A stretch of DNA of 64,000 nucleotides from an uncultured Bdellovibrionales bacterium (lineage in GTDB: Bacteria; Patescibacteriota; Minisyncoccia; Moranbacterales; UBA9337), in contig CAZSCV010000001.1 in the NCBI GenBank assembly GCA_964605525.1, positions 18,424-82,423 on the forward strand. The letters run 5' to 3'. Under the pieces are notes generated by a model. The model was not told the origin of the DNA, ran no database searches, and was given only the letters and a program-made list of their open reading frames with translations. A program made the position numbers and the translations under genes. Of this stretch, positions 1 through 64,000 are shown one piece after another. Every line of letters starts with the position of its first letter. The first letter of the stretch is position 1.

Positions 1-890
1 GTAAAAAATAATCCGGGCATTGAATTTAGTTCAACTATCCAAGGTTTACTCTTTTCATCAAACATTAAGTCAATAGAAAAAATTCTAGGAGAAAATGTTT
101 CAAAGACCTCTTTAACATAACGAATTATCGGCTTCAATGACGCTGGAAGTTTTTCTTTCGGCACAATAGTCAATGACCCACCTTGAGAAAGATTAGCGAG
201 ATAGCTATCTTCCGCTGGTTCTCGCAAATAAGAATATATCAGTTTTTCATTCACAAAAATCAAACGCAAATCATGCATAGAAAAGCTGGTTTTTATTCCC
301 GGAACTCCGGATGAAGAATTGATAAAATCCTGAATAATATACTCCCTGTCAATTTTTATTTTATCAACATTTTTTTTATCTACAATATAAATATTTTTTC
401 CACCACTTTCTGAAATCGGTTTAAGTACAAATTTTTGCGATTTTATTTTTGGAAGAATTTTTTCTAATTTTTTATGATTATTAACAATCCAGCTTTTCTT
501 GCTCCATTTGTCAAAAATCATGCTGGTTATCAGCTTATCATCCAATATCCTAGTAAAATTAAGATTATTAACAATTGAATAATGTTCCAAAATTAATTCT
601 TTTTTATGATAAGCTTCAGTTTCTGCGCCAGTTTTATCATAAATTAAGTCGGGTTTTATATTTTTCATTAATTTCCAAACATTTTTATCCGCATTATATG
701 TCCAAGCATATTTAAAAAAATTTTTCTTAAAATCATACCAAACATAAGAAGCTCGATACATTTGAATATTTTCTTTTGCACAAAGACTATAAAAATATTC
801 ATAACAACACTGATGATCCTTATTTGCAAATGGTCTTTTTTTGTTTAATGGAGTTTTCCCAAAAAGAATTAGGACTTTATTCATACAATC
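1..890 (-). CDS. ATP-grasp family ligase, truncated at window edge (C-terminal part outside window)
   Basis: Not in ORF track because it runs off the window. Minus-strand ATG at 890-888 translates to MNKVLILFGKTPLNKKRPF...FVLKPISESGGKNIYIV...SKPWIVELNSMPGLFFT. G-rich loop and ELNxxPG motif are typical of RimK/YheCD-like ATP-grasp enzymes. Confidence 0.5.
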
Positions 891-896
891 TCAATT

Positions 897-2339
897 TTAT
901 TTATTGACATCAATTAAAAATTTCTTCAAATCTCTCTTTCCTACAATCATTCTAAATTTTAAATCATCCCTTTTGACAATATTTGCACTAGAATAAATCC
1001 ATAGCCCGTTCATAAAAAAAGATAATTTTACATTCGGCCTAATGGAAACTCCATGAGAAGAATACACAATATTGATATTATCCAAGTCTGGCTTTTGAGA
1101 CAGATATTTTTCTCGCAATTCTTTTTCTATTTTTACAGATTCTTCTCTGGTAAAGTTTTGTGGCAATTCTATTTTTTCGAAAAAATCTACGACATCATTA
1201 AATCCCAACTCTCTTGCCAGCTCAACGTCAATTGAAGTGGAATAAGCGCCCGTGTCGATTTTGGCTTCAACTTCAATTTCTTTGCCATTTTTTCCAATGA
1301 GTTTTACTTTTTCCACGGTGCCGATCACTCTTCGCCCGGAAATTTCTTCCAATTCCTCTTCAATCTCCCCTCCAAACAAATCCATTCCCACACGCACCCC
1401 ACGCTTGATCGTTTTTATTTTGAGCCCTTCCACTCTTTCCAGTCTTCCGCGCAATCCCGCCAAATTCGCAATTTGAATGGAAAGTCCGGCGCGCGCATTG
1501 ATTTCCACAAAAACTGGTCCTTTTTCCTTATCAATCGCCACATCCGCTCCCAAAAATCCAAGTCCGGAAATTTCTTGCGCTTTCACTGCTAATTCCAAAA
1601 TATCATTCCAATAGGGAATTCTGATTCCGGAGAGTAAAAGTCTAGTTCCTGGAACATATTCCACGATTTTTGATTTTCCCTGAACCGCGCTAGTTGTCAC
1701 TCCGGTTGCCAGATCAATTCCCAGTCCGATTCCTCCCTGCTGAAGATTGGCTTTACCTCCTGATTCTTTTGTAGGAAGTCGGAGCATTGCCATTACCGGA
1801 ACTTTATTGAAAACAATTACACGAATATCGGGGATACCCTTGTAAGCGTATGTTTTGAATAATTTCAATAATCTTAATCTCTCCTCGAAAAAAGCAATAT
1901 CGCCCTCCCCTGAAATAGAAAAATTTCCATCCAAAATATTTCGAATATGGTTCTTGATATCTTCGACGGTAATAATTGATCCGTCCGCTTTTACCCAAGC
2001 GTCATTTCGTCCTTTTTTTCTTCCATAAACCACCAAAATTCCTTCTCCTCCCAAGCCTCGATTGGGTTTGAGGGCAAAACCGGATGGCAATTTATCCCAA
2101 TCAAAATTATCCAATTCATTATGCGAAGAAATTTTCGCCAACAAATCAGGCACAGGTATTCCGCCTTTTTTCAAGACTTTCTTGCTTAAAATTTTATCAT
2201 CCGCCAAACGGACAGCCCTCTTTCGATTATTAGGACGAATATATTTAAGATTTCTGGAATTCATCCCTAAAATCTTGTGACTATTTTTGAAAAATTTAAA
2301 CATGCTGTATGGTACATGAAACATGGAGCATTTTAACAA
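897..2339 (-). CDS. ATP-grasp peptide ligase (alpha-L-glutamate-ligase-like) fused to a C-terminal retropepsin-like aspartic peptidase domain
   Basis: 480-aa ORF. N-terminal two thirds has ATP-grasp signatures (LKPNRGLGGEGILVV, FVEINARAGLSIQIANL). C-terminal region has KIDTGAYSTSIDVELARELG with a D-T-G-A aspartic-protease motif, as in RimK-associated retropepsin domains. True start may be the internal M at 2264. Confidence 0.55.
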   Translation of the reverse strand: MLKCSMFHVPYSMFKFFKNSHKILGMNSRNLKYIRPNNRKRAVRLADDKILSKKVLKKGGIPVPDLLAKISSHNELDNFDWDKLPSGFALKPNRGLGGEGILVVYGRKKGRNDAWVKADGSIITVEDIKNHIRNILDGNFSISGEGDIAFFEERLRLLKLFKTYAYKGIPDIRVIVFNKVPVMAMLRLPTKESGGKANLQQGGIGLGIDLATGVTTSAVQGKSKIVEYVPGTRLLLSGIRIPYWNDILELAVKAQEISGLGFLGADVAIDKEKGPVFVEINARAGLSIQIANLAGLRGRLERVEGLKIKTIKRGVRVGMDLFGGEIEEELEEISGRRVIGTVEKVKLIGKNGKEIEVEAKIDTGAYSTSIDVELARELGFNDVVDFFEKIELPQNFTREESVKIEKELREKYLSQKPDLDNINIVYSSHGVSIRPNVKLSFFMNGLWIYSSANIVKRDDLKFRMIVGKRDLKKFLIDVNK

Positions 2340-2380
2340 TTTATGTCATATGTTCTATGTTATGCGCTATATGATCAAAT

Positions 2381-3049
2381 TTACATTTCTTTGAAAATTT
2401 CTCGAAATCGATAATATTCATTAAATCGCAATCCGGTCCATTTACCAAGGAAAAAGTTAATTGGAATCGTCAAAAGAACCACCCACGGATGATAAATAAT
2501 CATATTAATGGTTGTATGCAAACCGACCAAATAAAAACAAACTAGAGAAATTATCAGGGTTTCCACTGCCAAAAGCATAGCCGTTCGATTTCCTTTTTCA
2601 ATTTGCGCCGCCACAAATTTTTCCACAATCGCAATCATAATCAAAAGTGGAAAAATGGAAACGGAAGCTAGCCCCGTTCTTTGCAATGACCCTCCAAAGA
2701 CCAAAATTGCCAAAATTGAAAATGAAACAAGCGTAAGGGTTATCGCTACGCGAGGAAGATACAACAAGCGCAATTTCTTAAGCAAATAGCGCGCGATCAT
2801 TCCGGCAAAAATAACACTTACAAAAATTATCGTTCCGTATTTAACTCCGGAAAATCCATTATTATTATTGATTCTCATCGCCAAAAAAGCCAATGTAATA
2901 ATCATTGGAGTGTAAATTCCAAAAGCCTTTATTCCAAAAACCTGGCGAAAAAAAGCAATCAGAGTGGCGATTATTGGAAAAGTAAGAATCAAAATGACTG
3001 TTTCCAGTGGAACTCCCTGATGAACGAAGTAGTTTATTATCGGGTGCAT
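2381..3049 (-). CDS. polytopic membrane protein (about 6-7 TM), candidate partner of the ATP-grasp ligases
   Basis: 222-aa ORF, strongly hydrophobic throughout (IIATLIAFF, IITLAFLAM, VITLTLVSFSILAILVFGG, LLIMIAIV, IISLVCFYLVGL). Co-directional with the ATP-grasp genes, 41-nt gap. Confidence 0.5.
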   Translation of the reverse strand: MHPIINYFVHQGVPLETVILILTFPIIATLIAFFRQVFGIKAFGIYTPMIITLAFLAMRINNNNGFSGVKYGTIIFVSVIFAGMIARYLLKKLRLLYLPRVAITLTLVSFSILAILVFGGSLQRTGLASVSIFPLLIMIAIVEKFVAAQIEKGNRTAMLLAVETLIISLVCFYLVGLHTTINMIIYHPWVVLLTIPINFFLGKWTGLRFNEYYRFREIFKEM

Positions 3050-3066
3050 ATTTCTTTAATTTTTAA

Positions 3067-3585
3067 TTATAAATTATTCATTTTTCGGCTGTTCAAATGG
3101 CAAAGCGCAATAGCAATCGCATCGGCAGTATCGTCAGGCTTGGGGATCTCTTTGAGTTTCAAGATGTTTTTTACCATAATTTGAACTTGTTTTTTTTCCG
3201 CCCGACCGTATCCAGTGAGCGCCTGTTTCACTTGAAGAGGAGTATACTCAAAAACTTTTACACCCATTCTTTCCAGCGCCAGCAATATTCCTCCCCGCGA
3301 TTGACTGACCTTTATCACAGTTTTCACATTCTTGAAAAAAAACAAATCTTCTACTGCTCCCTCACTTGGTGTGTATTTTTTAATAATCTCCTCGATATCA
3401 TCCGACACTTCCTTGAGCCTCTCTGCAGTACTCCGACTTGGAGAAGTGGAAATGTGTCCATAAGCAATTGGAATCACTTTTCCTTTTTCTTCCTCCAATA
3501 TCGCCCATCCGGTGGTAGCTGTTCCAGGATCTACTCCTAAAACTCGCAAGGTTTTGGAAAAATTTTTAATTTTATAAATTGTCAT
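3067..3585 (-). CDS. ruvC: crossover junction endodeoxyribonuclease RuvC
   Basis: LGVDPGTATTGWAILEE catalytic N-terminus and overall RuvC length. Start chosen at internal M (MTIYKIK), overlapping the yebC stop by 14 nt. ORF-track start 3612 is the alternative. Confidence 0.8.
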   Translation of the reverse strand: MTIYKIKNFSKTLRVLGVDPGTATTGWAILEEEKGKVIPIAYGHISTSPSRSTAERLKEVSDDIEEIIKKYTPSEGAVEDLFFFKNVKTVIKVSQSRGGILLALERMGVKVFEYTPLQVKQALTGYGRAEKKQVQIMVKNILKLKEIPKPDDTADAIAIALCHLNSRKMNNL

Positions 3586-4288
3586 AAACCTCTTGAACAT
3601 CATCATTATCATCCAACTGTTCTAGTATTTTTTCATAATCCATTCTTGCATTTTCATCCAATTCAACTTTTTGCAAAGCGGCATAAACCAATTCGGCATT
3701 TTCCACAGAAATTCCGGATTTTTCCAGATTCTCTTTAACCGTTTTCAACTCGGTAGCTTTAGTATAAATTGTCAGTGTTTCGTCCCAATAAATCGTATCT
3801 TCCGCTCCAGCCTCAATCGCCACCAGTTCCATCTCATCCAAATTGCCGGAATTAACTGAAATATTAATATTTCCTACTAATTTAAAAGAATGCATCACTC
3901 CACCGGCGCTAGCCATCTTTCCTCCGCCCTTTATGATAATATTTTTTATCTCTCCTAATGTTCGATTTTTATTATCTGTTGCGGTTTTGATCAACATCAT
4001 CACACCACTTGAACCAAAGGCTTCGTAAATTATTTCTTCAATTTCCGCCCCGTCCTTAAGTTCTCCGGTTCCTTTTTTGATTGCCCGCTCAATATTGTCC
4101 TTTGGCATATTCACTCTTCGTGCCTGATCAATTGCAAATTTGAGCTTCATATTGGATTCGGGGTTTCCTCCGCTTTCTTTGGCGGCAATAGAGATCAAGC
4201 GACCCAACTTCGTAAAAGAACTGGCTCGCTTTGCATCTTGCGCTCCCTTGCGATGTTTTATTCCCGACCATTTATTATGTCCAGACAT
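3572..4288 (-). CDS. yebC: YebC/PmpR family DNA-binding transcriptional regulator
   Basis: MSGHNKWSGIKHRKGAQDAKRASSFTKLGRLISIAAKESGGNPESNMKLKFAIDQARRVNMPKDNIERAIKKGTGE is the YebC signature. Start at MSGHNKW (4288). Classical yebC-ruvC pair. Confidence 0.85.
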   Translation of the reverse strand: MSGHNKWSGIKHRKGAQDAKRASSFTKLGRLISIAAKESGGNPESNMKLKFAIDQARRVNMPKDNIERAIKKGTGELKDGAEIEEIIYEAFGSSGVMMLIKTATDNKNRTLGEIKNIIIKGGGKMASAGGVMHSFKLVGNINISVNSGNLDEMELVAIEAGAEDTIYWDETLTIYTKATELKTVKENLEKSGISVENAELVYAALQKVELDENARMDYEKILEQLDDNDDVQEVYDNL

Positions 4289-4385
4289 AGACTTTATAAA
4301 GCATAAACTACATAGCATCAACAAAATGTCTTCTGCTCTGCGTTTGAGCTGTATGTTTTACGTTTTCATCCTACCATCTTTATCT

Positions 4386-5135
4386 TTATTTTTCAAGGCT
4401 TTTTCCCTTTTCCCACGCCAATTCGAAAAGCGGTCTCATCGAGCGCACCAGCTCATCAGATTCGATGACCACGATAAAAGGATTTTCTTCCAATGAAGTA
4501 ATTGCCAGTTTGTTGTCATAAATCGTAAAATCCATATGCGAATCTTTGAGCTCCGGAAGAATTTTAACTCTTTGGTTAACCTGAATAAATTTTTTCGCCA
4601 ATTCAATCTCATACGGACTATCCGAAATCAAATGACGGAAACCTGATTCGATGATTCCTTTTTGAGCTTTTTTTATCCATTCGGCAATTTTTCCCGAAAA
4701 TCGGTCCTCAATCCTTTGATAAGAAGAAATGAAAAAAGCGTCTTTCGCATTATTCATTTCTCCGTCCCAAATGCGAAGTATCCCTTCTTCGGTATCATAA
4801 TACCTGATTTTCGGTTTCTTACCGCTTTTATTTCCCAATGTCCGCAAAATCGGCAACATTTCGGAAAAATTCCGAGTGATTCCCTTTAACTGCACCAAAA
4901 TAACCGAGGGATCAGTGGCTTGATAAGTATTGATTTTTCGCTCCGGAAGTTCGCTCACATATCCCCGCTTGATCAATCCCTCCAAAAGCACATAAATTAT
5001 CGGGCGTTTCAGTCCGGAAATTTTGGCAATCTCCGTCACATTTCCCCGCCCCAATTCAAGCAAAGCCAAATACACCCGCGCCTCCTTGCCGGTAAATCCC
5101 GATTCTTCAAGTAATTTTATTAAATCTAAGTCCAT
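4386..5135 (-). CDS. TrmB-like winged-helix transcriptional regulator, paralog 1 of 7
   Basis: N-terminal wHTH GKEARVYLALLELGRGNVTEIAKISGLKRPIIYVLLEGLIKRGYV plus the conserved C-terminal block shared by all seven paralogs (...IVVIESDELVRSMRPLFELAWEK). Sits directly upstream of yebC-ruvC on the same strand. Confidence 0.7.
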   Translation of the reverse strand: MDLDLIKLLEESGFTGKEARVYLALLELGRGNVTEIAKISGLKRPIIYVLLEGLIKRGYVSELPERKINTYQATDPSVILVQLKGITRNFSEMLPILRTLGNKSGKKPKIRYYDTEEGILRIWDGEMNNAKDAFFISSYQRIEDRFSGKIAEWIKKAQKGIIESGFRHLISDSPYEIELAKKFIQVNQRVKILPELKDSHMDFTIYDNKLAITSLEENPFIVVIESDELVRSMRPLFELAWEKGKSLEK

Positions 5136-5149
5136 ACTCTTTATTTGTC

Positions 5150-5169
5150 ATTTCCGCGAAGGCGGGAAT
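5150..5169 (-). promoter_or_regulatory. GC-rich 5-prime-leader hairpin of TrmB paralog 1 (sense: ATTCCCGCcttcGCGGAAAT, followed by GACA)
   Basis: 7-bp stem with GAAG/CTTC loop lying 14 nt upstream of the start codon. Near-identical element (ATTCCCGttttcgCGGGAAT + GACA) precedes paralog 7 at 60177-60196. Confidence 0.45.
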
Positions 5170-5377
5170 ATAGTCAACATATCCACTCAATAGTTTAACA
5201 ATTATTTCTATTTTTGTCAATATTTTTGATAAATAATCATTTAAAATCCATAATTTCAGCCAATTTGTTGGATTTATTTATATTTTACGATTGACATTTT
5301 ATCATAAAAATACTATTATCATCTATTCTAGCAATGGAAAGCTGTTTAAAAATTCAATAAATAAAAGGAGAAAATCA

Positions 5378-5833
5378 ATGAAAGCTATCGCACGCTGGCT
5401 AAAAGAGTTTTTTATGGAATATATCTTGCTATTTATTTTGATGATACTGACCATATTTCTTTTCGTTGGGATCTTGTTTCATTTTAATCCGGCACTTCCA
5501 AAAGAAGAAATAATCAAAAAACAACTTACCTGCTATCAAGGAAGGGGTTACTTTTTGGAAAAATTTCTAGATAACGAGATTTTTATTATTCGCACGAAAC
5601 CAATGCCAATTCCAGAACTGGGACTTGATTTTTCTTTGGCAGAAAGAACAAGCGATGGAATGTTGTTTAATGTTTTAATTCCTGTCGGGAGAAATTTGGA
5701 GCCAAAAGATGAGGTACTTTTATTTCAATTCCAAAGCAAAAAAACCGTCTATAGCCAATTTAATGAATTTTTAATCGCAATACCTAAAAAGAATAACGAG
5801 GTGAAAAATCATGATCTGCCGAAATTGCAATAA
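5378..5833 (+). CDS. small membrane protein
   Basis: AAAGGAG RBS 7 nt before ATG at 5378 (MKAIARWLKEFFMEYILLFILMILTIFLFVGILF...). One N-terminal TM helix. ORF-track start at 5291 lacks an RBS. Confidence 0.5.
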   Translation: MKAIARWLKEFFMEYILLFILMILTIFLFVGILFHFNPALPKEEIIKKQLTCYQGRGYFLEKFLDNEIFIIRTKPMPIPELGLDFSLAERTSDGMLFNVLIPVGRNLEPKDEVLLFQFQSKKTVYSQFNEFLIAIPKKNNEVKNHDLPKLQ

Positions 5834-6314
5834 TCCGATTGATAATGACAGCCTGTTCTGCAAACATTGCGGAGCTATGCAAAAAGAAAAATGCCCGGAA
5901 TGCGGGGAAATGGAACTCATCGGCCACCCGGTATGTGAAACCCTTCTCAAAAAAATACGAAGAGAAAAATGGAAATTTATTTCTGACCATACCGAAAAAT
6001 TTCCTAGTTCTGATTCTGGATTGGCTACATTTTTAGCATTTCTAATTGCAGTCCAGGTAGTAATTGCAATTATTGCCGGAATAATTTTGATTCTTTACTT
6101 TTTGGGGTGGGTAAAGGATTTCATCTTTCCGTACGCATTGTGGGCCACGATATTTTTCGGAATAGAAAGTTGGTTATCCTATAAAGCAGCCATGCGATAC
6201 CTAGAGGGTAATGAAAAAAAGATGACTGAGGATAGAATAAAAACAGAGGATAAATTCCTCGCCGAAAACCCCGAATACGCCGAGATTCTTAAAAAGGCAG
6301 AGGAGAAAAAATAA
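5811..6314 (+). CDS. zinc-ribbon membrane protein
   Basis: N-terminal CxxC...CxxC...CPECG...C zinc-ribbon (MICRNCNNPIDNDSLFCKHCGAMQKEKCPECGEMELIGHPVC). Central TM helix (LATFLAFLIAVQVVIAIIAGIILILYFLGW). Overlaps upstream gene by 23 nt, suggesting translational coupling. Confidence 0.5.
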   Translation: MICRNCNNPIDNDSLFCKHCGAMQKEKCPECGEMELIGHPVCETLLKKIRREKWKFISDHTEKFPSSDSGLATFLAFLIAVQVVIAIIAGIILILYFLGWVKDFIFPYALWATIFFGIESWLSYKAAMRYLEGNEKKMTEDRIKTEDKFLAENPEYAEILKKAEEKK

Positions 6315-6325
6315 AATCCTTGCAA

Positions 6326-6366
6326 AAACGGACAGTCGGAAAAAATCCGCTGTCCGTTTTTTTTAT
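6326..6366 (+). terminator. rho-independent terminator
   Basis: ACGGACAG...CTGTCCGT stem followed by a T9 run, immediately after the 6314 stop. Confidence 0.6.
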
Positions 6367-6438
6367 TTTTCAAAAAAGACACCTTTAAAGGTGTTTGAAA
6401 AAAATTAATTAAGTTTTAGTTAAAAAAACTTGTCAAAC

Positions 6439-6450
6439 ATACGCATATGC
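6439..6450. promoter_or_regulatory. ATACGCATATGC palindromic motif, copy 1 (downstream flank of the PaaX/Cas2-like gene)
   Basis: aaaCATACGCATATGCacaa, embedded between an 8-bp inverted repeat TTGTCAAA...TTTGACAA. Same 12-mer recurs at 7300-7311. Confidence 0.4.
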
Positions 6451-6531
6451 ACAATTTGACAAATTGAATTGATAAGCGATATCAATAAACACTATTCAAA
6501 AGTGATATTTAAGTAATATGGTTATCTTTTT

Positions 6532-7143
6532 TTATAATCCAAAGTGCTTTTTTAATTCTTTCTCGTGAAGCATTTTTTCTGCAATAAATATTTCCAGATA
6601 TTGGCTAACATTGAAAAACTCGGCGACAAAAAGCATTTCATCTTCACAATTATAAGGATAAATCCAAACACTTCTTTGAAATTGATATAATCCAAGTTCT
6701 TTTATTTTTCTCCTGAAAGCTTCGCGCGCGCTATTTTTATCAACAGGAATATCGAAGATAACAACCCGCCATTTTCCATCCCATTCTTTCGGTTTGGATA
6801 TTTTCAAAGATTTAAAATAAAATTCTTTTATCCTTTTATTTCCTTTATTTGTAAGTTTGACTTCAGTTTTTCCACTTTTTCTTTTTATTATTTTTACAAA
6901 CTTTCTCCTTTCAAGGCTGTATACGGCATTTATTATTTTCTTATCGGAATATTTTTCCGATCTTTTATATCCACGCGATACTTTTAATATTCCCGGAGCT
7001 ACTGCTCCAACAAAAACAATCCCGCCCAAGCCGATAATAGCCAGGACAACTTTAGCCGCCACAGCCGGAGCTTTTTTGGATTCAAGAAAACTTTCAATAG
7101 CTTCCTTAAAATCAAATGGTTCTTCTTTTTTTGATTTTGACAT
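6532..7143 (-). CDS. membrane-anchored PaaX-like / Cas2-like-fold protein (putative regulator)
   Basis: 203 aa. N-terminal TM helix (AVAAKVVLAIIGLGGIVFVGAVAPGIL), then a wHTH-like segment. C-terminal WRVVIFDIPVDKNSAREAFRRKIKELGLYQFQRSVWIYPY matches the Cas2/PaaX-C pattern (hhhYDI...R.k..k.L...G.r.Q.SVf). Confidence 0.45.
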   Translation of the reverse strand: MSKSKKEEPFDFKEAIESFLESKKAPAVAAKVVLAIIGLGGIVFVGAVAPGILKVSRGYKRSEKYSDKKIINAVYSLERRKFVKIIKRKSGKTEVKLTNKGNKRIKEFYFKSLKISKPKEWDGKWRVVIFDIPVDKNSAREAFRRKIKELGLYQFQRSVWIYPYNCEDEMLFVAEFFNVSQYLEIFIAEKMLHEKELKKHFGL

Positions 7144-7299
7144 TTTTATTTTTATAAAATCGAATCAAATTATTGAAAATTACATTTTTTCCATACAGCA
7201 AAATTATTACTTGCAAATAATGATCATTTTTTTAAGTTAATATTAATGACATGGTTTCAACATAATCAATTATAATAATAAAATTTAAATTTGCCAAAT

Positions 7300-7311
7300 A
7301 TACGCATATGC
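7300..7311. promoter_or_regulatory. ATACGCATATGC palindromic motif, copy 2 (about 160 bp upstream of the PaaX/Cas2-like gene)
   Basis: aaaTATACGCATATGCGattg. Core CGCATATGCG is a perfect palindrome. 15 of 17 positions identical to copy 1. Confidence 0.4.
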
Positions 7312-7399
7312 GATTGAAGGGCAATTTATTATTTTAGTAATAAAATGAGCAAAACAGCGGGAAAATAAAAAAATAAAAAAGCAAGGGAAAATAAATATT

Positions 7400-9394
7400 T
7401 TAAATGAATAATGAATTCAGAAAGGTGTTTATTTTTTGCAGCAAATGTTCAAGGAATTTTTTGGCGTAGTGTTCGGAAGGGATTGATTCGGAGGAAAAGA
7501 AATATTTTCCATTTTCTTGGCGAATGGAAAAATTTTGAATTTTGTCGATATTGAAATCTTCAATCGCATTTGAAAGTTTTCGGTACATCTCCGAACTAAT
7601 CTCAATTTCCACTGGTCTTTGGGTTATTTTTTCAACAAATAAACCGTCTTCATTTTCCTCTCCTGCTCCCTGCACCTCATTGTTCATTGCTCCCTGCTCG
7701 TTATTTCCCGCTTGCTGTTCATTATTCATTGTTAATTGCTCATTATTTTCCGATAATTGTTCCTTATTCATTGTTCCCTGTTCATTATCAACAATCCATT
7801 CCCATTTCTTTCCTTTTTCTTTTTGAAAAATGCTATTATCCTTAATTGATGCTTTTTCCTTATATTTTAAAGAATGGGCAATTTTTCCATCCGGATATCG
7901 CAATTCAACAAAGGCCTGCTTGTTTCCCAGGGAAAAATAACTGTCATCCCGCTTTATTTTTTTTACCTCTCCGGCTTTTATCCTGATAGAGTTGTATATC
8001 GGATGATTGACTAAGGTTTTTTCCGTCGCTCCCGTCGCCACACTCCAGCCTTTCAAATCAACAACTTTATCGGAATTATTTTTTACGCGAATCCACTCTC
8101 CCTCACTATCCAATCCTTCTGGATTGGGCATAATTTCCACAATTTTCACTTCCCGCCTGGGATATTTTTCCACTTCCACTTTGAAGTTTTTCATCACATC
8201 TTCACTTCCGTCGAAAACTTTCACGCTGGCAAGATAATTTCCTTCTTTTTCGTATTTGTGCCTGGTTTTTTCCAAATAACTTTTATGTCCATCCCCAAAA
8301 TCCCACGTTATTTTCAATTCATCTTTATCCTTATCTTTCGCCTCCACCTCAAAATCCGCGTAAATATTTTCATACACATCTTCATCAATTTTCAATTTTA
8401 TCTCCGGAAGATTGTTAAATTTATTTTCTTCTCCGGGGGTCAAAAATTTACTCTGCCGCCATTTTTTTCCATCAAAATTCCATGAAATGTTTTTCTTTGA
8501 TCCTAAATATTTCATCTTTGAAACTTCTTTTCCATTTGGATCGAAAAGATAAACAGATTCATCTCCGGAATTATTCAACGAAAATTTGAAAGATTTTTCA
8601 TCATCTTCTTTTTCTTTTTTATAAACAACAAAATAATCGCCAGCTTTTACGATTGAATCATTCGGGAAAACATATTTTCCCGTTTTTGACTCATCTTTTA
8701 ATATCCAACCAGAAAGATCCTCATTTTTCTTGGAAAAATTATACAATTCAATATATTCTGTTTTTCCTTTTTCCGGATTAGGAAAAATCTCGTTAATTTC
8801 AATCTCCGAAAAATATTTTTTTGGCTCAGATTTTTTCTCCCCCGGCGTTCCTCCAAGAGTCCAGCTTTTTTCCCATCTATTACCCTTTTCATCCCATTCA
8901 ATGCTATATCCTTTCTCACTATTTTCTGTGCTTTCATATAAAATTTCAGTCTCCCAATTTTTACAACCTTCAAAACTTATCTTTATCTCTCCATCTTTTT
9001 TTAGAGAAAAACTTGAATCTACGATTTTTCCCTCATATTTACATTTTTCCTTTCCTTTGCAAAAATTTTCTTCAAATTGTTTTTTATCACTAACTATAAC
9101 AACATATTCATTAGGATCTATTTCCAAATCATCATTGGATTTATGACAAACACCACTATTTTCAACTATTTTTAAATTTTTCTTTTCTACTATAATTTTC
9201 TTGTCAGAATTATTATAAATTTCTATCCATTCCCCTTTACTATCGCTTCCTTCCGGATCAAACATTATCTCCGTAATAATAATCCTGTCATCTTCGGCTT
9301 TTATTTCTTGCACGCATAAAAAACAAAAAGCGCTAAAAATAAAAATTAGCGCTCCTGTTTTTAAAAATACTTTTTTCTTTTTAGAAAAAATCAT
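7400..9394 (-). CDS. secreted protein with three lamin-tail (LTD) domains, a PKD-like domain and a low-complexity NEQ-repeat tail
   Basis: N-terminal signal/TM (LIFIFSAFCFLCVQEIKA). LTD signatures IIITEIMFDPEGSDSKGEWIEIYN, INEIFPNPEKGKTEYIELYN, KIVEIMPNPEGLDSEGEWIRVKN. PKD-like ITWDFGDGHKSYLEKTRHKYEKEGNY. C-terminal NNEQ(L/G)(T/A)MNNEQ repeats. Confidence 0.6.
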   Translation of the reverse strand: MIFSKKKKVFLKTGALIFIFSAFCFLCVQEIKAEDDRIIITEIMFDPEGSDSKGEWIEIYNNSDKKIIVEKKNLKIVENSGVCHKSNDDLEIDPNEYVVIVSDKKQFEENFCKGKEKCKYEGKIVDSSFSLKKDGEIKISFEGCKNWETEILYESTENSEKGYSIEWDEKGNRWEKSWTLGGTPGEKKSEPKKYFSEIEINEIFPNPEKGKTEYIELYNFSKKNEDLSGWILKDESKTGKYVFPNDSIVKAGDYFVVYKKEKEDDEKSFKFSLNNSGDESVYLFDPNGKEVSKMKYLGSKKNISWNFDGKKWRQSKFLTPGEENKFNNLPEIKLKIDEDVYENIYADFEVEAKDKDKDELKITWDFGDGHKSYLEKTRHKYEKEGNYLASVKVFDGSEDVMKNFKVEVEKYPRREVKIVEIMPNPEGLDSEGEWIRVKNNSDKVVDLKGWSVATGATEKTLVNHPIYNSIRIKAGEVKKIKRDDSYFSLGNKQAFVELRYPDGKIAHSLKYKEKASIKDNSIFQKEKGKKWEWIVDNEQGTMNKEQLSENNEQLTMNNEQQAGNNEQGAMNNEVQGAGEENEDGLFVEKITQRPVEIEISSEMYRKLSNAIEDFNIDKIQNFSIRQENGKYFFSSESIPSEHYAKKFLEHLLQKINTFLNSLFI

Positions 9395-9409
9395 CTTTTA
9401 TGGCATACT

Positions 9410-9850
9410 TCAAACAATTTTTCTTTGCGGGGAAGATATTCCCAATTGCTCCTTAACGGCAAAAACTACCTGACTTGGCTTCGTGTTTGCCTTAATAAGA
9501 TATTTTTTTGCACCTAGCGACAATGCTGCATCTCTGTCTCCATTTTGATCGAGATTGGTCAAAACTATAATCGGAATCTTGCTATATTCGGCATTAGAAT
9601 GTATCTTTTCAAGCAAATCAAATCCATCCATTTTCGGCATAATGATATCCAGAGTTATCAAATCTATAAGATCAAAATTTTCTTTTATTTTTTTCAAAAC
9701 TTCCTTTCCATCAGAACAACGTATCACCTCAAATCCATTCGCAATGAAAGCTTTGGCATACATTTCCGAGAGATCACGATCATCTTCGGCAATTAAAATT
9801 GTATTTCTTTTACCTGCCATATTTTTCACAATCCTATATTGCTTGTCCAA
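9410..9850 (-). CDS. orphan response-regulator receiver domain protein (CheY-like, no output domain)
   Basis: NTILIAEDDRDLSEMYAKAFIANGFEVIRCSDGKEVL...LITLDIIMPKMDGFDLLEKI has the D-D...D...K receiver pattern. No histidine kinase in the window. Start may be M at 9820, avoiding overlap with the upstream giant gene. Confidence 0.7.
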   Translation of the reverse strand: MDKQYRIVKNMAGKRNTILIAEDDRDLSEMYAKAFIANGFEVIRCSDGKEVLKKIKENFDLIDLITLDIIMPKMDGFDLLEKIHSNAEYSKIPIIVLTNLDQNGDRDAALSLGAKKYLIKANTKPSQVVFAVKEQLGISSPQRKIV

Positions 9851-12800
9851 CTAAAGATGTTCTGGAAATTATTAGTAATAACTTGAATGATATTCTTTTT
9901 GTCTTTCGGGGTGAGCACTCCGCGATCTTGAGTAATTGAAACATTGCCCGTTTTGTCCTCGGCTTTGACGTTAAAATAATACGCAAGACCTTGTTCTAAC
10001 GTTGTGATAACAGCGGTATGTTTTAAGGTGTAATCCTCACTAGCAACAACTTCACGCTTATTTCCACCAATTCCCTCGCGATAAATAAACATAGTTTTGG
10101 ATGGTTCATCAGTATCCCAAGACAAAATAGTCTGCACTTTTCCCGCTTGCGACAGAGCAGAAGTTGTTCGCAAGTTTTCAATTACGGGAGGGTTTTCATC
10201 CTTGTTTGTAGTATACTTATCAATTTCTTTTTCAGTAGTATTTCCTTCCTTATCGCGAACTTTTACCGATAATTTATACATCACTCCCGATTCCAAATTT
10301 CCCACCTCCAAAGAATGTTCCGTCTTTTGTTCCGGAGATCCTTGAAAATGTTGATCTTCCTCTTTTTCAACATTTGTCAAAGTGACAAAAGCATCGGCTT
10401 CAATATTGGTTTTAAATGAAACTTTAATATTATGTTCGTCAATGGAATCAACCTTAAAATCTTGCACTTCAGGAGGAGCGGGCGTGGAAAACGTATATTC
10501 GGATGAAGAATAAATATTCGAAGATGAGTCTTCTCCTTTGATGCGGAAATAATATTTCGTCCCGGCATTCAAACTGGTCAGATTTATTGCATGCGCCTTG
10601 GATCGGTCGCTATCCTTGGTGATTTCTTTGTCCATTTCTCTACTTTTTCCATATTCCAATTGCGATGTAGCATTGGCGGATGTTTCCCAGGAAACAGTAG
10701 CACTGTCATAATTCACATCAATCACTTCAACATTGAAAATATCAGAAGCTGCCGAAGTTGTGAATGTGTCCGCATCCGACTGTCCGGTATTTCCCAACGA
10801 GTCAACGCTTTTTACATAAAAAGTATATTTTGTGTTAGGCGTCAAATCATTAATTGTAATTTCATGATTAGTAGTAAGAGTGGTTGTATCTCCTTGATCC
10901 TTATAATTTCCTCCTTCCGGTTTATATACAACAACAGAAGTTGCTTCCTTGTCCGTTTTCCAAGAAACCGTAACACTATTAGACAGTGTTTTGGAAACTG
11001 TGGCACTGGCGGAAGAAATATCCGGCGCGGTATACGCCCCCGTAATAAACCCTGCCAAATCCGTATCTTCCGTCGCTGCTCCCAATGTTTTAAAAGTGTA
11101 ATCTCCCGATTCATCTGAATTAGCGGAAGCGTCTTTGGAAATAACTTGATAATGATATGTCGTTCCGGAATCCAAATCTTCCAATAATACATTATGATTA
11201 GTAATCATATCAGTATTTTCAGATGTGGTACTGGAATAGTTCTCGGTTTTTCCATATCTCACCTTTGAAGTTGACACTTCGTTTGTCGTCCAATTGATCA
11301 GTGCTTGGTTTTTTCCGATCAATACTGCCTGAACATTGGAAATGTCCGGCACTTGACTGTCAACTCCCTCGCCCAAAGTTGAACATTCTTCAATATCCGA
11401 CGCACTCACTCCACCCTCGACATTTTCGGAAAGAACCTGATAATAATATTTCACCTGCGGCAATAAGCTTCCAATAGTAACACTGTGCTCTTCTTTTTTC
11501 TCATCCTCTCCTTTTTTGAAATAATCCGCCAAATCATCATCCTCGGAATAAATCACAAAAGCATCTGCATCTTCATTCGTGTCCCATGAAATTGTCAACT
11601 GATTGTTCCCGGAAGTACAATCGGGACCCGAGGAGATATCTGGACCGGATACCGTTTCAAAAGTGTAGTAAGCGCCTCCGTTGTCATACAAGTTGTAATT
11701 TCCGTTTTCATCTTGCAATTTTATTTTGAAATAATAAGTTCTTCCTTGACTCAAATTTTTCAAATTTATCGAATGGGTGGTCGTAAAAGATTTACTGGAA
11801 GACTTTTCTTCATAGTCATCGGAAGAAAAATCTTCCACACTGTCAGAATAATAAATCGAAACAATTGAATCACTATCTGAAACCACGGAAATTTCAGCAT
11901 TATCAGAAGAAGTATCCGAAACAGAATATGTGCTTAATCCTGGAGCAGATGAATCTATCAGTGATTCTGTTGTAAATTTTATCATTGAACTGTCCGCAGT
12001 GTAAAAATATATATCGTTATTAGCAGAATCAACTAATTTAATTCGGTAATAATAAACTTGATTAGATTGCAGATTTTCCAAATAAAATACATGAGTAATT
12101 GAAGCGGTGTCGTTATCCACATAATTATCACAAGTATCCACGTCGCTGATTTGATTTGCTTCATAGCAAAGTCTGGCGGTCGTCTGAGTATTTCCGGAGA
12201 AATAAATCACCGCCTCGGTTTCGCCGGTAATCAAAACGTTAGCACTGGTCGGATCATCAGGAGCAATCAAGTCCGGATGATCTTCTTGCTTTGCCAAAGT
12301 GGAAAAATTGAATTCGTCCGATTCGCTTTGATTTCCATTGATATCCCTAGCTTGAATTTTGTAAGTATATACGGTATTCCTGGAAAGATTATCCAAAACC
12401 ACCGCTCGCTCCATTGTATATGTTTGGCTCCAGCTCGGATCATTATATGAATCACTGGATTTTTTGTACAGGACCCGACTTACCGCTTTCTCGTCAGTTA
12501 TCCATTTAATCACCCCCTTAGTGTCGGTTTTTATTATCGGAGCGCCAAAAACTGCATCGTTCGGAATAATCGTTGGAGCTGCCTGATCATTGTCAGTTCG
12601 AAAATTAAAATAGTGAATTACTCCACGCTCGGGATTTTTGTCCGTGTCATTATCTGCTTCGACATAAAAATAATATTTAGTATTAACAGAAAGTCCGACA
12701 ATATCCGCTTGGCAAATTAAAGTATCGCCGTCGCATTCCGCCGACTGATTGTCCGACGAAGAGAAATCCGGAACATCGCCACTTGTTTGATTAGTATAAT

Positions 12801-15800
12801 AAACTTTTGCCACAGTCGGATTTTCACTCACTGCCCATCTGACAACTGCCTGAGTGTTATATATCTCCGGAATTGTCACGCTACTAATTTGAGCGCCAGA
12901 ACTGGTCAATTCGGTCACGTCATCCGTATCACTATTACCATTAAGATTAGATGATTTGGCGCGAAAATTATATTCAGTGCCGACATCCAATCCGGTGATT
13001 ACTACTTCATGCTCTTCTCCCATTGTCGCCACCGTCACTGATGAACTAGTGCCCTCATTGATAGCGTTAGTGGAATAATATACCTTTGAATCCGAAACTA
13101 CACTACTAGTATTCCAAGTCAATTTCATCCAAGTCGTTCCTTTGTCCGCCACCACCAAGTTTGTGATGCTGGGAGTGGAGGTGATTCCCGAACCTCCTGA
13201 TCCGTCGGGAATAGTGGAATCAATTGAACTGTAGGTTGAAACATTGGCAATATCGTCTTCGCAAGTCAAGCGATAATAATATCGATGATTTTCATCAACG
13301 GCTGTATCCACATAGTAGTTAATCAGATTGTCGATATTTTCATCATAAACTACCTCCGTCCAATCAGAAACCACTCCGGAATCATTAGTCGTACTAACTG
13401 TGCTTCCGCGATACAAATGATACTGAGCAAAGTCATTATTTAAATCGGTATTGACTTCCCAAGAAACAAAAATTCTGTTTTCAATCGGAGTAATATTGTC
13501 ATTGCTGGCATCTTGCGCTTTCACTCCACTCGGAACACCCGGAGAATCAGTGTCATATACAATTGCATCCGAAGATGTAATTGAAATATTTCCATTGGCA
13601 TCACGAAATTGCGCGTAAACAGTTTTACTTCCATCGCCAGCGGTTCCTCCATAAGTTGCATCGAGAATATTCCACTGGGTTTTTGAAACGGCATAGTCTT
13701 CCCAGCTTTTCCAGTCGCTGCCGTTATTTGAAAATCTCATTTGATATCCACTTTGATTATCCTCGGTTGTACTGATAATCAAATCTTCGGTATCGTCATT
13801 GGTTTTGTTCGCGTTTGCCGTTGATGAATCAACCGAGAAAGAATTAACTGTCGGATTTTTCGTGTCAATAGGAAATCCCGCCACATTCGATTCGCCGGTT
13901 CCGACTTGATTGGCGGCATTTCCGTCGTTTGCTGAAATCATTATTCTGGCGGATTCATAATACACATTTGGCAAATCGGTTTTAATTGTCCATGAAACAG
14001 TTTTTCCGCTTCCATTGTCAATTCCCGCGCCGACATCTCCAGTAACAGAAACGCCCTTAAACCAAATAGCTTCTCCGCTAAGATGATTTACTGTACGAGT
14101 ACTGTTGGCACCTCGAGTAATACCAATCAAATCATTGCCAGACTTTCCGGTATATTCGATCTGCTCTTTTTCAATTTGAATCGTTCCGCTACTTGGTAAA
14201 CTTGCCGTATTGGAAACAGTAATTGCCGTCGAATCACTCGCGATAAAATCTTCCTCAAGAGTTGCTCCCAAATCCGCCAAAACAGAAATAGTTTGCGCAG
14301 ATGTGTCTGAATCTGCAACATCATAGGAAACGTTCACGATTCCGGAGGCGTCCTGAGAGGCAATCACCGATCCAACAAGAGGAGCAACATTAACCACATA
14401 TTGCAATTCCGCGCGCGTAACTGTTGCCGATTGACCTCCATTATCAGTTTCTAGAATTATTTTGTATTGCATCCATTGATCATCCGTTCCGTCCCCAATA
14501 TTTATTTCAGCGGGAATAAAACAATCAACTGTTCTGGTTCCCGCATTAACAGTTGACGAACAATTTACCGCATCACTACTTGAAAAATAACTCGATCCCG
14601 TTCCATCCGGTCCAACAAACCCAGTAACAGATCCGGTTTCCGGCGCATCATTTCCAGCATTGGTTGGAGCTGTTTGCGCTTGAAATTTCACGTCAGTCCC
14701 AGATGGAAGATTCTCTTCTTCTTCCCAGATAATATTAGTGAAAGCATTTGTTTCGTCAGAAGCATTATACCAAGAACCCACAAGTGATTGTGTTACGAGT
14801 AATCCGGAAAAATTGCTAATTCTTTCAAATTGAACGGATATATCATTTAATGTCGGGGTTTGGGTTTGATCGGTTGAAGATGTAAGTGTTGCCTGATATT
14901 GAACATATCGCTGCCCATCCGTCACGCAACTGTTTGCAGAAATATCCGCTCCGCTAGAAACCGCTTCGCAACTTGCCCAATCAGTTGCGCCACTCATATC
15001 CAAGTTATCGGAAGTCCTCGCTTTCACGGAAACGGATGAACCGACTGGCGTTGTGTTGGCGTTATATGCCAAATTTCCAAAAGAAATATTTCCTAAGGTG
15101 TCATAAATTGAAGAAGTGTAATTTCCTGTCGTTTGATAATTACTTACATCCACATCGACATTTATTTGGTCCAGCGTCGGGGTTGCGGTTCCCGGACCGG
15201 TAAGTGTCGCCTGGTACCAAAGATACTGGTCGCTTGAACTGGCGCAAGTGGAATTCAAAGCGATAGGAGAAGTGCTTCCATCGCAAGTGTCCGCCGCGAA
15301 ACTCGGCGGAGTGACGGCGCTACTTCCCGATTTGACCTTCACGGTAATATCCCCGCCATTTGATGTTTCGTTCCAAGCGAACGAATTCCACGTCCTGCCA
15401 CCGGTATTTCCGGAAGAAACATACGAAGTATAAGTTCCAGAAAGGTTATAAGAAACATCCGAACATATACAAAGAATCGGCTGAGAAAAAGTACATCCTC
15501 TACTAGACCGCTGTATCCAATCGCTAGTCTGATATCCTATATATCCAGACATACCATTAGATGTCGGGCAATGATAAGTAAGATTATATGACCCACCGTA
15601 ATTTGAATTTGACCACCAATATCCAGAAAAATAATCCAATCCAGTGTTAATATATGACGGAATAGTGCCATCGAGCATATCCGCCCAAGTATTTGTAAAA
15701 AGAGTAGAAGTACCACTAGACTTACTATATTTATAAATAGGACTATTGCTATCAAATCGACCCGTGACTCCATCGGAATCAACATCGATCGTCTGCATAT

Positions 15801-16653
15801 CCTGTATTTCATCGTTTACATCAGTGCTTATAAACCCTTTAACGGATCCGGTATCGCAATTTGGCCTGTTAACACTAGAAGAACACATAGAATCAACGGA
15901 ACTTCGAAGAATATTAGTTCCCAGCATACTGCCTCCTAAATACAAAGTTGATTTTCCGGCAGCAGTTGATAATTTAATACCCGCACCATTACCTACTACT
16001 CCATTTTGCCTCGTATTGGAAAAAGTTCCATACCCCCATCCCCCCTGCTGTCCACTACTGGAAACGGTTGATGTGTCATCGGTTTGCGTGACAGAATAAT
16101 TCGTTACAAATGTATCCAATTGAACAAATCCTTCTGCTCCGCTTCCGCTCATCGCTGTCTGACTAACCGTTCCTGCGTTAAAATCCGTATCCGTCGTCTG
16201 CGTCCAGGATACCGCCTCTGAAGATAAAGTTACTCCATCGCCATCAGCAGTAATATCTTCATCCTTGGAAGCATATTTATCCCAATTGGAAACCGGGGTT
16301 GTTTGATGCGCGACATAATCATTCGGAAAGGCTCCGCCCGTCCAACTGCTCTGCTGCCAATTAAAAGTTGCCGCCTGCGATTTGAACACCGGCAAAATCA
16401 GTTGAATAATTAAAGTAGAAATCACAATAACCGAAATAGCCGAAGACAGGCTTAGTGTCACCCGGCGCACTTTTTTCTGGTATTTTTTTAGTGCAATATA
16501 TGAATCGAAATAAATATCGCACCTCACCTCCCCATCCGGATTCTGATGGCACTGCTGAATGCGAAAGTGGTTATCTTTGGCGCTACGAAAAATCAAATGA
16601 AAATAATCTTTGATTTTTATTTTAATTTTTTCTGTTTTTTGTTTTGAATCCAT
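9826..16653 (-). CDS. giant cell-surface protein with many fibronectin type III-like repeats (2275 aa)
   Basis: Single uninterrupted ORF. N-terminal anchor (VTLSLSSAISVIVISTLIIQLILPVF). Ser/Thr-rich central part. At least 10 FN3-like modules ending in Y-x-[FY]-x-[VI]-x-[AS]-x-D-x-x-G-N (YNFRAKSSNLNGN, YKIQARDINGN, YYYRIKLVDSANN, YYFKIKLQDENGN, YHYQVISKDASAN, YTFYVKSVDSLGN, YYFRIKGEDSSSN, YKLSVKVRDKEGN, YYFNVKAEDKTGN). Confidence 0.7.
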   Translation of the reverse strand: MDSKQKTEKIKIKIKDYFHLIFRSAKDNHFRIQQCHQNPDGEVRCDIYFDSYIALKKYQKKVRRVTLSLSSAISVIVISTLIIQLILPVFKSQAATFNWQQSSWTGGAFPNDYVAHQTTPVSNWDKYASKDEDITADGDGVTLSSEAVSWTQTTDTDFNAGTVSQTAMSGSGAEGFVQLDTFVTNYSVTQTDDTSTVSSSGQQGGWGYGTFSNTRQNGVVGNGAGIKLSTAAGKSTLYLGGSMLGTNILRSSVDSMCSSSVNRPNCDTGSVKGFISTDVNDEIQDMQTIDVDSDGVTGRFDSNSPIYKYSKSSGTSTLFTNTWADMLDGTIPSYINTGLDYFSGYWWSNSNYGGSYNLTYHCPTSNGMSGYIGYQTSDWIQRSSRGCTFSQPILCICSDVSYNLSGTYTSYVSSGNTGGRTWNSFAWNETSNGGDITVKVKSGSSAVTPPSFAADTCDGSTSPIALNSTCASSSDQYLWYQATLTGPGTATPTLDQINVDVDVSNYQTTGNYTSSIYDTLGNISFGNLAYNANTTPVGSSVSVKARTSDNLDMSGATDWASCEAVSSGADISANSCVTDGQRYVQYQATLTSSTDQTQTPTLNDISVQFERISNFSGLLVTQSLVGSWYNASDETNAFTNIIWEEEENLPSGTDVKFQAQTAPTNAGNDAPETGSVTGFVGPDGTGSSYFSSSDAVNCSSTVNAGTRTVDCFIPAEINIGDGTDDQWMQYKIILETDNGGQSATVTRAELQYVVNVAPLVGSVIASQDASGIVNVSYDVADSDTSAQTISVLADLGATLEEDFIASDSTAITVSNTASLPSSGTIQIEKEQIEYTGKSGNDLIGITRGANSTRTVNHLSGEAIWFKGVSVTGDVGAGIDNGSGKTVSWTIKTDLPNVYYESARIMISANDGNAANQVGTGESNVAGFPIDTKNPTVNSFSVDSSTANANKTNDDTEDLIISTTEDNQSGYQMRFSNNGSDWKSWEDYAVSKTQWNILDATYGGTAGDGSKTVYAQFRDANGNISITSSDAIVYDTDSPGVPSGVKAQDASNDNITPIENRIFVSWEVNTDLNNDFAQYHLYRGSTVSTTNDSGVVSDWTEVVYDENIDNLINYYVDTAVDENHRYYYRLTCEDDIANVSTYSSIDSTIPDGSGGSGITSTPSITNLVVADKGTTWMKLTWNTSSVVSDSKVYYSTNAINEGTSSSVTVATMGEEHEVVITGLDVGTEYNFRAKSSNLNGNSDTDDVTELTSSGAQISSVTIPEIYNTQAVVRWAVSENPTVAKVYYTNQTSGDVPDFSSSDNQSAECDGDTLICQADIVGLSVNTKYYFYVEADNDTDKNPERGVIHYFNFRTDNDQAAPTIIPNDAVFGAPIIKTDTKGVIKWITDEKAVSRVLYKKSSDSYNDPSWSQTYTMERAVVLDNLSRNTVYTYKIQARDINGNQSESDEFNFSTLAKQEDHPDLIAPDDPTSANVLITGETEAVIYFSGNTQTTARLCYEANQISDVDTCDNYVDNDTASITHVFYLENLQSNQVYYYRIKLVDSANNDIYFYTADSSMIKFTTESLIDSSAPGLSTYSVSDTSSDNAEISVVSDSDSIVSIYYSDSVEDFSSDDYEEKSSSKSFTTTHSINLKNLSQGRTYYFKIKLQDENGNYNLYDNGGAYYTFETVSGPDISSGPDCTSGNNQLTISWDTNEDADAFVIYSEDDDLADYFKKGEDEKKEEHSVTIGSLLPQVKYYYQVLSENVEGGVSASDIEECSTLGEGVDSQVPDISNVQAVLIGKNQALINWTTNEVSTSKVRYGKTENYSSTTSENTDMITNHNVLLEDLDSGTTYHYQVISKDASANSDESGDYTFKTLGAATEDTDLAGFITGAYTAPDISSASATVSKTLSNSVTVSWKTDKEATSVVVYKPEGGNYKDQGDTTTLTTNHEITINDLTPNTKYTFYVKSVDSLGNTGQSDADTFTTSAASDIFNVEVIDVNYDSATVSWETSANATSQLEYGKSREMDKEITKDSDRSKAHAINLTSLNAGTKYYFRIKGEDSSSNIYSSSEYTFSTPAPPEVQDFKVDSIDEHNIKVSFKTNIEADAFVTLTNVEKEEDQHFQGSPEQKTEHSLEVGNLESGVMYKLSVKVRDKEGNTTEKEIDKYTTNKDENPPVIENLRTTSALSQAGKVQTILSWDTDEPSKTMFIYREGIGGNKREVVASEDYTLKHTAVITTLEQGLAYYFNVKAEDKTGNVSITQDRGVLTPKDKKNIIQVITNNFQNIFSWTSNIGL

Positions 16654-16708
16654 TTTTTAAAAAATGTTTACTTTAAAAATATAGCATACATTTTAAAAAA
16701 ATAAAATT

Positions 16709-16999
16709 TCAACTTCTGACAACGAGCTCAATGACTTCTTTTTTTCCTATTTCTTTGTTTATTTTTCCGATAATTTTTTCCCGGTCCAACATAATTTCAC
16801 TCGCCCAAGCGGAACTGTGCGTTTTAATAAACAGTTTTCCTTTTTTGAAATAATCCGGTCTAACCCTAACAATTCCGGTTTGTCCGTATTCATTTTTAAT
16901 AATTCTGTCAAAAATATAAAAAATTGTCTTGTCGTCCAAGGCAATTTCCTTAACTATCTTTTTGTTTCTTTTTTTAATAAGACTATTTAGAGCTTTCAT
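16709..16999 (-). CDS. DUF721 / DciA-like protein
   Basis: 96-aa basic protein immediately downstream of dnaN on the same strand, the canonical position of DciA/DUF721. KTHSSAWASEIMLDREKIIGKIN resembles the DUF721 C-terminal region. Confidence 0.5.
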   Translation of the reverse strand: MKALNSLIKKRNKKIVKEIALDDKTIFYIFDRIIKNEYGQTGIVRVRPDYFKKGKLFIKTHSSAWASEIMLDREKIIGKINKEIGKKEVIELVVRS

Positions 17000-17016
17000 T
17001 TCGATTATTTTTTACT

Positions 17017-18162
17017 CTAATTTTTTACCGGCATCACAATATACACATATCCATCTTCAACTGTTCCATCTTTTTCGCTTATTGATCTGATTCCTACGGG
17101 AGAATGATTATTATTAGCCAAAATAGCCACCTGGGTGGAGTGAATCGTACCCAATCCATCCAAAACATAACGCGGATTCAAAACTATTTCCTGATCCGGA
17201 CCGACAACATCAGCCTCAAAAACAGCCTCATTCTCACCATAACTTTGAGAATGGGAACTGACGGACAATTTTTTTTCACTTATTGCAAGTTTCATTTCAC
17301 CACTGCGATTATCCGTAAAAATACTTGCTATTTTGGTTGCCCGTAAAAAATCATTTTTTGCCATCACCACTCTTGTCTCAAATTTTTGGGGAAGAATTTG
17401 CCTATAATCCGGATATTTTCCGTTAATTAATCGCGAAACCAACTGGATTCCGTCCAATTCAAAAAATATTTGATTGTCTTCTACAAAAATTTTGACATTC
17501 TTATCCTCGTTTCCAATAATCCGCAACAATTCAAACATTGTACCGGATGGAATTATTATGGAAGTTTCTTTTTCAATATAATTATTGTACTCCTCTCCAT
17601 AATTTCCTTCTTTCAAAACTATCGTCGCTTCTGCCAATCTGAAACTATCCGTAGCTGCCAAAGAGATGCGATCCTTTTCCAAAAACATATTAATTCCCGT
17701 AAACTCAAGCCTGGTCTCGCCAAAAGCGATGCAAGATGAAACCTGGGAAACCGCCTCCTTTATTTCTATTGAATTCAAAATTAACAAACAATCACTTTTC
17801 GGCTCAGGAATGATTGGAAATTCATTTGAGTCAAATCCATTTATTTTTACCTGGTATTGACCGCAAGATACAATTAAAATTTGCCCGGAAACCTCAAGAT
17901 TAATACTTTCTTGAGCAGAAAGATTGGAAGCAAAATTGCTTAATATCTTGGCAGGAACAGTAATTTTTCCCTCTCGCTCAATCTTAGCTCCAATGCTTGA
18001 AAATACACCAATTTCAAGATTAGTAGCCAAAAAACGCAACCGCCCTTTGCTAGTTTCAATTAAAATATTATTCAAGATCGGCAAAGTAGCTTGTTTTCCG
18101 GTAACCTTTTCCGTATTAAAAACAGCTTTTTTAAAATTTTCCTGCGTACAAGTAACTTTCAT
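17017..18162 (-). CDS. dnaN: DNA polymerase III beta sliding clamp
   Basis: 381 aa. N-terminus MKVTCTQENFKKAVFNTEKVTGKQATLPILNNILIETSKGRLRFLATNLEIGV is typical DnaN. Located directly after dnaA. Confidence 0.85.
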   Translation of the reverse strand: MKVTCTQENFKKAVFNTEKVTGKQATLPILNNILIETSKGRLRFLATNLEIGVFSSIGAKIEREGKITVPAKILSNFASNLSAQESINLEVSGQILIVSCGQYQVKINGFDSNEFPIIPEPKSDCLLILNSIEIKEAVSQVSSCIAFGETRLEFTGINMFLEKDRISLAATDSFRLAEATIVLKEGNYGEEYNNYIEKETSIIIPSGTMFELLRIIGNEDKNVKIFVEDNQIFFELDGIQLVSRLINGKYPDYRQILPQKFETRVVMAKNDFLRATKIASIFTDNRSGEMKLAISEKKLSVSSHSQSYGENEAVFEADVVGPDQEIVLNPRYVLDGLGTIHSTQVAILANNNHSPVGIRSISEKDGTVEDGYVYIVMPVKN

Positions 18163-18237
18163 TCTGTTCGTAAATCATGAAACGCATTTTTTTCCGGCAA
18201 ACACAACGGGATATTATGCGTGTCAAGATATGTGTAA

Positions 18238-19644
18238 TTAGTTAAAACTGAAAATTTTATTCTTTAAGATTTTTATATCCTCTTCTAATTTTTCATCTTC
18301 TTTTATTTGCCTGCTTATTTTCTTAAATGCATGCAGTGCCGTTGTGTGGTCCCTTCCTCCAAAAATCTCTCCGATGCCAGGATACGACGCATTTAATTCA
18401 GTTCGAATCAAATACATAGCTATTTGCCTGGGAACAGCTACCCTTTTTTTTCTTCCCTTATTTGCAAGTTCTTTTTCTTCGACTCCATAAAATTCTGCAA
18501 TTACTTTAATAATATCAGCATGATTAATTCCTTTCTTTTTTCTGCTGGCGATAATATCAGACAAAACTTCCTTAACGTAAACCATCGAAGGAGTTTTTTT
18601 ATTCAAATCGCAACTGGCTATTACTCTATTTAATGCTCCCTCCAATTCTCGAATATTGTTTTTTATATTTTCTGCAATAAACCTTACTACATCCTCCTCA
18701 AGGAAGAAATTTTTTTCAGCTGATTTTGCCCGTAAAATCGCCATTCTTGTTTCCAAATCCGGACTGCAAACATCCACAATCATCCCTCCCTCAAACCGGC
18801 TTCGCAAGCGATCCTCGAGAACTTGAATTTCCCGGGGAGGTCTGTCGCTACTAATTACAATTTGCTTATTAAGTTGATATAAAAAATTGAAAATATGGAA
18901 AAAAATATCCTGCGTTTTTTCTTTTCCAGAAATAAATTGAATATCATCGATTATCAACAAGCTTATTTTTTGATATTTCTCCTTAAATTGGTCAATTTTT
19001 TGATTTTTAATCGAATCTACCAATTCCGTAGTAAATCTTTCCGAAGAAATATAAATAATATTTTTTTCTGGATTTTTTTGAATAACCTCATTGCCGATTG
19101 CTTGCAAAAGATGGGTTTTCCCTAGTCCGACACCTCCATAAATAAATAATGGATTATACGTATTTCCCAGTTCTTGAGAAACAGCATAACATGCCGCCCT
19201 GGCTAATTCATTATTTTCTCCGACAATGAAATTTTCAAAGGTATATCTGGGATTTATTTGATAAAAAGCTTGCTTTTGCTGGGCTACTCTATATGTATTT
19301 TCTGCGTTATTCAAATCTACTGTATTATTCGTTCGAATGCCGGAAGATTTTTTTATCATATCAATACTCTTTCCGGACATATTTTTTTCTTGCGGATTAT
19401 AAATCATACAGCTGAGCTCCCTGACATCCTCCTGAAAATTACGAATAGCCTTAACTATATTGGCATTAAATTTGTTTTCCAACCATTCCTTGGCAAATCC
19501 ATTCGGCACGCCAACAACAACCTTACCGCTTTCATTAGAAAGAATGACGGTATCCTTAAACCAAGTAATAAATTGCGCTCTTGAAATAGAAAGCTCTATT
19601 TCTCCCAATACAGCCTGCCAAAGTTCTTCGTTGCTCATTGCCAT
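18238..19644 (-). CDS. dnaA: chromosomal replication initiator DnaA
   Basis: Walker A GGVGLGKTHLLQAIGNEV, AAA+ core, and C-terminal DNA-binding domain IAEFYGVEEKELANKGRKKRVAVPRQIAMYLIRTELNASYPGIGEIFGGRDHTTALHAFKKI. Confidence 0.95.
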   Translation of the reverse strand: MAMSNEELWQAVLGEIELSISRAQFITWFKDTVILSNESGKVVVGVPNGFAKEWLENKFNANIVKAIRNFQEDVRELSCMIYNPQEKNMSGKSIDMIKKSSGIRTNNTVDLNNAENTYRVAQQKQAFYQINPRYTFENFIVGENNELARAACYAVSQELGNTYNPLFIYGGVGLGKTHLLQAIGNEVIQKNPEKNIIYISSERFTTELVDSIKNQKIDQFKEKYQKISLLIIDDIQFISGKEKTQDIFFHIFNFLYQLNKQIVISSDRPPREIQVLEDRLRSRFEGGMIVDVCSPDLETRMAILRAKSAEKNFFLEEDVVRFIAENIKNNIRELEGALNRVIASCDLNKKTPSMVYVKEVLSDIIASRKKKGINHADIIKVIAEFYGVEEKELANKGRKKRVAVPRQIAMYLIRTELNASYPGIGEIFGGRDHTTALHAFKKISRQIKEDEKLEEDIKILKNKIFSFN

Positions 19645-20000
19645 TTTTTTGGTAAATAATGCGGATTAGTTAAGACATCTGCAAATCTATGCAAGTGAGG
19701 TAAGTAAAATGGATTATAGCATAATGAAGTTATTCACACTATATTTCTTGTGTATAAATCTGTTGATAACCTGTGTAAAAAAATTATCCACCCTCTTTAT
19801 ATTTTTTATTATACCTCAAATATCCTTTTGTTATCAATAAAATATACCAATTATTTTTTATTAACATTTTTTCTAAAAAACTGTGAGCATTATTGACCTT
19901 TTTCTTTTATGCTGATATACTACACATCAGTCATAATCATAAAGCTCAATCTACAACAGTCTTAATTCTAACAGTCAGGGCTGTTTAGCTGAACAATTCG
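19645..20000. other. oriC-like AT-rich spacer between divergent dnaA and rpmH with degenerate DnaA boxes
   Basis: 9-mers one mismatch from TTATCCACA/TGTGGATAA: TTATTCACA about 19730, TGTGTATAA about 19750, TTATCCACC about 19784. Long A/T tract 19801-19880 is a DUE candidate. Classical rpmH/dnaA divergent arrangement. Confidence 0.5.
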
Positions 20001-20141
20001 ATGTCTACAAAAAGAACATACCAACCGAAAAAACTTCGAAGAAAAAGAAGGCATGGATTCACAAAGAGAATGTCTACTAAAAACGGACAGGAAGTGATAA
20101 AAAGAAGACGCCAGAAAGGGAGAAAAGTTCTTTCGGCTTAA
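20001..20141 (+). CDS. rpmH: 50S ribosomal protein L34
   Basis: Hand-translated (46 aa, below ORF-track cutoff): [46 protein letters not shown]. Canonical L34 sequence, followed by rnpA. Confidence 0.9.
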
Positions 20142-20155
20142 TCTTAGTCAGCTCA

Positions 20156-20506
20156 ATGTTACCAAAAAAGAATCGCCTGCTAAAATCAGAAGACTTCAAA
20201 AATACTTCCTCACGCGGAAGCTATTTTTCTTTTCAAAATCTCTCCTTGAAATTCAAAAAAAACAACCTGCCCTACTCTCGCATAGGTTTTTCGATAGGAA
20301 AAACCATTTCTTCAAAGGCAGTCGAACGCAATCGCGTCAAGCGACTTCTCAGAGAATCTTTTCATCAATTTTTACTAGAAATTACCCCCGGATTCGATAT
20401 TGTGGTATATTTTAAGAGAGATAATGAATCGTCCATACTAATTGATGGTAAAAAAACTTCCGAGAGGATACATTTTTTACTAAAAAAAACAGGTTTGCTC
20501 AAGTAA
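20156..20506 (+). CDS. rnpA: ribonuclease P protein component
   Basis: 116-aa basic protein MLPKKNRLLKSEDFKNTSSRGSYFSFQNLSL...AVERNRVKRLLRESF, directly after rpmH. Confidence 0.8.
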   Translation: MLPKKNRLLKSEDFKNTSSRGSYFSFQNLSLKFKKNNLPYSRIGFSIGKTISSKAVERNRVKRLLRESFHQFLLEITPGFDIVVYFKRDNESSILIDGKKTSERIHFLLKKTGLLK

Positions 20507-20605
20507 AAAGTTAATTTTTCTAAAAAATAATACTCGATAGCTCTGGATTAATCTTTTGTAATTTATTAAATTGCATTGAAAAAATCTTAAGCGCGCAAAA
20601 ATAAA

Positions 20606-21319
20606 ATGTCTGCACTTTTCTCCATCTTCGTTTCTCAGCCAATCTTGAACACCCTGGTTTTCCTATACAATATAATCCCAGGACACGATTTTGGAATAGC
20701 CATCATACTTACCACAATCATATTAAAATCAGTCCTGCTGCCTCTTTCAAAAAAACAAATAGAATCCCAGAAAAAACTCCAAGATCTCCAGCCTCAAATA
20801 AAAGAATTGCAAGAAAAAAATAAAAATGACAAAGAAAAGCAAACAAAGGAGCTAATGCAGTTTTACAAAGATAATAAAGTTAATCCGTTTGGTGGATGCC
20901 TGCCATTAATTGTTCAATTGATTTTTTTAATTGCCATTTATCGCATTATTATCCAAATTTCCGCTTCCGGTTTCATTATTAATGGACAAAATTTATACTC
21001 TTTTGTTGCTAATCCCGGCAATATAAACCATCTTTTCATTGGATTGGTAGACCTTACGAAACCTAATATCATTTTAGCTGTTTTAGCTGCAGCTGCCCAA
21101 TTTTGGCAAACAAAAATGCTTATGCAAAAACAGCCCATATCTCCTGCCAAAGACGGTGCGCCTGATTTTGCTCAAATGATGAGCAAGCAGATGCTATTTC
21201 TCGGACCGATTATGACACTCTTTATTGGAATAAAATTCGCCGCCGGCCTGGCTCTTTATTGGTTGGTTTCCACTCTTTTCGCCGTATTCCAGCAGCTTTA
21301 TATTTTCAAAAAAAAATAA
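20606..21319 (+). CDS. yidC: membrane protein insertase YidC (short form)
   Basis: 237 aa, 5 TM. GIAIILTTIILKSVLLPLSKKQIESQKKLQDLQPQIKELQEK and conserved FGGCLPLIVQLIFLIAIY and WLVSTLFAVFQQLYIF motifs. In the rpmH-rnpA-yidC-jag operon. Confidence 0.8.
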   Translation: MSALFSIFVSQPILNTLVFLYNIIPGHDFGIAIILTTIILKSVLLPLSKKQIESQKKLQDLQPQIKELQEKNKNDKEKQTKELMQFYKDNKVNPFGGCLPLIVQLIFLIAIYRIIIQISASGFIINGQNLYSFVANPGNINHLFIGLVDLTKPNIILAVLAAAAQFWQTKMLMQKQPISPAKDGAPDFAQMMSKQMLFLGPIMTLFIGIKFAAGLALYWLVSTLFAVFQQLYIFKKK

Positions 21320-21384
21320 TTCAAAACAATGCTTCAACTATTCCTTTTTTCTGGCTTTCTGCTATCATTATAAAAAGATAAATA

Positions 21385-21876
21385 ATGAATTTACAAATAT
21401 CTATGAATGAAAATAACAGCGAAATCATCCAGAAATCAGTTAAGGAAATTCTTTCTTTAATGGGGTTTGACTGCCAAGTGGAAATAAAGACTGAAACCAT
21501 AGATGACCAAGAAAGCATGGTTTGCAATGTTTTAATTGAGGAGGATTCAAATTTCATTATCGGTCAGCATGGAACAAACCTCCAATCGCTCCAGCATATC
21601 GCCCGATTGATTACTAGAAAAAAAACAGACGATCCTGTGAAATTCATCCTGGATGTTAATTCTTATCGCCAACAAAAAAACCAGGACATTATCGAACAAG
21701 CCCGGGAGTTGGCAAAACAAGCGTTGAGAGAGAAGAAATCCGTTGCCATGCGCCCAATGTCTGCTTATGAGAGAAGACTGGTTCATATGGAATTCAGTGG
21801 AAGTGAAGACATCTCTACTGAAAGTATTGGCGAAGGGGAAGAAAAAAAAATCATTATCAGACCTTCCTCAATCTAA
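21385..21876 (+). CDS. jag: Jag/KhpB-like RNA-binding protein (KH and R3H domains)
   Basis: 163 aa after yidC. R3H-like ...RPMSAYERRLVHMEFSGSEDISTESIGEGEEKKIIIRP at the C-terminus. Confidence 0.7.
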   Translation: MNLQISMNENNSEIIQKSVKEILSLMGFDCQVEIKTETIDDQESMVCNVLIEEDSNFIIGQHGTNLQSLQHIARLITRKKTDDPVKFILDVNSYRQQKNQDIIEQARELAKQALREKKSVAMRPMSAYERRLVHMEFSGSEDISTESIGEGEEKKIIIRPSSI

Positions 21877-21915
21877 CCACAAAACTTGTTTTTACATTTT
21901 GAATTTTTTTATACT

Positions 21916-23334
21916 ATGCTCGCCAGAAAAATAGCTTATAATGTCGCTTTCAATGCGACTACGAAAGTACTTTCCACGATCTTGGCACTTGTTGGAATCG
22001 GTTTCATCACTCGCTATCTGGGGCAAGAAGGATTCGGGGAATACGCCACCGCTTTGGCGTTTTTTTCCTTTTTTGGAGCATTGGCGGATTTGGGACTTTA
22101 CTCCGTCGCTACCCGCGAAATTTCACGCGAAGGCGCTAACGAAGATGAAATTATCGGAAATGTTTTTTCTTTGCGCATTTTTACCGCGATGTTGGTTTTT
22201 ATTATTTCCCCCTTGATAATATACTTCTTCCCATATTCGCCGGAAGTAAAGAAAGCGATTCTGCTGACCGCCGCCGCTTTTGTTTTTTCTTCCGGATACA
22301 TGGTTCTTAATGGAATTTTCCAGAAAAATCTGACAATGTACCGGGTCGCAATTGTCGAACTGGTTGGAAAAGTCTTGCAAACAGGAATAATAATCATAGC
22401 AGTTGTAAGAGATTGGGGATTTTTAGCTATAATGTCTTCTCTTTTGGCATATATGGCGTTTAATTTCTTTTTTGTATTATTGCTTAGCCGGAAATATGTC
22501 AAATTTCATTTGCATTTTAATTTTCCTTATTGGAAAAAATTCCTTAAAATGTCCGCCCCAATGGGAATTTCCGTCATCATCACCTTTCTTTATTTCAAAA
22601 TGGACACAATTTTACTTTCAGTGTTAAAAGGCAGTGCAGAAGTGGGAATATACAACGCCGCTTACAAAATCCTTGAAAACATCACTTTTTTTCCTGCAAT
22701 GATTGTCGGTCTCACTCTTCCGCTCACTTCAAAATTTATTTTCACAGACAAAAAGAAATTCGCAGAAATTTCCAACAAAACCGCCAAAGTATTTTTTCTA
22801 CTGATCATTCCTTTGTTTGTCGCGGTTATGTTTTTGGCCGAAGATATTATGCTCCTTATCGGTGGCGCTGAATTTGCCGTTTCCGCCAATACTTTGCGTA
22901 TTTTGATAATCGCTCTTGTGTTTATTTTCTTTGGAAACTTCTTCAACAATATTCTTTTGGCGGGCAACTTACAAAAGAAAATGATGGTTGCCTTGGGATT
23001 TTGCGCCGCTTTCAATATCGGCGCCAACTTTGTGATGATTCCGCTTTATTCCTATACTGGAGCCGCCATCACTTCGGCGCTGACTGAAATGCTGGTCATT
23101 GCCATAACCTCCTTTTTAGTCTTTAAATACTTAGATTACGTTCCTAAAATTGAAAACTGGCTACGCTTTGTTTTTTCCGGCTTGATGATGGCAATATTTT
23201 TGTTTTTATTCCGCGGTCAAAATTTCTTCCTCCTCGCCCTCGGCTCCAGCGCCATCTATTTTCTCTTCCTCTGGCTAACCCGAGCCATCACCGCCACCGA
23301 AATCAAAAGCATTATGCAAAAAGACGTTGCGTGA
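21916..23334 (+). CDS. polysaccharide/oligosaccharide flippase (Wzx/MurJ-like MOP superfamily)
   Basis: About 470 aa, 12-14 TM. MLARKIAYNVAFNATTKVLSTILALVGIGFITRYLGQEGFGEYATALAFFSFFGALADLGL is typical of the PST/Wzx family. Start set at second M (21916). Confidence 0.6.
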   Translation: MLARKIAYNVAFNATTKVLSTILALVGIGFITRYLGQEGFGEYATALAFFSFFGALADLGLYSVATREISREGANEDEIIGNVFSLRIFTAMLVFIISPLIIYFFPYSPEVKKAILLTAAAFVFSSGYMVLNGIFQKNLTMYRVAIVELVGKVLQTGIIIIAVVRDWGFLAIMSSLLAYMAFNFFFVLLLSRKYVKFHLHFNFPYWKKFLKMSAPMGISVIITFLYFKMDTILLSVLKGSAEVGIYNAAYKILENITFFPAMIVGLTLPLTSKFIFTDKKKFAEISNKTAKVFFLLIIPLFVAVMFLAEDIMLLIGGAEFAVSANTLRILIIALVFIFFGNFFNNILLAGNLQKKMMVALGFCAAFNIGANFVMIPLYSYTGAAITSALTEMLVIAITSFLVFKYLDYVPKIENWLRFVFSGLMMAIFLFLFRGQNFFLLALGSSAIYFLFLWLTRAITATEIKSIMQKDVA

Positions 23335-23348
23335 AAATTTTACAATTA

Positions 23349-23388
23349 AAAAAAGTCCGAGAGAGTTTTCTCTCGGACTTTTATTTTT
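23349..23388. terminator. bidirectional rho-independent terminator between convergent genes
   Basis: AAAAA GTCCGAGAGAG ttt CTCTCGGAC TTTTATTTTT. Perfect 11-bp stem flanked by A- and T-runs. Confidence 0.6.
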
Positions 23389-23391
23389 CAA

Positions 23392-24519
23392 TTACCACAA
23401 CCCAGCTCGCTTCCGATAGGCCTCAATCTCCGCAAGAGTTCTTTCAATGCCGCCAAAGAGTTCAGGAAAAAGAAATTCATACTGCCCGGCATGAAGCTGG
23501 AGAAAATCAGAAATAACTGGGAGCGGCAAATTCTCCAAAGAACGAAATAAAAAATTTGCCAATCCCCTTTTACTTTTCGAAAGATCTTTCCATTCCACAT
23601 CAGTAAAAACCCTGTGCAATATTCGCAAAGCCTCGCTCTTTCTATTGCTCATTGTGCCAACTCTTTTTAGCAGTTTTAAAAGAGAAATATACAAAATATC
23701 ATCCGCTTCTTCTATAGCCGCTATTAATCGTTCTAATCCAACGACACTAATAAACAAAGAGCGATCCCATTCCCTGAGATTAACTACGTAACTTTCTTTG
23801 TTTTGAATTGTGATTATTGGTATCATATTCAATCTTTCGATTGTTCCAATATCCAGCCACTGACCATTTGGCAATAAATACAAAAATTCATTACGATATC
23901 CCCAAGGAACAACAATATTGTACCAGTTAGATGTGAGATAATTATCCCTCGTATCAACCCCTTCGAGCTGATTTTCCATAAGTCCACATTTCGAAAAGGT
24001 ATCGCGCAAACAATCTTCGTCTATATAGGCATCGACGAGAACTTTCCTCTCCTGTTTTTCTTTTTTTCGACTCATTTCGATGTTGCTAGCCGTATTTCCG
24101 GAAAAATAAGTGACCTTGATTCTTGATTGATCTAAGCCGATTGCGATAAAAAAATCCAGCATAGTCCTTACAATCCCTTCATAACAAGTCCTTGCGCTAT
24201 CAACACCAATGACCTTTCCGCCCGCAATTGTCGCAAGAGTAAAAAGTCCCAAGTGCTGTCCGTTGCCATTAACATCACGGCAATAAAAATTCTCAAAATC
24301 TCGCATCCTAATCGCCGGCTGAATTTTTTGGAAATTATCGCCAATTGCAATATCGACAAAATTTCCGTATTTTTCAAACCATTGCATTTCATCTAAGCAA
24401 TAACAGAACTGCCCTGGATATAATGGCGATGAAATAGGTGTGTTTTTCAAAATTGAAATACCACTATTCTTATGAATAATCTTGATTTTCTCCATTACTA
24501 TTTTAGCGGTTTTCTCCAT
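23392..24519 (-). CDS. stand-alone class II aminoacyl-tRNA-synthetase-like catalytic core (AlaRS-like signatures); function unknown
   Basis: 375 aa. Class II motif-2-like WGYRNEFLYLLPNGQWLDIGTIERL. Motif-3-like FISVVGLERLIAAIEE. FEKYGNF...GDNFQK resembles the AlaRS FEMLGNFSFGDYFK block. No anticodon-binding, editing or C-Ala domains. Confidence 0.4.
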   Translation of the reverse strand: MEKTAKIVMEKIKIIHKNSGISILKNTPISSPLYPGQFCYCLDEMQWFEKYGNFVDIAIGDNFQKIQPAIRMRDFENFYCRDVNGNGQHLGLFTLATIAGGKVIGVDSARTCYEGIVRTMLDFFIAIGLDQSRIKVTYFSGNTASNIEMSRKKEKQERKVLVDAYIDEDCLRDTFSKCGLMENQLEGVDTRDNYLTSNWYNIVVPWGYRNEFLYLLPNGQWLDIGTIERLNMIPIITIQNKESYVVNLREWDRSLFISVVGLERLIAAIEEADDILYISLLKLLKRVGTMSNRKSEALRILHRVFTDVEWKDLSKSKRGLANFLFRSLENLPLPVISDFLQLHAGQYEFLFPELFGGIERTLAEIEAYRKRAGLW

Positions 24520-24715
24520 TGAGATTCTCCTGTTAATTTATGGGTTTCAAGTTTAACTATTATGTTTTCAAAGATCAACAAGCAAGCATATCATTTCCAA
24601 TAGAATAAACAATAAAATTGCCCGTTTTTATTATTTTGTTGACTTTTTGCTTAATATAAAGTATAATTAAGCTATAAAAAAACGGCGGTTTTGCCGTCAT
24701 TAATAAAAATATCTT

Positions 24716-25453
24716 ATGAGTATCCTTAATAAACTTCAAAAACTCAGCCTAAGCGAAATCCAGTCCAAAGCGTATATTGCCCTTTTACAGATTGGCGAGG
24801 GCAGCGCTTTGCAAGTTTCCCGCAATGCAAACCTCCCAAAATCAACGGTTTTTGAAACGCTTAAATCCCTTAACGGATTAAATCTAATTTCTAAGAGGTC
24901 ACAAGGGAACAAAAATATTTTCTTTGTTTCAGATCCACGCATTATCTTGGATAACATAAAAGAACAAGCACGAACAGCTGAAGACATCCTTCCGGAACTT
25001 CGCGGACTATACAAAGCTTTTAACAAAAATGCGCAAGTACGTTTTTTTGAAGGACCAAAAGCTATTGAAATAATTATAAACGAAACATTGATGGAAGCAA
25101 AAGAATTAAAATTAATAGGATCTATTTCTGATACAGTTGAATTCTACCCTAAATACTTTCCCCGATTCTCAATACAACGCGTTAAACGCAAAATACCTCT
25201 TCGTATACTCACAAACGACTCAGAGACAGCACAAGAAAATATTCTTCTAGATAAAAGAAAATTGCGCACAACCAAAATAATCCAAAATAAAGAATTTTCC
25301 TCAATGATTTGGATGTGGTCTGGTAAAATCGGCATAATTGCCACGCGAGGAAAACAATTTGCGATGGTTATCGATGAACCCGGAATATTCGGCATTCAAA
25401 CCGCAATGTTTGATTTAATTTGGGATTCGCTTCCGGAAAGTAAACAATATTGA
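24716..25453 (+). CDS. TrmB-like winged-helix transcriptional regulator, paralog 2 of 7
   Basis: SEIQSKAYIALLQIGEGSALQVSRNANLPKSTVFETLKSLNGLNLISK wHTH. Conserved C-terminal block ...FAMVIDEPGIFGIQTAMFDLIWDSLPE. Promoter TTGACT-N17-TATAAT at about 24628-24656. Small GC hairpin ACGGCGgttttGCCGT in the leader. Confidence 0.7.
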   Translation: MSILNKLQKLSLSEIQSKAYIALLQIGEGSALQVSRNANLPKSTVFETLKSLNGLNLISKRSQGNKNIFFVSDPRIILDNIKEQARTAEDILPELRGLYKAFNKNAQVRFFEGPKAIEIIINETLMEAKELKLIGSISDTVEFYPKYFPRFSIQRVKRKIPLRILTNDSETAQENILLDKRKLRTTKIIQNKEFSSMIWMWSGKIGIIATRGKQFAMVIDEPGIFGIQTAMFDLIWDSLPESKQY

Positions 25454-25479
25454 TTTAATATTTTCCAATTCTTCCAAAA

Positions 25480-26250
25480 TTACTTTTGCGACAGTGTCCA
25501 AAGTTTTTTGAACATTTCACGCATATTGAAAGCTAGCGCATGATCATGCAGTTCTACTAGATAAAATGGGTGCTGCCGCGTGTTTATCATTATTAAATAA
25601 TCCCCAGCTACCCATACGCTTGAAGTGAAATTGAGATCATCCGCAAAACGCACATCCCTTTTATGCTTGAAATTTTTTTTAGCTTGCTTTTTCTCTATTT
25701 CTGACACATTGGTAAAAATTTGCCCGCGAAGATTCTTAGCATACGGCGTCTCCCATGAAGCATTTATCCATTTTTCGTAATTTTCCACGAAGCTATGATC
25801 CTGAAATCCCCACCAAACTCCATCAGACCCGACAACTGCCTTTGACCACTTGATCAAATTATCAAAAAGAAATTTTTCCAATCCATCCTCTTCAATAAAA
25901 ACAATTTTAGGAACAGGATATAGTTTTTCCGCGGTAATCAGATTCAGCTCCCCGACAGCCTTTTTTATCAAAACCTCTTTGTCTTTGATTTCCCGACGCA
26001 TCTGATCCAAGATTTTTTCTAAATTTTTAGGCGGCAAAGGGACATAATACAACGATTTGGAACTTATATCTTCAGCTATGATGCCCTTTGACAACAAATT
26101 TCCCGCAACGCTATACAAAGTCGCCCTGTTTAATTTCGTAATTTTCGCCAAAACAGCAGGCTTTACCTTGCCGCTTTTCAATAAGGCTAGGTAAACTTTG
26201 ATTTCTTTGTCATTCAAGCCTAGATTTTTCAAAATTTGATGGATACTCAT
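25480..26250 (-). CDS. TrmB-like winged-helix transcriptional regulator, paralog 3 of 7
   Basis: DKEIKVYLALLKSGKVKPAVLAKITKLNRATLYSVAGNLLSKGII wHTH. Conserved C-terminal block. Promoter TTGACA-N17-TATAAT ends 6 nt before ATG (near-leaderless). Surrounded by a 30-bp near-palindrome centred on CAATTG. Confidence 0.7.
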   Translation of the reverse strand: MSIHQILKNLGLNDKEIKVYLALLKSGKVKPAVLAKITKLNRATLYSVAGNLLSKGIIAEDISSKSLYYVPLPPKNLEKILDQMRREIKDKEVLIKKAVGELNLITAEKLYPVPKIVFIEEDGLEKFLFDNLIKWSKAVVGSDGVWWGFQDHSFVENYEKWINASWETPYAKNLRGQIFTNVSEIEKKQAKKNFKHKRDVRFADDLNFTSSVWVAGDYLIMINTRQHPFYLVELHDHALAFNMREMFKKLWTLSQK

Positions 26251-26417
26251 ATGTCCATTATACTCTGTTGTTGAAATATTGTCAACAATTGTTCGACAAA
26301 TATTGACAATATTTTTATTTTGGACTATATTGCCCTATTGTGATGGAATTGTCCACCATAATACCTATTCTTTAAAAATCAAATAATTCGAAACAATCAT
26401 TAAATCAGGAGGAAATT

Positions 26418-26840
26418 ATGACTTGGCAAATTTACCTATTTCTAACAATTTTGTTCTGGGGCGGATACAATATTTCCTATAGGTTCACAACAAATAAAAT
26501 AGATTTTGCGCTTTTATTATTCATAGTTGGAATAGTACATGCATTAACAGCTATCCCTTGGGCAGTGTCTGGTTACATGAAAAAAGGATTCATACTTCAT
26601 TCCGATAGCGGCATTAGTATAGCCATTCTCATGGGAGTTTTTATGACTTTAGGTGGAATAGCTTTTACTCGCGCCTTTAGTTTGGGAATCCCAGTTTCTG
26701 TGGCTACGCCAGGATACAGCGTCGGAGTTATACTTCTGAGCGCCATTACTGGGATTGTTTTAGGTGAATCACTTACACTGCAATGGGTTGTAGGAATGAT
26801 TATGGGCATAGTGTCGGTTTATCTTTTAACAATAAAATAG
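26418..26840 (+). CDS. EamA-like small DMT-family membrane protein (4 TM)
   Basis: CAGGAGG RBS. 140 aa, four hydrophobic helices, MTWQIYLFLTILFWGGYNISYRF is an EamA-like N-terminus. Confidence 0.5.
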   Translation: MTWQIYLFLTILFWGGYNISYRFTTNKIDFALLLFIVGIVHALTAIPWAVSGYMKKGFILHSDSGISIAILMGVFMTLGGIAFTRAFSLGIPVSVATPGYSVGVILLSAITGIVLGESLTLQWVVGMIMGIVSVYLLTIK

Positions 26841-26851
26841 GGGGGAAAGTT

Positions 26852-27421
26852 ATGAAAAAAATTATTTTATTGGCAATCTTGTACATTAGTCTTACGACAA
26901 ATATTGTCATGGCAACTACTCCGATTTCAGGAGATGTAGAAGTGCGCGAAATCGTCACTAGCAATAAATCTTCCCAGCAATTGAATTTCTATGGATCTAG
27001 CTTGGTTGATGGGAACATCCTTGGCATCTCCGGAGTTGCCAGCGTCAGCAAGGATTATTCCGAAGCATACATCGGACCGATTTGGATGCCCGCACCATGG
27101 ATTTCCCTCGAAGCCGGCGTCGGACTTCAACAGATTGAAAATGGATCACCATTGAGATATGCCTTGGCAGGCTGGATCGGAAATTCGATCGGATCCCTCT
27201 ACTACATCCGGGAAATGGGCGCCGACAGTGATGACTGGTGGGAAAAGTTGCGGATATTTGCCAATCTCGGAGAATTTGCCAAAATTGGCGTTGTTTACGA
27301 GAAGGGATATGATTGGGGACCGATAATCGAAATTCCAATCCCATCATCCCGATTCAAAATTCGGGCAACCTGGCACCCCGAACCAAATATCGCACACTTC
27401 AGTTTGTTTTTTAACTTCTAA
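26852..27421 (+). CDS. secreted protein with signal peptide and aromatic C-terminus (possible beta-barrel)
   Basis: GGGGGGAAAG RBS. MKKIILLAILYISLTTNIVMA signal peptide. Alternating hydrophobic pattern. C-terminus ...HFSLFFNF ends in Phe, an OMP-like signature. Terminator-like hairpin AAGCGG...CCGCTTTTT at about 27452-27480. Confidence 0.5.
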   Translation: MKKIILLAILYISLTTNIVMATTPISGDVEVREIVTSNKSSQQLNFYGSSLVDGNILGISGVASVSKDYSEAYIGPIWMPAPWISLEAGVGLQQIENGSPLRYALAGWIGNSIGSLYYIREMGADSDDWWEKLRIFANLGEFAKIGVVYEKGYDWGPIIEIPIPSSRFKIRATWHPEPNIAHFSLFFNF

Positions 27422-27571
27422 TTTAGGAGATTTTATATCCAGATCTAACGAAAGCGGCACCAAATGGCACCGCTTTTTATATTTATCAAGTAATAAAAAA
27501 ACAGGAGGCCAGCGCTATGCGCAAAGCCTCCTATGCAACTTGTCTTCACGAAATCAAGGAATTATCTCCTT

Positions 27572-27760
27572 TTATAAGGGGCCGCTATAGAACCCCTTAT
27601 CACGATAATCCCTATCATTATCTCGGGAAAGCTCTTTGATAATTCTATCGATTGCTCCTTTTTCTTCTCCTGTAAAACCTTTCATTTCCTCAAGTTCTTC
27701 TCCACGTTCAATTGATGAATGATCACACATTTGTCTACCACAAATTTTACAACATTTCAT
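27572..27760 (-). CDS. small Cys-rich acidic protein (62 aa)
   Basis: GGGAGG RBS immediately upstream of ATG. MKCCKICGRQMCDHSSIERGEELEEMKGFTGEEKG... has 5 Cys and 1 His in the first 14 residues. Own terminator (AGGAGGC...GCCTCCT plus T-run on minus strand, about 27505-27535). Lies 72 nt downstream of TrmB paralog 4. Confidence 0.4.
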   Translation of the reverse strand: MKCCKICGRQMCDHSSIERGEELEEMKGFTGEEKGAIDRIIKELSRDNDRDYRDKGFYSGPL

Positions 27761-27832
27761 CTTTCTACCTCCCTTGTTAAATTAAAATCTATTACCACCC
27801 TCACACACCTCTTAAATAGATTTCTGACTTCC

Positions 27833-28612
27833 CTACTTTTCCAACATCTTCCACATCATCTCAAAATATTGCCGGTGGGTTTCGGCGAAGTCCCTACTTT
27901 CTATTACGACGATAATGTTTTCCTCCTTGGTTGAGAACATTGCAATCTTGTTTCCGAAAATTATTTCCGTCGAAGGAAATTGGAACTCTTTCGGAGCAAG
28001 GCGCGTTTCTCGGTTGTGCTTCAAATCTATTTTTTGAAGCTTTTGCGCCGACTGCGAATCTTCATTGATAGCTCGGCTGGAAAAACCCAGACGAACTTTC
28101 TTTTTTTGGATCTCTTCCAAAAAACTTTCACCCGCAAATTCAATGAATGTTTCAATACGAGCCAAACTCAAAAAGTTTTTGTCCTTGGAAGAAAAAATAT
28201 CATTCCAAACTTTTTTGAACCCTTTTTCTCCCTCATAAACCCTAATCTGGGGTTTAAAGGAATCGCCTAGATAGATGGCATTGATCGTCGGTAGGATGTC
28301 CTCCACGATTTTTTTGGATTTTTGCAATTCATGATGTTTTTCATCTAGAAGCGCATACAGCTTGCCAGTCGGATTTTCAGAAATCAACCTCCTTTTCTTA
28401 CCTTTCTTTATTTCCGTGACAAATCCTTTAATTTTCAACTTTTCAACAATATCATAAACCGTCCCGCGGCTTAATTCAGTGCCTTCAGAAATTGAAGGAA
28501 TAGAAGCTTCGCTATTTTCCATAACTGACAGATATATCAAAGATTCCTTATCAGTTAATCCTAATTGTAAAAGACCGCTCAGAACCTCCTTTTTTTGAAT
28601 TTTGCTTAACAT
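27833..28612 (-). CDS. TrmB-like winged-helix transcriptional regulator, paralog 4 of 7
   Basis: LTDKESLIYLSVMENSEASIPSISEGTELSRGTVYDIVEKLKIKGFV wHTH. Conserved C-terminal block ...IIVVIESRDFAETHRQYFEMMWKMLEK. Promoter TTGATA-N17-TATATT ends 2 nt before ATG (leaderless). Confidence 0.7.
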   Translation of the reverse strand: MLSKIQKKEVLSGLLQLGLTDKESLIYLSVMENSEASIPSISEGTELSRGTVYDIVEKLKIKGFVTEIKKGKKRRLISENPTGKLYALLDEKHHELQKSKKIVEDILPTINAIYLGDSFKPQIRVYEGEKGFKKVWNDIFSSKDKNFLSLARIETFIEFAGESFLEEIQKKKVRLGFSSRAINEDSQSAQKLQKIDLKHNRETRLAPKEFQFPSTEIIFGNKIAMFSTKEENIIVVIESRDFAETHRQYFEMMWKMLEK

Positions 28613-28705
28613 AATAATATATACTTAATTTTTATTATTATCAATACTATCCGTCATTTTAAATTATCTAATGAATATATAACCCTTATTTAAGGCAAAA
28701 TAATG

Positions 28706-28740
28706 CAAAATAAAAAATGACGGGATGTATCGTCATTTTA
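28706..28740 (-). terminator. rho-independent terminator of the AAA-ATPase gene
   Basis: AAAATGACG ggatgtat CGTCATTTT. Perfect 9-bp stem with T-run on the minus strand. Confidence 0.5.
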
Positions 28741-28773
28741 ACAAAAAATGTCTCTTATGTCAATAACATAGGC

Positions 28774-28795
28774 CTAATTATACCTAAATTATACC
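28774..28795. repeat. direct repeat A flanking AAA-ATPase cassette 1 (CTAATTATACCTAAATTATACC)
   Basis: Near-identical 21-22-mer recurs at 30095-30115 (CTAATTAGCCTAAATTATACC) in the same orientation. The two bracket the ATPase gene plus its operator/promoter. Confidence 0.45.
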
Positions 28796-28813
28796 CATTT
28801 TGTACCTATTTTT

Positions 28814-29998
28814 TTATTTCACCTTTTCCAATTCATTGATTTTATCCAAATCAAAAATATCCCTGATTAATATTTTATTTTTTGCCTTAATATTATTGAA
28901 TAAATCCTCCTGTTTCCGGGGCATTTCTGAATTATATTTCACTTCAATCAAGGTTTTATTTTCCGTTAAAAAATCAATTTCATTGCCATCTTGGTATACA
29001 TATCGCGGATTAAGCTTCTTTATTTTCAGATAAACATAATTTTCAAGCAAACTGCCTTTATCGCGAAAGCCCGTAAAATATACGCGCATGCCTAAGTCGG
29101 CAGCATAAATCTTTTTGGCCGACAACAAGCGCTCATTGGTTTTGCCGAAACGCGGCACCAAAAAAATCAAATAAGAATCAGCAAACATCTGCAGATATCG
29201 CTTGGCTGAATCCGGTGAAATATCCAAAATTTTAGCAATCTTATTGATACTGCAAACCTTGCCCGCCCTTTCCATTAGCAACAGAAAAAAATCCTTGAGA
29301 ATTTGCACATCTTTTACGCCATAAAAAGCGGCGATGTCTTTTTGGATTATGTCATCCACCAATTCTTTCAAATACTCGATGTTGCCGGTCAAAACATATT
29401 CCGGCATTCCACCGACCTGCATAAAATCTTCGAAATAACTTTTCAGCAAATGTTTATCAGTTTTTTTAATCACAACTTTTTTAAATTGCAAATATTCTTC
29501 AAAATCCAACGGCAAAACTTCAACTATCATATTGCGCCCTGTCAAAAATGCTTTCCTGCTTTTCAGGAGTGAAGCACTGGATGATGAAGCATAAACTTTG
29601 GCATTTTGCTGGTCATAGATGTTTTTAAGTTGCAACTCAAAATCTTTTTGATACGTCACCTCATCCAAAAACAAAAATATTTTTTCAGAAAAATTCAATC
29701 TATGGATTTTTCTATACTCCTCGATAATCTCCAAAATACTCTTGCCTGTCAAAAGATAATCATCCAGGCTGACATAGAAAATCAATTTTGGATCAACTTT
29801 CCTTTGATCTATAAGATGTCGGATAATCTGCTTCATTAAAGTAGTCTTGCCCACGCGCCGCAAACCAGTCAAAATAGTCACCTGCCTACTTGCCAGATTA
29901 TCCTTCAAAACTTCCAAAATGCGCGGTCTTTCAATGATGTTTTCCGCCTTAAATTCAGTTTCCCACCAAGGATTATAGCGATATAATATTTGTTCCAT
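28814..29998 (-). CDS. AAA+ ATPase (AAA_14 + DUF4143-type, family recalled), copy 1
   Basis: Walker A TGLRRVGKTTLMKQ. Walker B IFLFLDEV. C-terminal KYN...D[FL] block resembles the DUF4143 family. Start set at ATG 29998 (MEQILYRYNPWW) because the ORF-track start at 30055 is a TTG codon lying inside the promoter. Confidence 0.65.
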   Translation of the reverse strand: MEQILYRYNPWWETEFKAENIIERPRILEVLKDNLASRQVTILTGLRRVGKTTLMKQIIRHLIDQRKVDPKLIFYVSLDDYLLTGKSILEIIEEYRKIHRLNFSEKIFLFLDEVTYQKDFELQLKNIYDQQNAKVYASSSSASLLKSRKAFLTGRNMIVEVLPLDFEEYLQFKKVVIKKTDKHLLKSYFEDFMQVGGMPEYVLTGNIEYLKELVDDIIQKDIAAFYGVKDVQILKDFFLLLMERAGKVCSINKIAKILDISPDSAKRYLQMFADSYLIFLVPRFGKTNERLLSAKKIYAADLGMRVYFTGFRDKGSLLENYVYLKIKKLNPRYVYQDGNEIDFLTENKTLIEVKYNSEMPRKQEDLFNNIKAKNKILIRDIFDLDKINELEKVK

Positions 29999-30027
29999 AA
30001 AACTATTTTTACTATTTACAAATACAT

Positions 30028-30079
30028 TATACGATACTATCGTATAATTTGTCAAATATCTATACGATAGTATCGTATA
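30028..30079 (-). promoter_or_regulatory. promoter with twin 19-bp palindromic operators (TATACGATA-c/g-TATCGTATA) upstream of AAA-ATPase 1
   Basis: Sense strand: TATACGATACTATCGTATA-gatat-TTGACA-aat-TATACGATAGTATCGTATAAT. One palindrome abuts the -35. The other fills the 18-nt spacer and supplies the TATAAT -10. Palindromes at 30028-30046 and 30061-30079. Confidence 0.5.
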
Positions 30080-30094
30080 TCGTTATCAAGAAGT

Positions 30095-30115
30095 CTAATT
30101 AGCCTAAATTATACC
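30095..30115. repeat. direct repeat B flanking AAA-ATPase cassette 1 (CTAATTAGCCTAAATTATACC)
   Basis: Pairs with 28774-28795 and is 1.3 kb away in the same orientation. Confidence 0.45.
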
Positions 30116-30274
30116 TAAGCTCGATTTTCTTATTATTCGTAAAAATTTTTATACTTTCCCTGCCCCTTTCCAAGCCAATTCAAAAATGGCTTTTTGAGCA
30201 TTGGCGATTTCAGTTACAATTCAATGATTTTCAAAATAGCTGGCTTTTTACTCACTTTTTGCTAGAATTGGAAT

Positions 30275-31138
30275 ATGGAAAAATATCCCAAGATATTTGT
30301 TGTTGTGCTCAATTACAATGGAAAACGAACGCTAATGGAATGCTTGCGGTCGGTTTTTGACTGCGATTATTCCAATTTTGAAGTTGTTTTGGTGGATAAT
30401 AATTCAACTGACGGATCTTTTGAAACCGCCAAAACGAAATATCCAAAAATTCACTTCATTAAAAACAGTAAAAACATCGGCTTTGGAGCGGGAAATAATA
30501 TTGGAATCCGTTTTTCCTTAGAAAAAATGGCAGATTTCGTGTTCTTACTTAACAATGACGCTTACTTGGAAAAATCAACCCTATCCATATTAACAGAAGA
30601 AGCACAGAAAAATCCCTCTTCAGGCATTTTGAATCCACTCATCTTAAATAAAAGCGACGATAGCATTTGGTTTTCCGGAGGAAACATTGACTGGCTTAGG
30701 ATGCGCGCATACCATCTTCACGCACCACAGAAAGCGCTCGACACGTTCAAAACCGCATATGCCACCGGATGTGCCATGTTGGTAAAAAAAGACGTGTACA
30801 AGAAAATAGGACTTTTCGATGAAAATTTCTTTTTATATTATGAAGATGCTGATTTTTCCGTCCGCGCCAAAAGAAAAGGGTTTACTATATTAGTGGTTCC
30901 ACGATCCACAGTTTGGCACGATGAGCAAAGTACAAATAGCCCGCAAAAATTATACTGGCTAGTTTTATCTGGAATCTTATTTTTTAAAAAAAATATGCCC
31001 GCTTGTCTGCGTCCCTGGTTTTATTTTTATCTCTGGATAAGGAAAATGAAAAATATACTGGATTTGCACGAGAATAAAAACAATCAAAGCGCTCAAAAAA
31101 TAGCCCGGGCGTTTCTTGACGCAAAAAAATACCACTAA
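30275..31138 (+). CDS. family 2 glycosyltransferase
   Basis: IFVVVLNYNGKRTLMECLRSVFDCDYSNFEVVLVDNNSTDGS plus DxD-like LNNDAY are classical GT2 (GT-A) signatures. Confidence 0.8.
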   Translation: MEKYPKIFVVVLNYNGKRTLMECLRSVFDCDYSNFEVVLVDNNSTDGSFETAKTKYPKIHFIKNSKNIGFGAGNNIGIRFSLEKMADFVFLLNNDAYLEKSTLSILTEEAQKNPSSGILNPLILNKSDDSIWFSGGNIDWLRMRAYHLHAPQKALDTFKTAYATGCAMLVKKDVYKKIGLFDENFFLYYEDADFSVRAKRKGFTILVVPRSTVWHDEQSTNSPQKLYWLVLSGILFFKKNMPACLRPWFYFYLWIRKMKNILDLHENKNNQSAQKIARAFLDAKKYH

Positions 31139-31157
31139 TCGGCAATTTCTTATTTTT

Positions 31158-32429
31158 ATGTATTATTATCTACTTCTTTTTTTGGCACTTTATCTGCCAT
31201 TTCAAATTGCCCTCAATCCAACACAAGGAATTGATCTTGCTTCTGTAAGAATCCTTGCGTTGCTTATTTTCTTTCTCTGGCTTCTTCGGGGATTAAAAGA
31301 AAAAAAACTCGTATTAACATCTTCCTCTGTTTCCCCATTGATCATTTCTTTTCTCTTTTTTTGCTTATTTTCAACTTTTGCCTCCCAGAATATCCAATGG
31401 TCCGTCAGAAAATTATTATTTCTTCTTTCTTTTTTCCCTCTATTTTTTGTCATTTCCGCCTCTTTATGGAACAAAGAAAAAATAAAATTATTGTCAAATC
31501 TCCTTGTCCTAGGAGCATTTTTAACTGCAATCATTGGACTATTTCAATTTTCTCTTCAATTTATCTTAGGAATAGATACATCCCTATCTCTGTGGGAAAA
31601 AATAACCACACCATTGCTGGGAAACTCTTTTTCTCAATCAGTTTTCCAGCATAGCAGTTGGCTTGTTAATATCAACAATCGCACATTTTTTCGAGCCACA
31701 TCTCTTTTTCCCGATCCACATATGCTTTCTTTTTATTTAAATATGCTTTTCCCTTTATCCTTAGCGATTTACTTCTCTTCTTTTGAAAAAAAATATGCCT
31801 TTATTTCAGCAGTTATCCTTTTGGCAAGCCTGCTGACTTTTTCCCGCGGAGGATATTTTGGATTATTAGCTGGGACAATTTTCTTTTTTTCGTTTTTCCT
31901 GGCACGCAAAAAATATCAACTCAAAACCGCTTCAACTGTTGCGATTTTCTTCGCGAGCATCCTAGTTATTTTTTTCGTTTTTTTTACAACGCCCATAGGT
32001 CAGCGTTTTTTTTCCAGCTTTAATTCGCAGGAAGGTTCGAATTCAGAAAGAATCAAAATTTGGAACAAAACGATTGAAATTATTCAAGAAAATCCCCTCC
32101 TTGGGGTTGGCATTGGAAATTATCCTCTTTCAATTGAGCCTGCTTCCACCTATCGAGATCCCATCTATGCCCACAATACCTATCTTGATTTGGCAGTTGA
32201 AACTGGAATCATAACTTCCTTAATTTGGATTGCCATTCTCTTTTTATCTATTTTCAATTTAACACAAAACAAAACATCTCTCATTTTTCTGGGTTTTTCC
32301 AGTGGAATTGTCTCTTTTTCCGCTCACTCTTTTTTTGACACCGCTATTTTTTCCGTCCACGTACTTCCTCTTCTGATCATTTTTATCGCTTTTTCCGCCA
32401 TAAAAGAAAAATCATATGAATTGGTTTAA
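31158..32429 (+). CDS. O-antigen ligase/polymerase-like (Wzy_C) membrane protein 1
   Basis: 12 TM. YAHNTYLDLAVETGIITSLIWIAILF matches the Wzy_C motif (aHNsyL...E.G..G). ORF-track start 31116 overlaps the GT2 gene, so start placed at MYYYLLLF. Confidence 0.55.
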   Translation: MYYYLLLFLALYLPFQIALNPTQGIDLASVRILALLIFFLWLLRGLKEKKLVLTSSSVSPLIISFLFFCLFSTFASQNIQWSVRKLLFLLSFFPLFFVISASLWNKEKIKLLSNLLVLGAFLTAIIGLFQFSLQFILGIDTSLSLWEKITTPLLGNSFSQSVFQHSSWLVNINNRTFFRATSLFPDPHMLSFYLNMLFPLSLAIYFSSFEKKYAFISAVILLASLLTFSRGGYFGLLAGTIFFFSFFLARKKYQLKTASTVAIFFASILVIFFVFFTTPIGQRFFSSFNSQEGSNSERIKIWNKTIEIIQENPLLGVGIGNYPLSIEPASTYRDPIYAHNTYLDLAVETGIITSLIWIAILFLSIFNLTQNKTSLIFLGFSSGIVSFSAHSFFDTAIFSVHVLPLLIIFIAFSAIKEKSYELV

Positions 32430-33648
32430 TTGGCAACAAAAAGAAAACCTAGTTTCAATCCTTTGTCTTCATTCTCTTTATTTGGTTGTTTTTTTTGCTC
32501 CCGTATACTTAATCCGCCTATCAATCGCAAACATTCCGACTAATTTGCTGGAGATTTTTATTCTTATTTCCTTTTTTTTATGCATTTTCTCTTGTAAAAA
32601 AATTCAAATTAAAAAATTATATGCAATTAAAAAATTTCTTATTATCATTTTATTTCTTTTGCTTGGCTTAATCACCTCCTCTATTTTTGGAAAAAATCCG
32701 CTGACTGAGTTGGGAATAATAAAAAGCTGGTTCCTTTTCCCCTTGCTTTTTTCATTGCTTATTTTTGTAAAAATAGACACTTTTAAAAAAATTGAAGCTA
32801 TCTTAAAATACTATTATTTCTCCTCTTTGACATTGTCCCTGCTTGGAATTATATACATTGCAAGCGGAAAACTAACCTATGACGGGCGACTGAGCCTTTT
32901 TTATTTATCGCCCAATCATTTTTCAATGCTGCTAGCCCCGGCGGCTCTAATCGGCTTTTATTTCATATTTTCTACTCAAAAAACCGCCCTTTTTCAATTT
33001 TTTCAATTTATCATTCTTTTAAATTTTTATTTCACCTATTCATATTCCGCCTGGATAGCGGTTATTTTCAGCTTATTTCTGTTTCTACTTTTAACTAAAA
33101 GGGCTTTTTTTTCAAAACCAATTCACATTCTCGGCATCTTTATTGTTTCCTCTGTTTTATTGATTTCCCAGTTTCAAAATCCAAAAATTCAAAACATTTT
33201 CAATTCAAAAAATCATTCTTCCCTCGAGTCACGCCTGATCATCTGGAAAGTATCCAAAAAGATAATCTCCGAGAATTTCATTTGGGGAATTGGACCGGGA
33301 AATTTCCAAGAAACATACTTGTCTTGCCAAAAATATTTTCCGCCTTATCCGGAATGGGCAGTCCCGCAACCACATAATATCTTTCTTGCTTTTTGGCTTC
33401 AAACTGGAATTATTGGATTATTATCTTTCTTGTTGCTTATTTTTCTTTGGATGAAAGATCTTTTTTTCTTTACAATAAAAAACGACAGCACTCAATTTAA
33501 AAAAATGAGCGCCCTTCTTTTAGTTATTATGCTTTATATACTGCTTCACGGATTACTCGACACACCTTATTGGAAAAATGACCTTTCTCTTTACTTCTGG
33601 ATATTTTTTATTCTCGGTCTGATTTTAAAAGAAAACATTACAAATTAA
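32416..33648 (+). CDS. O-antigen ligase/polymerase-like (Wzy_C) membrane protein 2
   Basis: Polytopic. PQPHNIFLAFWLQTGIIGLLSFLLL Wzy_C-like motif. 14-nt overlap with the preceding paralog. Confidence 0.55.
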   Translation: MNWFNWQQKENLVSILCLHSLYLVVFFAPVYLIRLSIANIPTNLLEIFILISFFLCIFSCKKIQIKKLYAIKKFLIIILFLLLGLITSSIFGKNPLTELGIIKSWFLFPLLFSLLIFVKIDTFKKIEAILKYYYFSSLTLSLLGIIYIASGKLTYDGRLSLFYLSPNHFSMLLAPAALIGFYFIFSTQKTALFQFFQFIILLNFYFTYSYSAWIAVIFSLFLFLLLTKRAFFSKPIHILGIFIVSSVLLISQFQNPKIQNIFNSKNHSSLESRLIIWKVSKKIISENFIWGIGPGNFQETYLSCQKYFPPYPEWAVPQPHNIFLAFWLQTGIIGLLSFLLLIFLWMKDLFFFTIKNDSTQFKKMSALLLVIMLYILLHGLLDTPYWKNDLSLYFWIFFILGLILKENITN

Positions 33649-34780
33649 TTCTATATAGTTTTTCATCCAGTCTATTTGTAAAAAATAAAGCATCCTCAGA
33701 AGGGGATAAAAATAATCCCTTAGCATCATAATCACTTGTAATTTCGTTCAATTCAACTAACCGATTCCTTTCTCCGGTTTGAATATTTATTTTCCAGAAG
33801 ATATCTTTGGTAAAAAATTTTTCATTCTGATAATCATCCGGCATCATCATATCCGAGTCAATGGATGATGGGACTGCACAATAAATAAAAACATCATCCT
33901 TTGACCAGACACATTTTGAAACAAGTGTGGGCATTTTCAAATCTTCATAATTCTCCCCATTTCCATTTGAAAATCCCAATTCCATCTTTCCTGCAAATGA
34001 ACTGATTAAAACCTTATCCCCCCTATTAGACCACAAATAATCCGCCCCGTAGCGCTCAGTTTCTTTTCCAATATTCTCCGCCTCACTTACCACACCATCG
34101 ATAAAACTCACTGTTGAAGCTTTTTTCAATTGAGTTTTTTCATTTGCAAATGGAAAACTCCAAAAGAAAATATTATTCTTACCAACGGTTGCGTAAATTG
34201 ACACCATCTTCCAGGGAATATTGGCAATTTTTCTTGCATTTTTTCCATCAAAATCAGCAATCATCAAAATGCGCGATCCATCAGAAGGATTGAATTTTTT
34301 ATACAAAATACGCTCATCCGATCCTGACCAAACCGCATAATCCATATTCTCTTCGTATTTATGGACTGTTCCTGTTTTGCCGTCATACCAGGCATAATAT
34401 TTTTCTCCATTCTCTCCTGCCATCAAAATAATAGCTCTGGCTCTGCTTGGCGACCAAATAAAATCTTTAATTCCCGTAATCGGACTTCTATTTGAATTTT
34501 TTCTCAATTCGCCCGTGAAAGAAACCGAAAAAAGCTCCCCGGACGGAGAAAAATAATTAATCTTATTATTCTCGGAATCAACCTTAGGAAAAAGCATACC
34601 GCTATCGCCTAGAGAAATAATTTTTTTTACAGATTCCTCATTTTTAAAAACGCCCAATGTTTCATTCTCGTTGTTAATCGTATTTTCCGCTTTCTGGGAG
34701 CGAAAAGAAACATTATATGCCACAAAAAAAATCAACACGAAAATAAGCGCTACTAAGGAAAATATGAATAATTTTTTCAT
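33638..34780 (-). CDS. membrane-anchored TolB-like beta-propeller (PD40-repeat) protein
   Basis: N-terminal TM (LFIFSLVALIFVLIFFVAY). Repeated [FY]xWSxxxxxxhh blades (FIWSPSRARAIIL, YAVWSGSDERILY, YLWSNRGDKVLIS, CVWSKDDVFIYCA, LFLSPSEDALFFT). Confidence 0.5.
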   Translation of the reverse strand: MKKLFIFSLVALIFVLIFFVAYNVSFRSQKAENTINNENETLGVFKNEESVKKIISLGDSGMLFPKVDSENNKINYFSPSGELFSVSFTGELRKNSNRSPITGIKDFIWSPSRARAIILMAGENGEKYYAWYDGKTGTVHKYEENMDYAVWSGSDERILYKKFNPSDGSRILMIADFDGKNARKIANIPWKMVSIYATVGKNNIFFWSFPFANEKTQLKKASTVSFIDGVVSEAENIGKETERYGADYLWSNRGDKVLISSFAGKMELGFSNGNGENYEDLKMPTLVSKCVWSKDDVFIYCAVPSSIDSDMMMPDDYQNEKFFTKDIFWKINIQTGERNRLVELNEITSDYDAKGLFLSPSEDALFFTNRLDEKLYRINL

Positions 34781-34789
34781 TTTTTTTGT

Positions 34790-37609
34790 TTAATTTCTAT
34801 TTTTTTCACCAACTTCACTCGGGTAAAAACCAAATATTAAACTCGCGGTTGCAACCAAAACAAATATCGTCAAAATAATCCTAAGCAAGAAAAATATTTC
34901 TCCTGATATATTCGCGGAAAGAGTTGCCAAAATTTTTCCAATTCCGCTTTTATTAGCGAGTGGATTTCCAGCTTCGATTTCTATTTGCACCGATTCATTC
35001 ATTGTAATTTCAGTTGAATTTGATTGTTGAATTCCCCAAAACTTCTGAAGCGCTCTTCGTACGTCCGTTGATTGAACATATTCGGCTTCCAAGGAAACAT
35101 TATATACGCTCCCTATCGGTTTATCGACTGTAAAAAATATTCTTTCAGTTGAGACATCTGCTTGCTCAATGCCATCTATAAACCATTTTAGCGTTGAATC
35201 ACTCTCAATAAACTCCGGGTGAAACTCCCCGATAAGTGAAACTCCACTTCCAGGAGTACTTACAAACAAATTTTCGCTATAATTAACCAGGTCGTCTGAA
35301 GGAGTATTGCCCGTTATATCGACATAACTTCCCAAAACCTTTCTTTCAGATCCCGCTTCTGGAATAAGTTTCAAATATGGATTAACAATTTCAAATCTTC
35401 TCATAAGATTAATTCCCAAACTACCCTCTCTCGAACTTCCATTAATGTCATTTGCAGTCAAACTAAGATCAAATGTCTTTCCTGCTTCTCCGGCAACAGG
35501 AAAAAATATAACATTTGTTTGTCTTGTATCTTGACAACTTGCGCTCATATCTTGATTGCATTGCAAATCCGATCCATTTACCTCCCATGAATAATTCGAC
35601 AAATCATCCGACGCAATTCTCGCGCCGATAATTTGACCGGCAGCCACATAACAAGTTTTATCTTCCGCACATATTTCATCATTCAAGGACATTTCTAGTG
35701 TATTTGGGTCTAAATTAACATTATATAAGCTAATGCGGTCAGAACTTGAAGTAATTCGAATGATCACATCTGAACGTCCTGCCCTAGTTAAGCCAGAATC
35801 AAAAACCTCCTCAACTTCAATATAAATTCTCAGATACCCAACACCTTCATTATTAAATATTGCATCATAATTATTACTATTATTTGCAACATTTAAATTA
35901 AATTTAAGTTCAGAGATATTATTACCCTCAAGCAAACTCATTTCCGTTTCTTGACGAAAACTCGATAAAGCGGAAATACTTTCCCAATCATCCAAATCCA
36001 AACTCATTCTTTTACTTGGAGTATTAAGTCTTTTCACATCCCATCTATAATAAGTTTGACTAGTATCATGATCTCCATTCATAGAAACAGCTTGAACGAA
36101 AACCATATCCCCCATTTTCCCCCCACTGGCGTCATTATTAGGAGAGTCTGGTCCATATTCCAATGAAACTTCCAAATTAGTTGGCTGTCCGCCCTCAACA
36201 GGATCGACTAAATTATCCTCGAGACAATCATTTATATCCATAGTTGCAGTAGGAATAGTTACGGGATACCCCTTGATGATTTTTTGATAACTTCCTATAT
36301 TTTGTACGTCGCATTTATTTTTTGGAAGCGCCCACATAATCATCATTGAAGCATTATCATGTTTAGTTGGAATAATAGATTTTCCTTCTACTACAACACC
36401 CACCTTATCCCCAGGCATATAGTTCCATGTAAATCCATCAACTCCCAGTCCAGCAATTGTTGCTTCATCGTTCTGCCCCCTATCTGCAGTATCAGGATCC
36501 CTAGGATTTGTTCCCCAAAATTCTTCCTCAGTTGTACCAAAACTATTATTGCCCGTTATATTACTATCGGAATTTGGAAATAAATGTTCACAAGCACTCG
36601 CTATTGTTGAGCTAGCTAATTGATCCGCCCTACAATAAGTTATCGGCGTTCCTGAAGCGGAACAAGATAAAGATCCGCCCCCAAGATCAGCGCAACTCGG
36701 ATCTAAAAATGTATCGGAAATGCAATAAGGCTGTGTTCCCAATGGACAACTCGCAGTACAAATATCTTCCCCGGGATTACTCGGATCAGAATAGCATTGC
36801 GAAAGATTGCAATAAACATCGAACCCCGAATCAGTACAAGTATCATACTCAGTAAATAATCCACTAATTATGCCTCCCGAAAATTCTCCGTCACTGGAAC
36901 ACGTTTCAACATAATCTTTAACACACGTCACATTTTGAGAAGGACAACTGCTAAGCGTATTTGGCACTATTGCTCCGGTAAGAAAACTGGTACTTTCATC
37001 ATTCCCTCCGCTATCTGCTAATTCATAATTATCTCCATTTGAAAAACTATGCACATAGCAATATGCCGGGGATAGATTATTATCCCCGCCAAAACGAGCG
37101 CGGTACCCATCATCATCCCACGATCCTTGCGTATTTATTCGATCATCAAATCCATTTTGAGCAATAATCCTACTTGCCTCAACTTTCCAATCTTCTTCAT
37201 TCACCCTATTGTCATCATTAACATCACAAGATGATTGATAGTCGGAACTTCCTCGTGAAGCAATTTCACATCCTTCGTGTTTTATATACCAAGTAAAATA
37301 TAATGATTCCTTTTGATTACTAAAATAAGATGGCAATGCTTTGGCAATTATCTTCTCCCCAGGCTTAGGATTGGATGGTGAAAATGATAACATAACTTCT
37401 GGCGGAGTTGTCTTTCCGTCCGCGACATTCAAGCTTTCTCCTAAACTTTGAACGGAAGCACTGTTTATATGATATCTTTGCTCTAAATCAGTCGCAACCT
37501 CATTGGCTGATGGAATATGCAGAGCCATAACAGGGTACGAACCAAAAAGAAAAAGTTCAACGAATATCCATAATAATAGAACAATTTTATTTTTTCTATG
37601 TTTTTTCAT
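34790..37609 (-). CDS. large Cys-rich secreted protein with C-terminal membrane anchor (939 aa)
   Basis: Signal/TM at N-terminus (IVLLLWIFVELFLFGSYPVMALHIPSA). More than 50 cysteines in the central region (CxxxC-rich modules). C-terminal TM FFLLRIILTIFVLVATASLIFGFY and short cytoplasmic tail. Confidence 0.5.
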   Translation of the reverse strand: MKKHRKNKIVLLLWIFVELFLFGSYPVMALHIPSANEVATDLEQRYHINSASVQSLGESLNVADGKTTPPEVMLSFSPSNPKPGEKIIAKALPSYFSNQKESLYFTWYIKHEGCEIASRGSSDYQSSCDVNDDNRVNEEDWKVEASRIIAQNGFDDRINTQGSWDDDGYRARFGGDNNLSPAYCYVHSFSNGDNYELADSGGNDESTSFLTGAIVPNTLSSCPSQNVTCVKDYVETCSSDGEFSGGIISGLFTEYDTCTDSGFDVYCNLSQCYSDPSNPGEDICTASCPLGTQPYCISDTFLDPSCADLGGGSLSCSASGTPITYCRADQLASSTIASACEHLFPNSDSNITGNNSFGTTEEEFWGTNPRDPDTADRGQNDEATIAGLGVDGFTWNYMPGDKVGVVVEGKSIIPTKHDNASMMIMWALPKNKCDVQNIGSYQKIIKGYPVTIPTATMDINDCLEDNLVDPVEGGQPTNLEVSLEYGPDSPNNDASGGKMGDMVFVQAVSMNGDHDTSQTYYRWDVKRLNTPSKRMSLDLDDWESISALSSFRQETEMSLLEGNNISELKFNLNVANNSNNYDAIFNNEGVGYLRIYIEVEEVFDSGLTRAGRSDVIIRITSSSDRISLYNVNLDPNTLEMSLNDEICAEDKTCYVAAGQIIGARIASDDLSNYSWEVNGSDLQCNQDMSASCQDTRQTNVIFFPVAGEAGKTFDLSLTANDINGSSREGSLGINLMRRFEIVNPYLKLIPEAGSERKVLGSYVDITGNTPSDDLVNYSENLFVSTPGSGVSLIGEFHPEFIESDSTLKWFIDGIEQADVSTERIFFTVDKPIGSVYNVSLEAEYVQSTDVRRALQKFWGIQQSNSTEITMNESVQIEIEAGNPLANKSGIGKILATLSANISGEIFFLLRIILTIFVLVATASLIFGFYPSEVGEKNRN

Positions 37610-37650
37610 ATTTTTAAAATTTCTTTAAATAGTTTATTTTAAATATTTAT

Positions 37651-38322
37651 CTATATTTTTGTTATTTTAAGGAAGATTATATCCAATAAAATAATGGCTA
37701 TCCAACCAAAAATAAATGAATACCAAATTGCACGGCTTTTATAGGCAATCCATCCGCCCAATAAGTTTATCACCATATAAGGGAAAAAATTCCAATTCAA
37801 ATTATCTATTAAAGCCAGTAAAATTGTAAAAATTGCAAATTGCAAAAAAACTGCACCTTTTTTAAAATATTTTTCAAAAAAATTCAAAATCCAGCCATGA
37901 AAAAAGAACTCGTACAAAAATAAAAAAAATCCAACCAGAAAAACCTCGTAAATCACAAATAATCCAAAATTATTGCTTACTGATTGTGGAATTCGATACT
38001 CATTGGAAAAATTTGAATATTTATACGCCACCAACATAATTAAAGAAAACACAAACAAAAAAATAACTATCAAATAAATTCCAGTATTCATTCTTCCTGA
38101 TTGGATTCCATATTCTTTCATTGATTCGCCTAACACTATTTTAATATATAGCCACGGAACAATCAAAAAAAATGAAAATCCGACAATAAAATCTTGCAAG
38201 GCATTATTTCTGGGAAAAATCCCAACCAAAATCAAACAAATTATTGCAACAGCGGAAGTTATCCAAATTTCTTTTTTTATTAACATTTTTTTATTAAATA
38301 CTAACTTAAAATTATTTCTCAC
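37651..38322 (-). CDS. polytopic membrane protein (possible CPBP/Abi-like)
   Basis: 223 aa, 6 TM. YEFFFHGWILNFF weakly resembles the EExxxR/FxxxH motifs of CAAX-protease-like proteins. Low certainty. Confidence 0.35.
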   Translation of the reverse strand: MRNNFKLVFNKKMLIKKEIWITSAVAIICLILVGIFPRNNALQDFIVGFSFFLIVPWLYIKIVLGESMKEYGIQSGRMNTGIYLIVIFLFVFSLIMLVAYKYSNFSNEYRIPQSVSNNFGLFVIYEVFLVGFFLFLYEFFFHGWILNFFEKYFKKGAVFLQFAIFTILLALIDNLNWNFFPYMVINLLGGWIAYKSRAIWYSFIFGWIAIILLDIIFLKITKI

Positions 38323-38614
38323 CGGAAAGTTTGAATTCCGCTTTTCTTTTCATATGAGCAAATACCACTATTGCGCAATTACTTGGCACCATTCCCAGGA
38401 AAAAAAAATCTATTACTTTCGCTATGACGAAAGTCATCAGAGGGCTTGTTTTTGGCACATAAGACCTCTGCCAAATTCCAAAAATGAACCCGGCCACAGC
38501 TTCGGTTACGATATTTAAAAAAGGTACCAGCCCAAGACCGTCAAATATTATCGCCAAAACAAGCATACCAACCGGAAAACTCATGGATTTTTGATTCGCC
38601 TTATTTCCGCTCAT
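38312..38614 (-). CDS. small 3-TM membrane protein
   Basis: 100 aa (VGMLVLAIIFDGLGLVPFLNIV, AVAGFIFGIW, FVIAKVIDFFFLGMV). 11-nt overlap with the downstream gene, co-operonic with the VirB4-like ATPase. Confidence 0.35.
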   Translation of the reverse strand: MSGNKANQKSMSFPVGMLVLAIIFDGLGLVPFLNIVTEAVAGFIFGIWQRSYVPKTSPLMTFVIAKVIDFFFLGMVPSNCAIVVFAHMKRKAEFKLSGEK

Positions 38615-38666
38615 ATTTTTTTCTTGCCCGTCTTAATGCCTGCCATTTTTTCAAAATTAAACCGCT

Positions 38667-40466
38667 CTATTCCCCTGCCAATTCTCTTTTTGCATTTTCA
38701 ATTTCCAGCAACTGCCTCGGATCGGAGGTTATTATTTGATCTTCGCTATATGATGCAATCACTCGAATCGCCACATGCTTATTTCCAGCAAAAAATATCC
38801 CTTCTCCCACATTGCTCTCCAAAAGCAAAAATTTTTCCTGTTCAGTCAGATAAAACGTTTCCGCGATAGCATCGATAGATGCTGGCGACTGCTTCAGGAG
38901 AAGCTGAATAGATGAGTTGGTAATTATCGGCTTTCCATATTGGGAAGAAATAAAATCATTAATATCCTGTGTAATTGTTGTAAGGCCGGTATAATATTTT
39001 CGACATCTCTTGGCAATTCCAAAAAGAAAAGAAGCGGCATCCTCATTTTTCATCATTATCCAGGCTTCATCCACAACTACTATTCTTTTCTTAAGATTGC
39101 TTCGCATCTCATTCCAAATAAAATGAAGTACGATATACATTGCAATTGGTCGCAATTCCTCTTCAAGGTCTCTAATATTGAAAACCACCAACTGATTGTC
39201 GATTTTAACACTGGTCGGCTTATTTAAAAATCCGGCAAAAATACCTTCCGTATACTTTTCCATTCTTGTTGCTAATGATTCGGAACCCTCCATATTTTGC
39301 AAAACCGCATACAAATCAGACAATACGGGAAAATCTCCAGGCGCCAAACTATTAAAATCACTTTGCGGAGAAATATCTCTAATGGCATAGGATTCTCGAA
39401 TCCCCCTTTCAAGGATTGAATCTTCTTCCGGAGTGATATCCCGCATCATAAGATGCATAAGTCCCATTAAATTAGCCACATTACTTCTCATTGCTTCCTC
39501 GGGATCATCATCTTCACCAAGTTTCGGTATGTCAAACGGATTCAAATGCGACTGCGAATTGAGAGATATCGGAACAAACGATCCGCCCACTGTTTCGCAT
39601 AAATGTTTATACTCATTTTCCGGATCAATCACGATCACGTTTGTGTCCATCATCAATGAACGCAAAATTTCCAATTTTATGGTATAACTTTTTCCCGCTC
39701 CGGACTTAGCAAATACTGTCATATTAGCATTTTCCATTTCAAACCGGTCAAAAAGTATCAAACTGTTATTATGCCGATTTATTCCATAGAGAATTCCCTT
39801 ATTTGATGTAAGATCAGATGAAACAAAAGGGAAACTTGTTGAAAGCGGAGATGTATTCAAATTGTTGGCGACATCCAGCTCATCATTAGCCAATGGAATT
39901 GTTGATGAAATGCCCTGCTCCATACGGAAAACCGCCGGCTTGATATACACCAACTGCGCCTCTAAGATAGCCTCGATACTTTCACCTATTTTATTCACCT
40001 CTTCAACGCTTGAACCATAAACAGTCATATATAAACTGAACCTGAAAAATTTTTCAGTTCCTTCTTGCAGTTTATTCCGCAAATCCTCGATATTATTAAG
40101 CGCCGATTCCAATATCGGATCTCTGATTTTTCCCTTTCCGGCTTCAATTGAAATTTCAGACATTACCTGGGTTGCTTTTTTTCTTAGGTTTTTCAAAACA
40201 TCTGCCGTATCCATTGGATGGATGAAAATTGCCGTATCCATTGAAAAATCCGCATTGATAATTGGCGAAAACCAATTCGTGCTCAAAAATTTGGGAAAAG
40301 CAAAAACAAACAAGGTTTTCACATGCACCCCGCCTATTTCGATATGATTTGAATCAACCTTAAGCGCTGATGGTGCAATCAAATCCTTCACAGTCGCCAA
40401 TCCCTCCTGATAAAGATATTCTTCATCCGGTTCGCTGTTTTTCTTTTTTGTAAAACTTCCAAACAT
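38667..40466 (-). CDS. VirB4/TrbE-like secretion ATPase, C-terminal P-loop NTPase module
   Basis: Walker A FAKSGAGKSYTIK. Walker B RIVVVDEAWIMM. Arginine-finger region. About 600 aa VirB4/DUF87-type architecture. ATG lies 5 nt after the stop of the preceding ORF with no RBS. Confidence 0.6.
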   Translation of the reverse strand: MFGSFTKKKNSEPDEEYLYQEGLATVKDLIAPSALKVDSNHIEIGGVHVKTLFVFAFPKFLSTNWFSPIINADFSMDTAIFIHPMDTADVLKNLRKKATQVMSEISIEAGKGKIRDPILESALNNIEDLRNKLQEGTEKFFRFSLYMTVYGSSVEEVNKIGESIEAILEAQLVYIKPAVFRMEQGISSTIPLANDELDVANNLNTSPLSTSFPFVSSDLTSNKGILYGINRHNNSLILFDRFEMENANMTVFAKSGAGKSYTIKLEILRSLMMDTNVIVIDPENEYKHLCETVGGSFVPISLNSQSHLNPFDIPKLGEDDDPEEAMRSNVANLMGLMHLMMRDITPEEDSILERGIRESYAIRDISPQSDFNSLAPGDFPVLSDLYAVLQNMEGSESLATRMEKYTEGIFAGFLNKPTSVKIDNQLVVFNIRDLEEELRPIAMYIVLHFIWNEMRSNLKKRIVVVDEAWIMMKNEDAASFLFGIAKRCRKYYTGLTTITQDINDFISSQYGKPIITNSSIQLLLKQSPASIDAIAETFYLTEQEKFLLLESNVGEGIFFAGNKHVAIRVIASYSEDQIITSDPRQLLEIENAKRELAGE

Positions 40467-40471
40467 ATTTT

Positions 40472-41152
40472 TTATTCCAATTCTATTTTCTCAACATTCT
40501 TTATTATAGCATTAACCGTCAAACTTGGATTATATGAGTTATAATACAGCTCTATCAATTCTTCAGTTTCCAGTGGCGTCATCTTCAGTCCCGCTCCTCC
40601 AAGCGCAGCCTCCACTTGTTTTGCTCTTTGCCACAACTGACTCACATGGGCCTCAAAAAACTCCTTTCTTACCATCACTTGTTGTTTTGGGTTAAAAATA
40701 TCAATTAATTTTTCAAAAAATCCTTCGCTCTTGCTTTCTACTGGAGAAAAAGGAATCACTACATAAAAGAACTTAGACATAATTTGCGTCATATCAGTAA
40801 GTCTTTTGATAAAATTTCCGTATTCAGCTATTTGCATTCGAAGCAATTCATTTTTTTGCACTTTTTCTTTTTCCGCTATAATTTTCAAATAAGGATTTAT
40901 ATTAAACCTTCTCGAACTGATAACGATTTGCACCGGAAAATCCAAAGAATTTAAAAAATTTTGATACTGGCTAATAATCGCGTCCTGCTCTTCGGTCGAT
41001 TTGAGATCAAAGTTTATGGAAGAAACAAGAAAAACCATTCGCAATGACCCATTTTTCATTACAACCACACCATTTCGTATCTCTTCGATATCGACATATT
41101 TTTGCGAACTGTTTTCGCTTCTGCTTTTTTTATTTTCGTGCAATAGTTCCAT
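40472..41152 (-). CDS. VirB4-like N-terminal domain encoded as a separate ORF (split VirB4)
   Basis: RNGVVVMKNGSLRMVFLVSSINFDLKSTEEQDAIISQYQNFLNSL resembles the VirB4 N-terminal domain motif (...tkdGsl...f.l.g.d...s.ee.......l...l). Stop TAA at 40472-40474 followed by aaaat and ATG of the ATPase module. Confidence 0.4.
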   Translation of the reverse strand: MELLHENKKSRSENSSQKYVDIEEIRNGVVVMKNGSLRMVFLVSSINFDLKSTEEQDAIISQYQNFLNSLDFPVQIVISSRRFNINPYLKIIAEKEKVQKNELLRMQIAEYGNFIKRLTDMTQIMSKFFYVVIPFSPVESKSEGFFEKLIDIFNPKQQVMVRKEFFEAHVSQLWQRAKQVEAALGGAGLKMTPLETEELIELYYNSYNPSLTVNAIIKNVEKIELE

Positions 41153-41215
41153 TTTTTGTTTGCTATTTTTAATTTCTTTCCAATATTACCAACATCGCTC
41201 TCATTTGATCTTTTA

Positions 41216-41611
41216 CTATTTTCTATCAAGAATACTGGCCAATTCCCTTATTCTATCCTGGTTTATTTCCTTTTTTTCCGGCGCTGGTCCGCTTTTGGAA
41301 ACTTCTTTTGGCGCGCTCTTTTGCGCCTTCCGCCCTTCTTTCTTCCAAACATACACTTTCGGGCGGAAAAAAAACATTCCGGCGGAAAAAATAAACGTTA
41401 TCAATGATTGATTATATGGCCGATAAAAGGCCAGTGCCAAAAAAAACAATGCAAGCGGAATAGCAATTGCAAAAAAAACTCCTTGCGTCACAACATTCCA
41501 CAAAATCAGCAAAATAACTCCCAAAATAAACATCCAAAGCAGCGCCTTTCCCGTAAAAGGGCCAACAATTTTATCTTCAACATCAATAAATTGGGGTGTT
41601 CCAAATAACAT
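41216..41611 (-). CDS. VirB3/PrgI-like small membrane protein
   Basis: 131 aa. Two TM helices (ALLWMFILGVILLILWNVV, VFFAIAIPLALFFLALAF) after a short N-terminal segment FIDVEDKIVGPFTGKA. Positioned immediately upstream of the VirB4 genes as in Gram-positive-type T4SS. Confidence 0.35.
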   Translation of the reverse strand: MLFGTPQFIDVEDKIVGPFTGKALLWMFILGVILLILWNVVTQGVFFAIAIPLALFFLALAFYRPYNQSLITFIFSAGMFFFRPKVYVWKKEGRKAQKSAPKEVSKSGPAPEKKEINQDRIRELASILDRK

Positions 41612-42907
41612 CTACTTTTTCAGATCAATTACATTTGACGGGGTTTCAAAATCCCGCTTCTTATCCTTATTTGAAAACAAGCTCAAGGGCTTGATTATAT
41701 AAGGATTTTCTTCTTCATCGTCCTCTTTTTTTTGCTGTCGCTTTCTTTCATCCTCTTTTTGGGCCGCCTCTTTTCTCTCTCTTTCTATTTTTCCTCTTTC
41801 TATTTCTTCAGCTAATTTTTTTTCCGCCTCCTCCTTCTCCTTTCGCTCTTTCCTTTTTTCAATATCTTGCTGCTCAGCCTTTTTCTGTTTTTCAATTTCA
41901 AGAATTTTTTCCGCTTGTTTCTCTTTTTCTCTTTTAGCCATCTCGGCTTCTACTCCCAATTGATTATTTTTTTCTTTTTTATCCATTATTGAATATCCCC
42001 CGGAAACAACGGCTTCTTCTTGAATTTTTCGATTCAATTTGGCCAGCCCCGCCGGTTCTTCTTCCACTTTCTTGACCGGCTTTATTCTTTCCGCATTGCC
42101 GGAAGACTCTTCTTTTTTAACTGCTGGCTTTGAAACCGGAAAGAATTTGTGAAAATTGCTTTTCAGACTACCTTCTTTTATTGGCATTTTTCTGTCTTTG
42201 TATTCAGGAAAAATCACTTTTTTTTCTTCCTGATCAATATCCATCAATTCCCCGTCTTCCAGTGATTTTATAATTGCCATCATTTTTTGGCGTTCTTCGG
42301 CGCTCAAATTTTTGGCATTTTTTCCGTGGTACAAATAATCCCCTCTTTGCATCAAATCGTGCTTTCCCGCACCCATTTCATGATAATAATCATCAATCCA
42401 GTTTTTTATTGAGGGACGAATCGCATCAGAAAACCCTCTTCCTTTCAATGAAATCCCCGAGAGAGCCTGCTCGCCAATTTCCGGAATCTTCTTCATCACA
42501 TCTTCAATATTCATTTTCACGATATTTTTATTTGCTCCTAAACTTTCATCATTAATAATTGTTCGCAAAACCTCTTGCGTTATTTTTTTTGCATTTTCTT
42601 CATCTATTCCTGTTTCTTTTATTAAAACGCTTGCAAATTCATCCTTTTTCACCTCGCCAAAATAATAACTGCGCACCAAACGGGCAATTGAAGCAGTTTT
42701 TTGCAAATCAAATCCAAAACCTTGTCCAATCTTAAAAATCTTTTCCCCGGTTACATAAGACGCCAGCTTATCTTTTACGTTCTCTGGTAATTTCAAAAAT
42801 TTTTCTTGCCTCTCAATTATTTGCTCATCAGTTTCATCTTCATTTTTCAGAGTAACTGAAACCAATTGAGGAATAGTATTTCTATTTTTTATTAGCTTAT
42901 CCTCCAT
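41612..42907 (-). CDS. cytoplasmic protein with conserved N-domain and long Lys/Glu-rich coiled-coil tail
   Basis: 431 aa. C-terminal EKEKQAEKILEIEKQKKAEQQDIEKRKERKEKEEAEKKLAEEIERGKIERERKEAAQKEDERKRQQKK low-complexity coiled coil. No TM. Within the T4SS-like operon. Confidence 0.45.
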   Translation of the reverse strand: MEDKLIKNRNTIPQLVSVTLKNEDETDEQIIERQEKFLKLPENVKDKLASYVTGEKIFKIGQGFGFDLQKTASIARLVRSYYFGEVKKDEFASVLIKETGIDEENAKKITQEVLRTIINDESLGANKNIVKMNIEDVMKKIPEIGEQALSGISLKGRGFSDAIRPSIKNWIDDYYHEMGAGKHDLMQRGDYLYHGKNAKNLSAEERQKMMAIIKSLEDGELMDIDQEEKKVIFPEYKDRKMPIKEGSLKSNFHKFFPVSKPAVKKEESSGNAERIKPVKKVEEEPAGLAKLNRKIQEEAVVSGGYSIMDKKEKNNQLGVEAEMAKREKEKQAEKILEIEKQKKAEQQDIEKRKERKEKEEAEKKLAEEIERGKIERERKEAAQKEDERKRQQKKEDDEEENPYIIKPLSLFSNKDKKRDFETPSNVIDLKK

Positions 42908-42944
42908 TTTTTTTCCAAATTATTATACTTTTCTTTACTTACAC

Positions 42945-44870
42945 CTACCACATTCTATTATTTTTTCCGGCTTTCAAATTCGTTCCACTCATTCCTTTTC
43001 GTATATTTGCTTGCCCCTCATCCCCATGTTCAAGATATGCCGCCATAGCTCCTGTTGTAATATCAGCATCACTTAAAACATTTTCCAAATCCAACTTCTT
43101 CCAATCATCTGTTTTTATATTCATAAATTCTTTTTGTGCAACATTTTTTCTTTCCGAAGAAATTGCAACCAAGTTAGATGGAGCAATTCCCTTATTCTTT
43201 ATATTTTCTCCTGCTTTTTGATTAATAATCAAATCAATTCTCTTTTCCTTAACCTTCGAATCAAGAATTTCTTTCAGAGCATTATCTCCCTTAACTGCGA
43301 CAGTTGCAGTATCAAACTGCATTTGAGCTGTAATTTTATTTCCTTTTTCATCAGTATAATCCCTAAATCCTTTATTTTCAGCCAATTCCATTGCAGCTGC
43401 TTTTTTCTCAATACTACTTCCAGTTTGAAGACTTTTCCTAACTTCACTATCGGAAACTTTATCTTCCTTCCACTCTTTTCGTAAAGTAGCAACTTTCTTT
43501 CTTTCATAATCTCTTTGAGCTTCATCACCCGCACTCCATTTACCTTTTGACATCCTTGCTCCCATTTTCTCCTCCCTTAATGCTCTTGCTTCAGATCCAC
43601 CATATTTAAATTTTCCAATACCTAATTGTCTTCCTGCAATATTTCCTGTTTTCTTAAACTCATCTACAGCCTTACTTGCTCCACCTGAAATACCAGTCGC
43701 GCCCAATCCAAATGCCATCGCTTTTCCTGGTGCTTTCCTAAATTTTGTTCCTATATCTTTTGCAACCGATGTTATTTTTCCTGCGCCGTAAATATTCATT
43801 TTTGTGGCAACTAGCATTCCCGACCAAAGAATTATCATTGGAATAAAAAAGAAAGAAGCTGTTGCAAGTAAGTCGCCATTTTCAGCTGGAATTTTGTAAT
43901 TAGCCGCCAACGTATTTATACTGTCCGCGCCAATAAGCCTTGTGTTTCCAAGTTCATCCATAAGCCGCAAGGATAAAAGAAACATAAACATCATAATTGG
44001 CCCAACAAGAGCATACTTAAACAAATAATCCCACCATTCTCCCATTTTTGAAAAACTGGGAAAAATCGGACCCACAAAACCCAGTGGGGAAAAAATAATT
44101 ATCAAAGCTAGGACAATTATTCGCACTAGGAAAATTCCCGCCATAGCAATAAGGGTTATCGCCATTAGGAATGAAAAAACAATAAGAAGAAGTAATTTTA
44201 CTGTCAAATCAGAATCGGAATTAATCGAAGAGGAACCCTCTGGAATAACCAAATTAACTAACTTTGAATTATCAAGAAAAGCGGCGGAAATACTATCACT
44301 TGAATAATTATACCCTGGAAAAGCTTGTTCGATAAAAAAATACATCGTTACATTTGTTGTATCAATAATAAAACGTGAAACCGGAAAACTAAAATTCACC
44401 AAAAGCGCCATCAAGACCACCATAAGTAAAATATTTTTTTTCAAAAGATGATATTTATCAATTTGAAAAACTGTTGAAAAGGCACTAAAAAGAAGCACTA
44501 AAATGAAACTCAGATTCATAAAATCCCGCACAATCAACCAACCGGAATAAACTCCATCACTGCGAATTATTCCACTTATATTAGTCGGATTAATAGACCA
44601 ATCAAACACAAGCCCTGCCATCCAAATAAAAAAAGTAAGCAGTAGCCAAGCTCCATACAAAAGATAATTAATTCCCAATATAAATCCATTTTGCAAACTA
44701 TCCAAAGTTGAATCTACTGGGTTTAAAAAATCAAATGCGGCATTGGCTTGATTTAAGAAACCTCCACTTGCTTCTATGGAAAAATTAAAAACAAAAAAGA
44801 ATATCACAAAGACCAATAAAATTTTGGTAATATTTTTTTTATTTAAATTGTTTTTTATTTTTTGTTTCAT
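42945..44870 (-). CDS. VirB6/TrbL-like polytopic membrane protein with C-terminal hydrophilic domain
   Basis: 641 aa. N-terminal signal/TM, at least 7 further TM helices in the first 400 aa, then a charged soluble tail. Size and topology fit VirB6-type channel components. Call is by architecture only. Confidence 0.4.
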   Translation of the reverse strand: MKQKIKNNLNKKNITKILLVFVIFFFVFNFSIEASGGFLNQANAAFDFLNPVDSTLDSLQNGFILGINYLLYGAWLLLTFFIWMAGLVFDWSINPTNISGIIRSDGVYSGWLIVRDFMNLSFILVLLFSAFSTVFQIDKYHLLKKNILLMVVLMALLVNFSFPVSRFIIDTTNVTMYFFIEQAFPGYNYSSDSISAAFLDNSKLVNLVIPEGSSSINSDSDLTVKLLLLIVFSFLMAITLIAMAGIFLVRIIVLALIIIFSPLGFVGPIFPSFSKMGEWWDYLFKYALVGPIMMFMFLLSLRLMDELGNTRLIGADSINTLAANYKIPAENGDLLATASFFFIPMIILWSGMLVATKMNIYGAGKITSVAKDIGTKFRKAPGKAMAFGLGATGISGGASKAVDEFKKTGNIAGRQLGIGKFKYGGSEARALREEKMGARMSKGKWSAGDEAQRDYERKKVATLRKEWKEDKVSDSEVRKSLQTGSSIEKKAAAMELAENKGFRDYTDEKGNKITAQMQFDTATVAVKGDNALKEILDSKVKEKRIDLIINQKAGENIKNKGIAPSNLVAISSERKNVAQKEFMNIKTDDWKKLDLENVLSDADITTGAMAAYLEHGDEGQANIRKGMSGTNLKAGKNNRMW

Positions 44871-45144
44871 CTCTATTACTGTCCGTGGAATAATATTTCA
44901 CCTAAAACAAAAGTTTCTTTTTCTACTCAAATATTATATCAGATTTTTAAAAATAAACAAAATAACTAAAAAGATAAAAAGATGCTTTTTTTGAAAACTC
45001 TTTTTATTTTTTTCAATTTGAAGGAGTAGTGGTTATTATATACTGTATATATATATAATTTATTAATATATATTATTAAGAAGAGATAAATTGTTGATAA
45101 ATAAAAATAAGACAATAAATAAAAGAAAAAACAGTAGAATAATT

Positions 45145-45311
45145 TGTGGATAAGAAGTAAGAAAAAGAAGGTGTAAAATCTGGGGAAAAGGGTGGATAAA
45201 ATTAAATAAGGTGGGAAAAATAAAAATATGTAAAAATATCAACAGAAAGAGCTGGGAGATATGGACAGGGATATTAACAGAAAAATGGCGGTTTTAAACA
45301 GGTTATCCACA
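45145..45311. promoter_or_regulatory. AT-rich intergenic region with two perfect, oppositely oriented DnaA boxes and one near-perfect box, upstream of the T4SS-like operon
   Basis: TGTGGATAA at 45145-45153 (perfect). GGTGGATAA at 45191-45199. TTATCCACA at 45303-45311 (perfect). Surrounded by TATATATATATAAT-type tracts (about 45040-45080). Confidence 0.45.
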
Positions 45312-45321
45312 AATAAGTGAA

Positions 45322-45360
45322 TAAAAAATACTCACCACTTATTTGGGTGAGTATTTTTTA
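45322..45360. terminator. bidirectional rho-independent terminator downstream of the LysM-CHAP gene
   Basis: AAAAATACTCACC acttatttg GGTGAGTATTTTTT. Perfect 12-bp stem flanked by A- and T-runs. Confidence 0.6.
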
Positions 45361-45383
45361 AGGAAAATAAAGTTATTTTTTTA

Positions 45384-46631
45384 TTAATAAATATAACCTT
45401 TAATAACTCTGCTGGCGGTAGATATCGTTCGGGTACTTTTCTTTCCCCAGCCTTTATAATTCATCTCGGATACAGTAATTGTGTTTTTACTAACACTTTC
45501 AACAATAGCCACATGACCCCACCAAGATTCTGAGGAAACCATAATAGAGCCTTTTTGTGGGGTTTTTCCGGTTTTATATCCCATAATTTTAGCTTGATAT
45601 AGCCAAGTTCCAGCATTTCCACCCCAAGGAATAAAGCGTTTTTGGGCTACATACCAAGTACAATAGCCATATGGGAAGATGTGTCCAGCTCCTGCTTTTC
45701 CTTTAAGTTCCTTTAAACCTGAAGTTGTTGGTGTTCCTCCTGAGGGAGTGGCATATTCTCTGCGGTCAATAATAGAAGAGGTATTTTGATTTTGTGTGGG
45801 AATTTCTTTTTGTCCTCCGGGAATAATGATTTCTTGTTTTTCCTTTAACTCCCCATTGGCGGGTAAATCATTGAAAGAAATAATTTTACTTTTATCAGCC
45901 TCATATTCTTTAGCGATTGAGTCAATAGTATCCCCATTTTTCACAACATAAGTTAACCCGGCTACTGGAAGAATAAAGATTTGGTCGCCAGGCATAATAG
46001 AATCAATATCTTCAATGTCATTAGCCCATAAAATGGTGTTAATGGTAATATTGTTTGCTTTAGCGATAGCGCCAAGATTTTCACCTTCTTTAACTGTGTG
46101 GATTTTAACCCCCCCGTTTTCTTCTGGATCTTTTAATGTCGGACTGGAATCAGCTAAAAGCACCTGATTTTGTGAATCTTTTAATATTTCATTCTCTTCT
46201 TCTTTTGGATTTGGATTTACTGAAGTGCTAGCCATTGCGAGGGGAACTAAAACTAGGTCATTCTTTTGCATAACCTGTCCGCTAAAAAAAGCGTTTTGGG
46301 AATTGTTAACCTCGTCATTTTTCCAATAGCCAAACAAAAAACCGCTCGACTTTCCTTCGGCTGCCAAATTAGTAGAGGCTACTAAGATAGCGCTAGAAAT
46401 TACAACAACCAGCGCTGAGTAGTTTCTGAGCATATGAAGAACCGGAATGGTTCGCCTTTGCTTGATAAAGGTGGTGATGTTTTTTTGTCTGCGGTAAAGG
46501 CTTTTCTGTATTTTTTTTGTTTCGAGTTTTTTGAAAACATTGGCAATAAACAAAAGTTGTTTACTAATAGGTTTAATTCTTTCTGTTGGTTTTAATGGTA
46601 GATTCATAAAATATCGGTAAAACCGATCCAA
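45384..46631 (-). CDS. membrane-anchored cell-wall hydrolase with two LysM domains and a C-terminal CHAP domain
   Basis: TM near N-terminus (ALVVVISSAILVAST). LysM repeats TVKEGENLGAIAKANNITINTILWAN and YVVKNGDTIDSIAKEYEADKSKIISFN. CHAP motifs CTWYVAQKR...GNAGTW...GHVAIVESV with a Cys...His dyad. Confidence 0.7.
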   Translation of the reverse strand: MDRFYRYFMNLPLKPTERIKPISKQLLFIANVFKKLETKKIQKSLYRRQKNITTFIKQRRTIPVLHMLRNYSALVVVISSAILVASTNLAAEGKSSGFLFGYWKNDEVNNSQNAFFSGQVMQKNDLVLVPLAMASTSVNPNPKEEENEILKDSQNQVLLADSSPTLKDPEENGGVKIHTVKEGENLGAIAKANNITINTILWANDIEDIDSIMPGDQIFILPVAGLTYVVKNGDTIDSIAKEYEADKSKIISFNDLPANGELKEKQEIIIPGGQKEIPTQNQNTSSIIDRREYATPSGGTPTTSGLKELKGKAGAGHIFPYGYCTWYVAQKRFIPWGGNAGTWLYQAKIMGYKTGKTPQKGSIMVSSESWWGHVAIVESVSKNTITVSEMNYKGWGKKSTRTISTASRVIKGYIY

Positions 46632-46865
46632 TCAATGAATCATCTAATAAAACCCTAATTATTATTTCTTGCATTCAATTATATGGCGGAAGGAAGGGTT
46701 TGTCAACGTAAATTTCAGAAGTTATCAACAGCCAGAATAATCGCTTAGGCAGGGGCGTTTTGAAGGAGAATGATATTTATTAAAGGGTAGCTTTTTAAAA
46801 AAAGAGAAATGAGGTAGAATTAGCTCATTAAGCGACGGACTAAGAATGTTTTTTAAAAAAGGATA

Positions 46866-47789
46866 ATGTTTAGTGTTCAAAAAATGAAAAAAATAGAAAA
46901 TTTGACAGTTGAATTTCTTGAGCATCTGGAGATTGAATTGGGAAGATCGCAAAAAACCATTGAAAACTATCATCACTACGTGAAAAGATTTTTACAGTGG
47001 GCGAAAATAAGCGCGCCGGATCAAATAACCCTGGATCTGGTTAGAAAATATAGATTATATCTGAATCGCTTGGAGGATGAAAAGGGTAATTTATTAAAAA
47101 AAACCACCCAAAATTACCATATCATAGCCTTGCGAAATTTTCTCAAATATCTGGCTAAAAGAGATATATCCTCGCTTTCGGCGGAAAAATTGGAAGTGGG
47201 TAGGAATCCGCAAAAAGAAGTGGAATTTCTGAATGGAGATGAAGTGGGGCGCATCTTGCAATGTGTTAATGGAGAGGATTTGAAATCTTTGCGCGACCGG
47301 TCAATTCTGGAGCTTTTGTTTTCTGCCGGGCTTCGAGTTTCAGAGCTTACTGGTATTAATAGAGATCAAATTAACCTAAAAAATCAAGAGTTTAGTGTGC
47401 GTGGAAAGGGTGATAAGGTGCGAGTGGTTTTTATTTCTGATACTGCCAAGCAAATTCTGGAAAGATATATAAGCAAAAGGGTTGATATTGACCAGGCGCT
47501 GTTTGTAAGGATTATGAAAAATCCGCAAAATAAGGAAGATTTGCGGTTGACCCCGCGCAGTATTCAGCGAATAGTCAAATATTATGCACATAAGGCGGGT
47601 ATCGTGAAAGATGTTCATCCACACACACTCAGGCACAGCTTCGCGACTGATTTACTCAGCAACGGCGCGGATATTCGCTCAGTTCAGGCAATGCTCGGAC
47701 ATTCTTCAATCACCACCACACAGATTTATACACATGTTACTAACAGACAATTAAAAGATATCCACAAGAAGTTTCATCGAAAAAAGTGA
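46866..47789 (+). CDS. xerC: tyrosine site-specific recombinase, XerC/XerD-like
   Basis: N-terminal core-binding domain (LEHLEIELGRSQKTIENYHHYVKRF). C-terminal catalytic RHSFATDLLSNGADIRSVQAMLGHSSITTTQIYTHV with the R...H-x-x-R...Y tetrad. Likely true start MKKIENL at 46884. Confidence 0.75.
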   Translation: MFSVQKMKKIENLTVEFLEHLEIELGRSQKTIENYHHYVKRFLQWAKISAPDQITLDLVRKYRLYLNRLEDEKGNLLKKTTQNYHIIALRNFLKYLAKRDISSLSAEKLEVGRNPQKEVEFLNGDEVGRILQCVNGEDLKSLRDRSILELLFSAGLRVSELTGINRDQINLKNQEFSVRGKGDKVRVVFISDTAKQILERYISKRVDIDQALFVRIMKNPQNKEDLRLTPRSIQRIVKYYAHKAGIVKDVHPHTLRHSFATDLLSNGADIRSVQAMLGHSSITTTQIYTHVTNRQLKDIHKKFHRKK

Positions 47790-47885
47790 GTAAATAGTGA
47801 AAGCTTAGCTTGTAAACTAATCTTTCTTTAATAATAACAATAGTGCTACTGCAAAATTTTGCGATCGTGATTATTTTACAAGTTT

Positions 47886-48665
47886 TTATTTTTTTGTTGC
47901 AGTTAGAAAAAATAGCTGCCAATTTAATTGAAAATAGCCATTTGTTTTATTTAAGCCCAATATTTTTTTTGCTAATTCCAATGATTTTTGTTTAGCGCAA
48001 TTTGCATTGTGAAGTAAATGAATAAAATTTTTCGCCTCATCGATATTTTTGAAATTCCATGGCATATTCAAAACCTCAATCTTTACCTCCGAAAAACCTA
48101 TATTTTTAAGAATTTTTTGAAGACGTTCTTTTGAAAAAAAATCATGCGGATGTCCATTGGGATAACAAAAAAGCGGATTATCAAGGGCATTAAAATATTT
48201 TTGAGTATTGGTGTTGTGTAAAACATCAGCTATTACTAACTTTCCATTCGGCTTGAGTAAGTTGTAAGTTTCTTTTAATAATTTAATCCTGCCGCTTTCT
48301 CCCGAGTCATCTTTTTTGTTGTCAAAATGGTGAAGAGTTGCGAGTGTCGCGACTTTATCAAACTTATTGAAATATATTTTAGAAAAAAAGTTTTTTTCTT
48401 TTGGTTTGATTAAAATGGTTTTTATTGGTAGTTTGGTGGTTTTTCTTTTTATTTCATTTAAATTACCATTATTAATATCAGCAGTAAAAACATGAGTGCA
48501 TAATTTTGCTAAGGGTATGGTTAAAAATCCGCTTCCGGTTCCAATTTCTAAAACAATATCTTCTTTTCGAGGATTTATTAGGGAAATAATTTTTTCAAGC
48601 TCATTTTTTCTAACACCTAAGTTATTTAGATGCGCTTTTCGATAGTTTTTCCAACGATTTTTCAT
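47886..48665 (-). CDS. class I SAM-dependent methyltransferase
   Basis: VLEIGTGSGFLTIPLAKL (motif I GxGxG) and LKPNGKLVIADV (motif post-II). N-terminal region loosely KsgA/Erm-like. Immediately downstream of the radical SAM gene. Confidence 0.6.
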   Translation of the reverse strand: MKNRWKNYRKAHLNNLGVRKNELEKIISLINPRKEDIVLEIGTGSGFLTIPLAKLCTHVFTADINNGNLNEIKRKTTKLPIKTILIKPKEKNFFSKIYFNKFDKVATLATLHHFDNKKDDSGESGRIKLLKETYNLLKPNGKLVIADVLHNTNTQKYFNALDNPLFCYPNGHPHDFFSKERLQKILKNIGFSEVKIEVLNMPWNFKNIDEAKNFIHLLHNANCAKQKSLELAKKILGLNKTNGYFQLNWQLFFLTATKK

Positions 48666-48731
48666 TTATTTTTTTGATAATTAAAAAATTTAGGTCGATC
48701 TGGTTTTTTAAAAAACCAGATCGACTAGTTA

Positions 48732-50063
48732 TCAAACTTTTGAAAGAAAATTTTGATATATTTTAATCAAAACCTCCTTTGATAGTGGTGTTTTGAGCAC
48801 AGGATAAGAGCAGTCAGATTCAAGGAAGTCACTGCGAATTATCCAATCGTTTTTAATGCACTGGCGATAGAATTCTGTTCCAGGAAATGGTGTAATGAAG
48901 GCAACATACGTGTGTTTTATTAGGCCTTTTTTTACAAAAAAGAGGTAATCGTTTAATGATTTGTGTAATTTTCTCTCGGTTTCCCATGGATAGCCAATCA
49001 TTAAACTACTCCAGACATCAATCCCTGCTTCTGTGGCTGTTTCAACTGCTGTTTTGACTTGTTCGGGGTTTGTTCCTTTGCCAAGTCTTCGTAGTGTTTC
49101 GGGATTCATAGACTCGATACCGAAAAAAAGTCCATTGCATCCTGCTTTTTTCATCAGCGCTAGATTAATCTTCCCTCTTGAAACATCATCTACTCGTGCA
49201 AAACAGCGCCAGTGAATTTCCCGCGACAACCCCCCTCTGATTAATCCTCTGCAAAATTTTTCGACCCGAATTGGATCAAATGTGAAAAGTTCATCGCAAA
49301 AAAAGAACCATGTTCGATCAAAAGTATCATAAAGAAATTGAATTTCTTTTATGATTCTTTCGGCAGAGCAAGCAACCACCTTTCCCGGATTCGAAATTGG
49401 AGTAGCACAATATTTGCATCTGAATTTGCAACCGCGGGTCGTGTGTAAGTATTCCAAGAATGGCGACTCATCTATTGAATGGTATTTTTCATAAGGCAAA
49501 TCGCTACGATCCGCAATTGGAAGTGTGTCAAGGTTGGAAATTCTTTGTCTGCTTTTTGTTGCGAATAATTCGCCATTTCGTATAAAAGCAATGCCGTCAA
49601 CTTCAGAGAAATTACTGCCTATCTTAAGTGTCTGTACGAGTTCCAAAAGGGTAATTTCACCTTCAAATGGAACTGCAAAATCAATTTCCGGATGATTTTT
49701 TAGGGTTTGACTGAGTGTTGACGAGCCATACTTTGTTTCGTCAACAAAAATTCCCGTAATATGTTCGCCGCCAAAAACCGTAACAATGTTTGGCTTTTTT
49801 ATTTTTAGCGATCTTGCCAGGAGAACTCCATTTGGAAAAACACAACTCATAGTTGAAAATCCAACAACATTGGGATTGAAAGAAATAATTTTTTCAATCA
49901 TTTCTTCATCCGTTTCATCAATTTGATGAAATACTCGAACATCAGCATATCCATTTGCCTTAAGATATGCCATTAAATAGCAAGCTCCTAATGGTGGGCG
50001 AGCAACATTGCCCATTGCGTTCATATTCTTTTGGCCGCATGGCACAACCAGTGCTATTTTCAT
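48732..50063 (-). CDS. B12-binding domain radical SAM protein
   Basis: AGGAGG RBS before MKIALVVPC (start 50063). N-terminal cobalamin-binding-like Rossmann segment (VVGFSTMSCVFPNGVLLARSLK). CxxxCxxC cluster TTRGCKFRCKYCATP. Confidence 0.75.
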   Translation of the reverse strand: MKIALVVPCGQKNMNAMGNVARPPLGACYLMAYLKANGYADVRVFHQIDETDEEMIEKIISFNPNVVGFSTMSCVFPNGVLLARSLKIKKPNIVTVFGGEHITGIFVDETKYGSSTLSQTLKNHPEIDFAVPFEGEITLLELVQTLKIGSNFSEVDGIAFIRNGELFATKSRQRISNLDTLPIADRSDLPYEKYHSIDESPFLEYLHTTRGCKFRCKYCATPISNPGKVVACSAERIIKEIQFLYDTFDRTWFFFCDELFTFDPIRVEKFCRGLIRGGLSREIHWRCFARVDDVSRGKINLALMKKAGCNGLFFGIESMNPETLRRLGKGTNPEQVKTAVETATEAGIDVWSSLMIGYPWETERKLHKSLNDYLFFVKKGLIKHTYVAFITPFPGTEFYRQCIKNDWIIRSDFLESDCSYPVLKTPLSKEVLIKIYQNFLSKV

Positions 50064-50269
50064 CGTAACCTCCTTTTTTAGTTTAATGAACAATATCAAT
50101 TTCTTGTGAACTTGATATGATAATATAATATTTTTTAGGAAAAATGTCAAAAAATCCGATGATTTATTTAGATAAATGTAAAAAATGCTTAAAAGTGGCT
50201 ATTATTGACAGTAAAATTAAAACGATATAATATAATAATGTCATCGGAAAAACCGACATTTATAAAAAT

Positions 50270-50995
50270 ATGCTGGAAGCACTCAAAAAAATAGGAATGG
50301 AAAGCAAGCAAGCTAAAATATATTTAGCTTGTCTTGAAATTGGACAAGCTTCTATTATTGATGTTTCCAGAAAAACCGGCATTAAGCGAACAACAGTATA
50401 TGAAAACATTGAACAAATGACCCAAGAAGGCTTTATTCAAGAGACTTTTCAAGGTAAAAAAAGAAAATTTGTAGCATTGGAGCCTCGGGAGTTGAAAGAA
50501 TTATTAAGAAAAAGAGAAAATTTATTAAATCAGATAATGCCTCAGCTTCTTGCGATGGGCAATGCAAGCACGGTAAAGCCAAAAATTTGGACACAGCAGG
50601 GAAAAGAAGGAATGCTTGCAGTCTACGAAGATTCTTTGAATTATCCAGATAGCGAGGTAGTCGGCTGGGCTTCCGGTGAAGTAATTAAGCTTTTTTCCCA
50701 ACAAGAATGTGATGATTATATCCAAAAGAGAATTAAGAAGAAAATAATGCAGACATTAATTATGCCAAGCGACAAGGCTTCGAGTAATTTTGCAGAAAAT
50801 AACAAATATCAGTTGCGAAAAACAAAAATCGTTGATTTTGAGGAGTATCCATTTAAAATTGAAATAAATATGTACGCCAATCGGGTGGCTATTTTTTCCG
50901 TAAAAGACAAAATGGCAGTTATTTTGGAGTCGGAACCGATTGCTTCGGCAATGAGGATGATTTTCCGAATGTGTTGGAAAGGCTTACCGGAGTAA
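50270..50995 (+). CDS. TrmB-like winged-helix transcriptional regulator, paralog 5 of 7
   Basis: SKQAKIYLACLEIGQASIIDVSRKTGIKRTTVYENIEQMTQEGFI wHTH. Conserved C-terminal block ...MAVILESEPIASAMRMIFRMCWKGLPE. Only 29 nt upstream of uvrD on the same strand. Confidence 0.7.
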   Translation: MLEALKKIGMESKQAKIYLACLEIGQASIIDVSRKTGIKRTTVYENIEQMTQEGFIQETFQGKKRKFVALEPRELKELLRKRENLLNQIMPQLLAMGNASTVKPKIWTQQGKEGMLAVYEDSLNYPDSEVVGWASGEVIKLFSQQECDDYIQKRIKKKIMQTLIMPSDKASSNFAENNKYQLRKTKIVDFEEYPFKIEINMYANRVAIFSVKDKMAVILESEPIASAMRMIFRMCWKGLPE

Positions 50996-51024
50996 TTTTA
51001 ATCTTTTTGTGTTAAACTGAAATA

Positions 51025-53187
51025 ATGAACAAACTACTTGAACAATTGAATGTAGCGCAGAGGGAGGCGGTGGAGGCTACTGAGGGGCCAGTTTTAGTGA
51101 TTGCTGGGGCTGGATCGGGAAAGACTCGCGTGCTTACTCACCGAGTCGCTTATTTAATAACAGAAAAAGGCGTAAAACCGCAAAATATTCTAGCTGTAAC
51201 ATTTACCAATAAAGCCGCGCAAGAAATGAAAGAGCGAATAAATAAATTGTTAGCGGATGGGTTTAATGCTTCACGTTCCACTTCGCACGTTAATGTTGGT
51301 ACTTTTCATTCAATTTGTGTAAAAATATTGCGCAGAGAGATTGATAAACTTGGTTATCAAAAGTCCTTTAATATTTTTGATGACCAGGATCAGAAAGTTT
51401 TAATGAAAAAAGTTGTCAAGGAATTGGAGATTAATACCGAACAATTCAACCCCAAAACTTTTTTAGCCGTTATTAGTAAGGCAAAAAATGAACTTCGGGA
51501 TGAGTATGCTTTTGAGGTTGGAATCGGAGGGTATTACGAAGAGATTGTGGCAAAAGTGTACAAAAAATATCAGAAGGAATTGAGGGAAATTAACGCTTTG
51601 GATTTTGACGACCTAATTCGATTGACTATTGAGCTTTTTCAGAAATTCCCCGAGATATTGGAGAAATATCAAAATCTTTTCAAATATATTTTAGTGGATG
51701 AATACCAGGATACTAATCATGCGCAATATACTTTAGTGCGATTGTTGGCTCAAAAACATCAAAATCTTTGTGTCGTTGGCGATGATTGGCAGTCAATTTA
51801 TGGCTGGAGGCAGGCAGATATCCGCAATATTTTGAGTTTCGAGAAAGATTATCCGCAAGCGAAATTAATAACATTGGAGCAAAACTATCGTTCCACGCAG
51901 AATATATTAGACGCTGCTTACGGCGTTATTTCTCAGAATGTAAACAGAAAAGACAAAAAAGTGTGGACGGACAACAAGGAAGGTCATCAAATTGTTTCAT
52001 TTGAAGCGCAAGATGAGCGCGAAGAGGCTGAATTTGTGGCACGCACAATAAGAGAAGAGCAGATGAATGAAGGAGCGCCGGGTAAATTTTCAGATTTTGC
52101 TGTGTTATACCGAACAAACGCACAATCGCGAGCCTTAGAAGAGGTTTTCTTGCGAGAAGATATTCCCTATCGAATTATCGGCGGATTAAAATTCTATCAA
52201 CGAAAGGAAATCAAAGATGTCATTGCTTATCTACATCTTATGCAGAATGGATTAGACTATGTATCCCTGGAGCGGGTTATTAATGAGCCAAAGAGAGGAA
52301 TCGGAAAAGCCACGTTAGGAAAATGGATTACTTTTTCGAAAAAAGTAGGAAAGAATCTCATCTTGACAGGATTAGGTATGGATAATGAATCCGGATTGAA
52401 TAAGGGAAAAGTCGATGAAATTAAAAAGTTCTGTGATTTTATCGTTCGGATGCAGGATTTAAGGGAAAAAATTGAGTTGGCGGATCTTATTGAAAAGGTT
52501 TTTTATGAAAGCGGTTATGAAAAAGTATTGTCGAGCATGGGAGCAGATGGCGAAATGCGATTGGAAAATGTAAGGGAGCTTCTTAGTGTGGCGGGAAAAT
52601 ATGCCGGAGTAAAAGCAAATGAATCCCTTGATTTGTTCTTGGAGGAAGTGGCACTAGCTAGTGATACTGACAATATTGAAAAAAGAGAAAATTCAGTGCA
52701 TTTAATGACGCTTCATAGTGCTAAGGGTCTTGAATTTCCTTCGGTTTTCATTGTGGGGCTTGAGGAGGGCATTCTCCCGCATTCACGAAGTATGCTTAGT
52801 GAGAGTGAAATGGAAGAAGAAAGAAGATTGATGTATGTGGGTATTACACGAGCAATGAAAAAAGTTTATCTGTTGTTTACTCAAATGAGAATGATTTTTG
52901 GCTCAACACAAGCCAATCCCCCTTCGCGATTTCTGGAAGATATTCCCCGGCATCTTATATTACCGGAAAGTACGAAGTGCGAAAAACAAAAAGAAAAACG
53001 ATTGGATAAGCACACAGCACATTCTGCATCTCAACTTTCGCGCTTTAGGGATGGACAAAGGATTATTCATGCTAACTTTGGAGAAGGAATAATTATTTCT
53101 ATTACTAATGATATAGCAACAATTGCCTTCCCTCACAAAGGAATTAAACGAATATCTCTTTCAATAGCGCCAATAAAAGAAGCGTAA
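51025..53187 (+). CDS. uvrD: ATP-dependent DNA helicase UvrD/PcrA family
   Basis: Q-motif/Walker A LNVAQREAVEATEGPVLVIAGAGSGKTRVLTHR. Motifs II (ILVDEYQDTN), III, V and VI (VGITRAMKKVYL) in order. 720 aa. Confidence 0.85.
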   Translation: MNKLLEQLNVAQREAVEATEGPVLVIAGAGSGKTRVLTHRVAYLITEKGVKPQNILAVTFTNKAAQEMKERINKLLADGFNASRSTSHVNVGTFHSICVKILRREIDKLGYQKSFNIFDDQDQKVLMKKVVKELEINTEQFNPKTFLAVISKAKNELRDEYAFEVGIGGYYEEIVAKVYKKYQKELREINALDFDDLIRLTIELFQKFPEILEKYQNLFKYILVDEYQDTNHAQYTLVRLLAQKHQNLCVVGDDWQSIYGWRQADIRNILSFEKDYPQAKLITLEQNYRSTQNILDAAYGVISQNVNRKDKKVWTDNKEGHQIVSFEAQDEREEAEFVARTIREEQMNEGAPGKFSDFAVLYRTNAQSRALEEVFLREDIPYRIIGGLKFYQRKEIKDVIAYLHLMQNGLDYVSLERVINEPKRGIGKATLGKWITFSKKVGKNLILTGLGMDNESGLNKGKVDEIKKFCDFIVRMQDLREKIELADLIEKVFYESGYEKVLSSMGADGEMRLENVRELLSVAGKYAGVKANESLDLFLEEVALASDTDNIEKRENSVHLMTLHSAKGLEFPSVFIVGLEEGILPHSRSMLSESEMEEERRLMYVGITRAMKKVYLLFTQMRMIFGSTQANPPSRFLEDIPRHLILPESTKCEKQKEKRLDKHTAHSASQLSRFRDGQRIIHANFGEGIIISITNDIATIAFPHKGIKRISLSIAPIKEA

Positions 53188-53340
53188 GTTATATTATAAA
53201 ATAAAAGTAATCTTTTGTCAAATAAAGTTAGGAAGTAAGCCATATTTTGTGGGTATTTTTTTGTCTGAATTTATTAAAAAATAAGCATAGATAGTGTGTT
53301 ATATAATTAATGACTTCTAAATCATTGATTGGGATATATA

Positions 53341-53358
53341 TTGTTCCACGTGGAACAA
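53341..53358. promoter_or_regulatory. parS-like palindrome 1 (TTGTTCCACGTGGAACAA; core TGTTCCACGTGGAACA)
   Basis: Perfect 18-bp palindrome whose 16-bp core equals the perfect-palindrome form of the ParB-binding parS consensus tGTTNCACGTGAAACa. Confidence 0.55.
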
Positions 53359-53511
53359 TTATAAGATGATTTTTATTTTTTTATTTTTTTATTTTTTTTA
53401 TATAATCTGAAAGAGTCAAATGAGTATTTTTATGAATAAATTCAAGGAATGTGGAGTTATTTCTGAAATTTAACAGTATTGTAATGATTTGATGTATATT
53501 TTTTTACACAA

Positions 53512-53529
53512 TTGTTCCATGTGGAACAA
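53512..53529. promoter_or_regulatory. parS-like palindrome 2 (variant TTGTTCCATGTGGAACAA)
   Basis: One C-to-T change in the CACGTG core. Flanks extend the dyad (ACACAATTGTTCC...GGAACAATTGTGT). Confidence 0.45.
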
Positions 53530-53706
53530 TTGTGTAAATGTATAACTTGAATAATTGAAATATTTTTTTTGTATCTATTTATTTGTTAAAAAAGAATTAT
53601 TAAAAAAGTCTAAATAATTAGTAGGAAGACAAAGAACTTTTTTGTGATTGATATATTGCGATGTTATATATTGCAAGTTTGAATTCCTAGAAAGCATATT
53701 TTGTAA

Positions 53707-53724
53707 TTGTTCCACGTGGAACAA
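53707..53724. promoter_or_regulatory. parS-like palindrome 3
   Basis: TGTAATTGTTCCACGTGGAACAATTACA. Core perfect, flanking dyad extended with compensatory changes. Confidence 0.55.
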
Positions 53725-53879
53725 TTACAAGAATACAAACTTTTTGATAAAAAATAAATCAGCATAGCTAAGGGATATTTTTTGATTGATTGCAGCAATG
53801 GGTATTTTTTTAAATTTTGATCGGTAATGGCCTGTTGAAGTTGATTTTTATCATAAGCAGAGATTTATATAGATGTATA

Positions 53880-53897
53880 ATGTTCCACGTGGAACAT
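53880..53897. promoter_or_regulatory. parS-like palindrome 4 (ATGTTCCACGTGGAACAT)
   Basis: 16-bp core perfect. Outer position changed symmetrically (A...T). Confidence 0.55.
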
Positions 53898-54050
53898 TGA
53901 AGTTGTTTGGTATATTTTTTTAGTAAAAAACTTTAATAATATCCAAAAAAGTGCTGTTTTTTAATTAGTTGCGATAAATAAGATATTTTTCTATTCTTTT
54001 AATAGGGCTGATTTTAAAATAAAAAAGTAATGATTTATATGAAAGTATAA

Positions 54051-54068
54051 TTGTTCCACGTGGAACAA
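54051..54068. promoter_or_regulatory. parS-like palindrome 5
   Basis: TATAATTGTTCCACGTGGAACAATTATA, a perfect 28-bp extended dyad. Confidence 0.55.
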
Positions 54069-54184
54069 TTATACTAGGCGGATTATTTCTCGTTTAGTGT
54101 TTGTTGTATTTATTTTAATAATTAGTGATACATCGGAAGGTTTGATAGATTTTTTTTGCGTAGTATGGGTTTGTTTTTATTATA

Positions 54185-54202
54185 TTGTTCCACGTGGAAC
54201 AA
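54185..54202. promoter_or_regulatory. parS-like palindrome 6
   Basis: TATATTGTTCCACGTGGAACAATTAGG. Core perfect. Confidence 0.55.
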
Positions 54203-54497
54203 TTAGGGTTAATTTTATGTTTGAATGTATGCAAATGTGGATAACTTATAAGAGATACTTAAAACAAAGGGTTTTTCTTATTAAAAGCTGTGGATAATGT
54301 GTGAATTAAAATAGATACTAGCCTATTTTAGTTGACAAAAAAGTAAATATATTGCATAGTATAAATATATAATAGTTTCAAATTATTTTTTTTAAAAAGT
54401 GTTAAGCGGGATGAATTCAATGATTTAGAGCCCACTTCTTTTGTGTTTTTGTTGACGGTTTGTTTTATTTCGTTTATGATTGGCTTGTTGAAAATAA

Positions 54498-54570
54498 GGG
54501 CCATTAGCTCAATTGGTAGAGCGCTTCCATGGCATGGAAGAGGCAGCCGGTTCGAATCCGGCATGGTCCA
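54498..54570 (+). tRNA. tRNA-Ala (anticodon GGC)
   Basis: Hand-folded cloverleaf GGGCCAT/ATGGTCC acceptor with G3:U70 Ala identity pair. D-arm GCTC/GAGC. Anticodon stem CTTCC/GGAAG, loop ATGGCAT. T-arm GCCGG TTCGAAT CCGGC. Discriminator A. No encoded CCA. Confidence 0.85.
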
Positions 54571-54679
54571 CTACGCAAAATTTATTATTAACAATAAATT
54601 TTTGTGTAGTGGCCACGTTTGTGGTTTTTTGTTTATTTAAAACTGCGATTGTGATATTGTAGTAGTGTATAAACTTATT

Positions 54680-54754
54680 GTCCTTGTAGTTCAATGGATA
54701 GAACGAGTCCCTCCTAAGGACTAAATGCAGGTTCGATTCCTGCCAAGGACACCA
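54680..54754 (+). tRNA. tRNA-Arg (anticodon CCT)
   Basis: Acceptor GTCCTTG/CAAGGAC. Anticodon stem AGTCC/GGACT, loop CTCCTAA. T-arm GCAGG TTCGATT CCTGC. Discriminator A plus encoded CCA. Confidence 0.85.
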
Positions 54755-54794
54755 CGTAAAATTCGCTACGCTCATCACGTGGCATAGCAAACTT

Positions 54795-56294
54795 ATGATT
54801 AGGAAAATTCCATCTCAAATTGTTGAGGTGCTTGAAAAAATTCAAAAAGCGGGGTTCGAAGCGTACATTGTTGGTGGATGTGTGCGTGATTTGTTGTGCC
54901 ACAAAGATCCAAAGGACTGGGACTTGACAACAAATGCCAGACCAAATGAGATTTTGAATATTTTTGGAGAAGAGAATGCTTTTTATGAAAATGATTTTGG
55001 AACAGTAGGGGTGAAGATTGGGAGCAAAGAATCAGGAATTGTGAATCAAGAAGAAAAGAAAGAAATTGTGGAGGTGACGACTTATCGAATTGAAAGTAAA
55101 TATTCCGATCGGAGAAGACCGGACGAGGTGAAATTCGCCAAAACGCTGGAAGAAGATTTGAGTCGGCGGGATTTTACGGTAAACGCGATTGCCCTGCGAG
55201 TTACGGACTTCACAAAATTGCAAACGGGAGCGGATGGATATGAAATTATTGATTTATTCGGAGGACGGAAAGATATCGAGGATAGGATTATTCGAGCGGT
55301 GGGTGCTGCAAGCAAAAGATTTGATGAGGATGCTCTGCGGATGATGCGGGCGGTGCGCTTCCACGCGCAATTGGGGTTTGATATTGAGAAAAAAACTTTC
55401 AAAGCGATCAAAGAAAACGCTTTTTTAATGAAACATATTTCCGCGGAAAGAGTAAAAGATGAATTTTCCAAAATAATTTTGTCAAGCAATCCAGCGGAAG
55501 GGGTGGATATGCTTCACGAAACTGGGCTTTTGAATTTTGTGATTCCGGAATTGGAAAACGGAGTAGATGTGGGACAAAACCGCCATCATATTCACACAAT
55601 ATACAAGCACAACTTGTTGGCACTCAAATTTTGCCCTTCAAAAAAACTTGAAGTGCGTCTGGCGGCGCTACTTCACGACATCGCCAAACCTCAAACCAAA
55701 AGAGGCGAGGGGTATTATTCAACTTTCTATAATCACGACCATGTGGGCGCGCGCGTGGCAAAAAAGATTTTGCAGCGGCTCAAGTTTTCCAATGAAATTA
55801 CCAACAAAGTCGTTCTTCTGATTAATAATCATATGTTTTATTATAATCCCGAAGAAGTTGGGGAGGCTTCAGTGCGCCGTTTGATTCAAAAAGTCGGATT
55901 GGAAAATATGAAAGACTTGATGGATGTGCGAATCGCTGACCGACTGGGGAGCGGAACGCCAAAAGCTAAGCCGTACAAATTGCGCCATTTGGAATATTTG
56001 ATCGACAAAGTTTCCAAAGATGCGGTATCGGTAAAAATGCTGAAAATCGGCGGTAATGATTTGATAAAAGAATTGAAACTTGCCCCCGGTCCGAAAATCG
56101 GAGCGATTTTGGATGTGCTTTTGGCAGAAGTGATTGAAGACGCAAAAAAGAATAACCGCCAGTATTTGCTCAAAAAAGCGACGGAACTTGACAAGGAAGA
56201 TCTGTCAAAATTGCGCGAAATGGCAAAAGAAAAAATAGAGGAGAAAAAAGAGGAGGATGACAAGGAGTTGAAAGGGAAGCATTGGGTGAAATAA
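54795..56294 (+). CDS. cca: CCA-adding tRNA nucleotidyltransferase with HD domain (class II Pol-beta NTase family)
   Basis: GGCVRDLLCHKDPKDWDLTT motif, RRDFTVNAIAL. HD-domain histidines LLHDIAKP...NHDHVG. 499 aa with a KE-rich C-terminal tail. Immediately downstream of two tRNA genes. Confidence 0.8.
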   Translation: MIRKIPSQIVEVLEKIQKAGFEAYIVGGCVRDLLCHKDPKDWDLTTNARPNEILNIFGEENAFYENDFGTVGVKIGSKESGIVNQEEKKEIVEVTTYRIESKYSDRRRPDEVKFAKTLEEDLSRRDFTVNAIALRVTDFTKLQTGADGYEIIDLFGGRKDIEDRIIRAVGAASKRFDEDALRMMRAVRFHAQLGFDIEKKTFKAIKENAFLMKHISAERVKDEFSKIILSSNPAEGVDMLHETGLLNFVIPELENGVDVGQNRHHIHTIYKHNLLALKFCPSKKLEVRLAALLHDIAKPQTKRGEGYYSTFYNHDHVGARVAKKILQRLKFSNEITNKVVLLINNHMFYYNPEEVGEASVRRLIQKVGLENMKDLMDVRIADRLGSGTPKAKPYKLRHLEYLIDKVSKDAVSVKMLKIGGNDLIKELKLAPGPKIGAILDVLLAEVIEDAKKNNRQYLLKKATELDKEDLSKLREMAKEKIEEKKEEDDKELKGKHWVK

Positions 56295-56321
56295 ACTTTA
56301 TTATTTGGTAAAAAAGAAAAA

Positions 56322-56390
56322 AGCCAGGAACCGTGATGGGTTGCTGGCTTTTGAAATAAAAAAGGCGGGGAACTGCGATGAGTTTCCGCC
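56322..56390 (+). terminator. tandem terminator hairpins after the CCA gene; second one (56354-56380) belongs to the GATGAG-loop family
   Basis: AGCCAGGAACC...GGTTGCTGGCTTTTG, then AAAAAGGCGGGGAACTGCGATGAGTTTCCGCCTTGTTTTTTT. Confidence 0.5.
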
Positions 56391-56494
56391 TTGTTTTTTT
56401 GCCTACAATAAGCTAAAAATATTTGATTTGGACCAAAAAGAGCAGAATTAACAAAAAGTCTTGACTTTTTTCCAGTTTAGTGTAAAATGGTAAT

Positions 56495-57625
56495 ATGAAT
56501 AGATTTCAACAGCAACAAATCATTCAAGACTTAGCCAAGAAAATGGTTTTCATTACCGGTCCGAGACAAGTCGGGAAAACCTGGCTGGCTAAAGAGATTA
56601 GCAAGGGTTTCAAATCCCCCCTGTATCTTAATTATGACAACTTTGACCAGCGCCAAATCATCCAAAAAGAACAATGGCCGCAAGCAACCGATCTTCTGAT
56701 TTTTGATGAAATCCATAAAATGCCGGATTGGAAGAATTATCTGAAGGGAGTTTATGATACAAAAAATGAGACCACGAAAATTTTGGTGACTGGCAGTGCC
56801 AGATTGGAAACTTTTCGTCAATCCGGAGACTCTTTGGCTGGCCGATTTTTTGCGCACAAACTATTGCCATTTTCTTTGGCTGAATTGCGCAAGATAGATT
56901 CCACAAAAGAATCTTTGATTGATTCATTGATCCAGAGGGGTGGTTTCCCAGAACCATTTTTAGCCGCAACTGACATTGAAGCGGAAAGATGGCGCAATCA
57001 GTATATCGATGGCTTGGTTCGACATGATATTTTGGATTTTGAAAATATTCATGATTTCAAATCAGTCCAACTCGTTTTTGAATTATTGCGCCGAAGGACT
57101 GGTTCGCCAATCTCGCTAAATTCAATTGCTATCGATGTCGGAATTTCACCTGTAACGGTTAATAAATATCTGCAAATATTTGAAGCGCTCTATATTGTTT
57201 TTCGCGTCACACCCTATTCAAAAAATATCGCCCGCTCAATTTTAAAAGAATCAAAAGTATATTTTTTTGATAATGGATTAGTAATTGGGGACGATGGCGC
57301 TAAAATTGAAAATTTTGTCGCTATCTCTTTGTTAAAAAACATCTCCGCCAAAAATGATCTATTGGGGGAGCGCGGCGAACTTAAATATGTGCGCACCAAG
57401 GATGGCAAAGAAGTTGATTTTGCAATAATCAATGGAGAAAATGAAATCGAGGAACTTATCGAAGTAAAAAAACAGGATAATAATCTAAGTAAAACTTTGA
57501 AATATTTTGTAGAAAAATATAGCCTTAAAGGAATTCAACTGGTTAAAGAATTGAAAAATGAAAAACAAATCGGCAATATCCGAATTCTGAAAATGGAGAA
57601 CTATTTAAAAAATTTGTTTCTATAA
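56495..57625 (+). CDS. AAA+ ATPase (AAA_14 + DUF4143-type, family recalled), copy 2
   Basis: Walker A ITGPRQVGKTWLAKE. Walker B LLIFDEIH. Same architecture as copy 1 (28814-29998). Promoter TTGACT-N17-TAAAAT upstream. Confidence 0.65.
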   Translation: MNRFQQQQIIQDLAKKMVFITGPRQVGKTWLAKEISKGFKSPLYLNYDNFDQRQIIQKEQWPQATDLLIFDEIHKMPDWKNYLKGVYDTKNETTKILVTGSARLETFRQSGDSLAGRFFAHKLLPFSLAELRKIDSTKESLIDSLIQRGGFPEPFLAATDIEAERWRNQYIDGLVRHDILDFENIHDFKSVQLVFELLRRRTGSPISLNSIAIDVGISPVTVNKYLQIFEALYIVFRVTPYSKNIARSILKESKVYFFDNGLVIGDDGAKIENFVAISLLKNISAKNDLLGERGELKYVRTKDGKEVDFAIINGENEIEELIEVKKQDNNLSKTLKYFVEKYSLKGIQLVKELKNEKQIGNIRILKMENYLKNLFL

Positions 57626-57644
57626 AAAACAGCGCTTAGGCAAA

Positions 57645-57726
57645 TAAAAAAGGCGGAGAACTCGATGAGTTTCCGCCTTTGAGCTTGAACTTTTCAGGCA
57701 AGAAAGTTAGAGTCAACTTTCTTGCC
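57645..57726. terminator. two consecutive hairpins after AAA-ATPase 2: GATGAG-loop hairpin (57652-57677) and perfect 12-bp inverted repeat GGCAAGAAAGTT...AACTTTCTTGCC (57697-57726)
   Basis: AAAAAAGGCGGAGAACTCGATGAGTTTCCGCCTTT is about 90% identical to the hairpin at 56349-56385 on the other side of the ATPase gene. Confidence 0.5.
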
Positions 57727-57755
57727 AATGTTTATCACCCCCTTTTCTTATCCCC

Positions 57756-58115
57756 CTAACGATATATAATGTATTTTGCAAAGGGAATTTCTTCTCTATG
57801 AAACATGTATCCATTAGCCGGAGAAAAGACTACCCTAATCTCGATAATACTGTAATCGTTTCTCGCATTTTTTTGGATAAAAATGCAGCGCGGCCAGATG
57901 TCTTGATGGTCAAGAAAATACTTGAAATTATCGTTAAACAGAAGATTGTTTATTTGTTCCTTAGTCATGGAACACTTTTTAACCCCACTTTTGAAAAAAC
58001 TTGGGGTGCCAATTTCTTTCCACGAGATATTCCCTAAAAGGAATATTGCACGTCTATTTCCTGAGACACAAGTAATGGTTTTGTGGTTTTCGAAAAAGTA
58101 ATGCATGACGCTCAT
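57756..58115 (-). CDS. hypothetical protein (119 aa)
   Basis: AAGGAGAG RBS 7 nt upstream of ATG (MSVMHYFFENHK...). No recognisable domain. Confidence 0.35.
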   Translation of the reverse strand: MSVMHYFFENHKTITCVSGNRRAIFLLGNISWKEIGTPSFFKSGVKKCSMTKEQINNLLFNDNFKYFLDHQDIWPRCIFIQKNARNDYSIIEIRVVFSPANGYMFHREEIPFAKYIIYR

Positions 58116-58359
58116 AGTCGCTCTCCTTGAAATATGTGCTCATTATTGAGCTTTTTTATAAAATGATTTTTAAAAAAACTGTTGTCATGAATCTTTTTGC
58201 TGTTCTCATCATGACTCTGTAGTATATCGCAAATTGGCAAACTATGTGGAAGTGGTTTCCAAATTTATTGCTAAAATTGACAAATTATGGCTTATCTGAT
58301 ATACTAAAAGTGTTGAAATATAATCCACAACATTCACCCTGTCAAATAAATTTTAAGTT

Positions 58360-59130
58360 TTGATTATGATAAAGAGTCTTTTAGAACAACTGAATTTCTC
58401 GGAAAAAGAGTCCGCTATTTATCTAGCGCTTTTGGAAATGGGTTCAACGAAACCCAGTATTTTAGCCAAAAAAACTGGCCTGAATCGCACCACCGTCTAT
58501 GATATTTGCGAGCTTTTGATGCAAAAAGGTTTGATTTCGAAATATAAAAAAGGCGCCGGCACATTCTTTAATGCGCTGGATCCCAAACATTTACTGACAT
58601 ATCTTGACCGAGAAAGAGAAGAAAAGGCCAAAGAGATTGAAAAACAGAAGGGCAAGGTTTCTGAACTTCTGCCCCAGCTTTTGTCGATGCAAAACATTTA
58701 TGGCGCCAGTAAGCCGAAAGTGCAGTTTTTTGAAGGAGAAAAGGGGATGCGCGAGGCTTATGAAGACACGCTTACCAGCAAGGAAATTATCCTAGCTTAT
58801 GCCAATCCGCAGACGATGCATGAGGGTCTGCCCAATTTCTTTCCGGAATATTACAAGCGCCGGGCGGAAAAAAGAATCTTTATTAAAGCCATCATTCCCA
58901 GAAACAAGATGTCTTTGGAAAGAATGGCGCACAATCAGGAAGAAATGCGCGATACCCGCTTTTTGCCCGAAGAAAAAATGACTTTTTCGCCAGAAGTGAA
59001 TATCTATAACAACAAAATGCTCATCGCCTCATGGAAAGAAAAAATAGCTATCATTATCGAATCGAAAGAGTTGGTCGATTTGCAAAAAATGACCTTCGAT
59101 TTATTGTGGGAAAGTTTGCCGAGAAATTAA
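58360..59130 (+). CDS. TrmB-like winged-helix transcriptional regulator, paralog 6 of 7
   Basis: SEKESAIYLALLEMGSTKPSILAKKTGLNRTTVYDICELLMQKGLI wHTH. C-terminal block ...KIAIIIESKELVDLQKMTFDLLWESLPRN. Promoter AAAATTGACAAATTATGG...TATACT. Confidence 0.7.
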   Translation: MIMIKSLLEQLNFSEKESAIYLALLEMGSTKPSILAKKTGLNRTTVYDICELLMQKGLISKYKKGAGTFFNALDPKHLLTYLDREREEKAKEIEKQKGKVSELLPQLLSMQNIYGASKPKVQFFEGEKGMREAYEDTLTSKEIILAYANPQTMHEGLPNFFPEYYKRRAEKRIFIKAIIPRNKMSLERMAHNQEEMRDTRFLPEEKMTFSPEVNIYNNKMLIASWKEKIAIIIESKELVDLQKMTFDLLWESLPRN

Positions 59131-59210
59131 AAAATATTTCGGGTTTAAGGAGTTTCGGCCTTTGCAGAGGAGGATTATTTCCAATATTTTGGCAGGAGGC
59201 AATCAGGCAA
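59129..59210 (+). pseudogene. remnant of recQ 5-prime end (about 25 codons) left by segmental duplication
   Basis: aaaaaatatttcgggtttaaggagtttcggcctttgcagaggaggattatttccaatattttggcagga is about 90% identical to 61005-61075 (start of recQ). In recQ frame it reads [23 protein letters not shown] then stop after 8 more codons. Confidence 0.5.
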
Positions 59211-59404
59211 ATTATGCAATTGCATGATATTATACATTTAGTATAACAAATACGTTATACTAAATGTTAAATTATACTCAAATTATGTCCAAGATGGCTA
59301 GAAAACTTAATCCGAAAATTCCTTGCCATCGTGTTATCCGAACGGATGGAAAAATTGGCGGGTATAACCGCGGTGAAGATAAAAAACGGGAAATTTTGGA
59401 AAAA

Positions 59405-59440
59405 GAAAAAAGCCGGAAGTTTTGATGAGCTTCCGGCGGT
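59405..59440 (-). terminator. GATGAG-loop terminator hairpin for the 59470-59895 gene
   Basis: AAAAAAGCCGGAAGttttgatgagCTTCCGGC. 8-bp stem, T-run on the minus strand. Confidence 0.5.
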
Positions 59441-59469
59441 AAGAATACCCTATTTCAGTAAGCAAGAGA

Positions 59470-59895
59470 TTATTTCATAATCTCTTCTAAATTCTCCAAA
59501 CCTTCTTTCCAGTTATCAGCAAGAGGAACAGGAGCAATTTTTGCTGTTGGATATAAGTCCGGTAGCTGATTAACAAAAACCTCGGCATATTGCCATAATG
59601 TTGACCAGCTCTTGGCGTTATAAACAATAGCCACTGGAATTGTTTTATTGGTACTGAGGATTTGACCGATGCACATGAAAACAACCGCAGTTGTCATCAC
59701 AAAAGTACATTCATTGATAATAGATGCGACCAGAACGCCGTCTATAGGAACATTTTGAATAATATTTTTTGTATCTTCCAGATTTGTTGCTATTAAATAT
59801 TCATATTTTCTATTTTTATTCAATCTATCTCCGTTCAATTTTTTCTTTGCTTCATTCGCTGTTTCTTGTGTTGCCACAAGTAGGATTTTTTTCAT
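59470..59895 (-). CDS. hypothetical protein (141 aa), possible flavodoxin/Rossmann-like fold
   Basis: AAGGAG RBS before MKKILLVATQETANEAKKKL... Alternating beta-alpha pattern (ILLVA...YLIATNL...IDGVLVASI). ORF-track N-terminal extension lacks an RBS. Confidence 0.4.
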   Translation of the reverse strand: MKKILLVATQETANEAKKKLNGDRLNKNRKYEYLIATNLEDTKNIIQNVPIDGVLVASIINECTFVMTTAVVFMCIGQILSTNKTIPVAIVYNAKSWSTLWQYAEVFVNQLPDLYPTAKIAPVPLADNWKEGLENLEEIMK

Positions 59896-60176
59896 ACTAG
59901 TCTCCTTTTTAAAGATTGAGTTTGGAATTGAGCTAAAGCGTGACAAGGTTTTGAATGAACTTTTGTTAAGACTCGATTCTTTTTCGACTTCTTGTCTCAA
60001 CAAACCAGTATGTATCCAAAAGAAAATATTGTCAATAATTGGCGTCAAATTATTTAAGTTAGATTTTTAGCAAAAGAGAAAAATAGCTTTAAAATGAAGT
60101 AATATTGACAAAATATGGTAGTACGATATGATTATTATGTTGACGGAAAGTGCCGACAACTATTTTATTTTACTGG

Positions 60177-60196
60177 ATTCCCGTTTTCGCGGGAAT
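60177..60196 (+). promoter_or_regulatory. GC-rich 5-prime-leader hairpin of TrmB paralog 7 (ATTCCCGttttcgCGGGAAT, followed by GACA)
   Basis: 6-bp stem 9 nt upstream of ATG 60206. Preceded by promoter TTGACA-N16-TATGAT (about 60100-60127). Homologous to the paralog 1 leader element. Confidence 0.45.
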
Positions 60197-60205
60197 GACA
60201 TAGAA

Positions 60206-60952
60206 ATGCAAATCAAAGAATTTTTACAGAAGTTTGATATTGATGGGAAAAAAGCGGATGTTTATCTGGCAGTTTTGGAATTGGGGAGTGGAACTGCCAA
60301 TGAGATTGCTAAAAAGTCTGAAATTAAAAGAACGACTTGCTATGATGTCTTGCAAGATTTGGAAAAACCCGGTTTGGTTTATGAAACCAGCAAAGGCAAA
60401 AAAAGGCTTTTTGTGGCGGAGGATCCGGAAAAATTGCGCAAAAAAATAAGCGAAAAGGAAAAACTTCTTGATGAAATGCTCCCTGAGTTGCGATCTTTCT
60501 ACAATATCAAAGGGACAAAACCGAAAATCAGGTTTTATGAGGGCAAAGAGGGATTGCGCGAGGTATATGCGGATACCCTGAATTATTCCGGAGAAATGCT
60601 GGTATTTGCGTCGGAAGACGTAGCGAAAATTTTGGGGATGAATTGGACGAACGATTATTTGGCAAAAAGAGTGAAAAAAGAATTGCGGGTACGAGCGATT
60701 ATGCCAAAGACAAAAATTATTGAACAAGATTTTGTTTCGAAAGACCAAAAACAACTTCGCGCCTCCAAGTTGGTTGATGCGAAAAAATATCCTTTTTCTA
60801 TCGAAATCAACATTTATGGTCATCAAAAAGTAGCACTAATGTCTTCGCGAGAAGAAATGGGAATTATTATTGAAGGTGCGGAGATTTACAACACTCTGAA
60901 GCTTATTTTTGAATTATTGTGGGATAATCTGCCAGAGATTGAAATAAGCTAA
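60206..60952 (+). CDS. TrmB-like winged-helix transcriptional regulator, paralog 7 of 7
   Basis: GKKADVYLAVLELGSGTANEIAKKSEIKRTTCYDVLQDLEKPGLV wHTH. C-terminal block ...MGIIIEGAEIYNTLKLIFELLWDNLPE. 39 nt upstream of recQ. Start placed at MQIKEF (after the leader hairpin). Confidence 0.7.
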   Translation: MQIKEFLQKFDIDGKKADVYLAVLELGSGTANEIAKKSEIKRTTCYDVLQDLEKPGLVYETSKGKKRLFVAEDPEKLRKKISEKEKLLDEMLPELRSFYNIKGTKPKIRFYEGKEGLREVYADTLNYSGEMLVFASEDVAKILGMNWTNDYLAKRVKKELRVRAIMPKTKIIEQDFVSKDQKQLRASKLVDAKKYPFSIEINIYGHQKVALMSSREEMGIIIEGAEIYNTLKLIFELLWDNLPEIEIS

Positions 60953-60991
60953 TTAAATAATGAAAAGATAAGGGAAGCAAGAAAATCAACA

Positions 60992-63166
60992 ATGAAAACA
61001 CTTTTGAAAAAATATTTTGGGTTTGAGGAGTTTCGGCCTTTGCAGGGGGAGATTATTTCCAATATTCTGGCAGGAAGGGACACTTTCGTTTTGATGCCGA
61101 CTGGCGGAGGAAAATCGCTTTGCTATCAGCTTCCCGCGCTCAAATTTCCCGGAATCACGATCGTGATTTCTCCTTTGATCGCTTTGATGAAGGACCAGGT
61201 TGATTCACTGAAGGCTAGTGGCGTAGCGGCGGAGTTTTTAAATTCTTCGCTTTCTGCCGGAGAAATTGAGAGAATAAAAAAGGAAGCGCAGGAAAGAAAG
61301 GTTAAGCTTCTCTATATTGCTCCCGAGCGGATGGCGATGCGGGATTTTGAAGATTTTTTGGCAGAATTGAAGCCTAATTTGATCGCGGTGGACGAGGCTC
61401 ATTGTATTTCAGAATGGGGGCATGATTTCCGTCCGGATTATCGCAATCTTCGAAGGCTCAAGGATATTTTTCCCGGCGTGCCGATCGTAGCGCTCACTGC
61501 GACGGCAACGGAAAAGGTACGAGAAGATATTTTGAGTCAGCTCAATTTCCAAAACCACAAAACATTCATTTCCAGTTTCAACCGGGAAAATTTGTTTTTT
61601 CGGGTGGTGGAAAAAAGAAACGCTTTTCCCAAATTATTGAAATTATTGGAAAACCGCAAGAAAGACTCCGTGATAATTTATTGTTTTTCACGAAAAGATA
61701 CGGAAAATTTGACGGCGGATTTGCGGGCGGAAGGTTTTTCGGCGTTGGCATACCATGCCGGATTGGATTCGGCGAAGCGGAAAAAGGCACAGGAGGCGTT
61801 TATCCGCGATGAGGCGAATATTATCGTGGCGACAATCGCTTTCGGAATGGGAATTGACAAACCGAACGTGCGCTTGGTGGTGCATTATACTTTTCCCAAA
61901 TCATTGGAAGGATATTATCAAGAAGTGGGGCGGGCGGGACGCGACGGATTGCCGGCGGAATGCGTGATGTTTTATACTTATGCCGATGCGCGCAAGCATC
62001 AATATTTCCTAAATGATATTTCTGACGAGGCTTTGCGCAATCAAACGGCGAAAAAACTGCAAGAAGTGATGGATTATGCCGATTTGGAGTTTTGCCGGAG
62101 GCGACACCTGCTTTCTTACTTTGGAGAGGAATATGGAAAAGAAAATTGCGGAGGGTGCGACGTTTGTCTTTCGGATAAAAAAGAAAAAGAAATGTTTGAC
62201 GCAACAGTTGTGGCACAAAAAATTCTCTCAGCGATGGTGCGCACCGGACAGCGGTTCGGCGCCGGGTATATCGCGGACATTCTTTGCGGGAAAAATAAAA
62301 AAATGATTCGCGGTCGAAAACACGACAAACTTTCAGTTTTTGGAATTGTGAATGATTTTTCAGTTGATCAATTGCGAGAAATAATTCGCTTGCTTTTGGG
62401 CGTTGGATTGATTGAAAAATCTCAAGGGGAATATCCGACATTGATTCTTTCAGTCAGGGGAAAGAAATTTTTGAATGACAAGGAAAAACTGTTTTTGCCC
62501 AAGCTGGAAGAGGAAGTTTTTGATGATAGTTTCAAAATTGAGGATGATTTTGAATATGACGGACAATTGTTTGAAAAATTGCGCTCGCTTCGCCGAGAAA
62601 TCGCCAGTGAATTAAATGTCCCGCCATTTGTGGTTTTTTCTGACGTATCGTTGCGGGAAATGGCGTATTATTTTCCTTCTGACAGTGAAAGTTTTTTACG
62701 TGTAGCGGGAGTAGGGGAATTGAAGCTCAAAAATTTTGGAAAAAAGTTTTTGCAGGAAATAAACCGGTACGCGAAAGAAAACAACATTGCCCCGAAAGAA
62801 TTTCCGATTTTAAAAAGAAGGGGGAGTGAAGAAAAGAGACTGGGAACGAAGAAACCGAAAAAGGGGAACGTTACGAGCGGAACTTTTCGAATTACACGCG
62901 AATTTTTAGAAAAGAAGATATCTCTTGTTCAAATCGCCAAAAAAAGAGGACTGACCGTAGGCACCATTATTTCGCATATTGAAAAAATTAAAAATTCAGG
63001 AGAAAAACTGGATATTGATTATCTGAAACCGGAAAAAGAAATTTTTGAAGAAGTCAAAAAAGCTTTTGAGAAATGCGGAACGAGCGCCTTGAGTCCAATA
63101 CACAGGCAACTGAAAGGAAGATACGATTACGATACAATCCGATTAGTGAGGGTATTTTTGGATTGA
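60992..63166 (+). CDS. recQ: ATP-dependent DNA helicase RecQ
   Basis: [58 protein letters not shown] (DEAH box). RQC zinc cluster [12 protein letters not shown]...CGGCDVC. HRDC-like C-terminal region. 724 aa. Confidence 0.85.
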
Positions 63167-63171
63167 AGAAA

Positions 63172-63237
63172 TAAAAAAAATCCTGGAAACTGTGCTGTCA
63201 TATTTGACAGGTGCGATGAGTTTTCAGGATTTTTTCT
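63172..63237. terminator. bidirectional terminator between recQ and the receiver-domain gene, GATGAG-loop family
   Basis: AAAAAAAATCCTGGAAACT...GTGCGATGAGTTTTCAGGATTTTTT with a nested inner hairpin CTGTCAtatttGACAG. Confidence 0.55.
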
Positions 63238-63245
63238 GCGGAACT

Positions 63246-63611
63246 TTAGTGCATTTTAGATAAAGTGCACTCTAATTCATTTAGGAATACCGGCTTTTGG
63301 ATGCAGAGTATTTTGTGTTGTTTGGAAAAATTCAAACACTCCTCTGAGATGTAGCCAGTAATAAGAATAATTTTTTTTTCAATTCCCGGATATTCTCCTA
63401 TAACTAATTTGCAGATATCCAGACCAGTTATATTAGGCATTCCAACATCCAGGATGATGGCGTGAAAATTTTCAAGTTTTATTTTTAACAATGCTAAATT
63501 TCCTTCAGACACAGTGATTACTTCCCATTTTTTTCCGAAAAAAGTTTTAAATATTTCCAAAATTGTTATTTCATCATCAACTACTAAAATTTTTTTCTTT
63601 TTATTTAACAT
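63246..63611 (-). CDS. orphan response-regulator receiver domain protein
   Basis: KILVVDDEITILEIFKTFFGKKWEVITVSEGNLALLKIKLENFHAIILDVGMPNITGLDICK has the DD...D receiver pattern. 121 aa, no output domain. Confidence 0.65.
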   Translation of the reverse strand: MLNKKKKILVVDDEITILEIFKTFFGKKWEVITVSEGNLALLKIKLENFHAIILDVGMPNITGLDICKLVIGEYPGIEKKIILITGYISEECLNFSKQHKILCIQKPVFLNELECTLSKMH

Positions 63612-63794
63612 TTTCTTCTCCTTTTTAAGGAACTATTTGAAAACCCCTCATCATTTCTTTGTTAATTACTACGAAAAAGATATTTTAAAATTTCTATGGT
63701 AAAAACAGAAACTCGTTGTTTATTGTTAAAGTAGAGATATGAATATGAAATACGGATATGCTATACTAAATATATAATACAAGACATCAAATAA

Positions 63795-64000
63795 ATGGCT
63801 TCAATTGTTGCGCATATTGTTTATGCGCGGAAATATTTTGAGAAGTTTGAGCCGGTGGAGTTGGATCGGGATGAGTTTATTTTGGGTAGCGTATTCCCGG
63901 ATATTCGGCGAATTGACGAAAGCATTTCGCGTAAGGACACACATTTGCATTTTTCTCCAATAGATTTGAATTTCAAAGGACTTTCTTCGTTTTCTGCCGG
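63795..64000 (+). CDS. hypothetical protein, 5-prime part only (runs off window)
   Basis: ATG at 63795. MASIVAHIVYARKYFEKFEPVELDRDEFILGSVFPDIRRIDESISRKDTHLHF... Possibly a metal-dependent hydrolase (H...D pattern). Too short to call. Confidence 0.3.
   Translation, partial: MASIVAHIVYARKYFEKFEPVELDRDEFILGSVFPDIRRIDESISRKDTHLHFSPIDLNFKGLSSFSA

Follow-up and report, generated by a model that had tools for sequence, protein, structure and literature searches.

Is the small gene set at one end of this stretch of DNA, which brings together ATP-grasp ligases, an aspartic-protease signature and a polytopic membrane protein, a purely predicted peptide-tagging or peptide-maturation system, as proposed in an earlier note on the window (the whole stretch of 64,000 nucleotides analyzed here), or a form of a system already described? 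The RloABC operon occurs in Pseudomonas aeruginosa and other Gammaproteobacteria (Lormand et al. 2025, PMC12239564), and in Pseudomonas it affects osmotic tolerance, biofilm formation, cell shape and β-lactam sensitivity. Protease activity has been shown for RimBK, a RimB–RimK hybrid (Little et al. 2025, PMC11957791). RloA and RimB cleave poly-α-glutamate in vitro, requiring at least eight and at least six contiguous Glu residues, respectively, and RimK makes poly-Glu efficiently only when RimB is present. Because the effects of losing the proteases are suppressed when rloB or rloC is lost as well, the protease removes what the ligase and the 7TM protein make. With these systems described, the label of a purely predicted system has lapsed.

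Judged by its sequence, the cluster is a cytoplasmic, fused variant of RloABC that resembles a RimB–RimK hybrid, and not an unknown system. In itself it is modest, being an ordinary member of a large family whose domains are already annotated in public databases. RloB has been reported as 96% proteobacterial, and the patescibacterial variants serve as natural experiments on Rlo, a system described only in 2025.

Organization of the locus

The genes for the 7TM protein, the fusion protein and a second ATP-grasp ligase all lie on one strand, as the earlier note had it, which is the minus strand, and the window ends inside the cluster (Table 1). The profile matches by which these genes are identified (given below) lie well outside what chance would produce. 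The maximal ORF of the fusion gene opens with TTG; public gene calls begin at an ATG at 2324 (475 aa), and homolog N-termini favor the ATG at 2303 (468 aa), one of these two being the likely start. The second ATP-grasp gene does run off the window, with 294 codons inside it, and encodes 319 aa at full length on an identical ENA contig (L003); from its sequence it is a divergent RimK/GshB/MptN-like enzyme.

Table 1. Coordinates of the cluster features within the window
Feature	Position	Strand	Remarks
Second ATP-grasp ligase, 5' part	1..884	-	294 of 319 codons; continues past the window edge (884..<1)
Fusion gene, maximal ORF	897..2339	-	TTG start, 480-aa ORF; stop 899-897
RimB/RloA-type retropepsin-like aspartic peptidase domain	900..1322	-	aa 328-468; no signal peptide, no Cys
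DTGA catalytic motif	1245..1256	-	D350 in 468-aa numbering, D362 in the 480-aa ORF
Acidic flexible linker EIEEELEEISGRR	1323..1367	-	follows conserved LFGG; pLDDT <50 at aa 314-327
RloC-type ATP-grasp ligase domain	1368..2303	-	aa 1-312; from profile matches and fold
7TM gene	2381..3049	-	222 aa; 7TM module of RloB type, extracellular domain absent
Conserved, predicted cytoplasmic tail motif GKWTGLRFNEYYRF	2405..2446	-	directly after TM7 of the 7TM protein
Sigma-70-like hexamers TGAACA-18-TATAAT	3066..3095	-	within the terminal part of ruvC; 17-46 nt ahead of the 7TM start

Leftward extension of the locus on public contigs, some identical and others nearly so, brought in a third ligase, a class A PBP, a bPH_2 protein and RuvB. 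The third ligase, of the RimK family, lies left of window position 1 (L003 5760-6638) and passes TIGR00768 marginally (143.6 against a cut-off of 143.4). The intergenic gaps across this extended locus measure 56, 12, 16 and 89 nt. A small substrate peptide gene left of the window, which the earlier note had envisaged, was sought there, and these short gaps hold no precursor-peptide ORF. Patescibacterial genomes are compact and co-directional, so tight gene spacing alone says little.

In a promoter and terminator scan, terminator-like sites around the cluster occurred at chance level, and one weak promoter-like site lay upstream of the 7TM gene (L001 8124-8153 mapped to the window), a consensus match only, CPR promoters being uncharacterized. 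Neither rpsF nor a MATCAP homolog was found in the window, and the four proteins tested against the PADLOC anti-phage defense models gave 0 matches.

The fused ligase and retropepsin

The fusion gene combines a TIGR02291-like ATP-grasp module with a DTGA-bearing protease domain, much as first described. The ligase domain matches Pfam ATPgrasp_ST (PF14397) with 232.8 bits (E=5.8e-69, cut-off 31.4) and TIGR02291 with 292.6 bits (E=2.9e-87), just under the equivalog cut-off of 314.2, which places it in that family but not among equivalogs of the proteobacterial protein. With RloC from the canonical rloABC operon of Legionella it shares 42.8% identity. K79, D254, E267 and N269, which we take to be the ATP-binding Lys and the Mg ligands, are invariant among 27 diverse and 56 close homologs, and with these ATP-grasp residues intact the ligase looks active. 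By fold, the domain comes closest to ArgX/LysX, RimK and cyanophycin synthetase. Alignments begin at about residue 94 of Ddl and about residue 69 of RimK-family proteins, and the N-terminal pre-ATP-grasp domain of both is missing; the RimK-family model gives 57 bits against a cut-off of 143. In Pfam, ATPgrasp_ST is worded as 'sugar-transfer associated'. The Pfam families involved reportedly go back, most likely, to Iyer et al. in 2009 (Mol Biosyst).

The C-terminal ~140 residues match the Zn_protease/RimB-like family PF05618 with 28.5 bits (E=1.6e-6, cut-off 27), a marginal score for a single sequence; with a profile of the family, crystal structures of RloA are recovered (9g58, E=5e-9; 9g59, E=7e-9). 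The AlphaFold (AF2) model of the domain has a pLDDT of 88, and its fold matches in the PDB are to retropepsins only, namely HIV-1 protease, Ddi1, Lpg0085, RloA and RloA2. Against the NCBIfam equivalog models for RloA1, RloA2 and RloA3, the domain falls far below the cut-offs.

The catalytic Asp, on whose conservation the protease assignment had been made to hang, lies in a KIDTGA stretch encoded at 1262..1245; it is invariant in the window's clade, with DTGA present in 120/120 close homologs, and the motif is missing from 15 of the 116 two-domain loci. D350, G352, A353, R422, R445 and G455 are likewise invariant, K348 is nearly so, and IVGKRD, the hydrophobic-hydrophobic-Gly motif, is conserved. 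K348, R422 and R445 align with K46, R114 and R137 of RloA (9g58), a correspondence that depends on the alignment and assumes a signal-peptide offset of 20 residues. In RloA, these three residues coordinate poly-Glu, and the substitutions R114A and R137A abolish function (PMC12239564). The residues retained suggest that the protease looks active and acid-specific, and it would be expected to dimerize.

Being fused to the C-terminus of the ligase, the protease domain must be cytoplasmic, and such an internal fusion without Cys makes it RimB-like in location and not an RloA ortholog. The intervening linker keeps the pattern LFGGEIEEExEEISG in many CPR classes, with a longest Glu run of three. Self-cleavage there was considered and is unlikely, given the six or more Glu needed by RimB and eight or more by RloA; the linker may possibly act as a tethered pseudo-substrate.

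The 7TM partner and its linkage across Patescibacteria

The flanking membrane protein, first described with six or seven transmembrane segments, has seven hydrophobic segments by hydropathy and matches Pfam 7TM_transglut (PF14402) with 89.6 bits (E=3e-25, cut-off 25). Of the 508 positions in the RloB model NF052267, it covers only 305-507 (72 bits against a cut-off of 900), the N-terminal periplasmic inactive transglutaminase domain of RloB being absent from its 222 residues. A PDB sequence search with this protein gave no match to a solved structure. The positive-inside rule shows a predicted N-out/C-in orientation, and conservation is focused on the predicted cytoplasmic face, in the loops and in a GLRxxExxRF tail. 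Within that tail, G202, G206, L207, R208, E211, R214 and F215 are 88-100% conserved among 77 CPR homologs, and the broader motif G-x-Y-x-G-Y-[RK]-L-x-E-L-x-RF is also found in RloB of Legionella and Aeromonas. We propose that this tail would provide the docking surface for the ligase. The conserved positions do not resemble a polar translocation path, so a role in export is unsupported.

Whether these genes stay together in related genomes was a further point raised at the outset. The 7TM gene lies directly upstream of the fusion gene in 136/138 evaluable Patescibacteria loci, which are spread over many CPR classes, and in 112 of 113 two-domain loci. This adjacency argues for a real system and not a chance neighborhood. 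CPR loci usually continue with one to three additional RimK-like ligases; among two-domain loci, an extra ATP-grasp gene is directly downstream in 79/110 (72%). A class A PBP follows the third ligase here, and across genome loci PBP genes were found in 22/80 and ruvC in 32/80. As PBP adjacency is a minority pattern that travels with yebC–ruvC synteny, it suggests conserved gene order rather than function, and a functional link to PBP, ruvC or yebC was set aside as lineage synteny.

Compared with RloABC, the cluster shares the RloC-type ATP-grasp, an RloB-type 7TM protein with the common tail motif and an RloA/RimB-type retropepsin that retains DTGA and the Lys/Arg residues aligned with the poly-Glu binders. 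It differs in that the protease is fused and cytoplasmic, without the signal peptide and disulfide Cys pair of RloA, the 7TM protein lacks the inactive transglutaminase domain, the gene order is B-(C::A) instead of A-B-C, further RimK-like ligases usually follow, and the host belongs to the Patescibacteria. The Pseudomonas protease acts outside the cytoplasm, a location out of reach for that of the window; the two must therefore differ in substrate or in where they act. With RimK–RimB and RimBK, the cluster has in common a cytoplasmic ATP-grasp of the glutamate-ligase type paired or fused with a retropepsin-like poly-Glu endopeptidase, and a RimK-family ligase lies two genes downstream of the fusion. 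However, RimBK carries RimB at its N-terminus, whereas here the ligase is N-terminal and the protease C-terminal; the ligase belongs to the ATPgrasp_ST/RloC subfamily, without the RimK N-domain, and the 7TM partner is obligatory. Cyanophycin synthetase and LysX/ArgX, which come next after RimK as relatives of the ligase domain in structure and sequence, share with RimK the addition of amino acids to the carboxylate of a peptide or protein, but the window protein lacks a second, Mur-like domain, a LysW-like carrier gene is absent and the partners are others.

Candidate mechanism and competing readings

The reading that we prefer, and in which we place a little more belief than doubt, is that the cluster is a variant of the Rlo module encoding a membrane-docked ligase that makes poly-α-glutamate or some other acidic peptide and carries its own endopeptidase to edit it. 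All soluble parts would sit at the cytoplasmic face of the membrane, where the 7TM protein, oriented N-out/C-in, would form a docking platform. The RloC-type ligase, without the acceptor-binding N-domain of RimK, would dock on it and use ATP to form α-peptide bonds with L-glutamate or another acidic residue, yielding an acidic oligo- or polypeptide that is either free or attached to a membrane-presented acceptor. The fused retropepsin would dimerize to give a poly-Glu endopeptidase that trims or releases this product and, like RimB toward RimK, may stimulate the ligase. The downstream ATP-grasp genes, the divergent one and then that of the RimK family, could extend or diversify the product. 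Docking of the ligase on the 7TM protein and what becomes of the product are inferred; specificity of the ligase for Glu is suggested by analogy.

Two competing readings draw on a sister branch. Some relatives carry a degenerate retropepsin together with an intact HExxxH MATCAP carboxypeptidase, fused to the same type of ligase. The 7TM partner in this branch ends in -EE or -EEE in 20/26 loci, as against 2/116 elsewhere (Fisher p=4e-17, not corrected for phylogeny), with variable residues preceding -EE. An -EE end is the acceptor type of RimK, acting on RpsF, and of TTL, acting on tubulin. The ending suggests that the 7TM tail is the ligase substrate in the MATCAP branch, and the exchange of the retropepsin for MATCAP, which coincides with it, argues that the constant need is a ligase paired with a peptidase acting on acidic tails. 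The eukaryotic TTL/TTLL–MATCAP cycle likewise sets an ATP-grasp ligase and a peptidase to work on acidic C-terminal tails, and the fused carboxypeptidase is of the MATCAP/QEGLA type also seen in bacterial TIGR02421 'QEGLA' proteins; the window lacks MATCAP and its 7TM tail is not acidic, so the analogy would hold for the sister branch only. A literature search on bacterial MATCAP with ATP-grasp found nothing.

Generalized to all Patescibacteria, this pattern would make the 7TM protein an acceptor, or the presenter of one, on which the RloC-type ligase writes a C-terminal acidic tag, at the inner membrane face, that the fused peptidase erases; this eraser would be an active retropepsin, as in the window, or a MATCAP carboxypeptidase whose 7TM partner has an -EE tail. 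We regard this as unlikely; if true, it would give the tubulin TTL/MATCAP code an equivalent among prokaryotes, which might also have been its forerunner, and would show where to seek the physiological substrate of Rlo. For the window itself, a tagging cycle on the cytoplasmic C-terminus of the 7TM protein, in which the ligase adds, the fused peptidase removes and the tail works as a switch like TTL/MATCAP or RpsF/RimK/RimB, seems quite improbable to us. In its favor are the -EE ends of the sister branch with their variable preceding residues, as well as a ligase without an acceptor-binding N-domain of its own. However, the 7TM protein of the window ends ...REIFKEM, the extreme C-termini of DTGA-type loci are variable and mostly basic, homologous retropepsins need six to eight contiguous Glu, and the -EE correlation carries its phylogenetic caveat.

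It is more doubtful that the genes serve glutamylation of ribosomal protein S6 (RpsF), with the RimK-family ligase beyond the window edge as writer, the fused retropepsin as eraser and the 7TM protein as an unrelated neighbor. That ligase does reach the TIGR00768 cut-off, the protease resembles RimB in its cytoplasmic location and in having no periplasmic Cys pair, and RimBK fusions exist. But the protease is fused to an RloC-type and not a RimK-type ligase, the window holds no rpsF, and it is the 7TM gene that is linked in 136/138 loci, with the extra ligase in only 72% of two-domain loci.

Similarly poor prospects attend a cell-envelope role, in which the ATP-grasps would build or modify a peptidoglycan stem, cross-bridge or surface polymer together with the class A PBP. 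The PBP follows the cluster here and in 22/80 genome loci, Pseudomonas rlo mutants have cell-shape and β-lactam phenotypes, and the Pfam wording for ATPgrasp_ST fits; yet the PBP moves with its yebC–ruvC surroundings in a minority of loci, the called genes of the cluster include no Mur, Fem or glycosyltransferase gene, and the protease keeps the residues aligned with poly-Glu binders. Maturation of a ribosomal peptide in the manner of graspetides or other RiPPs, the peptide-maturation half of the earlier proposal, is very improbable: the graspetide ligase PsnB is one of many ATP-grasp fold matches to the ligase domain, and a protease and membrane protein could serve to cleave off a leader and for export, but the four gaps hold no precursor ORF, RimK, LysX/ArgX and cyanophycin synthetase come out on top in sequence and fold comparisons, and the RiPP ATP-grasp maturase model scores 25.5 bits on the third ligase against a cut-off of 350.

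The patescibacterial variants indicate that an Rlo-type protease can work from the cytoplasmic side when fused to the ligase, and they offer concrete candidates for the substrate; a two-gene minimal system should also be easier to reconstitute than the Pseudomonas operon. They further indicate that the 7TM protein can do without its extracellular domain or have another in its place. Among CPR 7TM paralogs, both long ones tested carry a PKD domain, and two of middle length (about 300-330 aa) have an extra N-terminal stretch without a Pfam match.

A fused ligase-retropepsin related to published systems

The window carries a variant of the RloABC and RimB/RimK-type systems that is fused and faces the cytoplasm; three co-directional minus-strand genes lie at the window's left end. 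RloA enzymes are retropepsins, secreted and dimeric, with runs of eight or more Glu as their targets; losing all three paralogues causes toxicity in low-osmolarity medium, which deletion of rloB or rloC suppresses (Lormand et al., PMC12239564). RloB and RloC are therefore the source of what RloA removes. RimB cuts runs of at least six Glu, stimulates RimK and is required for poly-α-glutamate synthesis; protease activity has also been shown for a natural RimB-RimK hybrid in which RimB comes first (Little et al., PMC11957791).

In profile searches the fusion protein scored 232.8 bits with ATPgrasp_ST, 292.6 bits with TIGR02291 ("alpha-L-glutamate ligase-like", cut-off 314.2) and, over its last ~140 residues, 28.5 bits with PF05618 (Zn_protease/RimB-like, cut-off 27). 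From the N-termini of homologues its gene probably starts at the ATG at 2303; public gene calls start at the ATG at 2324. These scores, the gene coordinates and the KIDTGA coding site (1262..1245, minus strand) bear out the earlier note's description of two ATP-grasp ligases, one fused to a retropepsin-like domain, beside a polytopic membrane protein.

Features of the locus, its relatives and the rest of the window
Feature	Position	Strand	Remarks
Membrane protein, 222 aa	3049..2381	-	7TM_transglut 89.6 bits
Fusion protein, 468-480 aa	2339..897	-	ATPgrasp_ST + TIGR02291 + PF05618
Linker, aa 313-327, EIEEELEEISGRR	1323-1367	-	disordered in model, between ligase and protease domains
Second ATP-grasp gene	884 to beyond the window edge, after 294 codons	-	weak RimK, GshB, MptN and TTL-type matches
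yebC-ruvC side of block	3067-4324	-	
PBP/ruvB side of block	L001 (public contig) 12217-16741		left of window
7TM genes upstream of MATCAP-fused ligases	loci L056, L067, L070, L076, L079, L087-L118, L155		
LTD/PKD protein, 664 aa	7400-9394	-	Gln/Asn/Glu-rich repeat (NNEQ...) near C-terminus
2275-aa ORF	9826-16653	-	homologue on near-identical contig L002 has repeated fn3 + Pur_ac_phosph_N-like domains
tRNA-Ala(GGC) and tRNA-Arg(CCT), adjoining	54498-54754	+	unremarkable

Single-sequence support for an aspartic peptidase call in the C-terminal domain is marginal, and the domain was therefore put to three further tests. A profile built from 27 diverse family members matched the RloA crystal structures 9g58 and 9g59 over the whole domain (E=5e-9 and 7e-9) and Lpg0085 (2pma) at 1e-4. 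The AlphaFold model of residues 325-468 (pLDDT 88) had only retropepsins as PDB matches, comprising HIV-1 protease, Ddi1, SFV protease, Lpg0085, RloA, RloA2 and Rickettsia APRc; after the DTG strand the clade has an insert, a helical segment of roughly 45 residues. In the family alignment D350, the catalytic Asp on which the earlier peptidase call hinged, is invariant, as are G352, A353, R422, R445 and G455, with K348 and T351 nearly so, and DTGA is kept in 120/120 closest homologues. With an inferred 20-residue offset, the alignment pairs K348, R422 and R445 with RloA residues K46, R114 and R137, which coordinate poly-glutamate, the two arginines being needed for activity and complementation (PMC12239564). 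Whereas RloA is secreted, the sequence of the window's retropepsin domain contains neither a signal peptide nor cysteines, which makes it a cytoplasmic, RimB-like version.

The ligase domain is 42.8% identical to RloC of a canonical Legionella rloA-rloB-rloC operon and ends at the same ...LF motif; the fusion is thus a complete RloC followed by linker and retropepsin. Homologue alignments show no change at the ATP-grasp residues K79, D254, E267 and N269. The closest folds to the full-length model (pLDDT 80) are ArgX/LysX, RimK and cyanophycin synthetase, all of them enzymes that attach amino acids to the carboxylates of peptides or proteins. In Ddl and RimK-family enzymes an N-terminal domain helps acceptor binding; alignments of the fusion ligase start at residue ~94 of Ddl and ~69 of the RimK family, so it lacks this domain.

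The acidic pattern of the linker (LFGG-EIEEELEEISG in the window) is conserved and recurs across many classes. It could serve as a tethered pseudo-substrate for a Glu-specific protease; as a cleavage site it is unlikely, its longest Glu run of 3 being too short by the RimB and RloA rules.

The membrane partner and the proposed mechanism

Hydropathy and the positive-inside rule place the 7TM protein N-out/C-in, with only 16 residues outside. Its match to the RloB model is limited to the C-terminal 7TM part, so the inactive transglutaminase domain is absent. Proteobacterial RloB carries that domain where both long Patescibacteria homologues tested (513 and 543 aa) have an N-terminal PKD domain; no recognised extra domain was found in the two mid-length homologues tested (304 and 327 aa), and the extracellular module appears interchangeable. 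Long homologues occur at 6386-8014 of locus L035 and 3264-4802 of locus L056, among others of 500-556 aa. Across 77 homologues, conserved positions cluster in the loops predicted to be cytoplasmic and in a G[KR]WxGLRxxEYxRF tail that follows TM7, a motif also present in Legionella and Aeromonas RloB. This distribution suggests the cytoplasmic face as the functional surface and as the place where the ligase would dock. No solved structure with sequence resemblance to the 7TM protein was found.

We lean, with moderate confidence, towards the best-supported model, in which a ligase docked at the membrane would make an acidic peptide or poly-α-Glu, the built-in retropepsin, presumably dimeric, would edit or release the product and may also activate the ligase, and RimK-type ligases would assist. 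The analysis establishes the domain identities, the presence of intact residues for catalysis and substrate binding, the topology and the gene linkage; the specificity of the ligase, its docking, the dimerisation and the fate of the product are inferred.

As a kind of system it is not new, and the locus is not unique: public data already hold thousands of homologues under the names alpha-L-glutamate ligase-like or sugar-transfer associated ATP-grasp protein. Five features set it apart as a distinct variant of RloABC and RimBK. Relative to RimBK the fusion order is reversed, and the ligase is RloC-type rather than RimK-type; the window's 7TM protein lacks the transglutaminase domain of its RloABC counterpart; and the variant has extra ligases downstream and a host among the Patescibacteria. 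RloB has been reported as 96% proteobacterial (PMC12239564). A literature search, with the foundational comparative-genomics paper outside its reach, found no paper on the ligase-retropepsin/7TM variant.

Family architectures and alternative substrates

Searching one representative per 50%-identity cluster returned 2167 relatives at E<=1e-3, 440 of them at E<=1e-30. Among the best 150, 44 are 400-530 aa long, the scanned ones comprising ligase and retropepsin, and D[TS]GA is kept in 23/44. Another 44 are 740-830 aa long, the scanned ones comprising ligase, a retropepsin-like domain and a MATCAP/QEGLA metallopeptidase; here D[TS]GA is found in only 3/44 and HExx[TS]H in 37/44. A further 49 (<=345 aa) are bare RloC-length proteins or fragments. 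TIGR02421 ("QEGLA") matches the MATCAP domain of the three-domain proteins, in which H638, E639, H643 and the QEGLA residues are invariant (30-sequence alignment). Two relatives from the representative search, P0122 (688 aa) and P0157 (926 aa), read as ligase-retropepsin-YdjC (carbohydrate deacetylase-like) and as ligase-retropepsin plus a second ATP-grasp, and are candidate fusions or gene-call artefacts.

Among the collected loci, DTGA is absent from 26/26 MATCAP-fused proteins. In 20/26 of these loci the 7TM partner has an -EE or -EEE terminus, versus 2/116 others, one of the two having a fusion truncated by the contig end (Fisher's p = 4e-17, counting loci without phylogenetic correction). 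Identity of the MATCAP-fused proteins to the reference is only 30-48%, and what precedes the EE varies. The tails suggest that in this branch the 7TM C-terminus is the substrate of ligase and carboxypeptidase. The family thus divides into two flavours: A, with a putatively active endopeptidase and usually extra ligases, to which the window belongs, and B, with a putatively active carboxypeptidase and an -EE-tailed 7TM partner. The leading rival, which we consider unlikely, extends tail tagging to the window's flavour too.

Gene neighbourhood across relatives

A scan of species-representative genomes found at least 597 relatives; the best 80 all carry a Patescibacteria label or behave as members of that group (Moran-, Paceibacteria, Dojka-, Kerfeld-, Woese-, Saccharibacteria, Peregrini-, Gracili-, Nomura-, Shapiro- and Kaiserbacteria). 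A metagenome scan supplied 80 more loci, and neighbours were counted with custom HMMs on six-frame ORFs. In 112/113 evaluable two-domain loci and 24/25 MATCAP-fused loci the gene immediately upstream, on the same strand, encodes the 7TM protein; for the 7TM-fusion pair this disposes of the objection that the genes might be unlinked in relatives. Immediately downstream there is an extra ATP-grasp gene in 79/110 two-domain loci versus only 3/25 MATCAP-fused loci.

The window is 100% identical to ENA contig L003 and 99.98% identical to NCBI contig VMGV01000008.1 (L001, GCA_007376775.1), and the closest named homologues belong to Candidatus Moranbacteria. On the public contigs the second ATP-grasp protein is 319 aa in full and is followed by a 292-aa third ligase whose TIGR00768 score of 143.6 just passes the RimK family cut-off of 143.4, a class A PBP, and then a bPH_2 protein and RuvB. 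An S6-modification system with a merely incidental 7TM neighbour would accommodate such a ligase, and sits poorly with the near-constant 7TM-fusion pairing; we find it improbable. PBP is present in 22/80 and ruvC in 32/80 of the first 80 loci, which we read as lineage synteny, and a peptide pathway of the cell envelope, tied to the PBP, seems no likelier. RiPP maturation is very improbable: the small substrate peptide gene envisaged to the left of the window did not materialise, the intergenic gaps of the cluster (56, 12, 16 and 89 nt) containing no small ORF.

Moranbacteria and several other CPR classes share the order yebC-ruvC-(7TM-ligase cluster)-class A PBP ... ruvB, and the cluster appears to lie inside an otherwise conserved housekeeping block. 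At 10476-10482 of L001 (window ~682-743, minus strand), the NCBI MAG contig lacks 62 nt between two ATGTTTGG repeats; this is a strain variant or else an assembly collapse. The deletion shifts the reading frame of the second ATP-grasp gene, which is called there as two pieces of 61 and 247 aa; the gene is intact in the window and the ENA contig. Elsewhere in the window, the 664-aa and 2275-aa products are probably large surface proteins, and a small response-regulator gene lies between their genes.

Follow-up and report, generated by a model that had tools for sequence, protein, structure and literature searches.

Regulators in tandem with repair genes

The 64-kb window studied here, by which we mean the whole stretch of DNA that was analyzed, raises the question of why an ultra-small Patescibacteria genome should devote 7 of the window's about 51 genes to TrmB-like (TrmBL) proteins, and whether the copies that precede repair genes hint at an undescribed control of DNA repair. 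Patescibacteria represent a large part of bacterial diversity whose gene regulation is almost uncharted, TrmB-type factors are considered mainly archaeal, and a literature search found nothing on a TrmBL family in Patescibacteria. The first-pass annotation had predicted seven open reading frames with a TrmB-type winged helix-turn-helix (wHTH) and a common C-terminal domain, and all seven were recovered, the Pfam TrmB model (PF01978) matching the first ~75 residues of each (E 1e-15 to 1e-10; 41.8-57.8 bits against a cut-off of 25.6).

4386-5135, minus strand: TrmBL paralog 1, 249 aa; PF01978 E 3e-15; orthologues 55-83% identical
24716-25453, plus strand: TrmBL paralog 2, 245 aa; PF01978 E 2.6e-11
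25480-26250, minus strand: TrmBL paralog 3, 256 aa; PF01978 E 1.9e-12
27833-28612, minus strand: TrmBL paralog 4, 259 aa; PF01978 E 7e-12
50270-50995, plus strand: TrmBL paralog 5, 241 aa; PF01978 E 1e-10; orthologue clade at 44-85% identity
58360-59130, plus strand: TrmBL paralog 6, 256 aa; PF01978 E 2e-13
60206-60952, plus strand: TrmBL paralog 7, 248 aa; PF01978 E 1e-15; orthologues 54-77% identical

The longest open reading frame of paralog 7 runs from 60128, yet its orthologues begin at 60206, the start that had been annotated. The proteins (241-259 aa) show 19-29% pairwise identity to paralog 1, with an L, a Y, a P and a C-terminal F...W invariant and the block VIES...F.L.W present, and their C-terminal half had no Pfam match. 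In most clades the recognition helix reads KRTTxYD, and its Tyr (Y46, equivalent to TrmB Y50) is at least 90% conserved in 66 sequences. The family comprises 5081 clusters at 50% identity (E<=1e-30) and makes up ~3% of the non-anchor genes in related loci; the seven genes belong to this large expansion of TrmBL2-type proteins, which is specific to Patescibacteria.

Three of the paralogs precede the repair genes listed below, as had been claimed, and all three are co-oriented with them at gaps of 29-61 nt; the claim needed correction for paralog 1, which directly precedes yebC and not ruvC. Its orthologue P0023 likewise precedes a yebC-ruvC-7TM-ATPgrasp cluster.

3067-3612, minus strand: ruvC, after yebC; Pfam RuvC E 2e-51
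3572-4324, minus strand: yebC, downstream of paralog 1, gap 61 nt; Pfam YebC E 5e-43
51025-53187, plus strand: uvrD/pcrA, gap 29 nt after paralog 5; Pfam UvrD-helicase E 3e-98
60992-63166, plus strand: recQ, gap 39 nt after paralog 7; Pfam DEAD, Helicase_C, RecQ_Zn_bind, RQC and HRDC

A simple scan for promoters and terminators found none between paralog 5 and uvrD or between paralog 7 and recQ, and these terminator-free gaps of 29-39 nt imply co-transcription of each pair.

A TrmBL2-like fold without the sugar-binding subdomain

When the AF2 model of paralog 7 (pLDDT 92.9) was compared with solved structures by Foldseek, full-length TrmBL2 was the top match (5bpd, E 9e-15), followed by TrmB. 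A profile search of PDB sequences aligned TrmBL2 over residues 8-242 (E 1e-8), and the TrmB match ended at residue 146. Each protein is thus built from a TrmB winged helix at the N terminus, followed by a long helix and then one catalytically inactive Nuc/PLD-like domain. The HKD histidine is missing in six of the seven paralogs, with the lysine retained, which sets them apart from the single-domain PLD nucleases Nuc, NucT and Zucchini and because of which the domain presumably binds a ligand or mediates dimerisation, as it does in TrmB.

The paralogs resemble TrmBL2 (Pyrococcus furiosus PF0496/Thermococcus kodakarensis TK0471; PDB 5bpd, 5box) in this three-part architecture of wHTH, long helix and PLD-like domain, in their similar length (about 260 aa), in the lack of a sugar-binding subdomain and in the C-terminal F...W helix, which aligns. 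Nevertheless, they are only ~20% identical to TrmBL2, and their scores of 19-27 bits with the NCBIfam equivalog NF041141, whose cut-off is 530, led us to reject orthology. Archaeal TrmBL2 is a single abundant chromatin protein that acts as a global repressor and binds DNA non-specifically, whereas the Patescibacteria family is bacterial and multi-copy, and its own promoters carry inverted repeats that differ from paralog to paralog.

With TrmB and TrmBL1 (Tgr) of Thermococcales and Halobacterium TrmB the paralogs share the wHTH with its conserved recognition-helix Tyr (the Tyr(-Asp) is Y50/D51 in TrmB). A sugar-sensing TrmB/TrmBL1 identity was rejected, since PF11495 had no match at E<=1 in the seven paralogs, their 241-259 aa compare with about 340 aa, and the beta-barrel subdomain of ~70-90 residues, which holds 6/7 of the sugar-binding residues of TrmB, is missing from the model; NCBIfam scores with the sugar-sensing models were 15-41 bits (cut-offs 500-650). 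A carbohydrate regulon was also rejected, a single fucosidase being found among ~104 downstream neighbours and the others being repair, translation and stress genes. The first-pass annotation had named a sugar-binding TrmB_C domain with carbohydrate regulons as the outcome that would count against its proposal, and neither was found.

Other known systems were also compared. Like LexA in the SOS response, the TrmBL proteins appear to be auto-repressed regulators tied to uvrD, ruv, polA and recQ-type genes. However, their PLD-like fold is unrelated, no Peptidase_S24 match was found by Pfam in the seven paralogs, which excludes a LexA-type repressor, and a single LexA acts at many operators, whereas each TrmBL operon has its own regulator copy in cis. 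Sanchez-Osuna et al. are said to have described a LexA network in Patescibacteria in 2017. WYL-domain damage regulators (PafBC, DriD) were rejected because Pfam gave no WYL match in the seven paralogs, and an anti-phage component because the PADLOC models gave nothing beyond the wHTH, where residues about 5-90 weakly matched Csa3/CasR (E 1e-4 to 3e-6). No relatives were found in viral contigs.

An inverted repeat beyond the -10 box

A near-consensus sigma-70 promoter was found at every one of the seven genes, and the elements around these promoters are as follows.

5150-5169, minus strand: GC-rich leader hairpin of paralog 1, within the 24-nt element ATTCCCGYYTTCGCGGRAATGACA, which is common to the paralog 7 leader
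5192-5220, minus strand: paralog 1 promoter, TTGACA-17-TAAACT
24639-24667, plus strand: paralog 2 promoter
24682-24697, plus strand: paralog 2 inverted repeat, ACGGC-N6-GCCGT
26257-26285, minus strand: paralog 3 promoter, TATAAT 6 nt before ATG
26268-26288, minus strand: paralog 3 perfect inverted repeat, TTGTTGA-N7-TCAACAA, overlapping the promoter
26299-26313, minus strand: paralog 3 second palindrome, AATATTGTCAATATT
28717-28736, minus strand: paralog 4 perfect inverted repeat, ATGACG-N8-CGTCAT
28735-28763, minus strand: paralog 4 distal promoter, TTGACA-17-TAAAAT
50205-50233, plus strand: paralog 5 promoter, TTGACA-17-TAATAT
50238-50259, plus strand: paralog 5 inverted repeat, ATGTCATCGGAAAAACCGACAT
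58277-58305, plus strand: paralog 6 promoter
58311-58332, plus strand: paralog 6 weak inverted repeat
60105-60132, plus strand: paralog 7 promoter, TTGACA-16-TATGAT
60137-60160, plus strand: paralog 7 inverted repeat, ATGTTGACGGAAAGTGCCGACAAC
60177-60196, plus strand: paralog 7 second leader hairpin

A common motif around the -35 box had been proposed, and AATATTGACAAWWTAT is indeed enriched (34 matches at <=3 mismatches against 14.5 +/- 3.6 expected), the three sites with <=1 mismatch (26299, 58273 and 60101) all lying upstream of TrmBL genes; AATATTGACAA, which is also shared, amounts to an extended -35 box. The more specific common signal, absent from the first-pass annotation, follows directly behind the -10 box in the form of an inverted repeat. 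Of the two genes described there as leaderless, paralog 3 looks so; for paralog 4 this is doubtful, given the better promoter and inverted repeat found about 105-150 nt upstream. The 24-nt element ATTCCCGYYTTCGCGGRAATGACA has only two copies in the window, where none is expected by chance.

The repeat, usually TGTYGAC-N6-11-YCGACA with variants by clade, starts 3-5 nt past the -10 box at TrmBL promoters. Its strict form had 36 occurrences in 1.27 Mb of loci, where 0.65 would be expected by chance, and 33 of them were directly upstream of a TrmBL gene; because it is almost exclusive to TrmBL promoters, we read the repeat as a putative autoregulatory operator. Within the window, intergenic perfect 6-nt repeats with these cores were present only before paralogs 3 and 4. 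In four clades the repeat keeps a constant spacing of 3 or 5 nt from the -10 box, and between 1 and 128 nt separate it from the ATG. The repeat stays with its TrmBL clade regardless of the downstream gene, paralog 5 orthologues carrying an identical copy upstream whether recQ or uvrD comes next, and the CGAC core is common to clades with the KRTTxYD helix, other helices going with other repeats. The upstream neighbour was divergent in 98 of 119 cases, which indicates that TrmBL genes are the heads of transcription units.

TrmB and TrmBL1 repress through spaced inverted repeats located at the core promoter or downstream of it. The half-site centres of the Patescibacteria repeat are about 15 bp apart. 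TrmB-type operator motifs include TGM and TACT-N7-GAGTA, and the half-site spacing of the characterised operators is narrower than ~15 bp, which counts against the operator reading. This abundant family supplies a promoter and putative operator pair that can be tested, and such an operator-plus-repressor cassette could be a compact, orthogonal regulatory part.

Repair genes among the downstream neighbours

The neighbour census covered 145 related loci, found through the TrmBL genes of two clades. With repair categories assigned after the neighbours were seen (ruvABC, polA, fpg, recQ, uvrD and holA), repair/replication genes accounted for 23/104 immediate co-oriented downstream neighbours and for 75/1451 other genes of the same loci. 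Enrichment persisted when shared ancestry was crudely corrected by de-replication at 70% identity (15/84 against 38/1254; odds ratio 7, p 2e-7) or at 55% identity (odds ratio 12), so that the association on which the first-pass annotation had staked its proposal was borne out in these loci. This enrichment directly downstream of family members supports a putative repair link for the paralog 5 and paralog 7 clades, mainly in Moranbacteria-like lineages.

Of the 11 paralog 5 clade members whose contig extends to a downstream gene, nine were followed by one of three repair genes: fpg in six, arranged as fpg-DUF3048-holA, recQ in two (a third via P0124) and uvrD in one (a second via P0121). Paralog 7 orthologues preceded yebC-ruvC in 16 of 39 cases, polA in one and recQ in one, and some head nothing. 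When RecQ orthologues were sampled independently of TrmBL, one of five had a TrmBL gene upstream; the four without it were all distant (56-57% identity). A dedicated paralog for each repair gene, as originally suggested, is therefore untenable, since the orthologues of paralogs 5 and 7 switch partners and most sampled RecQ genes lack one. About half of the downstream partners were unrelated (tRNA synthetases, FtsH, CCA enzyme, KsgA, HSP20 and others), and the downstream gene was convergent for 42/114 family members, leaving nothing regulated in cis there. In other genomes the TrmBL-to-yebC gap is 48-454 nt, because of which yebC may have its own promoter.

Proposed mechanism and alternative explanations

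We propose, with a probability of about 0.5, that TrmBL proteins autoregulate through the repeat, that close co-oriented genes are co-regulated and that two clades prefer repair genes. Most likely, a TrmBL dimer would bind its own repeat and repress its own promoter, and a close gene on the same strand with no intervening terminator would share the TrmBL transcript and hence the control, which in the window may apply to uvrD, recQ and probably yebC-ruvC. Clades like those of paralogs 5 and 7 preferentially head repair/recombination genes, exchanging partners over evolution, and the remaining clades precede unrelated genes or stand alone. If the repair link of the two clades is functional, it would offer an entry to transcriptional control and DNA-damage handling in mostly unculturable organisms.

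The adjacency to repair genes could instead be incidental, the product of an abundant family prone to occupy operon heads in variable regions, some copies of which would end up beside repair genes by chance, the arrangements then being spread and shuffled by conserved synteny and paralog recombination with no regulatory meaning. The abundance of the family, the diversity of its partners and the RecQ genes without TrmBL all fit this explanation, as do the swapping of partners, an expected product of recombination between paralogous genes, and the mobile and defence genes (AbiEii, PDC-S01-type ATPases, ORF6N, Fic) in TrmBL-rich stretches. We nevertheless regard it as doubtful, since the enrichment survives both levels of de-replication, paralog 5 clade members so often precede one or another of three repair genes, and the short gaps imply co-transcription.

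The repeat itself might act in RNA, as a 5'-terminal hairpin of the TrmBL mRNA that affects stability or translation, and not as a DNA operator. It begins at about the expected transcription start, the sole non-Watson-Crick position in the paralog 7 clade is always T.G (a G.U pair in RNA), the start codon of several orthologues abuts the repeat and leaves no room for a Shine-Dalgarno sequence, and the paralog 7 leader folds better than shuffled sequences (whole-leader MFE -20.5 kcal/mol, z -3.0). However, among 102 unique repeats, that conserved position aside, G.U-type mismatches (about 13) do not exceed those of the A.C type (18), the arms are conserved over deep clades and the spacers variable, the paralog 5 hairpin is weak (-4.2 kcal/mol, z -1.3), no Rfam family matched, and the repeat is specific to genes for a DNA-binding protein; an RNA element is thus unlikely. 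Far less probable still is that the paralogs coat DNA non-specifically as nucleoid-associated proteins. The full-length structural and profile similarity to TrmBL2, itself such an abundant chromatin protein, points that way, but seven divergent paralogs in 64 kb with a specific repeat each, and scores far below the TrmBL2 equivalog cut-off, argue against it.

An extension of the autoregulation model that we consider improbable, and offer as speculation, is a distributed regulon in Moranbacteria-like Patescibacteria, in which cis-encoded, auto-repressed TrmBL2-like paralogs would use the dead Nuc/PLD-like domain to detect a signal derived from nucleic acid, for instance single-stranded DNA. Archaeal TrmBL2 has a similar affinity for single- and double-stranded DNA. 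Each of yebC-ruvC, polA, fpg-holA, recQ and uvrD would then have its own paralog, with no single many-operator repressor, and the DNA-damage response would be unrelated in fold to LexA. Because the recognition helix (KRTTxYD) and the operator core (CGAC) are nearly the same, the paralogs could also cross-regulate.

The TrmBL family and its members in the window

The window derives from a Patescibacteria (CPR) metagenome-assembled genome with a G+C content of 35-38% in this stretch, and identical proteins are found in the records of 'Candidatus Berkelbacteria bacterium Athens1014_28' (238-kb contig) and 'Parcubacteria group bacterium Athens0714_25'; a genome scan with the orthologues of paralog 7 (par7 clade) identified Moranbacteria as the closest relatives. 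All seven ORFs that the first-pass annotation had assigned to one TrmB-like family (paralogs 1-7, here TrmBL) were found, and each of them matched the TrmB-type wHTH family PF01978 at its N-terminus (E 1e-15 to 1e-10). The paralogs are 19-29% identical to paralog 1, and they contain the shared C-terminal block described earlier, with an invariant F...W; their C-terminal 150 residues are covered by no Pfam family. The identities of YebC-RuvC, UvrD and RecQ as the neighbours of paralogs 1, 5 and 7 were also borne out, the genes lying on the same strand after gaps of 61, 29 and 39 nt, respectively, and the two short gaps (paralog 5-uvrD and paralog 7-recQ) are devoid of promoter-like or terminator-like sites.

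An AlphaFold2 model of paralog 7, computed from a 66-sequence alignment, was confident (pLDDT 92.9), with residues 1-72 forming a wHTH, 75-100 a 25-residue helix and 107-241 an alpha/beta domain. When this model was compared with the PDB by Foldseek, full-length TrmBL2 ranked first (5bpd, E 9e-15) and TrmB next. Similarly, in alignments with the family profile, TrmBL2 matched residues 8-242, the terminal F...W helix included (E 1e-8), whereas TrmB matched only up to residue 146. In TrmB a barrel bears most of the sugar-binding residues, and this barrel is absent from the TrmBL family, as judged from the paralog 7 model. In addition, the paralogs scored only 15-41 bits against the NCBIfam equivalogs TrmB, TrmBL1 and TrmBL2, whose cut-offs are 500-650. 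Therefore, the family is TrmBL2-like in architecture but is not orthologous to any characterised member. Six of the seven paralogs lack the HKD histidine, whereas the lysine is nearly invariant; hence, the C-terminal domain is an inactive PLD-like module.

The family is large, as an exhaustive profile search retrieved 13,219 clusters (50% identity) at E<=1e-10, of which 5081 reached E<=1e-30. No mention of TrmB together with Patescibacteria or Candidate Phyla Radiation was found in the papers searched. The family represents a bacterial variant of the TrmB/TrmBL2 kind that had not been described before, and its promoters and putative operators have a clear, testable architecture. About 25 of the best 150 representatives are 500-1079 aa long with 3-7 matched stretches each (P0288, P0289, P0300 and P0311 among them; see also L038:17746-20514(-)), and consist of two to four TrmBL modules fused in tandem in one polypeptide.

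Several other readings of the family were discarded. A sugar-sensing TrmB is incompatible with the missing barrel, the lack of any match to PF11495 and neighbours that are not carbohydrate genes. A phage or prophage repressor was rejected since IMG/VR held no relatives, and a component of a defence system because the PADLOC matches were at the level of the wHTH only.

Two AAA_14/DUF4143 ATPases of the window, at 28814-30055(-) and 56495-57625(+), are matched by PDC-S01, a candidate defence family of PADLOC (E = 3e-71 and 1e-57, respectively), and in other loci genes of this type adjoin TrmBL genes, immediately downstream in four cases and upstream in three. An EamA-type transporter divergent from paralog 3 (26418-27421) apparently comprises two overlapping ORFs (26418-26840 and 26783-27421), which may reflect a frameshift or a pseudogene.

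An inverted repeat at the TrmBL promoters

The motif AATATTGACAA, previously noted around the -35 of four promoters, held up in that its three best matches all lie 5' of TrmBL genes, and it turned out to be an extended -35 element. The layout upstream of the par7 orthologues is almost invariant, with ATATTGACA, a 17-nt spacer, TATACT, 4 nt and the inverted repeat ATGTTGAC-N8-TCGACAT. The strict form TGTYGAC-N6-11-YCGACA occurs 36 times in the 1.27 Mb of fetched loci, compared with 0.65 expected, and lies directly upstream of a TrmBL gene in 33 of these occurrences, a count that includes four cases in which the predicted ORF start is too long. The orthologues of paralog 5 (par5 clade) carry the variant ATGTC(A/G)TCGGAAAAA(G/C)CGACAT, and TGTAGTCGA...TCGACA, ATGACGG...CGTCAT and TTGTCGAA...TTCGACAA were found in other clades. 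The repeats of the window are as follows.

Inverted repeats upstream of TrmBL genes in the window
24682-24697, repeat of paralog 2
26268-26288, repeat of paralog 3, overlapping the -35 box
28717-28736, repeat of paralog 4
50238-50259, repeat of paralog 5
58311-58332, repeat of paralog 6, weak
60137-60160, repeat of paralog 7

In four clades the spacing between the -10 box and the repeat is 3 or 5 nt, whereas that between the repeat and the start codon varies from 1 to 128 nt, and therefore the repeat is tied to the promoter rather than to the ribosome-binding region. Across clades, the recognition helix KRTTxYD and the CGAC core go together, paralogs 1-4 having other recognition helices and other repeats, and each repeat keeps with its TrmBL clade regardless of the downstream gene. 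We read the inverted repeat as a putative autoregulatory operator, in agreement with the spaced inverted repeats that TrmB-family repressors use at the core promoter. Alternatively, the repeat may form a 5'-terminal RNA hairpin, in which a conserved T.G opposition of the par7 clade would become an RNA pair; elsewhere in the repeats, however, oppositions of the G.U and A.C types are equally frequent, and Rfam gave no match, so that a known RNA family in the TrmBL leaders was rejected. A trans regulon inside the window was also rejected, as the repeats are confined to the promoters of the TrmBL genes themselves.

A GC-rich hairpin element of 24 nt, ATTCCCGYYTTCGCGGRAATGACA, lies immediately 5' of the start codon in the leaders of both paralog 1 and paralog 7, and its copies at 5146-5169(-) and 60177-60200(+) are the only two within the window; similar GC-rich hairpins are present in par7 orthologues with long leaders.

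Partner genes in related genomes

Searching one genome per GTDB species with the par7 clade yielded 78 loci, and searching metagenomes with the par5 clade yielded 66. TrmBL genes usually open a transcription unit, since the upstream neighbour was divergent in 98 of 119 cases; on the downstream side, 72 genes shared the orientation of TrmBL and 42 were convergent. The par7 orthologues (54-77% identity) mostly lie 5' of yebC-ruvC-7TM-ATPgrasp, the slot that paralog 1 occupies in the window, and in one genome a par7-type and a par1-type gene stand in tandem before yebC. Among 39 members of the par7 clade, yebC was downstream in 16, a convergent gene in 9, other genes in 8, a contig end in 4, polA in 1 and recQ in 1 (the window). 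The par5 orthologues head fpg(mutM)-DUF3048-holA in six cases, recQ in two, plus P0124 in a close relative, and uvrD in the window, plus P0121. The orthologues of paralog 1 lie 5' of yebC-ruvC in one genome, before nothing in another and near uvrA in a third, and recQ in close relatives follows either par7 (a 100% identical protein, locus L157) or, in L155, a gene of the par5 type. These tallies and swapped partners indicated that the pairing is not one-to-one. The proposal of the first-pass annotation that each repair gene has a dedicated paralog, and with it the co-evolution of such pairs, is therefore contradicted by the orthologue contexts; rather, TrmBL genes exchange their partners, and the pool from which these come consists mainly of repair genes.

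In L157 RecQ is just 87% identical to that of the window, while the par7 protein is 100% identical. The close relative JALNYX010000005.1 (L066/L155), whose par6 is 98% identical, was compared with positions 53187-60992 of the window: it contains ~10 kb of extra DNA between uvrD and par6, in which two further TrmBL genes and a methyltransferase are encoded, and past par6 towards recQ it has AbiEii and AbiEi-like genes as well as a DNA_binding_1 (MGMT-like) gene. This part of the window is a variable island.

Genes labelled as repair/replication (ruvA/B/C, polA, fpg, recQ, uvrD, holA) accounted for 23 of 104 immediate co-oriented downstream neighbours, compared with 75 of 1451 other genes in the same loci (odds ratio 5.2, p 2e-8), and for 45/104 vs 81/1451 when yebC was counted in. 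Collapsing TrmBL-partner pairs at 70% identity gave 15/84 vs 38/1254 (odds ratio 7, p 2e-7), and at 55% identity 12/71 vs 18/1099. All these figures are for loci ascertained through two TrmBL clades, with categories labelled after inspection and shared ancestry handled only crudely. The remaining downstream partners are diverse (TyrRS/TrpRS, FtsH, CCA enzyme, KsgA, TilS, ComM, DnaG, a PolX-like protein, HSP20, desulfoferrodoxin and AAA_14/DUF4143 ATPases). Conversely, when five RecQ orthologues were picked irrespective of TrmBL, only the closest (87% identity) had a TrmBL gene upstream, and the four at 56-57% identity had none; the TrmBL-recQ link is therefore lineage-restricted, and a universal RecQ-TrmBL pair in Patescibacteria was rejected. 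The observation first made in the window was confirmed and its interpretation partly supported: the association of TrmBL with DNA-repair genes is statistically supported, lineage-restricted and non-exclusive.

Proposed mechanism

Each TrmBL protein would, as a dimer, repress the promoter of its own gene by way of the repeat at about -3 to +20. Genes within tens of nucleotides 3' of TrmBL would be co-transcribed, and hence under the same control, and in the par5 and par7 clades such genes are preferentially repair or recombination genes. Partners could be exchanged by recombination between paralogous TrmBL genes. A nucleic-acid-derived ligand for the C-terminal domain is conceivable by inference from its Nuc-like fold, its retained phosphate-binding lysine and the binding of ssDNA by archaeal TrmBL2. 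A LexA network has reportedly been described in Patescibacteria, and therefore control by TrmBL need not replace SOS.

Other features of the window

At 53340-54205, in a 1.3-kb AT-rich stretch without ORFs >=80 aa between uvrD and tRNA-Ala, the perfect palindrome (AAT)TGTTCCACGTGGAACA(ATT) occurs six times at spacings of 134-195 nt, with no copy expected by chance. The palindrome matches the chromosomal parS consensus, TGTTNCACGTGAAACA, and by this likeness the six copies look like an unusually dense tandem parS array. Near 44-46 kb (44000-47000) the GC skew switches sign and gene orientation diverges, and at 17-22 kb (17000-22000), where the dnaA-dnaN and rnpA-yidC-jag cluster lies, the skew does not change, so the replication origin may not be next to dnaA. 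On the minus strand, a block of large proteins without Pfam match (939, 641, 431 and 380 aa; 34790-46631) surrounds a VirB4/TraG-like ATPase (38667-40466) and a LysM-CHAP hydrolase (45384-46631) and adjoins a tyrosine recombinase (46866-47789). This block is reminiscent of the type IV secretion or conjugation-like machinery reported for Patescibacteria. Finally, an ORF of 2275 aa at 9826-16653(-), with a locally higher G+C content of about 42%, adjoins a lamin-tail/PKD surface protein and a stand-alone response regulator.

Follow-up and report, generated by a model that had tools for sequence, protein, structure and literature searches.

The gene at positions 23392 to 24519 of the window (the whole 64-kb stretch of DNA that was analysed) encodes a 375 amino acid protein, a free-standing paralog of the aminoacylation domain of alanyl-tRNA synthetase (AlaRS) that has strongly diverged. 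Judging from sequence comparison, this protein is probably an accessory adenylate-forming enzyme with a substrate pocket that is not of the AlaRS type, functionally coupled to a TrmBL2-type regulator, and not a housekeeping or split AlaRS. An accessory role is suggested because the family is rare (an exhaustive search of 1.84 billion representatives yields 90 clusters at 50% identity, and a pattern-based scan of 185,579 species genomes gives 36 loci as a lower bound) and because some genomes hold tandem paralogs. A paralog with a non-canonical function had been put forward in the first-pass annotation of this DNA, and it is supported here as the most likely reading. Unexpected chemistry has been found time and again in stand-alone paralogs of synthetase cores, such as HisZ, AsnA, PoxA, the amino acid:carrier-protein ligases and AcmF.

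Members of the family occur only in CPR bacteria and DPANN archaea and, based on a rough tree, the family appears to have moved between bacteria and archaea. In one locus (L002), tandem paralogs from different subfamilies lie side by side. A scan of IMG/VR viral contigs with A1 found no relatives, and the target has no match in PADLOC (anti-phage defence) or PHROGs (phage families). In the literature we found neither a description of this family nor any described AlaRS-derived family in which the adenylation site is kept and the alanine-recognition residues are replaced. Such a stand-alone family, with the adenylation site apparently kept and alanine recognition replaced, is found in CPR and DPANN organisms, for which little is understood of metabolism and regulation. 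The homologs are hypothetical proteins in NCBI records and three are labelled ‘alanyl-tRNA synthetase’ by JGI; such automated labels call for caution in scoring the aaRS sets of reduced genomes.

The gene, its terminator and the two parts of its product are as follows:

23392 to 24519, minus strand: coding sequence of the 375-aa AlaRS-derived protein, stop codon included, ATG start (list of open reading frames)

23351 to 23382, no strand assigned: bidirectional intrinsic terminator with a 14-bp stem, common to the convergent flippase gene (terminator scan)

23710 to 24519, minus strand: class II (AlaRS-type) catalytic core, residues 1-270 (Foldseek; hhalign of the family profile against E. coli AlaRS)

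23395 to 23709, minus strand: helical domain, residues 271-375, which corresponds by homology to the first half of the tRNA-recognition domain in AlaRS (profile alignment)

The reading frame is the one first annotated, with the same strand, ATG start and length of 375 amino acids. The terminator begins 10 nt past the stop codon, and the gene would be a monocistronic unit. The protein is 100% identical to P0001, which sits on a 238-kb contig, and its AF2 model has a pLDDT of 94.7 and a pTM of 0.92. Recognition of AlaRS features by eye went further than routine annotation, because the target alone has no match in Pfam or NCBIfam (E up to 10) or in PDB sequence searches.

Comparison of the AF2 model with the PDB in Foldseek gives AlaRS catalytic fragments for all of the best 27 matches (E down to 7.6e-14, TMq 0.68-0.70), at ~13% identity between the protein and AlaRS, and ThrRS is the next family at 6e-6. 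A family profile of 84 members (A2; mean column identity 28%) was compared with PDB sequences and with E. coli AlaRS. Against the PDB it finds AlaRS of bacterial, archaeal and eukaryotic origin (E 6e-13 to 1e-9), followed by PylRS at 0.018; in hhalign against E. coli AlaRS (97.4%, E 1.6e-11), target residues 4-328 lie opposite AlaRS residues 4-317. Pfam PF01411 is matched directly by 20 of the 84 members, the best at 8.3e-13. The protein thus has the catalytic-domain fold, the profile similarity over the core and the ATP-site residues of the AlaRS superfamily (class II, subclass IId), a membership by remote, transitive homology only, with the target itself below the PF01411 threshold. The structure and profile searches both place AlaRS on top and bear out the earlier suggestion of a stand-alone class II core of the AlaRS type. 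One protein from the representative search, P0122 (1065 aa), was discarded as an unrelated repeat protein.

The other member of subclass IId, the bacterial GlyRS alpha subunit GlyQ, likewise consists of a small catalytic core (~300 aa) that stands alone and has a relationship to AlaRS (PMC4938167). GlyQ is absent from the PDB profile matches (E up to 1) and from the Foldseek top 50, and its Pfam family PF02091 is touched by one of the 84 members, at E 0.023. A GlyRS alpha identity was rejected, as it has no structure or profile match better than AlaRS; in a further difference, both the IId Trp and the acidic residue that binds the amino group are retained by GlyQ (PMC4938167).

The motifs of the catalytic core were located by alignment to AlaRS:

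24331 to 24378, minus strand: block FEKYGNF..GDNF, residues 48-63, motif-1-proximal, opposite E. coli NAGMNQFKDVFLGLDKRNY in hhalign and upstream of motif 2

24205 to 24336, minus strand: motif 2 region, residues 62-105, with QPAIR71, invariant D74 and invariant F93 (alignment to AlaRS; column counts)

23875 to 23907, minus strand: strand PWGYRNEFLYL, residues 205-215, with invariant G207, R209 and E211, opposite AlaRS GPCGPC(T/S)EI(F/H)Y

23803 to 23859, minus strand: strand WLDIGTIERL..., residues 221-239 (deep-profile alignment to human AlaRS LEIWNLVF)

23710 to 23796, minus strand: motif 3 strand and helix, residues 242-270, with ...FISVVGLERLIAAIE and invariant G261 and R264 (gap-free alignment to SVDTGMGLERI)

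The strings picked out in the first-pass annotation are all found, namely FEKYGNF (residues 48-54), GDNF (60-63), YRNE (208-211) and GLERL (261-265), and they are not chance matches: G207, R209, E211, G261 and R264 are invariant in the 84 members at a mean column identity of 28%. The identification of GLERL as motif 3 holds, given its gap-free alignment, and two other assignments have to be moved. YRNE, which was taken for motif 2, lies opposite the AlaRS strand GPCGPC(T/S)EI, located after an insertion, and motif 2 is instead QPAIR71...F93, where R71 is opposite the AlaRS motif-2 Arg (QRCVR) and F93 is opposite the second Phe of TFFEM. FEKYGNF...GDNF, which was compared to the AlaRS FEMLGNF signature, is aligned by hhalign with the motif-1 region NAGMNQFKD; the true counterpart of AlaRS FEMLGNFSFG is HLGLFTLATIAG, residues 89-100. 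Each of the ATP-site residues R71, F93, E211, G261 and R264 is found in 84 of 84 members in the family alignment, and the D223 position is Asp or Glu in all 84. D74 (84/84) and R209 are new invariant residues.

From the alignment, the alanine-recognition residues are lost while the ATP site is conserved. D223, T226 and E228 stand at the positions of AlaRS Glu209, Asn212 and Val214, and the Asn212 position has become Thr in 83 and the Val214 position Glu in 81 of the 84 members. In AlaRS the alpha-amino group is bound by Asp235 (PMC12143591); this position is I257 in the target, and its column is mostly Ile, Val or Leu, with Asp or Glu in 0/84. A pocket Trp together with an acidic residue is a hallmark of substrate binding in subclass IId, and the Trp is absolutely conserved in AlaRS (PMC4938167). 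The Trp170 position is W199 in the target and Trp in 35/84 members. One subfamily could keep an AlaRS-like Trp and Asp site by a one-residue indel, because the column one residue past Asp235 is Asp or Glu in 24/84 members, 22 of which also carry Trp199. In this column the close orthologs have Asp, Asn or Ser, and the target has Ser. Overall, the substrate pocket has probably been rebuilt into a more charged one (E228, T226, D74, E44, R209), with E228, D74, E44 and R209 placed relative to the substrate by alignment alone.

The domains for tRNA recognition and editing and the C-Ala domain had all been reported as missing. The editing domain and C-Ala are indeed absent, the helical domain being the last part of the 375 amino acids, and the tRNA-recognition domain is partly there, residues ~271-375 corresponding to its first half. 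Profile positions 236-375 align with residues 216-356 of a bacterial AlaRS (9jdn), with LHRVFTD opposite ..LVAD, S..RK.K...R opposite SNEGRGYVLRRIVRR and NA...FPEL opposite MG.AYPEL; the S..RK motif is aligned to the AlaRS acceptor-stem loop. Residue 356 of 9jdn corresponds to about E. coli residue 366, because its Asp225 is E. coli Asp235 (PMC12143591). The protein ends at this point and the half of the recognition domain with Asp400 is absent. The Asn/Asp pair that reads G3:U70 is N303 and D400 in E. coli (PMC10036535), and the target has Ser in the Asn303 column.

An artificial truncation of E. coli AlaRS, 368N, has a similar extent. It contains the catalytic core and the first part of the recognition domain and keeps the class II ATP residues, as does the present family, whose alignment ends at about E. 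coli 366. It was shown that 368N activates alanine at wild-type efficiency and does not charge tRNA, and that the released adenylate acylates an amine (PMC12930378). The two differ in that 368N has the native alanine pocket, whereas the present family is natural and has the Asp235, Asn212 and Val214 positions replaced.

On the other side of the start codon lie the following parts:

24520 to 24715, no strand assigned: divergent intergenic region (promoter scan; predicted elements)

24716 to 25453, plus strand: TrmBL2-type regulator, 245 aa, divergently transcribed, with a winged helix, a long helix and a PLD-like C-domain (Pfam PF01978, E 2.6e-11)

25480 to 26250, minus strand: second TrmB-like paralog, 256 aa (Pfam PF01978, E 1.9e-12)

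27833 to 28612, minus strand: third TrmB-like paralog, 259 aa (Pfam PF01978)

The product of the divergent gene (AF2 pLDDT 81) matches TrmBL2 over its full length in Foldseek (E 7.9e-14), then TrmB (E 1.5e-10) and then PLD-fold domains, and together with PF01978 this places it in the TrmB/TrmBL2 family. It shares with TrmBL2 and TrmB the winged helix, long helix and PLD-like C-domain, but at ~16% identity and in a CPR bacterium rather than in Thermococcales.

Clustering of four genes on either side at 37 loci gives TrmB-like proteins as the only conserved neighbour family; no carrier protein, biosynthetic cluster or other pathway partner is conserved nearby in this set. An amino acid:carrier-protein ligase was rejected on these grounds, with no adjacent carrier protein and no conserved pathway partner except the TrmB-like one. 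Small open reading frames beside the homologs in two loci (L001 and L002) have no meaningful Pfam match. A divergent TrmB-like gene lies directly upstream of 10/38 family genes and of 12/462 others (OR 13, p 6.5e-7). Within 760 bp a TrmB-like gene is present in 14/37 loci, ~60% of loci being without a TrmB-like neighbour, and one also adjoins the closest orthologs of the target. In five members the enzyme is itself fused to a TrmB-like C-domain, and the fusion partner is the C-domain of the regulator and not its DNA-binding domain. For family member P0019, the fused domain is matched best by the C-domain (residues 121-259) of the third TrmB-like paralog in the window (BLASTP of P0019 382-521: 30% identity, E 3e-11). 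The link to a TrmBL2-type protein provides a concrete, testable pairing.

A mechanism that fits these data would begin with ATP bound via the class II residues (motif-2 R71 and F93, acidic E211 and D223, motif-3 G261 and R264). A carboxylate substrate would then be adenylated in the rebuilt charged pocket (E228, T226, D74, E44, R209), where alanine recognition of the AlaRS type is gone, and the activated acyl group would pass to an acceptor that is not the canonical G3:U70 tRNA-Ala, with an amine on a small molecule or protein favoured over an RNA 3' end. The PLD-like C-domain of the regulator probably senses the substrate or product of the enzyme or touches the enzyme directly. The catalytic activity, the kind of substrate and acceptor, and the regulatory logic are inferred.

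An RNA acceptor is possible given the retained basic helix and the S..RK motif at the acceptor-stem loop position, and it leads to a rather unlikely alternative, an RNA-acylating enzyme of new specificity that would adenylate a non-alanine substrate and load it onto the 3' end of an RNA, either a tRNA or a small acceptor-stem-like one, via the retained half domain. The helical domain is homologous to the acceptor-stem-binding region of AlaRS, a homology that takes in the loop and helix opposite SNEGRGYVLRRIVRR, and region 312-330 has a mean net charge of +4.5 across the family and at least +3 in 88% of members, but the basic helix of the target reaches only +2. The viral mini-AlaRS of Tupanvirus (TuAlaRS) has neither C-Ala nor the canonical Asn/Asp pair and still charges tRNA and microhelices (PMC10036535); yet TuAlaRS is a true AlaRS that charges tRNA-Ala, has its aminoacylation domain complete and stands near the host enzyme in phylogeny, whereas the present family is shorter, lacks the alanine-recognition residues and includes a target too diverged for PF01411. 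Moreover, the recognition domain lacks its second half with Asp400, 46/84 members have Ser and just 15/84 have Asn at the Asn303 position, and 368N, of similar extent, does not charge tRNA (PMC12930378). There is no conserved RNA gene in the vicinity, and Rfam gives only two tRNAs, far from the target gene. It is highly improbable that the protein is the working AlaRS of the organism, either in minimal form or, as had also been suggested, as one half (the catalytic one) of a split enzyme. This would agree with its fold and ancestry, with the three JGI labels, with a genome-encoded tRNA-Ala that has G3:U70 and with the lack of alaS in the 64-kb window (a part of the genome, in which large open reading frames were checked). 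However, the Asp that binds the alpha-amino group is missing in 84/84, the Trp is poorly conserved, and the Asp400 half is missing. For an essential gene the family is also much too rare and its distribution too patchy, with tandem paralogs in some genomes, and an AlaRS C-terminal half is encoded at 0/37 loci. Over these 37 loci (~520 kb) there is no AlaRS-related open reading frame besides the family members and no canonical alaS.

The closest described architecture is that of AcmF from the ascamycin pathway of Streptomyces, which is AlaRS-derived and stand-alone, without editing and C-Ala domains, with altered Asn and Asp active-site residues and a non-translational role (PMC12945691); the same positions are altered here. 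It is nevertheless improbable that the present enzyme is an aminoacyl-tRNA-dependent transferase of this kind, in which a pre-charged tRNA donates its aminoacyl group to a small molecule in the former ATP site. AcmF lost most ATP-binding residues (PMC12945691), which are invariant in the present family; it has the whole tRNA-recognition domain where the present family has half, and it lies in a biosynthetic cluster, whereas the only conserved neighbour here is TrmB-like. Like HisZ in its relation to HisG, the protein could serve as a non-catalytic regulatory subunit or ligand sensor, which would bind ATP and/or a metabolite and modulate the TrmBL2-type protein via the shared C-domain. The Rosetta-stone fusions and the conserved divergent pairing speak for this reading, as does the annotation of E. 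coli AlaRS itself as a DNA-binding repressor, but we regard it as quite improbable: the full catalytic set (motif-2 and motif-3 arginines, acidic metal/ribose ligands) is strictly invariant, which is more typical of an active enzyme, and 60% of the loci have no TrmB-like partner.

For the favoured adenylate-forming enzyme, a more specific version is that it forms, with the TrmBL2-type protein, a two-part sensing and regulatory module shared horizontally between the ultrasmall CPR bacteria and DPANN archaea. In it, the enzyme would turn a metabolite into an acyl-adenylate or an acylated product that is bound by the PLD-like C-domain or covalently transferred to it, and the DNA binding of the regulator would thereby be switched. 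We see this version, drawn by analogy, as unlikely. In the biotin protein ligase/repressor BirA, a class II-like adenylating domain is joined to a winged-helix module and the adenylate is the regulatory ligand. The present family resembles BirA in that an adenylating core stands beside a winged-helix regulator or is joined to a part of one, but the homology is limited to the class II-like fold and the fusions involve the C-domain of the regulator instead of the DNA-binding domain. If such a module exists, an ancient synthetase core would have been repurposed as a signal-generating enzyme, and five members would have captured the C-domain directly.

Several predicted elements in the divergent intergenic region may have promoter or operator roles:

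24527 to 24531, target strand: AGGAG

24585 to 24593, target strand: predicted extended -10-like element TGATATGCT (promoter scan)

24604 to 24616, target strand: conserved block TTTATTGTTTATT (orthologous intergenic regions)

24639 to 24667, plus strand: putative TrmB promoter, TTGACT-17-TATAAT (promoter scan)

24682 to 24698, no strand assigned: conserved hairpin GACGGC...GCCGT

A palindrome over the TrmB -10 box is not taken for an operator, because the orthologous regions show no clear conservation of it. The three orthologous intergenic regions have a mean column identity of 74%.

The open reading frame at 23392-24519 (minus strand, 375 aa) is present in the ORF list of the window exactly as the first-pass annotation had placed it, and the four strings read in the protein are all found there (FEKYGNF at 48-54, GDNF at 60-63, YRNE at 208-211 and GLERL at 261-265). 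Alone, the protein has no match in Pfam, NCBIfam or the PDB sequences, even at E = 10, and under routine annotation it would be "hypothetical". HMM and structure searches lead to the AlaRS catalytic core that had been proposed from sequence. Catalytic fragments of AlaRS fill the first 27 places among the PDB matches of the AF2 model (pLDDT 94.7, pTM 0.92), with E down to 7.6e-14 and TMq ~0.7; ThrRS and AsnA come behind them at only ~1e-5. AlaRS is the only match of a 37-member family profile (E 2e-6), and with an 84-member profile AlaRS from all three domains of life is matched (E 6e-13 to 1e-9), the next match being PylRS (0.018, motif 3 only). Using hhalign against E. coli AlaRS 1-461, target residues 4-328 align to AlaRS 4-317 with 97.4% probability. 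Pfam PF01411 is matched directly by 20 of the 84 members (best 8.3e-13), and the GlyRS-alpha model weakly by only one of them (0.023). Judged from these profiles and the predicted structure, the target is AlaRS-derived.

The alignment to AlaRS bears out GLERL as motif 3 and reassigns the other strings. YRNE, formerly taken as motif 2, aligns to AlaRS GPCGPC(T/S)EI, a later strand, and motif 2 of the target is QPAIR71...F93, aligned to AlaRS QRCVR...TFFEM. The FEKYGNF..GDNF block, likened to the AlaRS signature, lies before motif 2 and aligns to NAGMNQFKD in the motif-1 region; the actual equivalent of AlaRS FEMLGNFSFG is HLGLFTLATIAG. The protein was also described as having no tRNA-recognition domain, yet its residues ~271-375 align to the first half of that domain in AlaRS, with LHRVFTD opposite ..LVAD, S..RK.K...R opposite SNEGRGYVLRRIVRR and NA...FPEL opposite MG.AYPEL. 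The profile alignment to the 9jdn AlaRS stops at its residue 356 and, since Asp225 of that protein is E. coli Asp235 (PMC12143591), this end corresponds to about E. coli residue 366. The missing half contains Asp400, one of two AlaRS residues reading G3:U70 (PMC10036535), and most of the 84 members have Ser at the Asn303 column. This extent is nearly identical to that of the E. coli AlaRS fragment 368N, which activates alanine at wildtype efficiency but does not charge tRNA, and which releases Ala-AMP that then acylates an amine without enzymatic help (PMC12930378). Whereas 368N is engineered, the target would in our view be a natural, re-specified analogue, its substrate not recognised in the AlaRS way.

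Residue conservation was counted over 84 members (28% mean column identity). R71, D74, F93, G207, R209, E211, G261 and R264 are strictly invariant, T226 and E263 occur in 83 members, F38 in 82, E44 and E228 in 81, and the D223 column is Asp or Glu in all. Since the nucleotide-site residues are invariant or highly conserved at this mean identity, the class II nucleotide site (motif-2 Arg and Phe, acidic ligands, motif-3 Gly and Arg) is, by the alignment, under strong constraint. The alanine-recognition residues of AlaRS are not conserved. The column of Asp235, which binds the alpha-amino group (PMC12143591), is Asp or Glu in 0/84; the pocket residues Asn212 and Val214 are Thr and Glu in the family; and Trp170, "absolutely conserved" in AlaRS (PMC4938167), is Trp in 35/84. 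One reservation is that 24 of the 84 carry an acidic residue (Asp or Glu) one position past the Asp235 column, in most cases along with the Trp; this position is, however, D, N or S among the target's close orthologs and Ser in the target. Going by the alignment, the newly invariant D74 and R209 and the nearly invariant E44 and E228 suggest that the pocket has been rebuilt and carries more charge.

A word-indexed search gave 41 homologs, nearly all of 370-400 aa, from CPR bacteria and DPANN archaea; none of the 41 has a Pfam domain, and three carry the JGI label "alanyl-tRNA synthetase". When 1.84 billion cluster representatives were searched exhaustively with HMMER, only 90 family clusters reached E <= 1e-3. 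Among 185,579 species genomes, a search by pattern, which sets a lower bound, found at least 36 loci, in bacteria (Moranii-, Vogel-, Peri-, Sacchari- and Paceibacterota, Berkelbacteria) and archaea (Woese-, Pace- and Nanoarchaeota, Iainarchaeum). No copies were found on viral contigs. The interleaving of bacterial and archaeal members on a rough NJ tree suggests inter-domain transfer. One Nanoarchaeota genome (locus L002) has two translationally coupled paralogs of different tree subfamilies, which could form a heteromer or act on distinct substrates:
8535-9668 and 9665-10858: family paralogs, 4-bp overlap

The target gene is monocistronic, and its surroundings are:
After the stop codon: bidirectional terminator, 14-bp stem
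Upstream: divergent intergenic region, 196 bp, conserved among orthologous loci, with an 11/12 sigma-70 match as candidate promoter of the TrmB gene
24716-25453, plus strand: divergent TrmB-family protein, its structure model matching TrmBL2 at full length (E 7.9e-14)

The modelled C-domain of this neighbour also matches PLD-fold domains, and the protein is 100% identical to one named for Candidatus Berkelbacteria bacterium Athens1014_28, which places the window in a CPR genome. When all neighbours in 37 loci were clustered, TrmB-like proteins were the sole conserved family, with a divergent gene 42-755 bp upstream in 14 loci. Strict divergent adjacency was found for 10 of 38 family genes vs 12 of 462 other genes (OR 13, p 6.5e-7). 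The pairing is seen in both closest orthologs of the target and in all major clades, bacterial and archaeal. The TrmB-like C-domain is moreover fused at the C-terminus of five members (P0019, P0021, P0078, P0092 and a 543-aa protein of locus L041), giving proteins of ~520-545 aa; P0019 382-521 is 30% identical to residues 121-259 of a TrmB paralog of the window (E 3e-11). The L041 example is:
9902-11533: AlaRS-derived core with TrmBL2-type PLD-like C-domain

Two other homologs, P0069 (464 aa) and P0038 (446 aa), have unrelated C-terminal extensions. Beside the target, a stretch of less than 4 kb (24716-28612) contains three TrmB-like paralogs of 245, 256 and 259 aa; their mutual identity is only 19-23%, and they so represent a local expansion of TrmBL2-type regulators. 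A GACGGC-loop-GCCGT hairpin with a T-run (24682-24698) lies within the TrmB gene's 5' leader and is terminator-like when read on the opposite strand; its stem is invariant, without covariation, in three orthologous intergenic regions.

The most economical reading of the target is an accessory adenylate-forming enzyme. It is very probably not the housekeeping AlaRS, and we predict with good confidence that it binds ATP and adenylates. Somewhat less firmly, we favour the full reading of an AlaRS-derived enzyme with non-AlaRS substrate recognition, without the canonical tRNA-Ala charging apparatus and functionally coupled to a TrmBL2-type regulator. The substrate adenylated would be one not recognised in the AlaRS manner, and the coupling might be regulatory, go through a ligand common to both proteins or consist in their direct contact.

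Among four rival explanations, we rank highest an RNA-acylating enzyme with a new specificity, which is possible and agrees with the basic helix retained in the family. An AcmF-like aminoacyl-tRNA-dependent transferase is placed second, and the intact ATP site of the target counts against it (PMC12945691); a non-catalytic sensor subunit follows. A minimal or split AlaRS, the latter already raised in the first-pass annotation, is placed last. An ORF and Pfam survey found no alaS among the large ORFs of the 64-kb window, which encodes a normal tRNA for alanine:
54498-54571: tRNA-Ala(GGC) with G3:U70 and A73, CCA end not gene-encoded

Literature searches found no published description of the family. 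Its nearest described counterparts are AcmF, the Tupanvirus mini-AlaRS, GlyRS-alpha and, as an engineered protein, fragment 368N. Stand-alone synthetase-core paralogs, to which the family belongs, are an already known class; the family itself is apparently undescribed.

Elsewhere in the window, the following were seen:
7400-9394, minus strand: 664-aa protein, Lamin-tail and PKD domains
9826-16653, minus strand: 2275-aa ORF adjoining the 664-aa protein
28814-30055, minus strand: AAA_14/DUF4143-type ATPase, 413 aa, matching PDC-S01, a candidate defence family of PADLOC (E 2.7e-71)
38667-40466, minus strand: TraG/VirB4-like P-loop ATPase, near a 939-aa ORF

The first two are probably large surface proteins, of a kind common in CPR genomes. 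A homolog of the AAA_14 ATPase directly adjoins the target's ortholog in another genome (locus L043). The 939-aa ORF has no Pfam match, and the minus-strand region 34790-40466 that holds it may be a type IV secretion or conjugation-like module. GC skew changes sign, with a cumulative minimum, at about 44-46 kb; most large ORFs before this point run on the minus strand and most of those after it on the plus strand. Because this switch is ~25 kb from the dnaA-dnaN pair (17017-19644), the replication origin may not lie beside dnaA.
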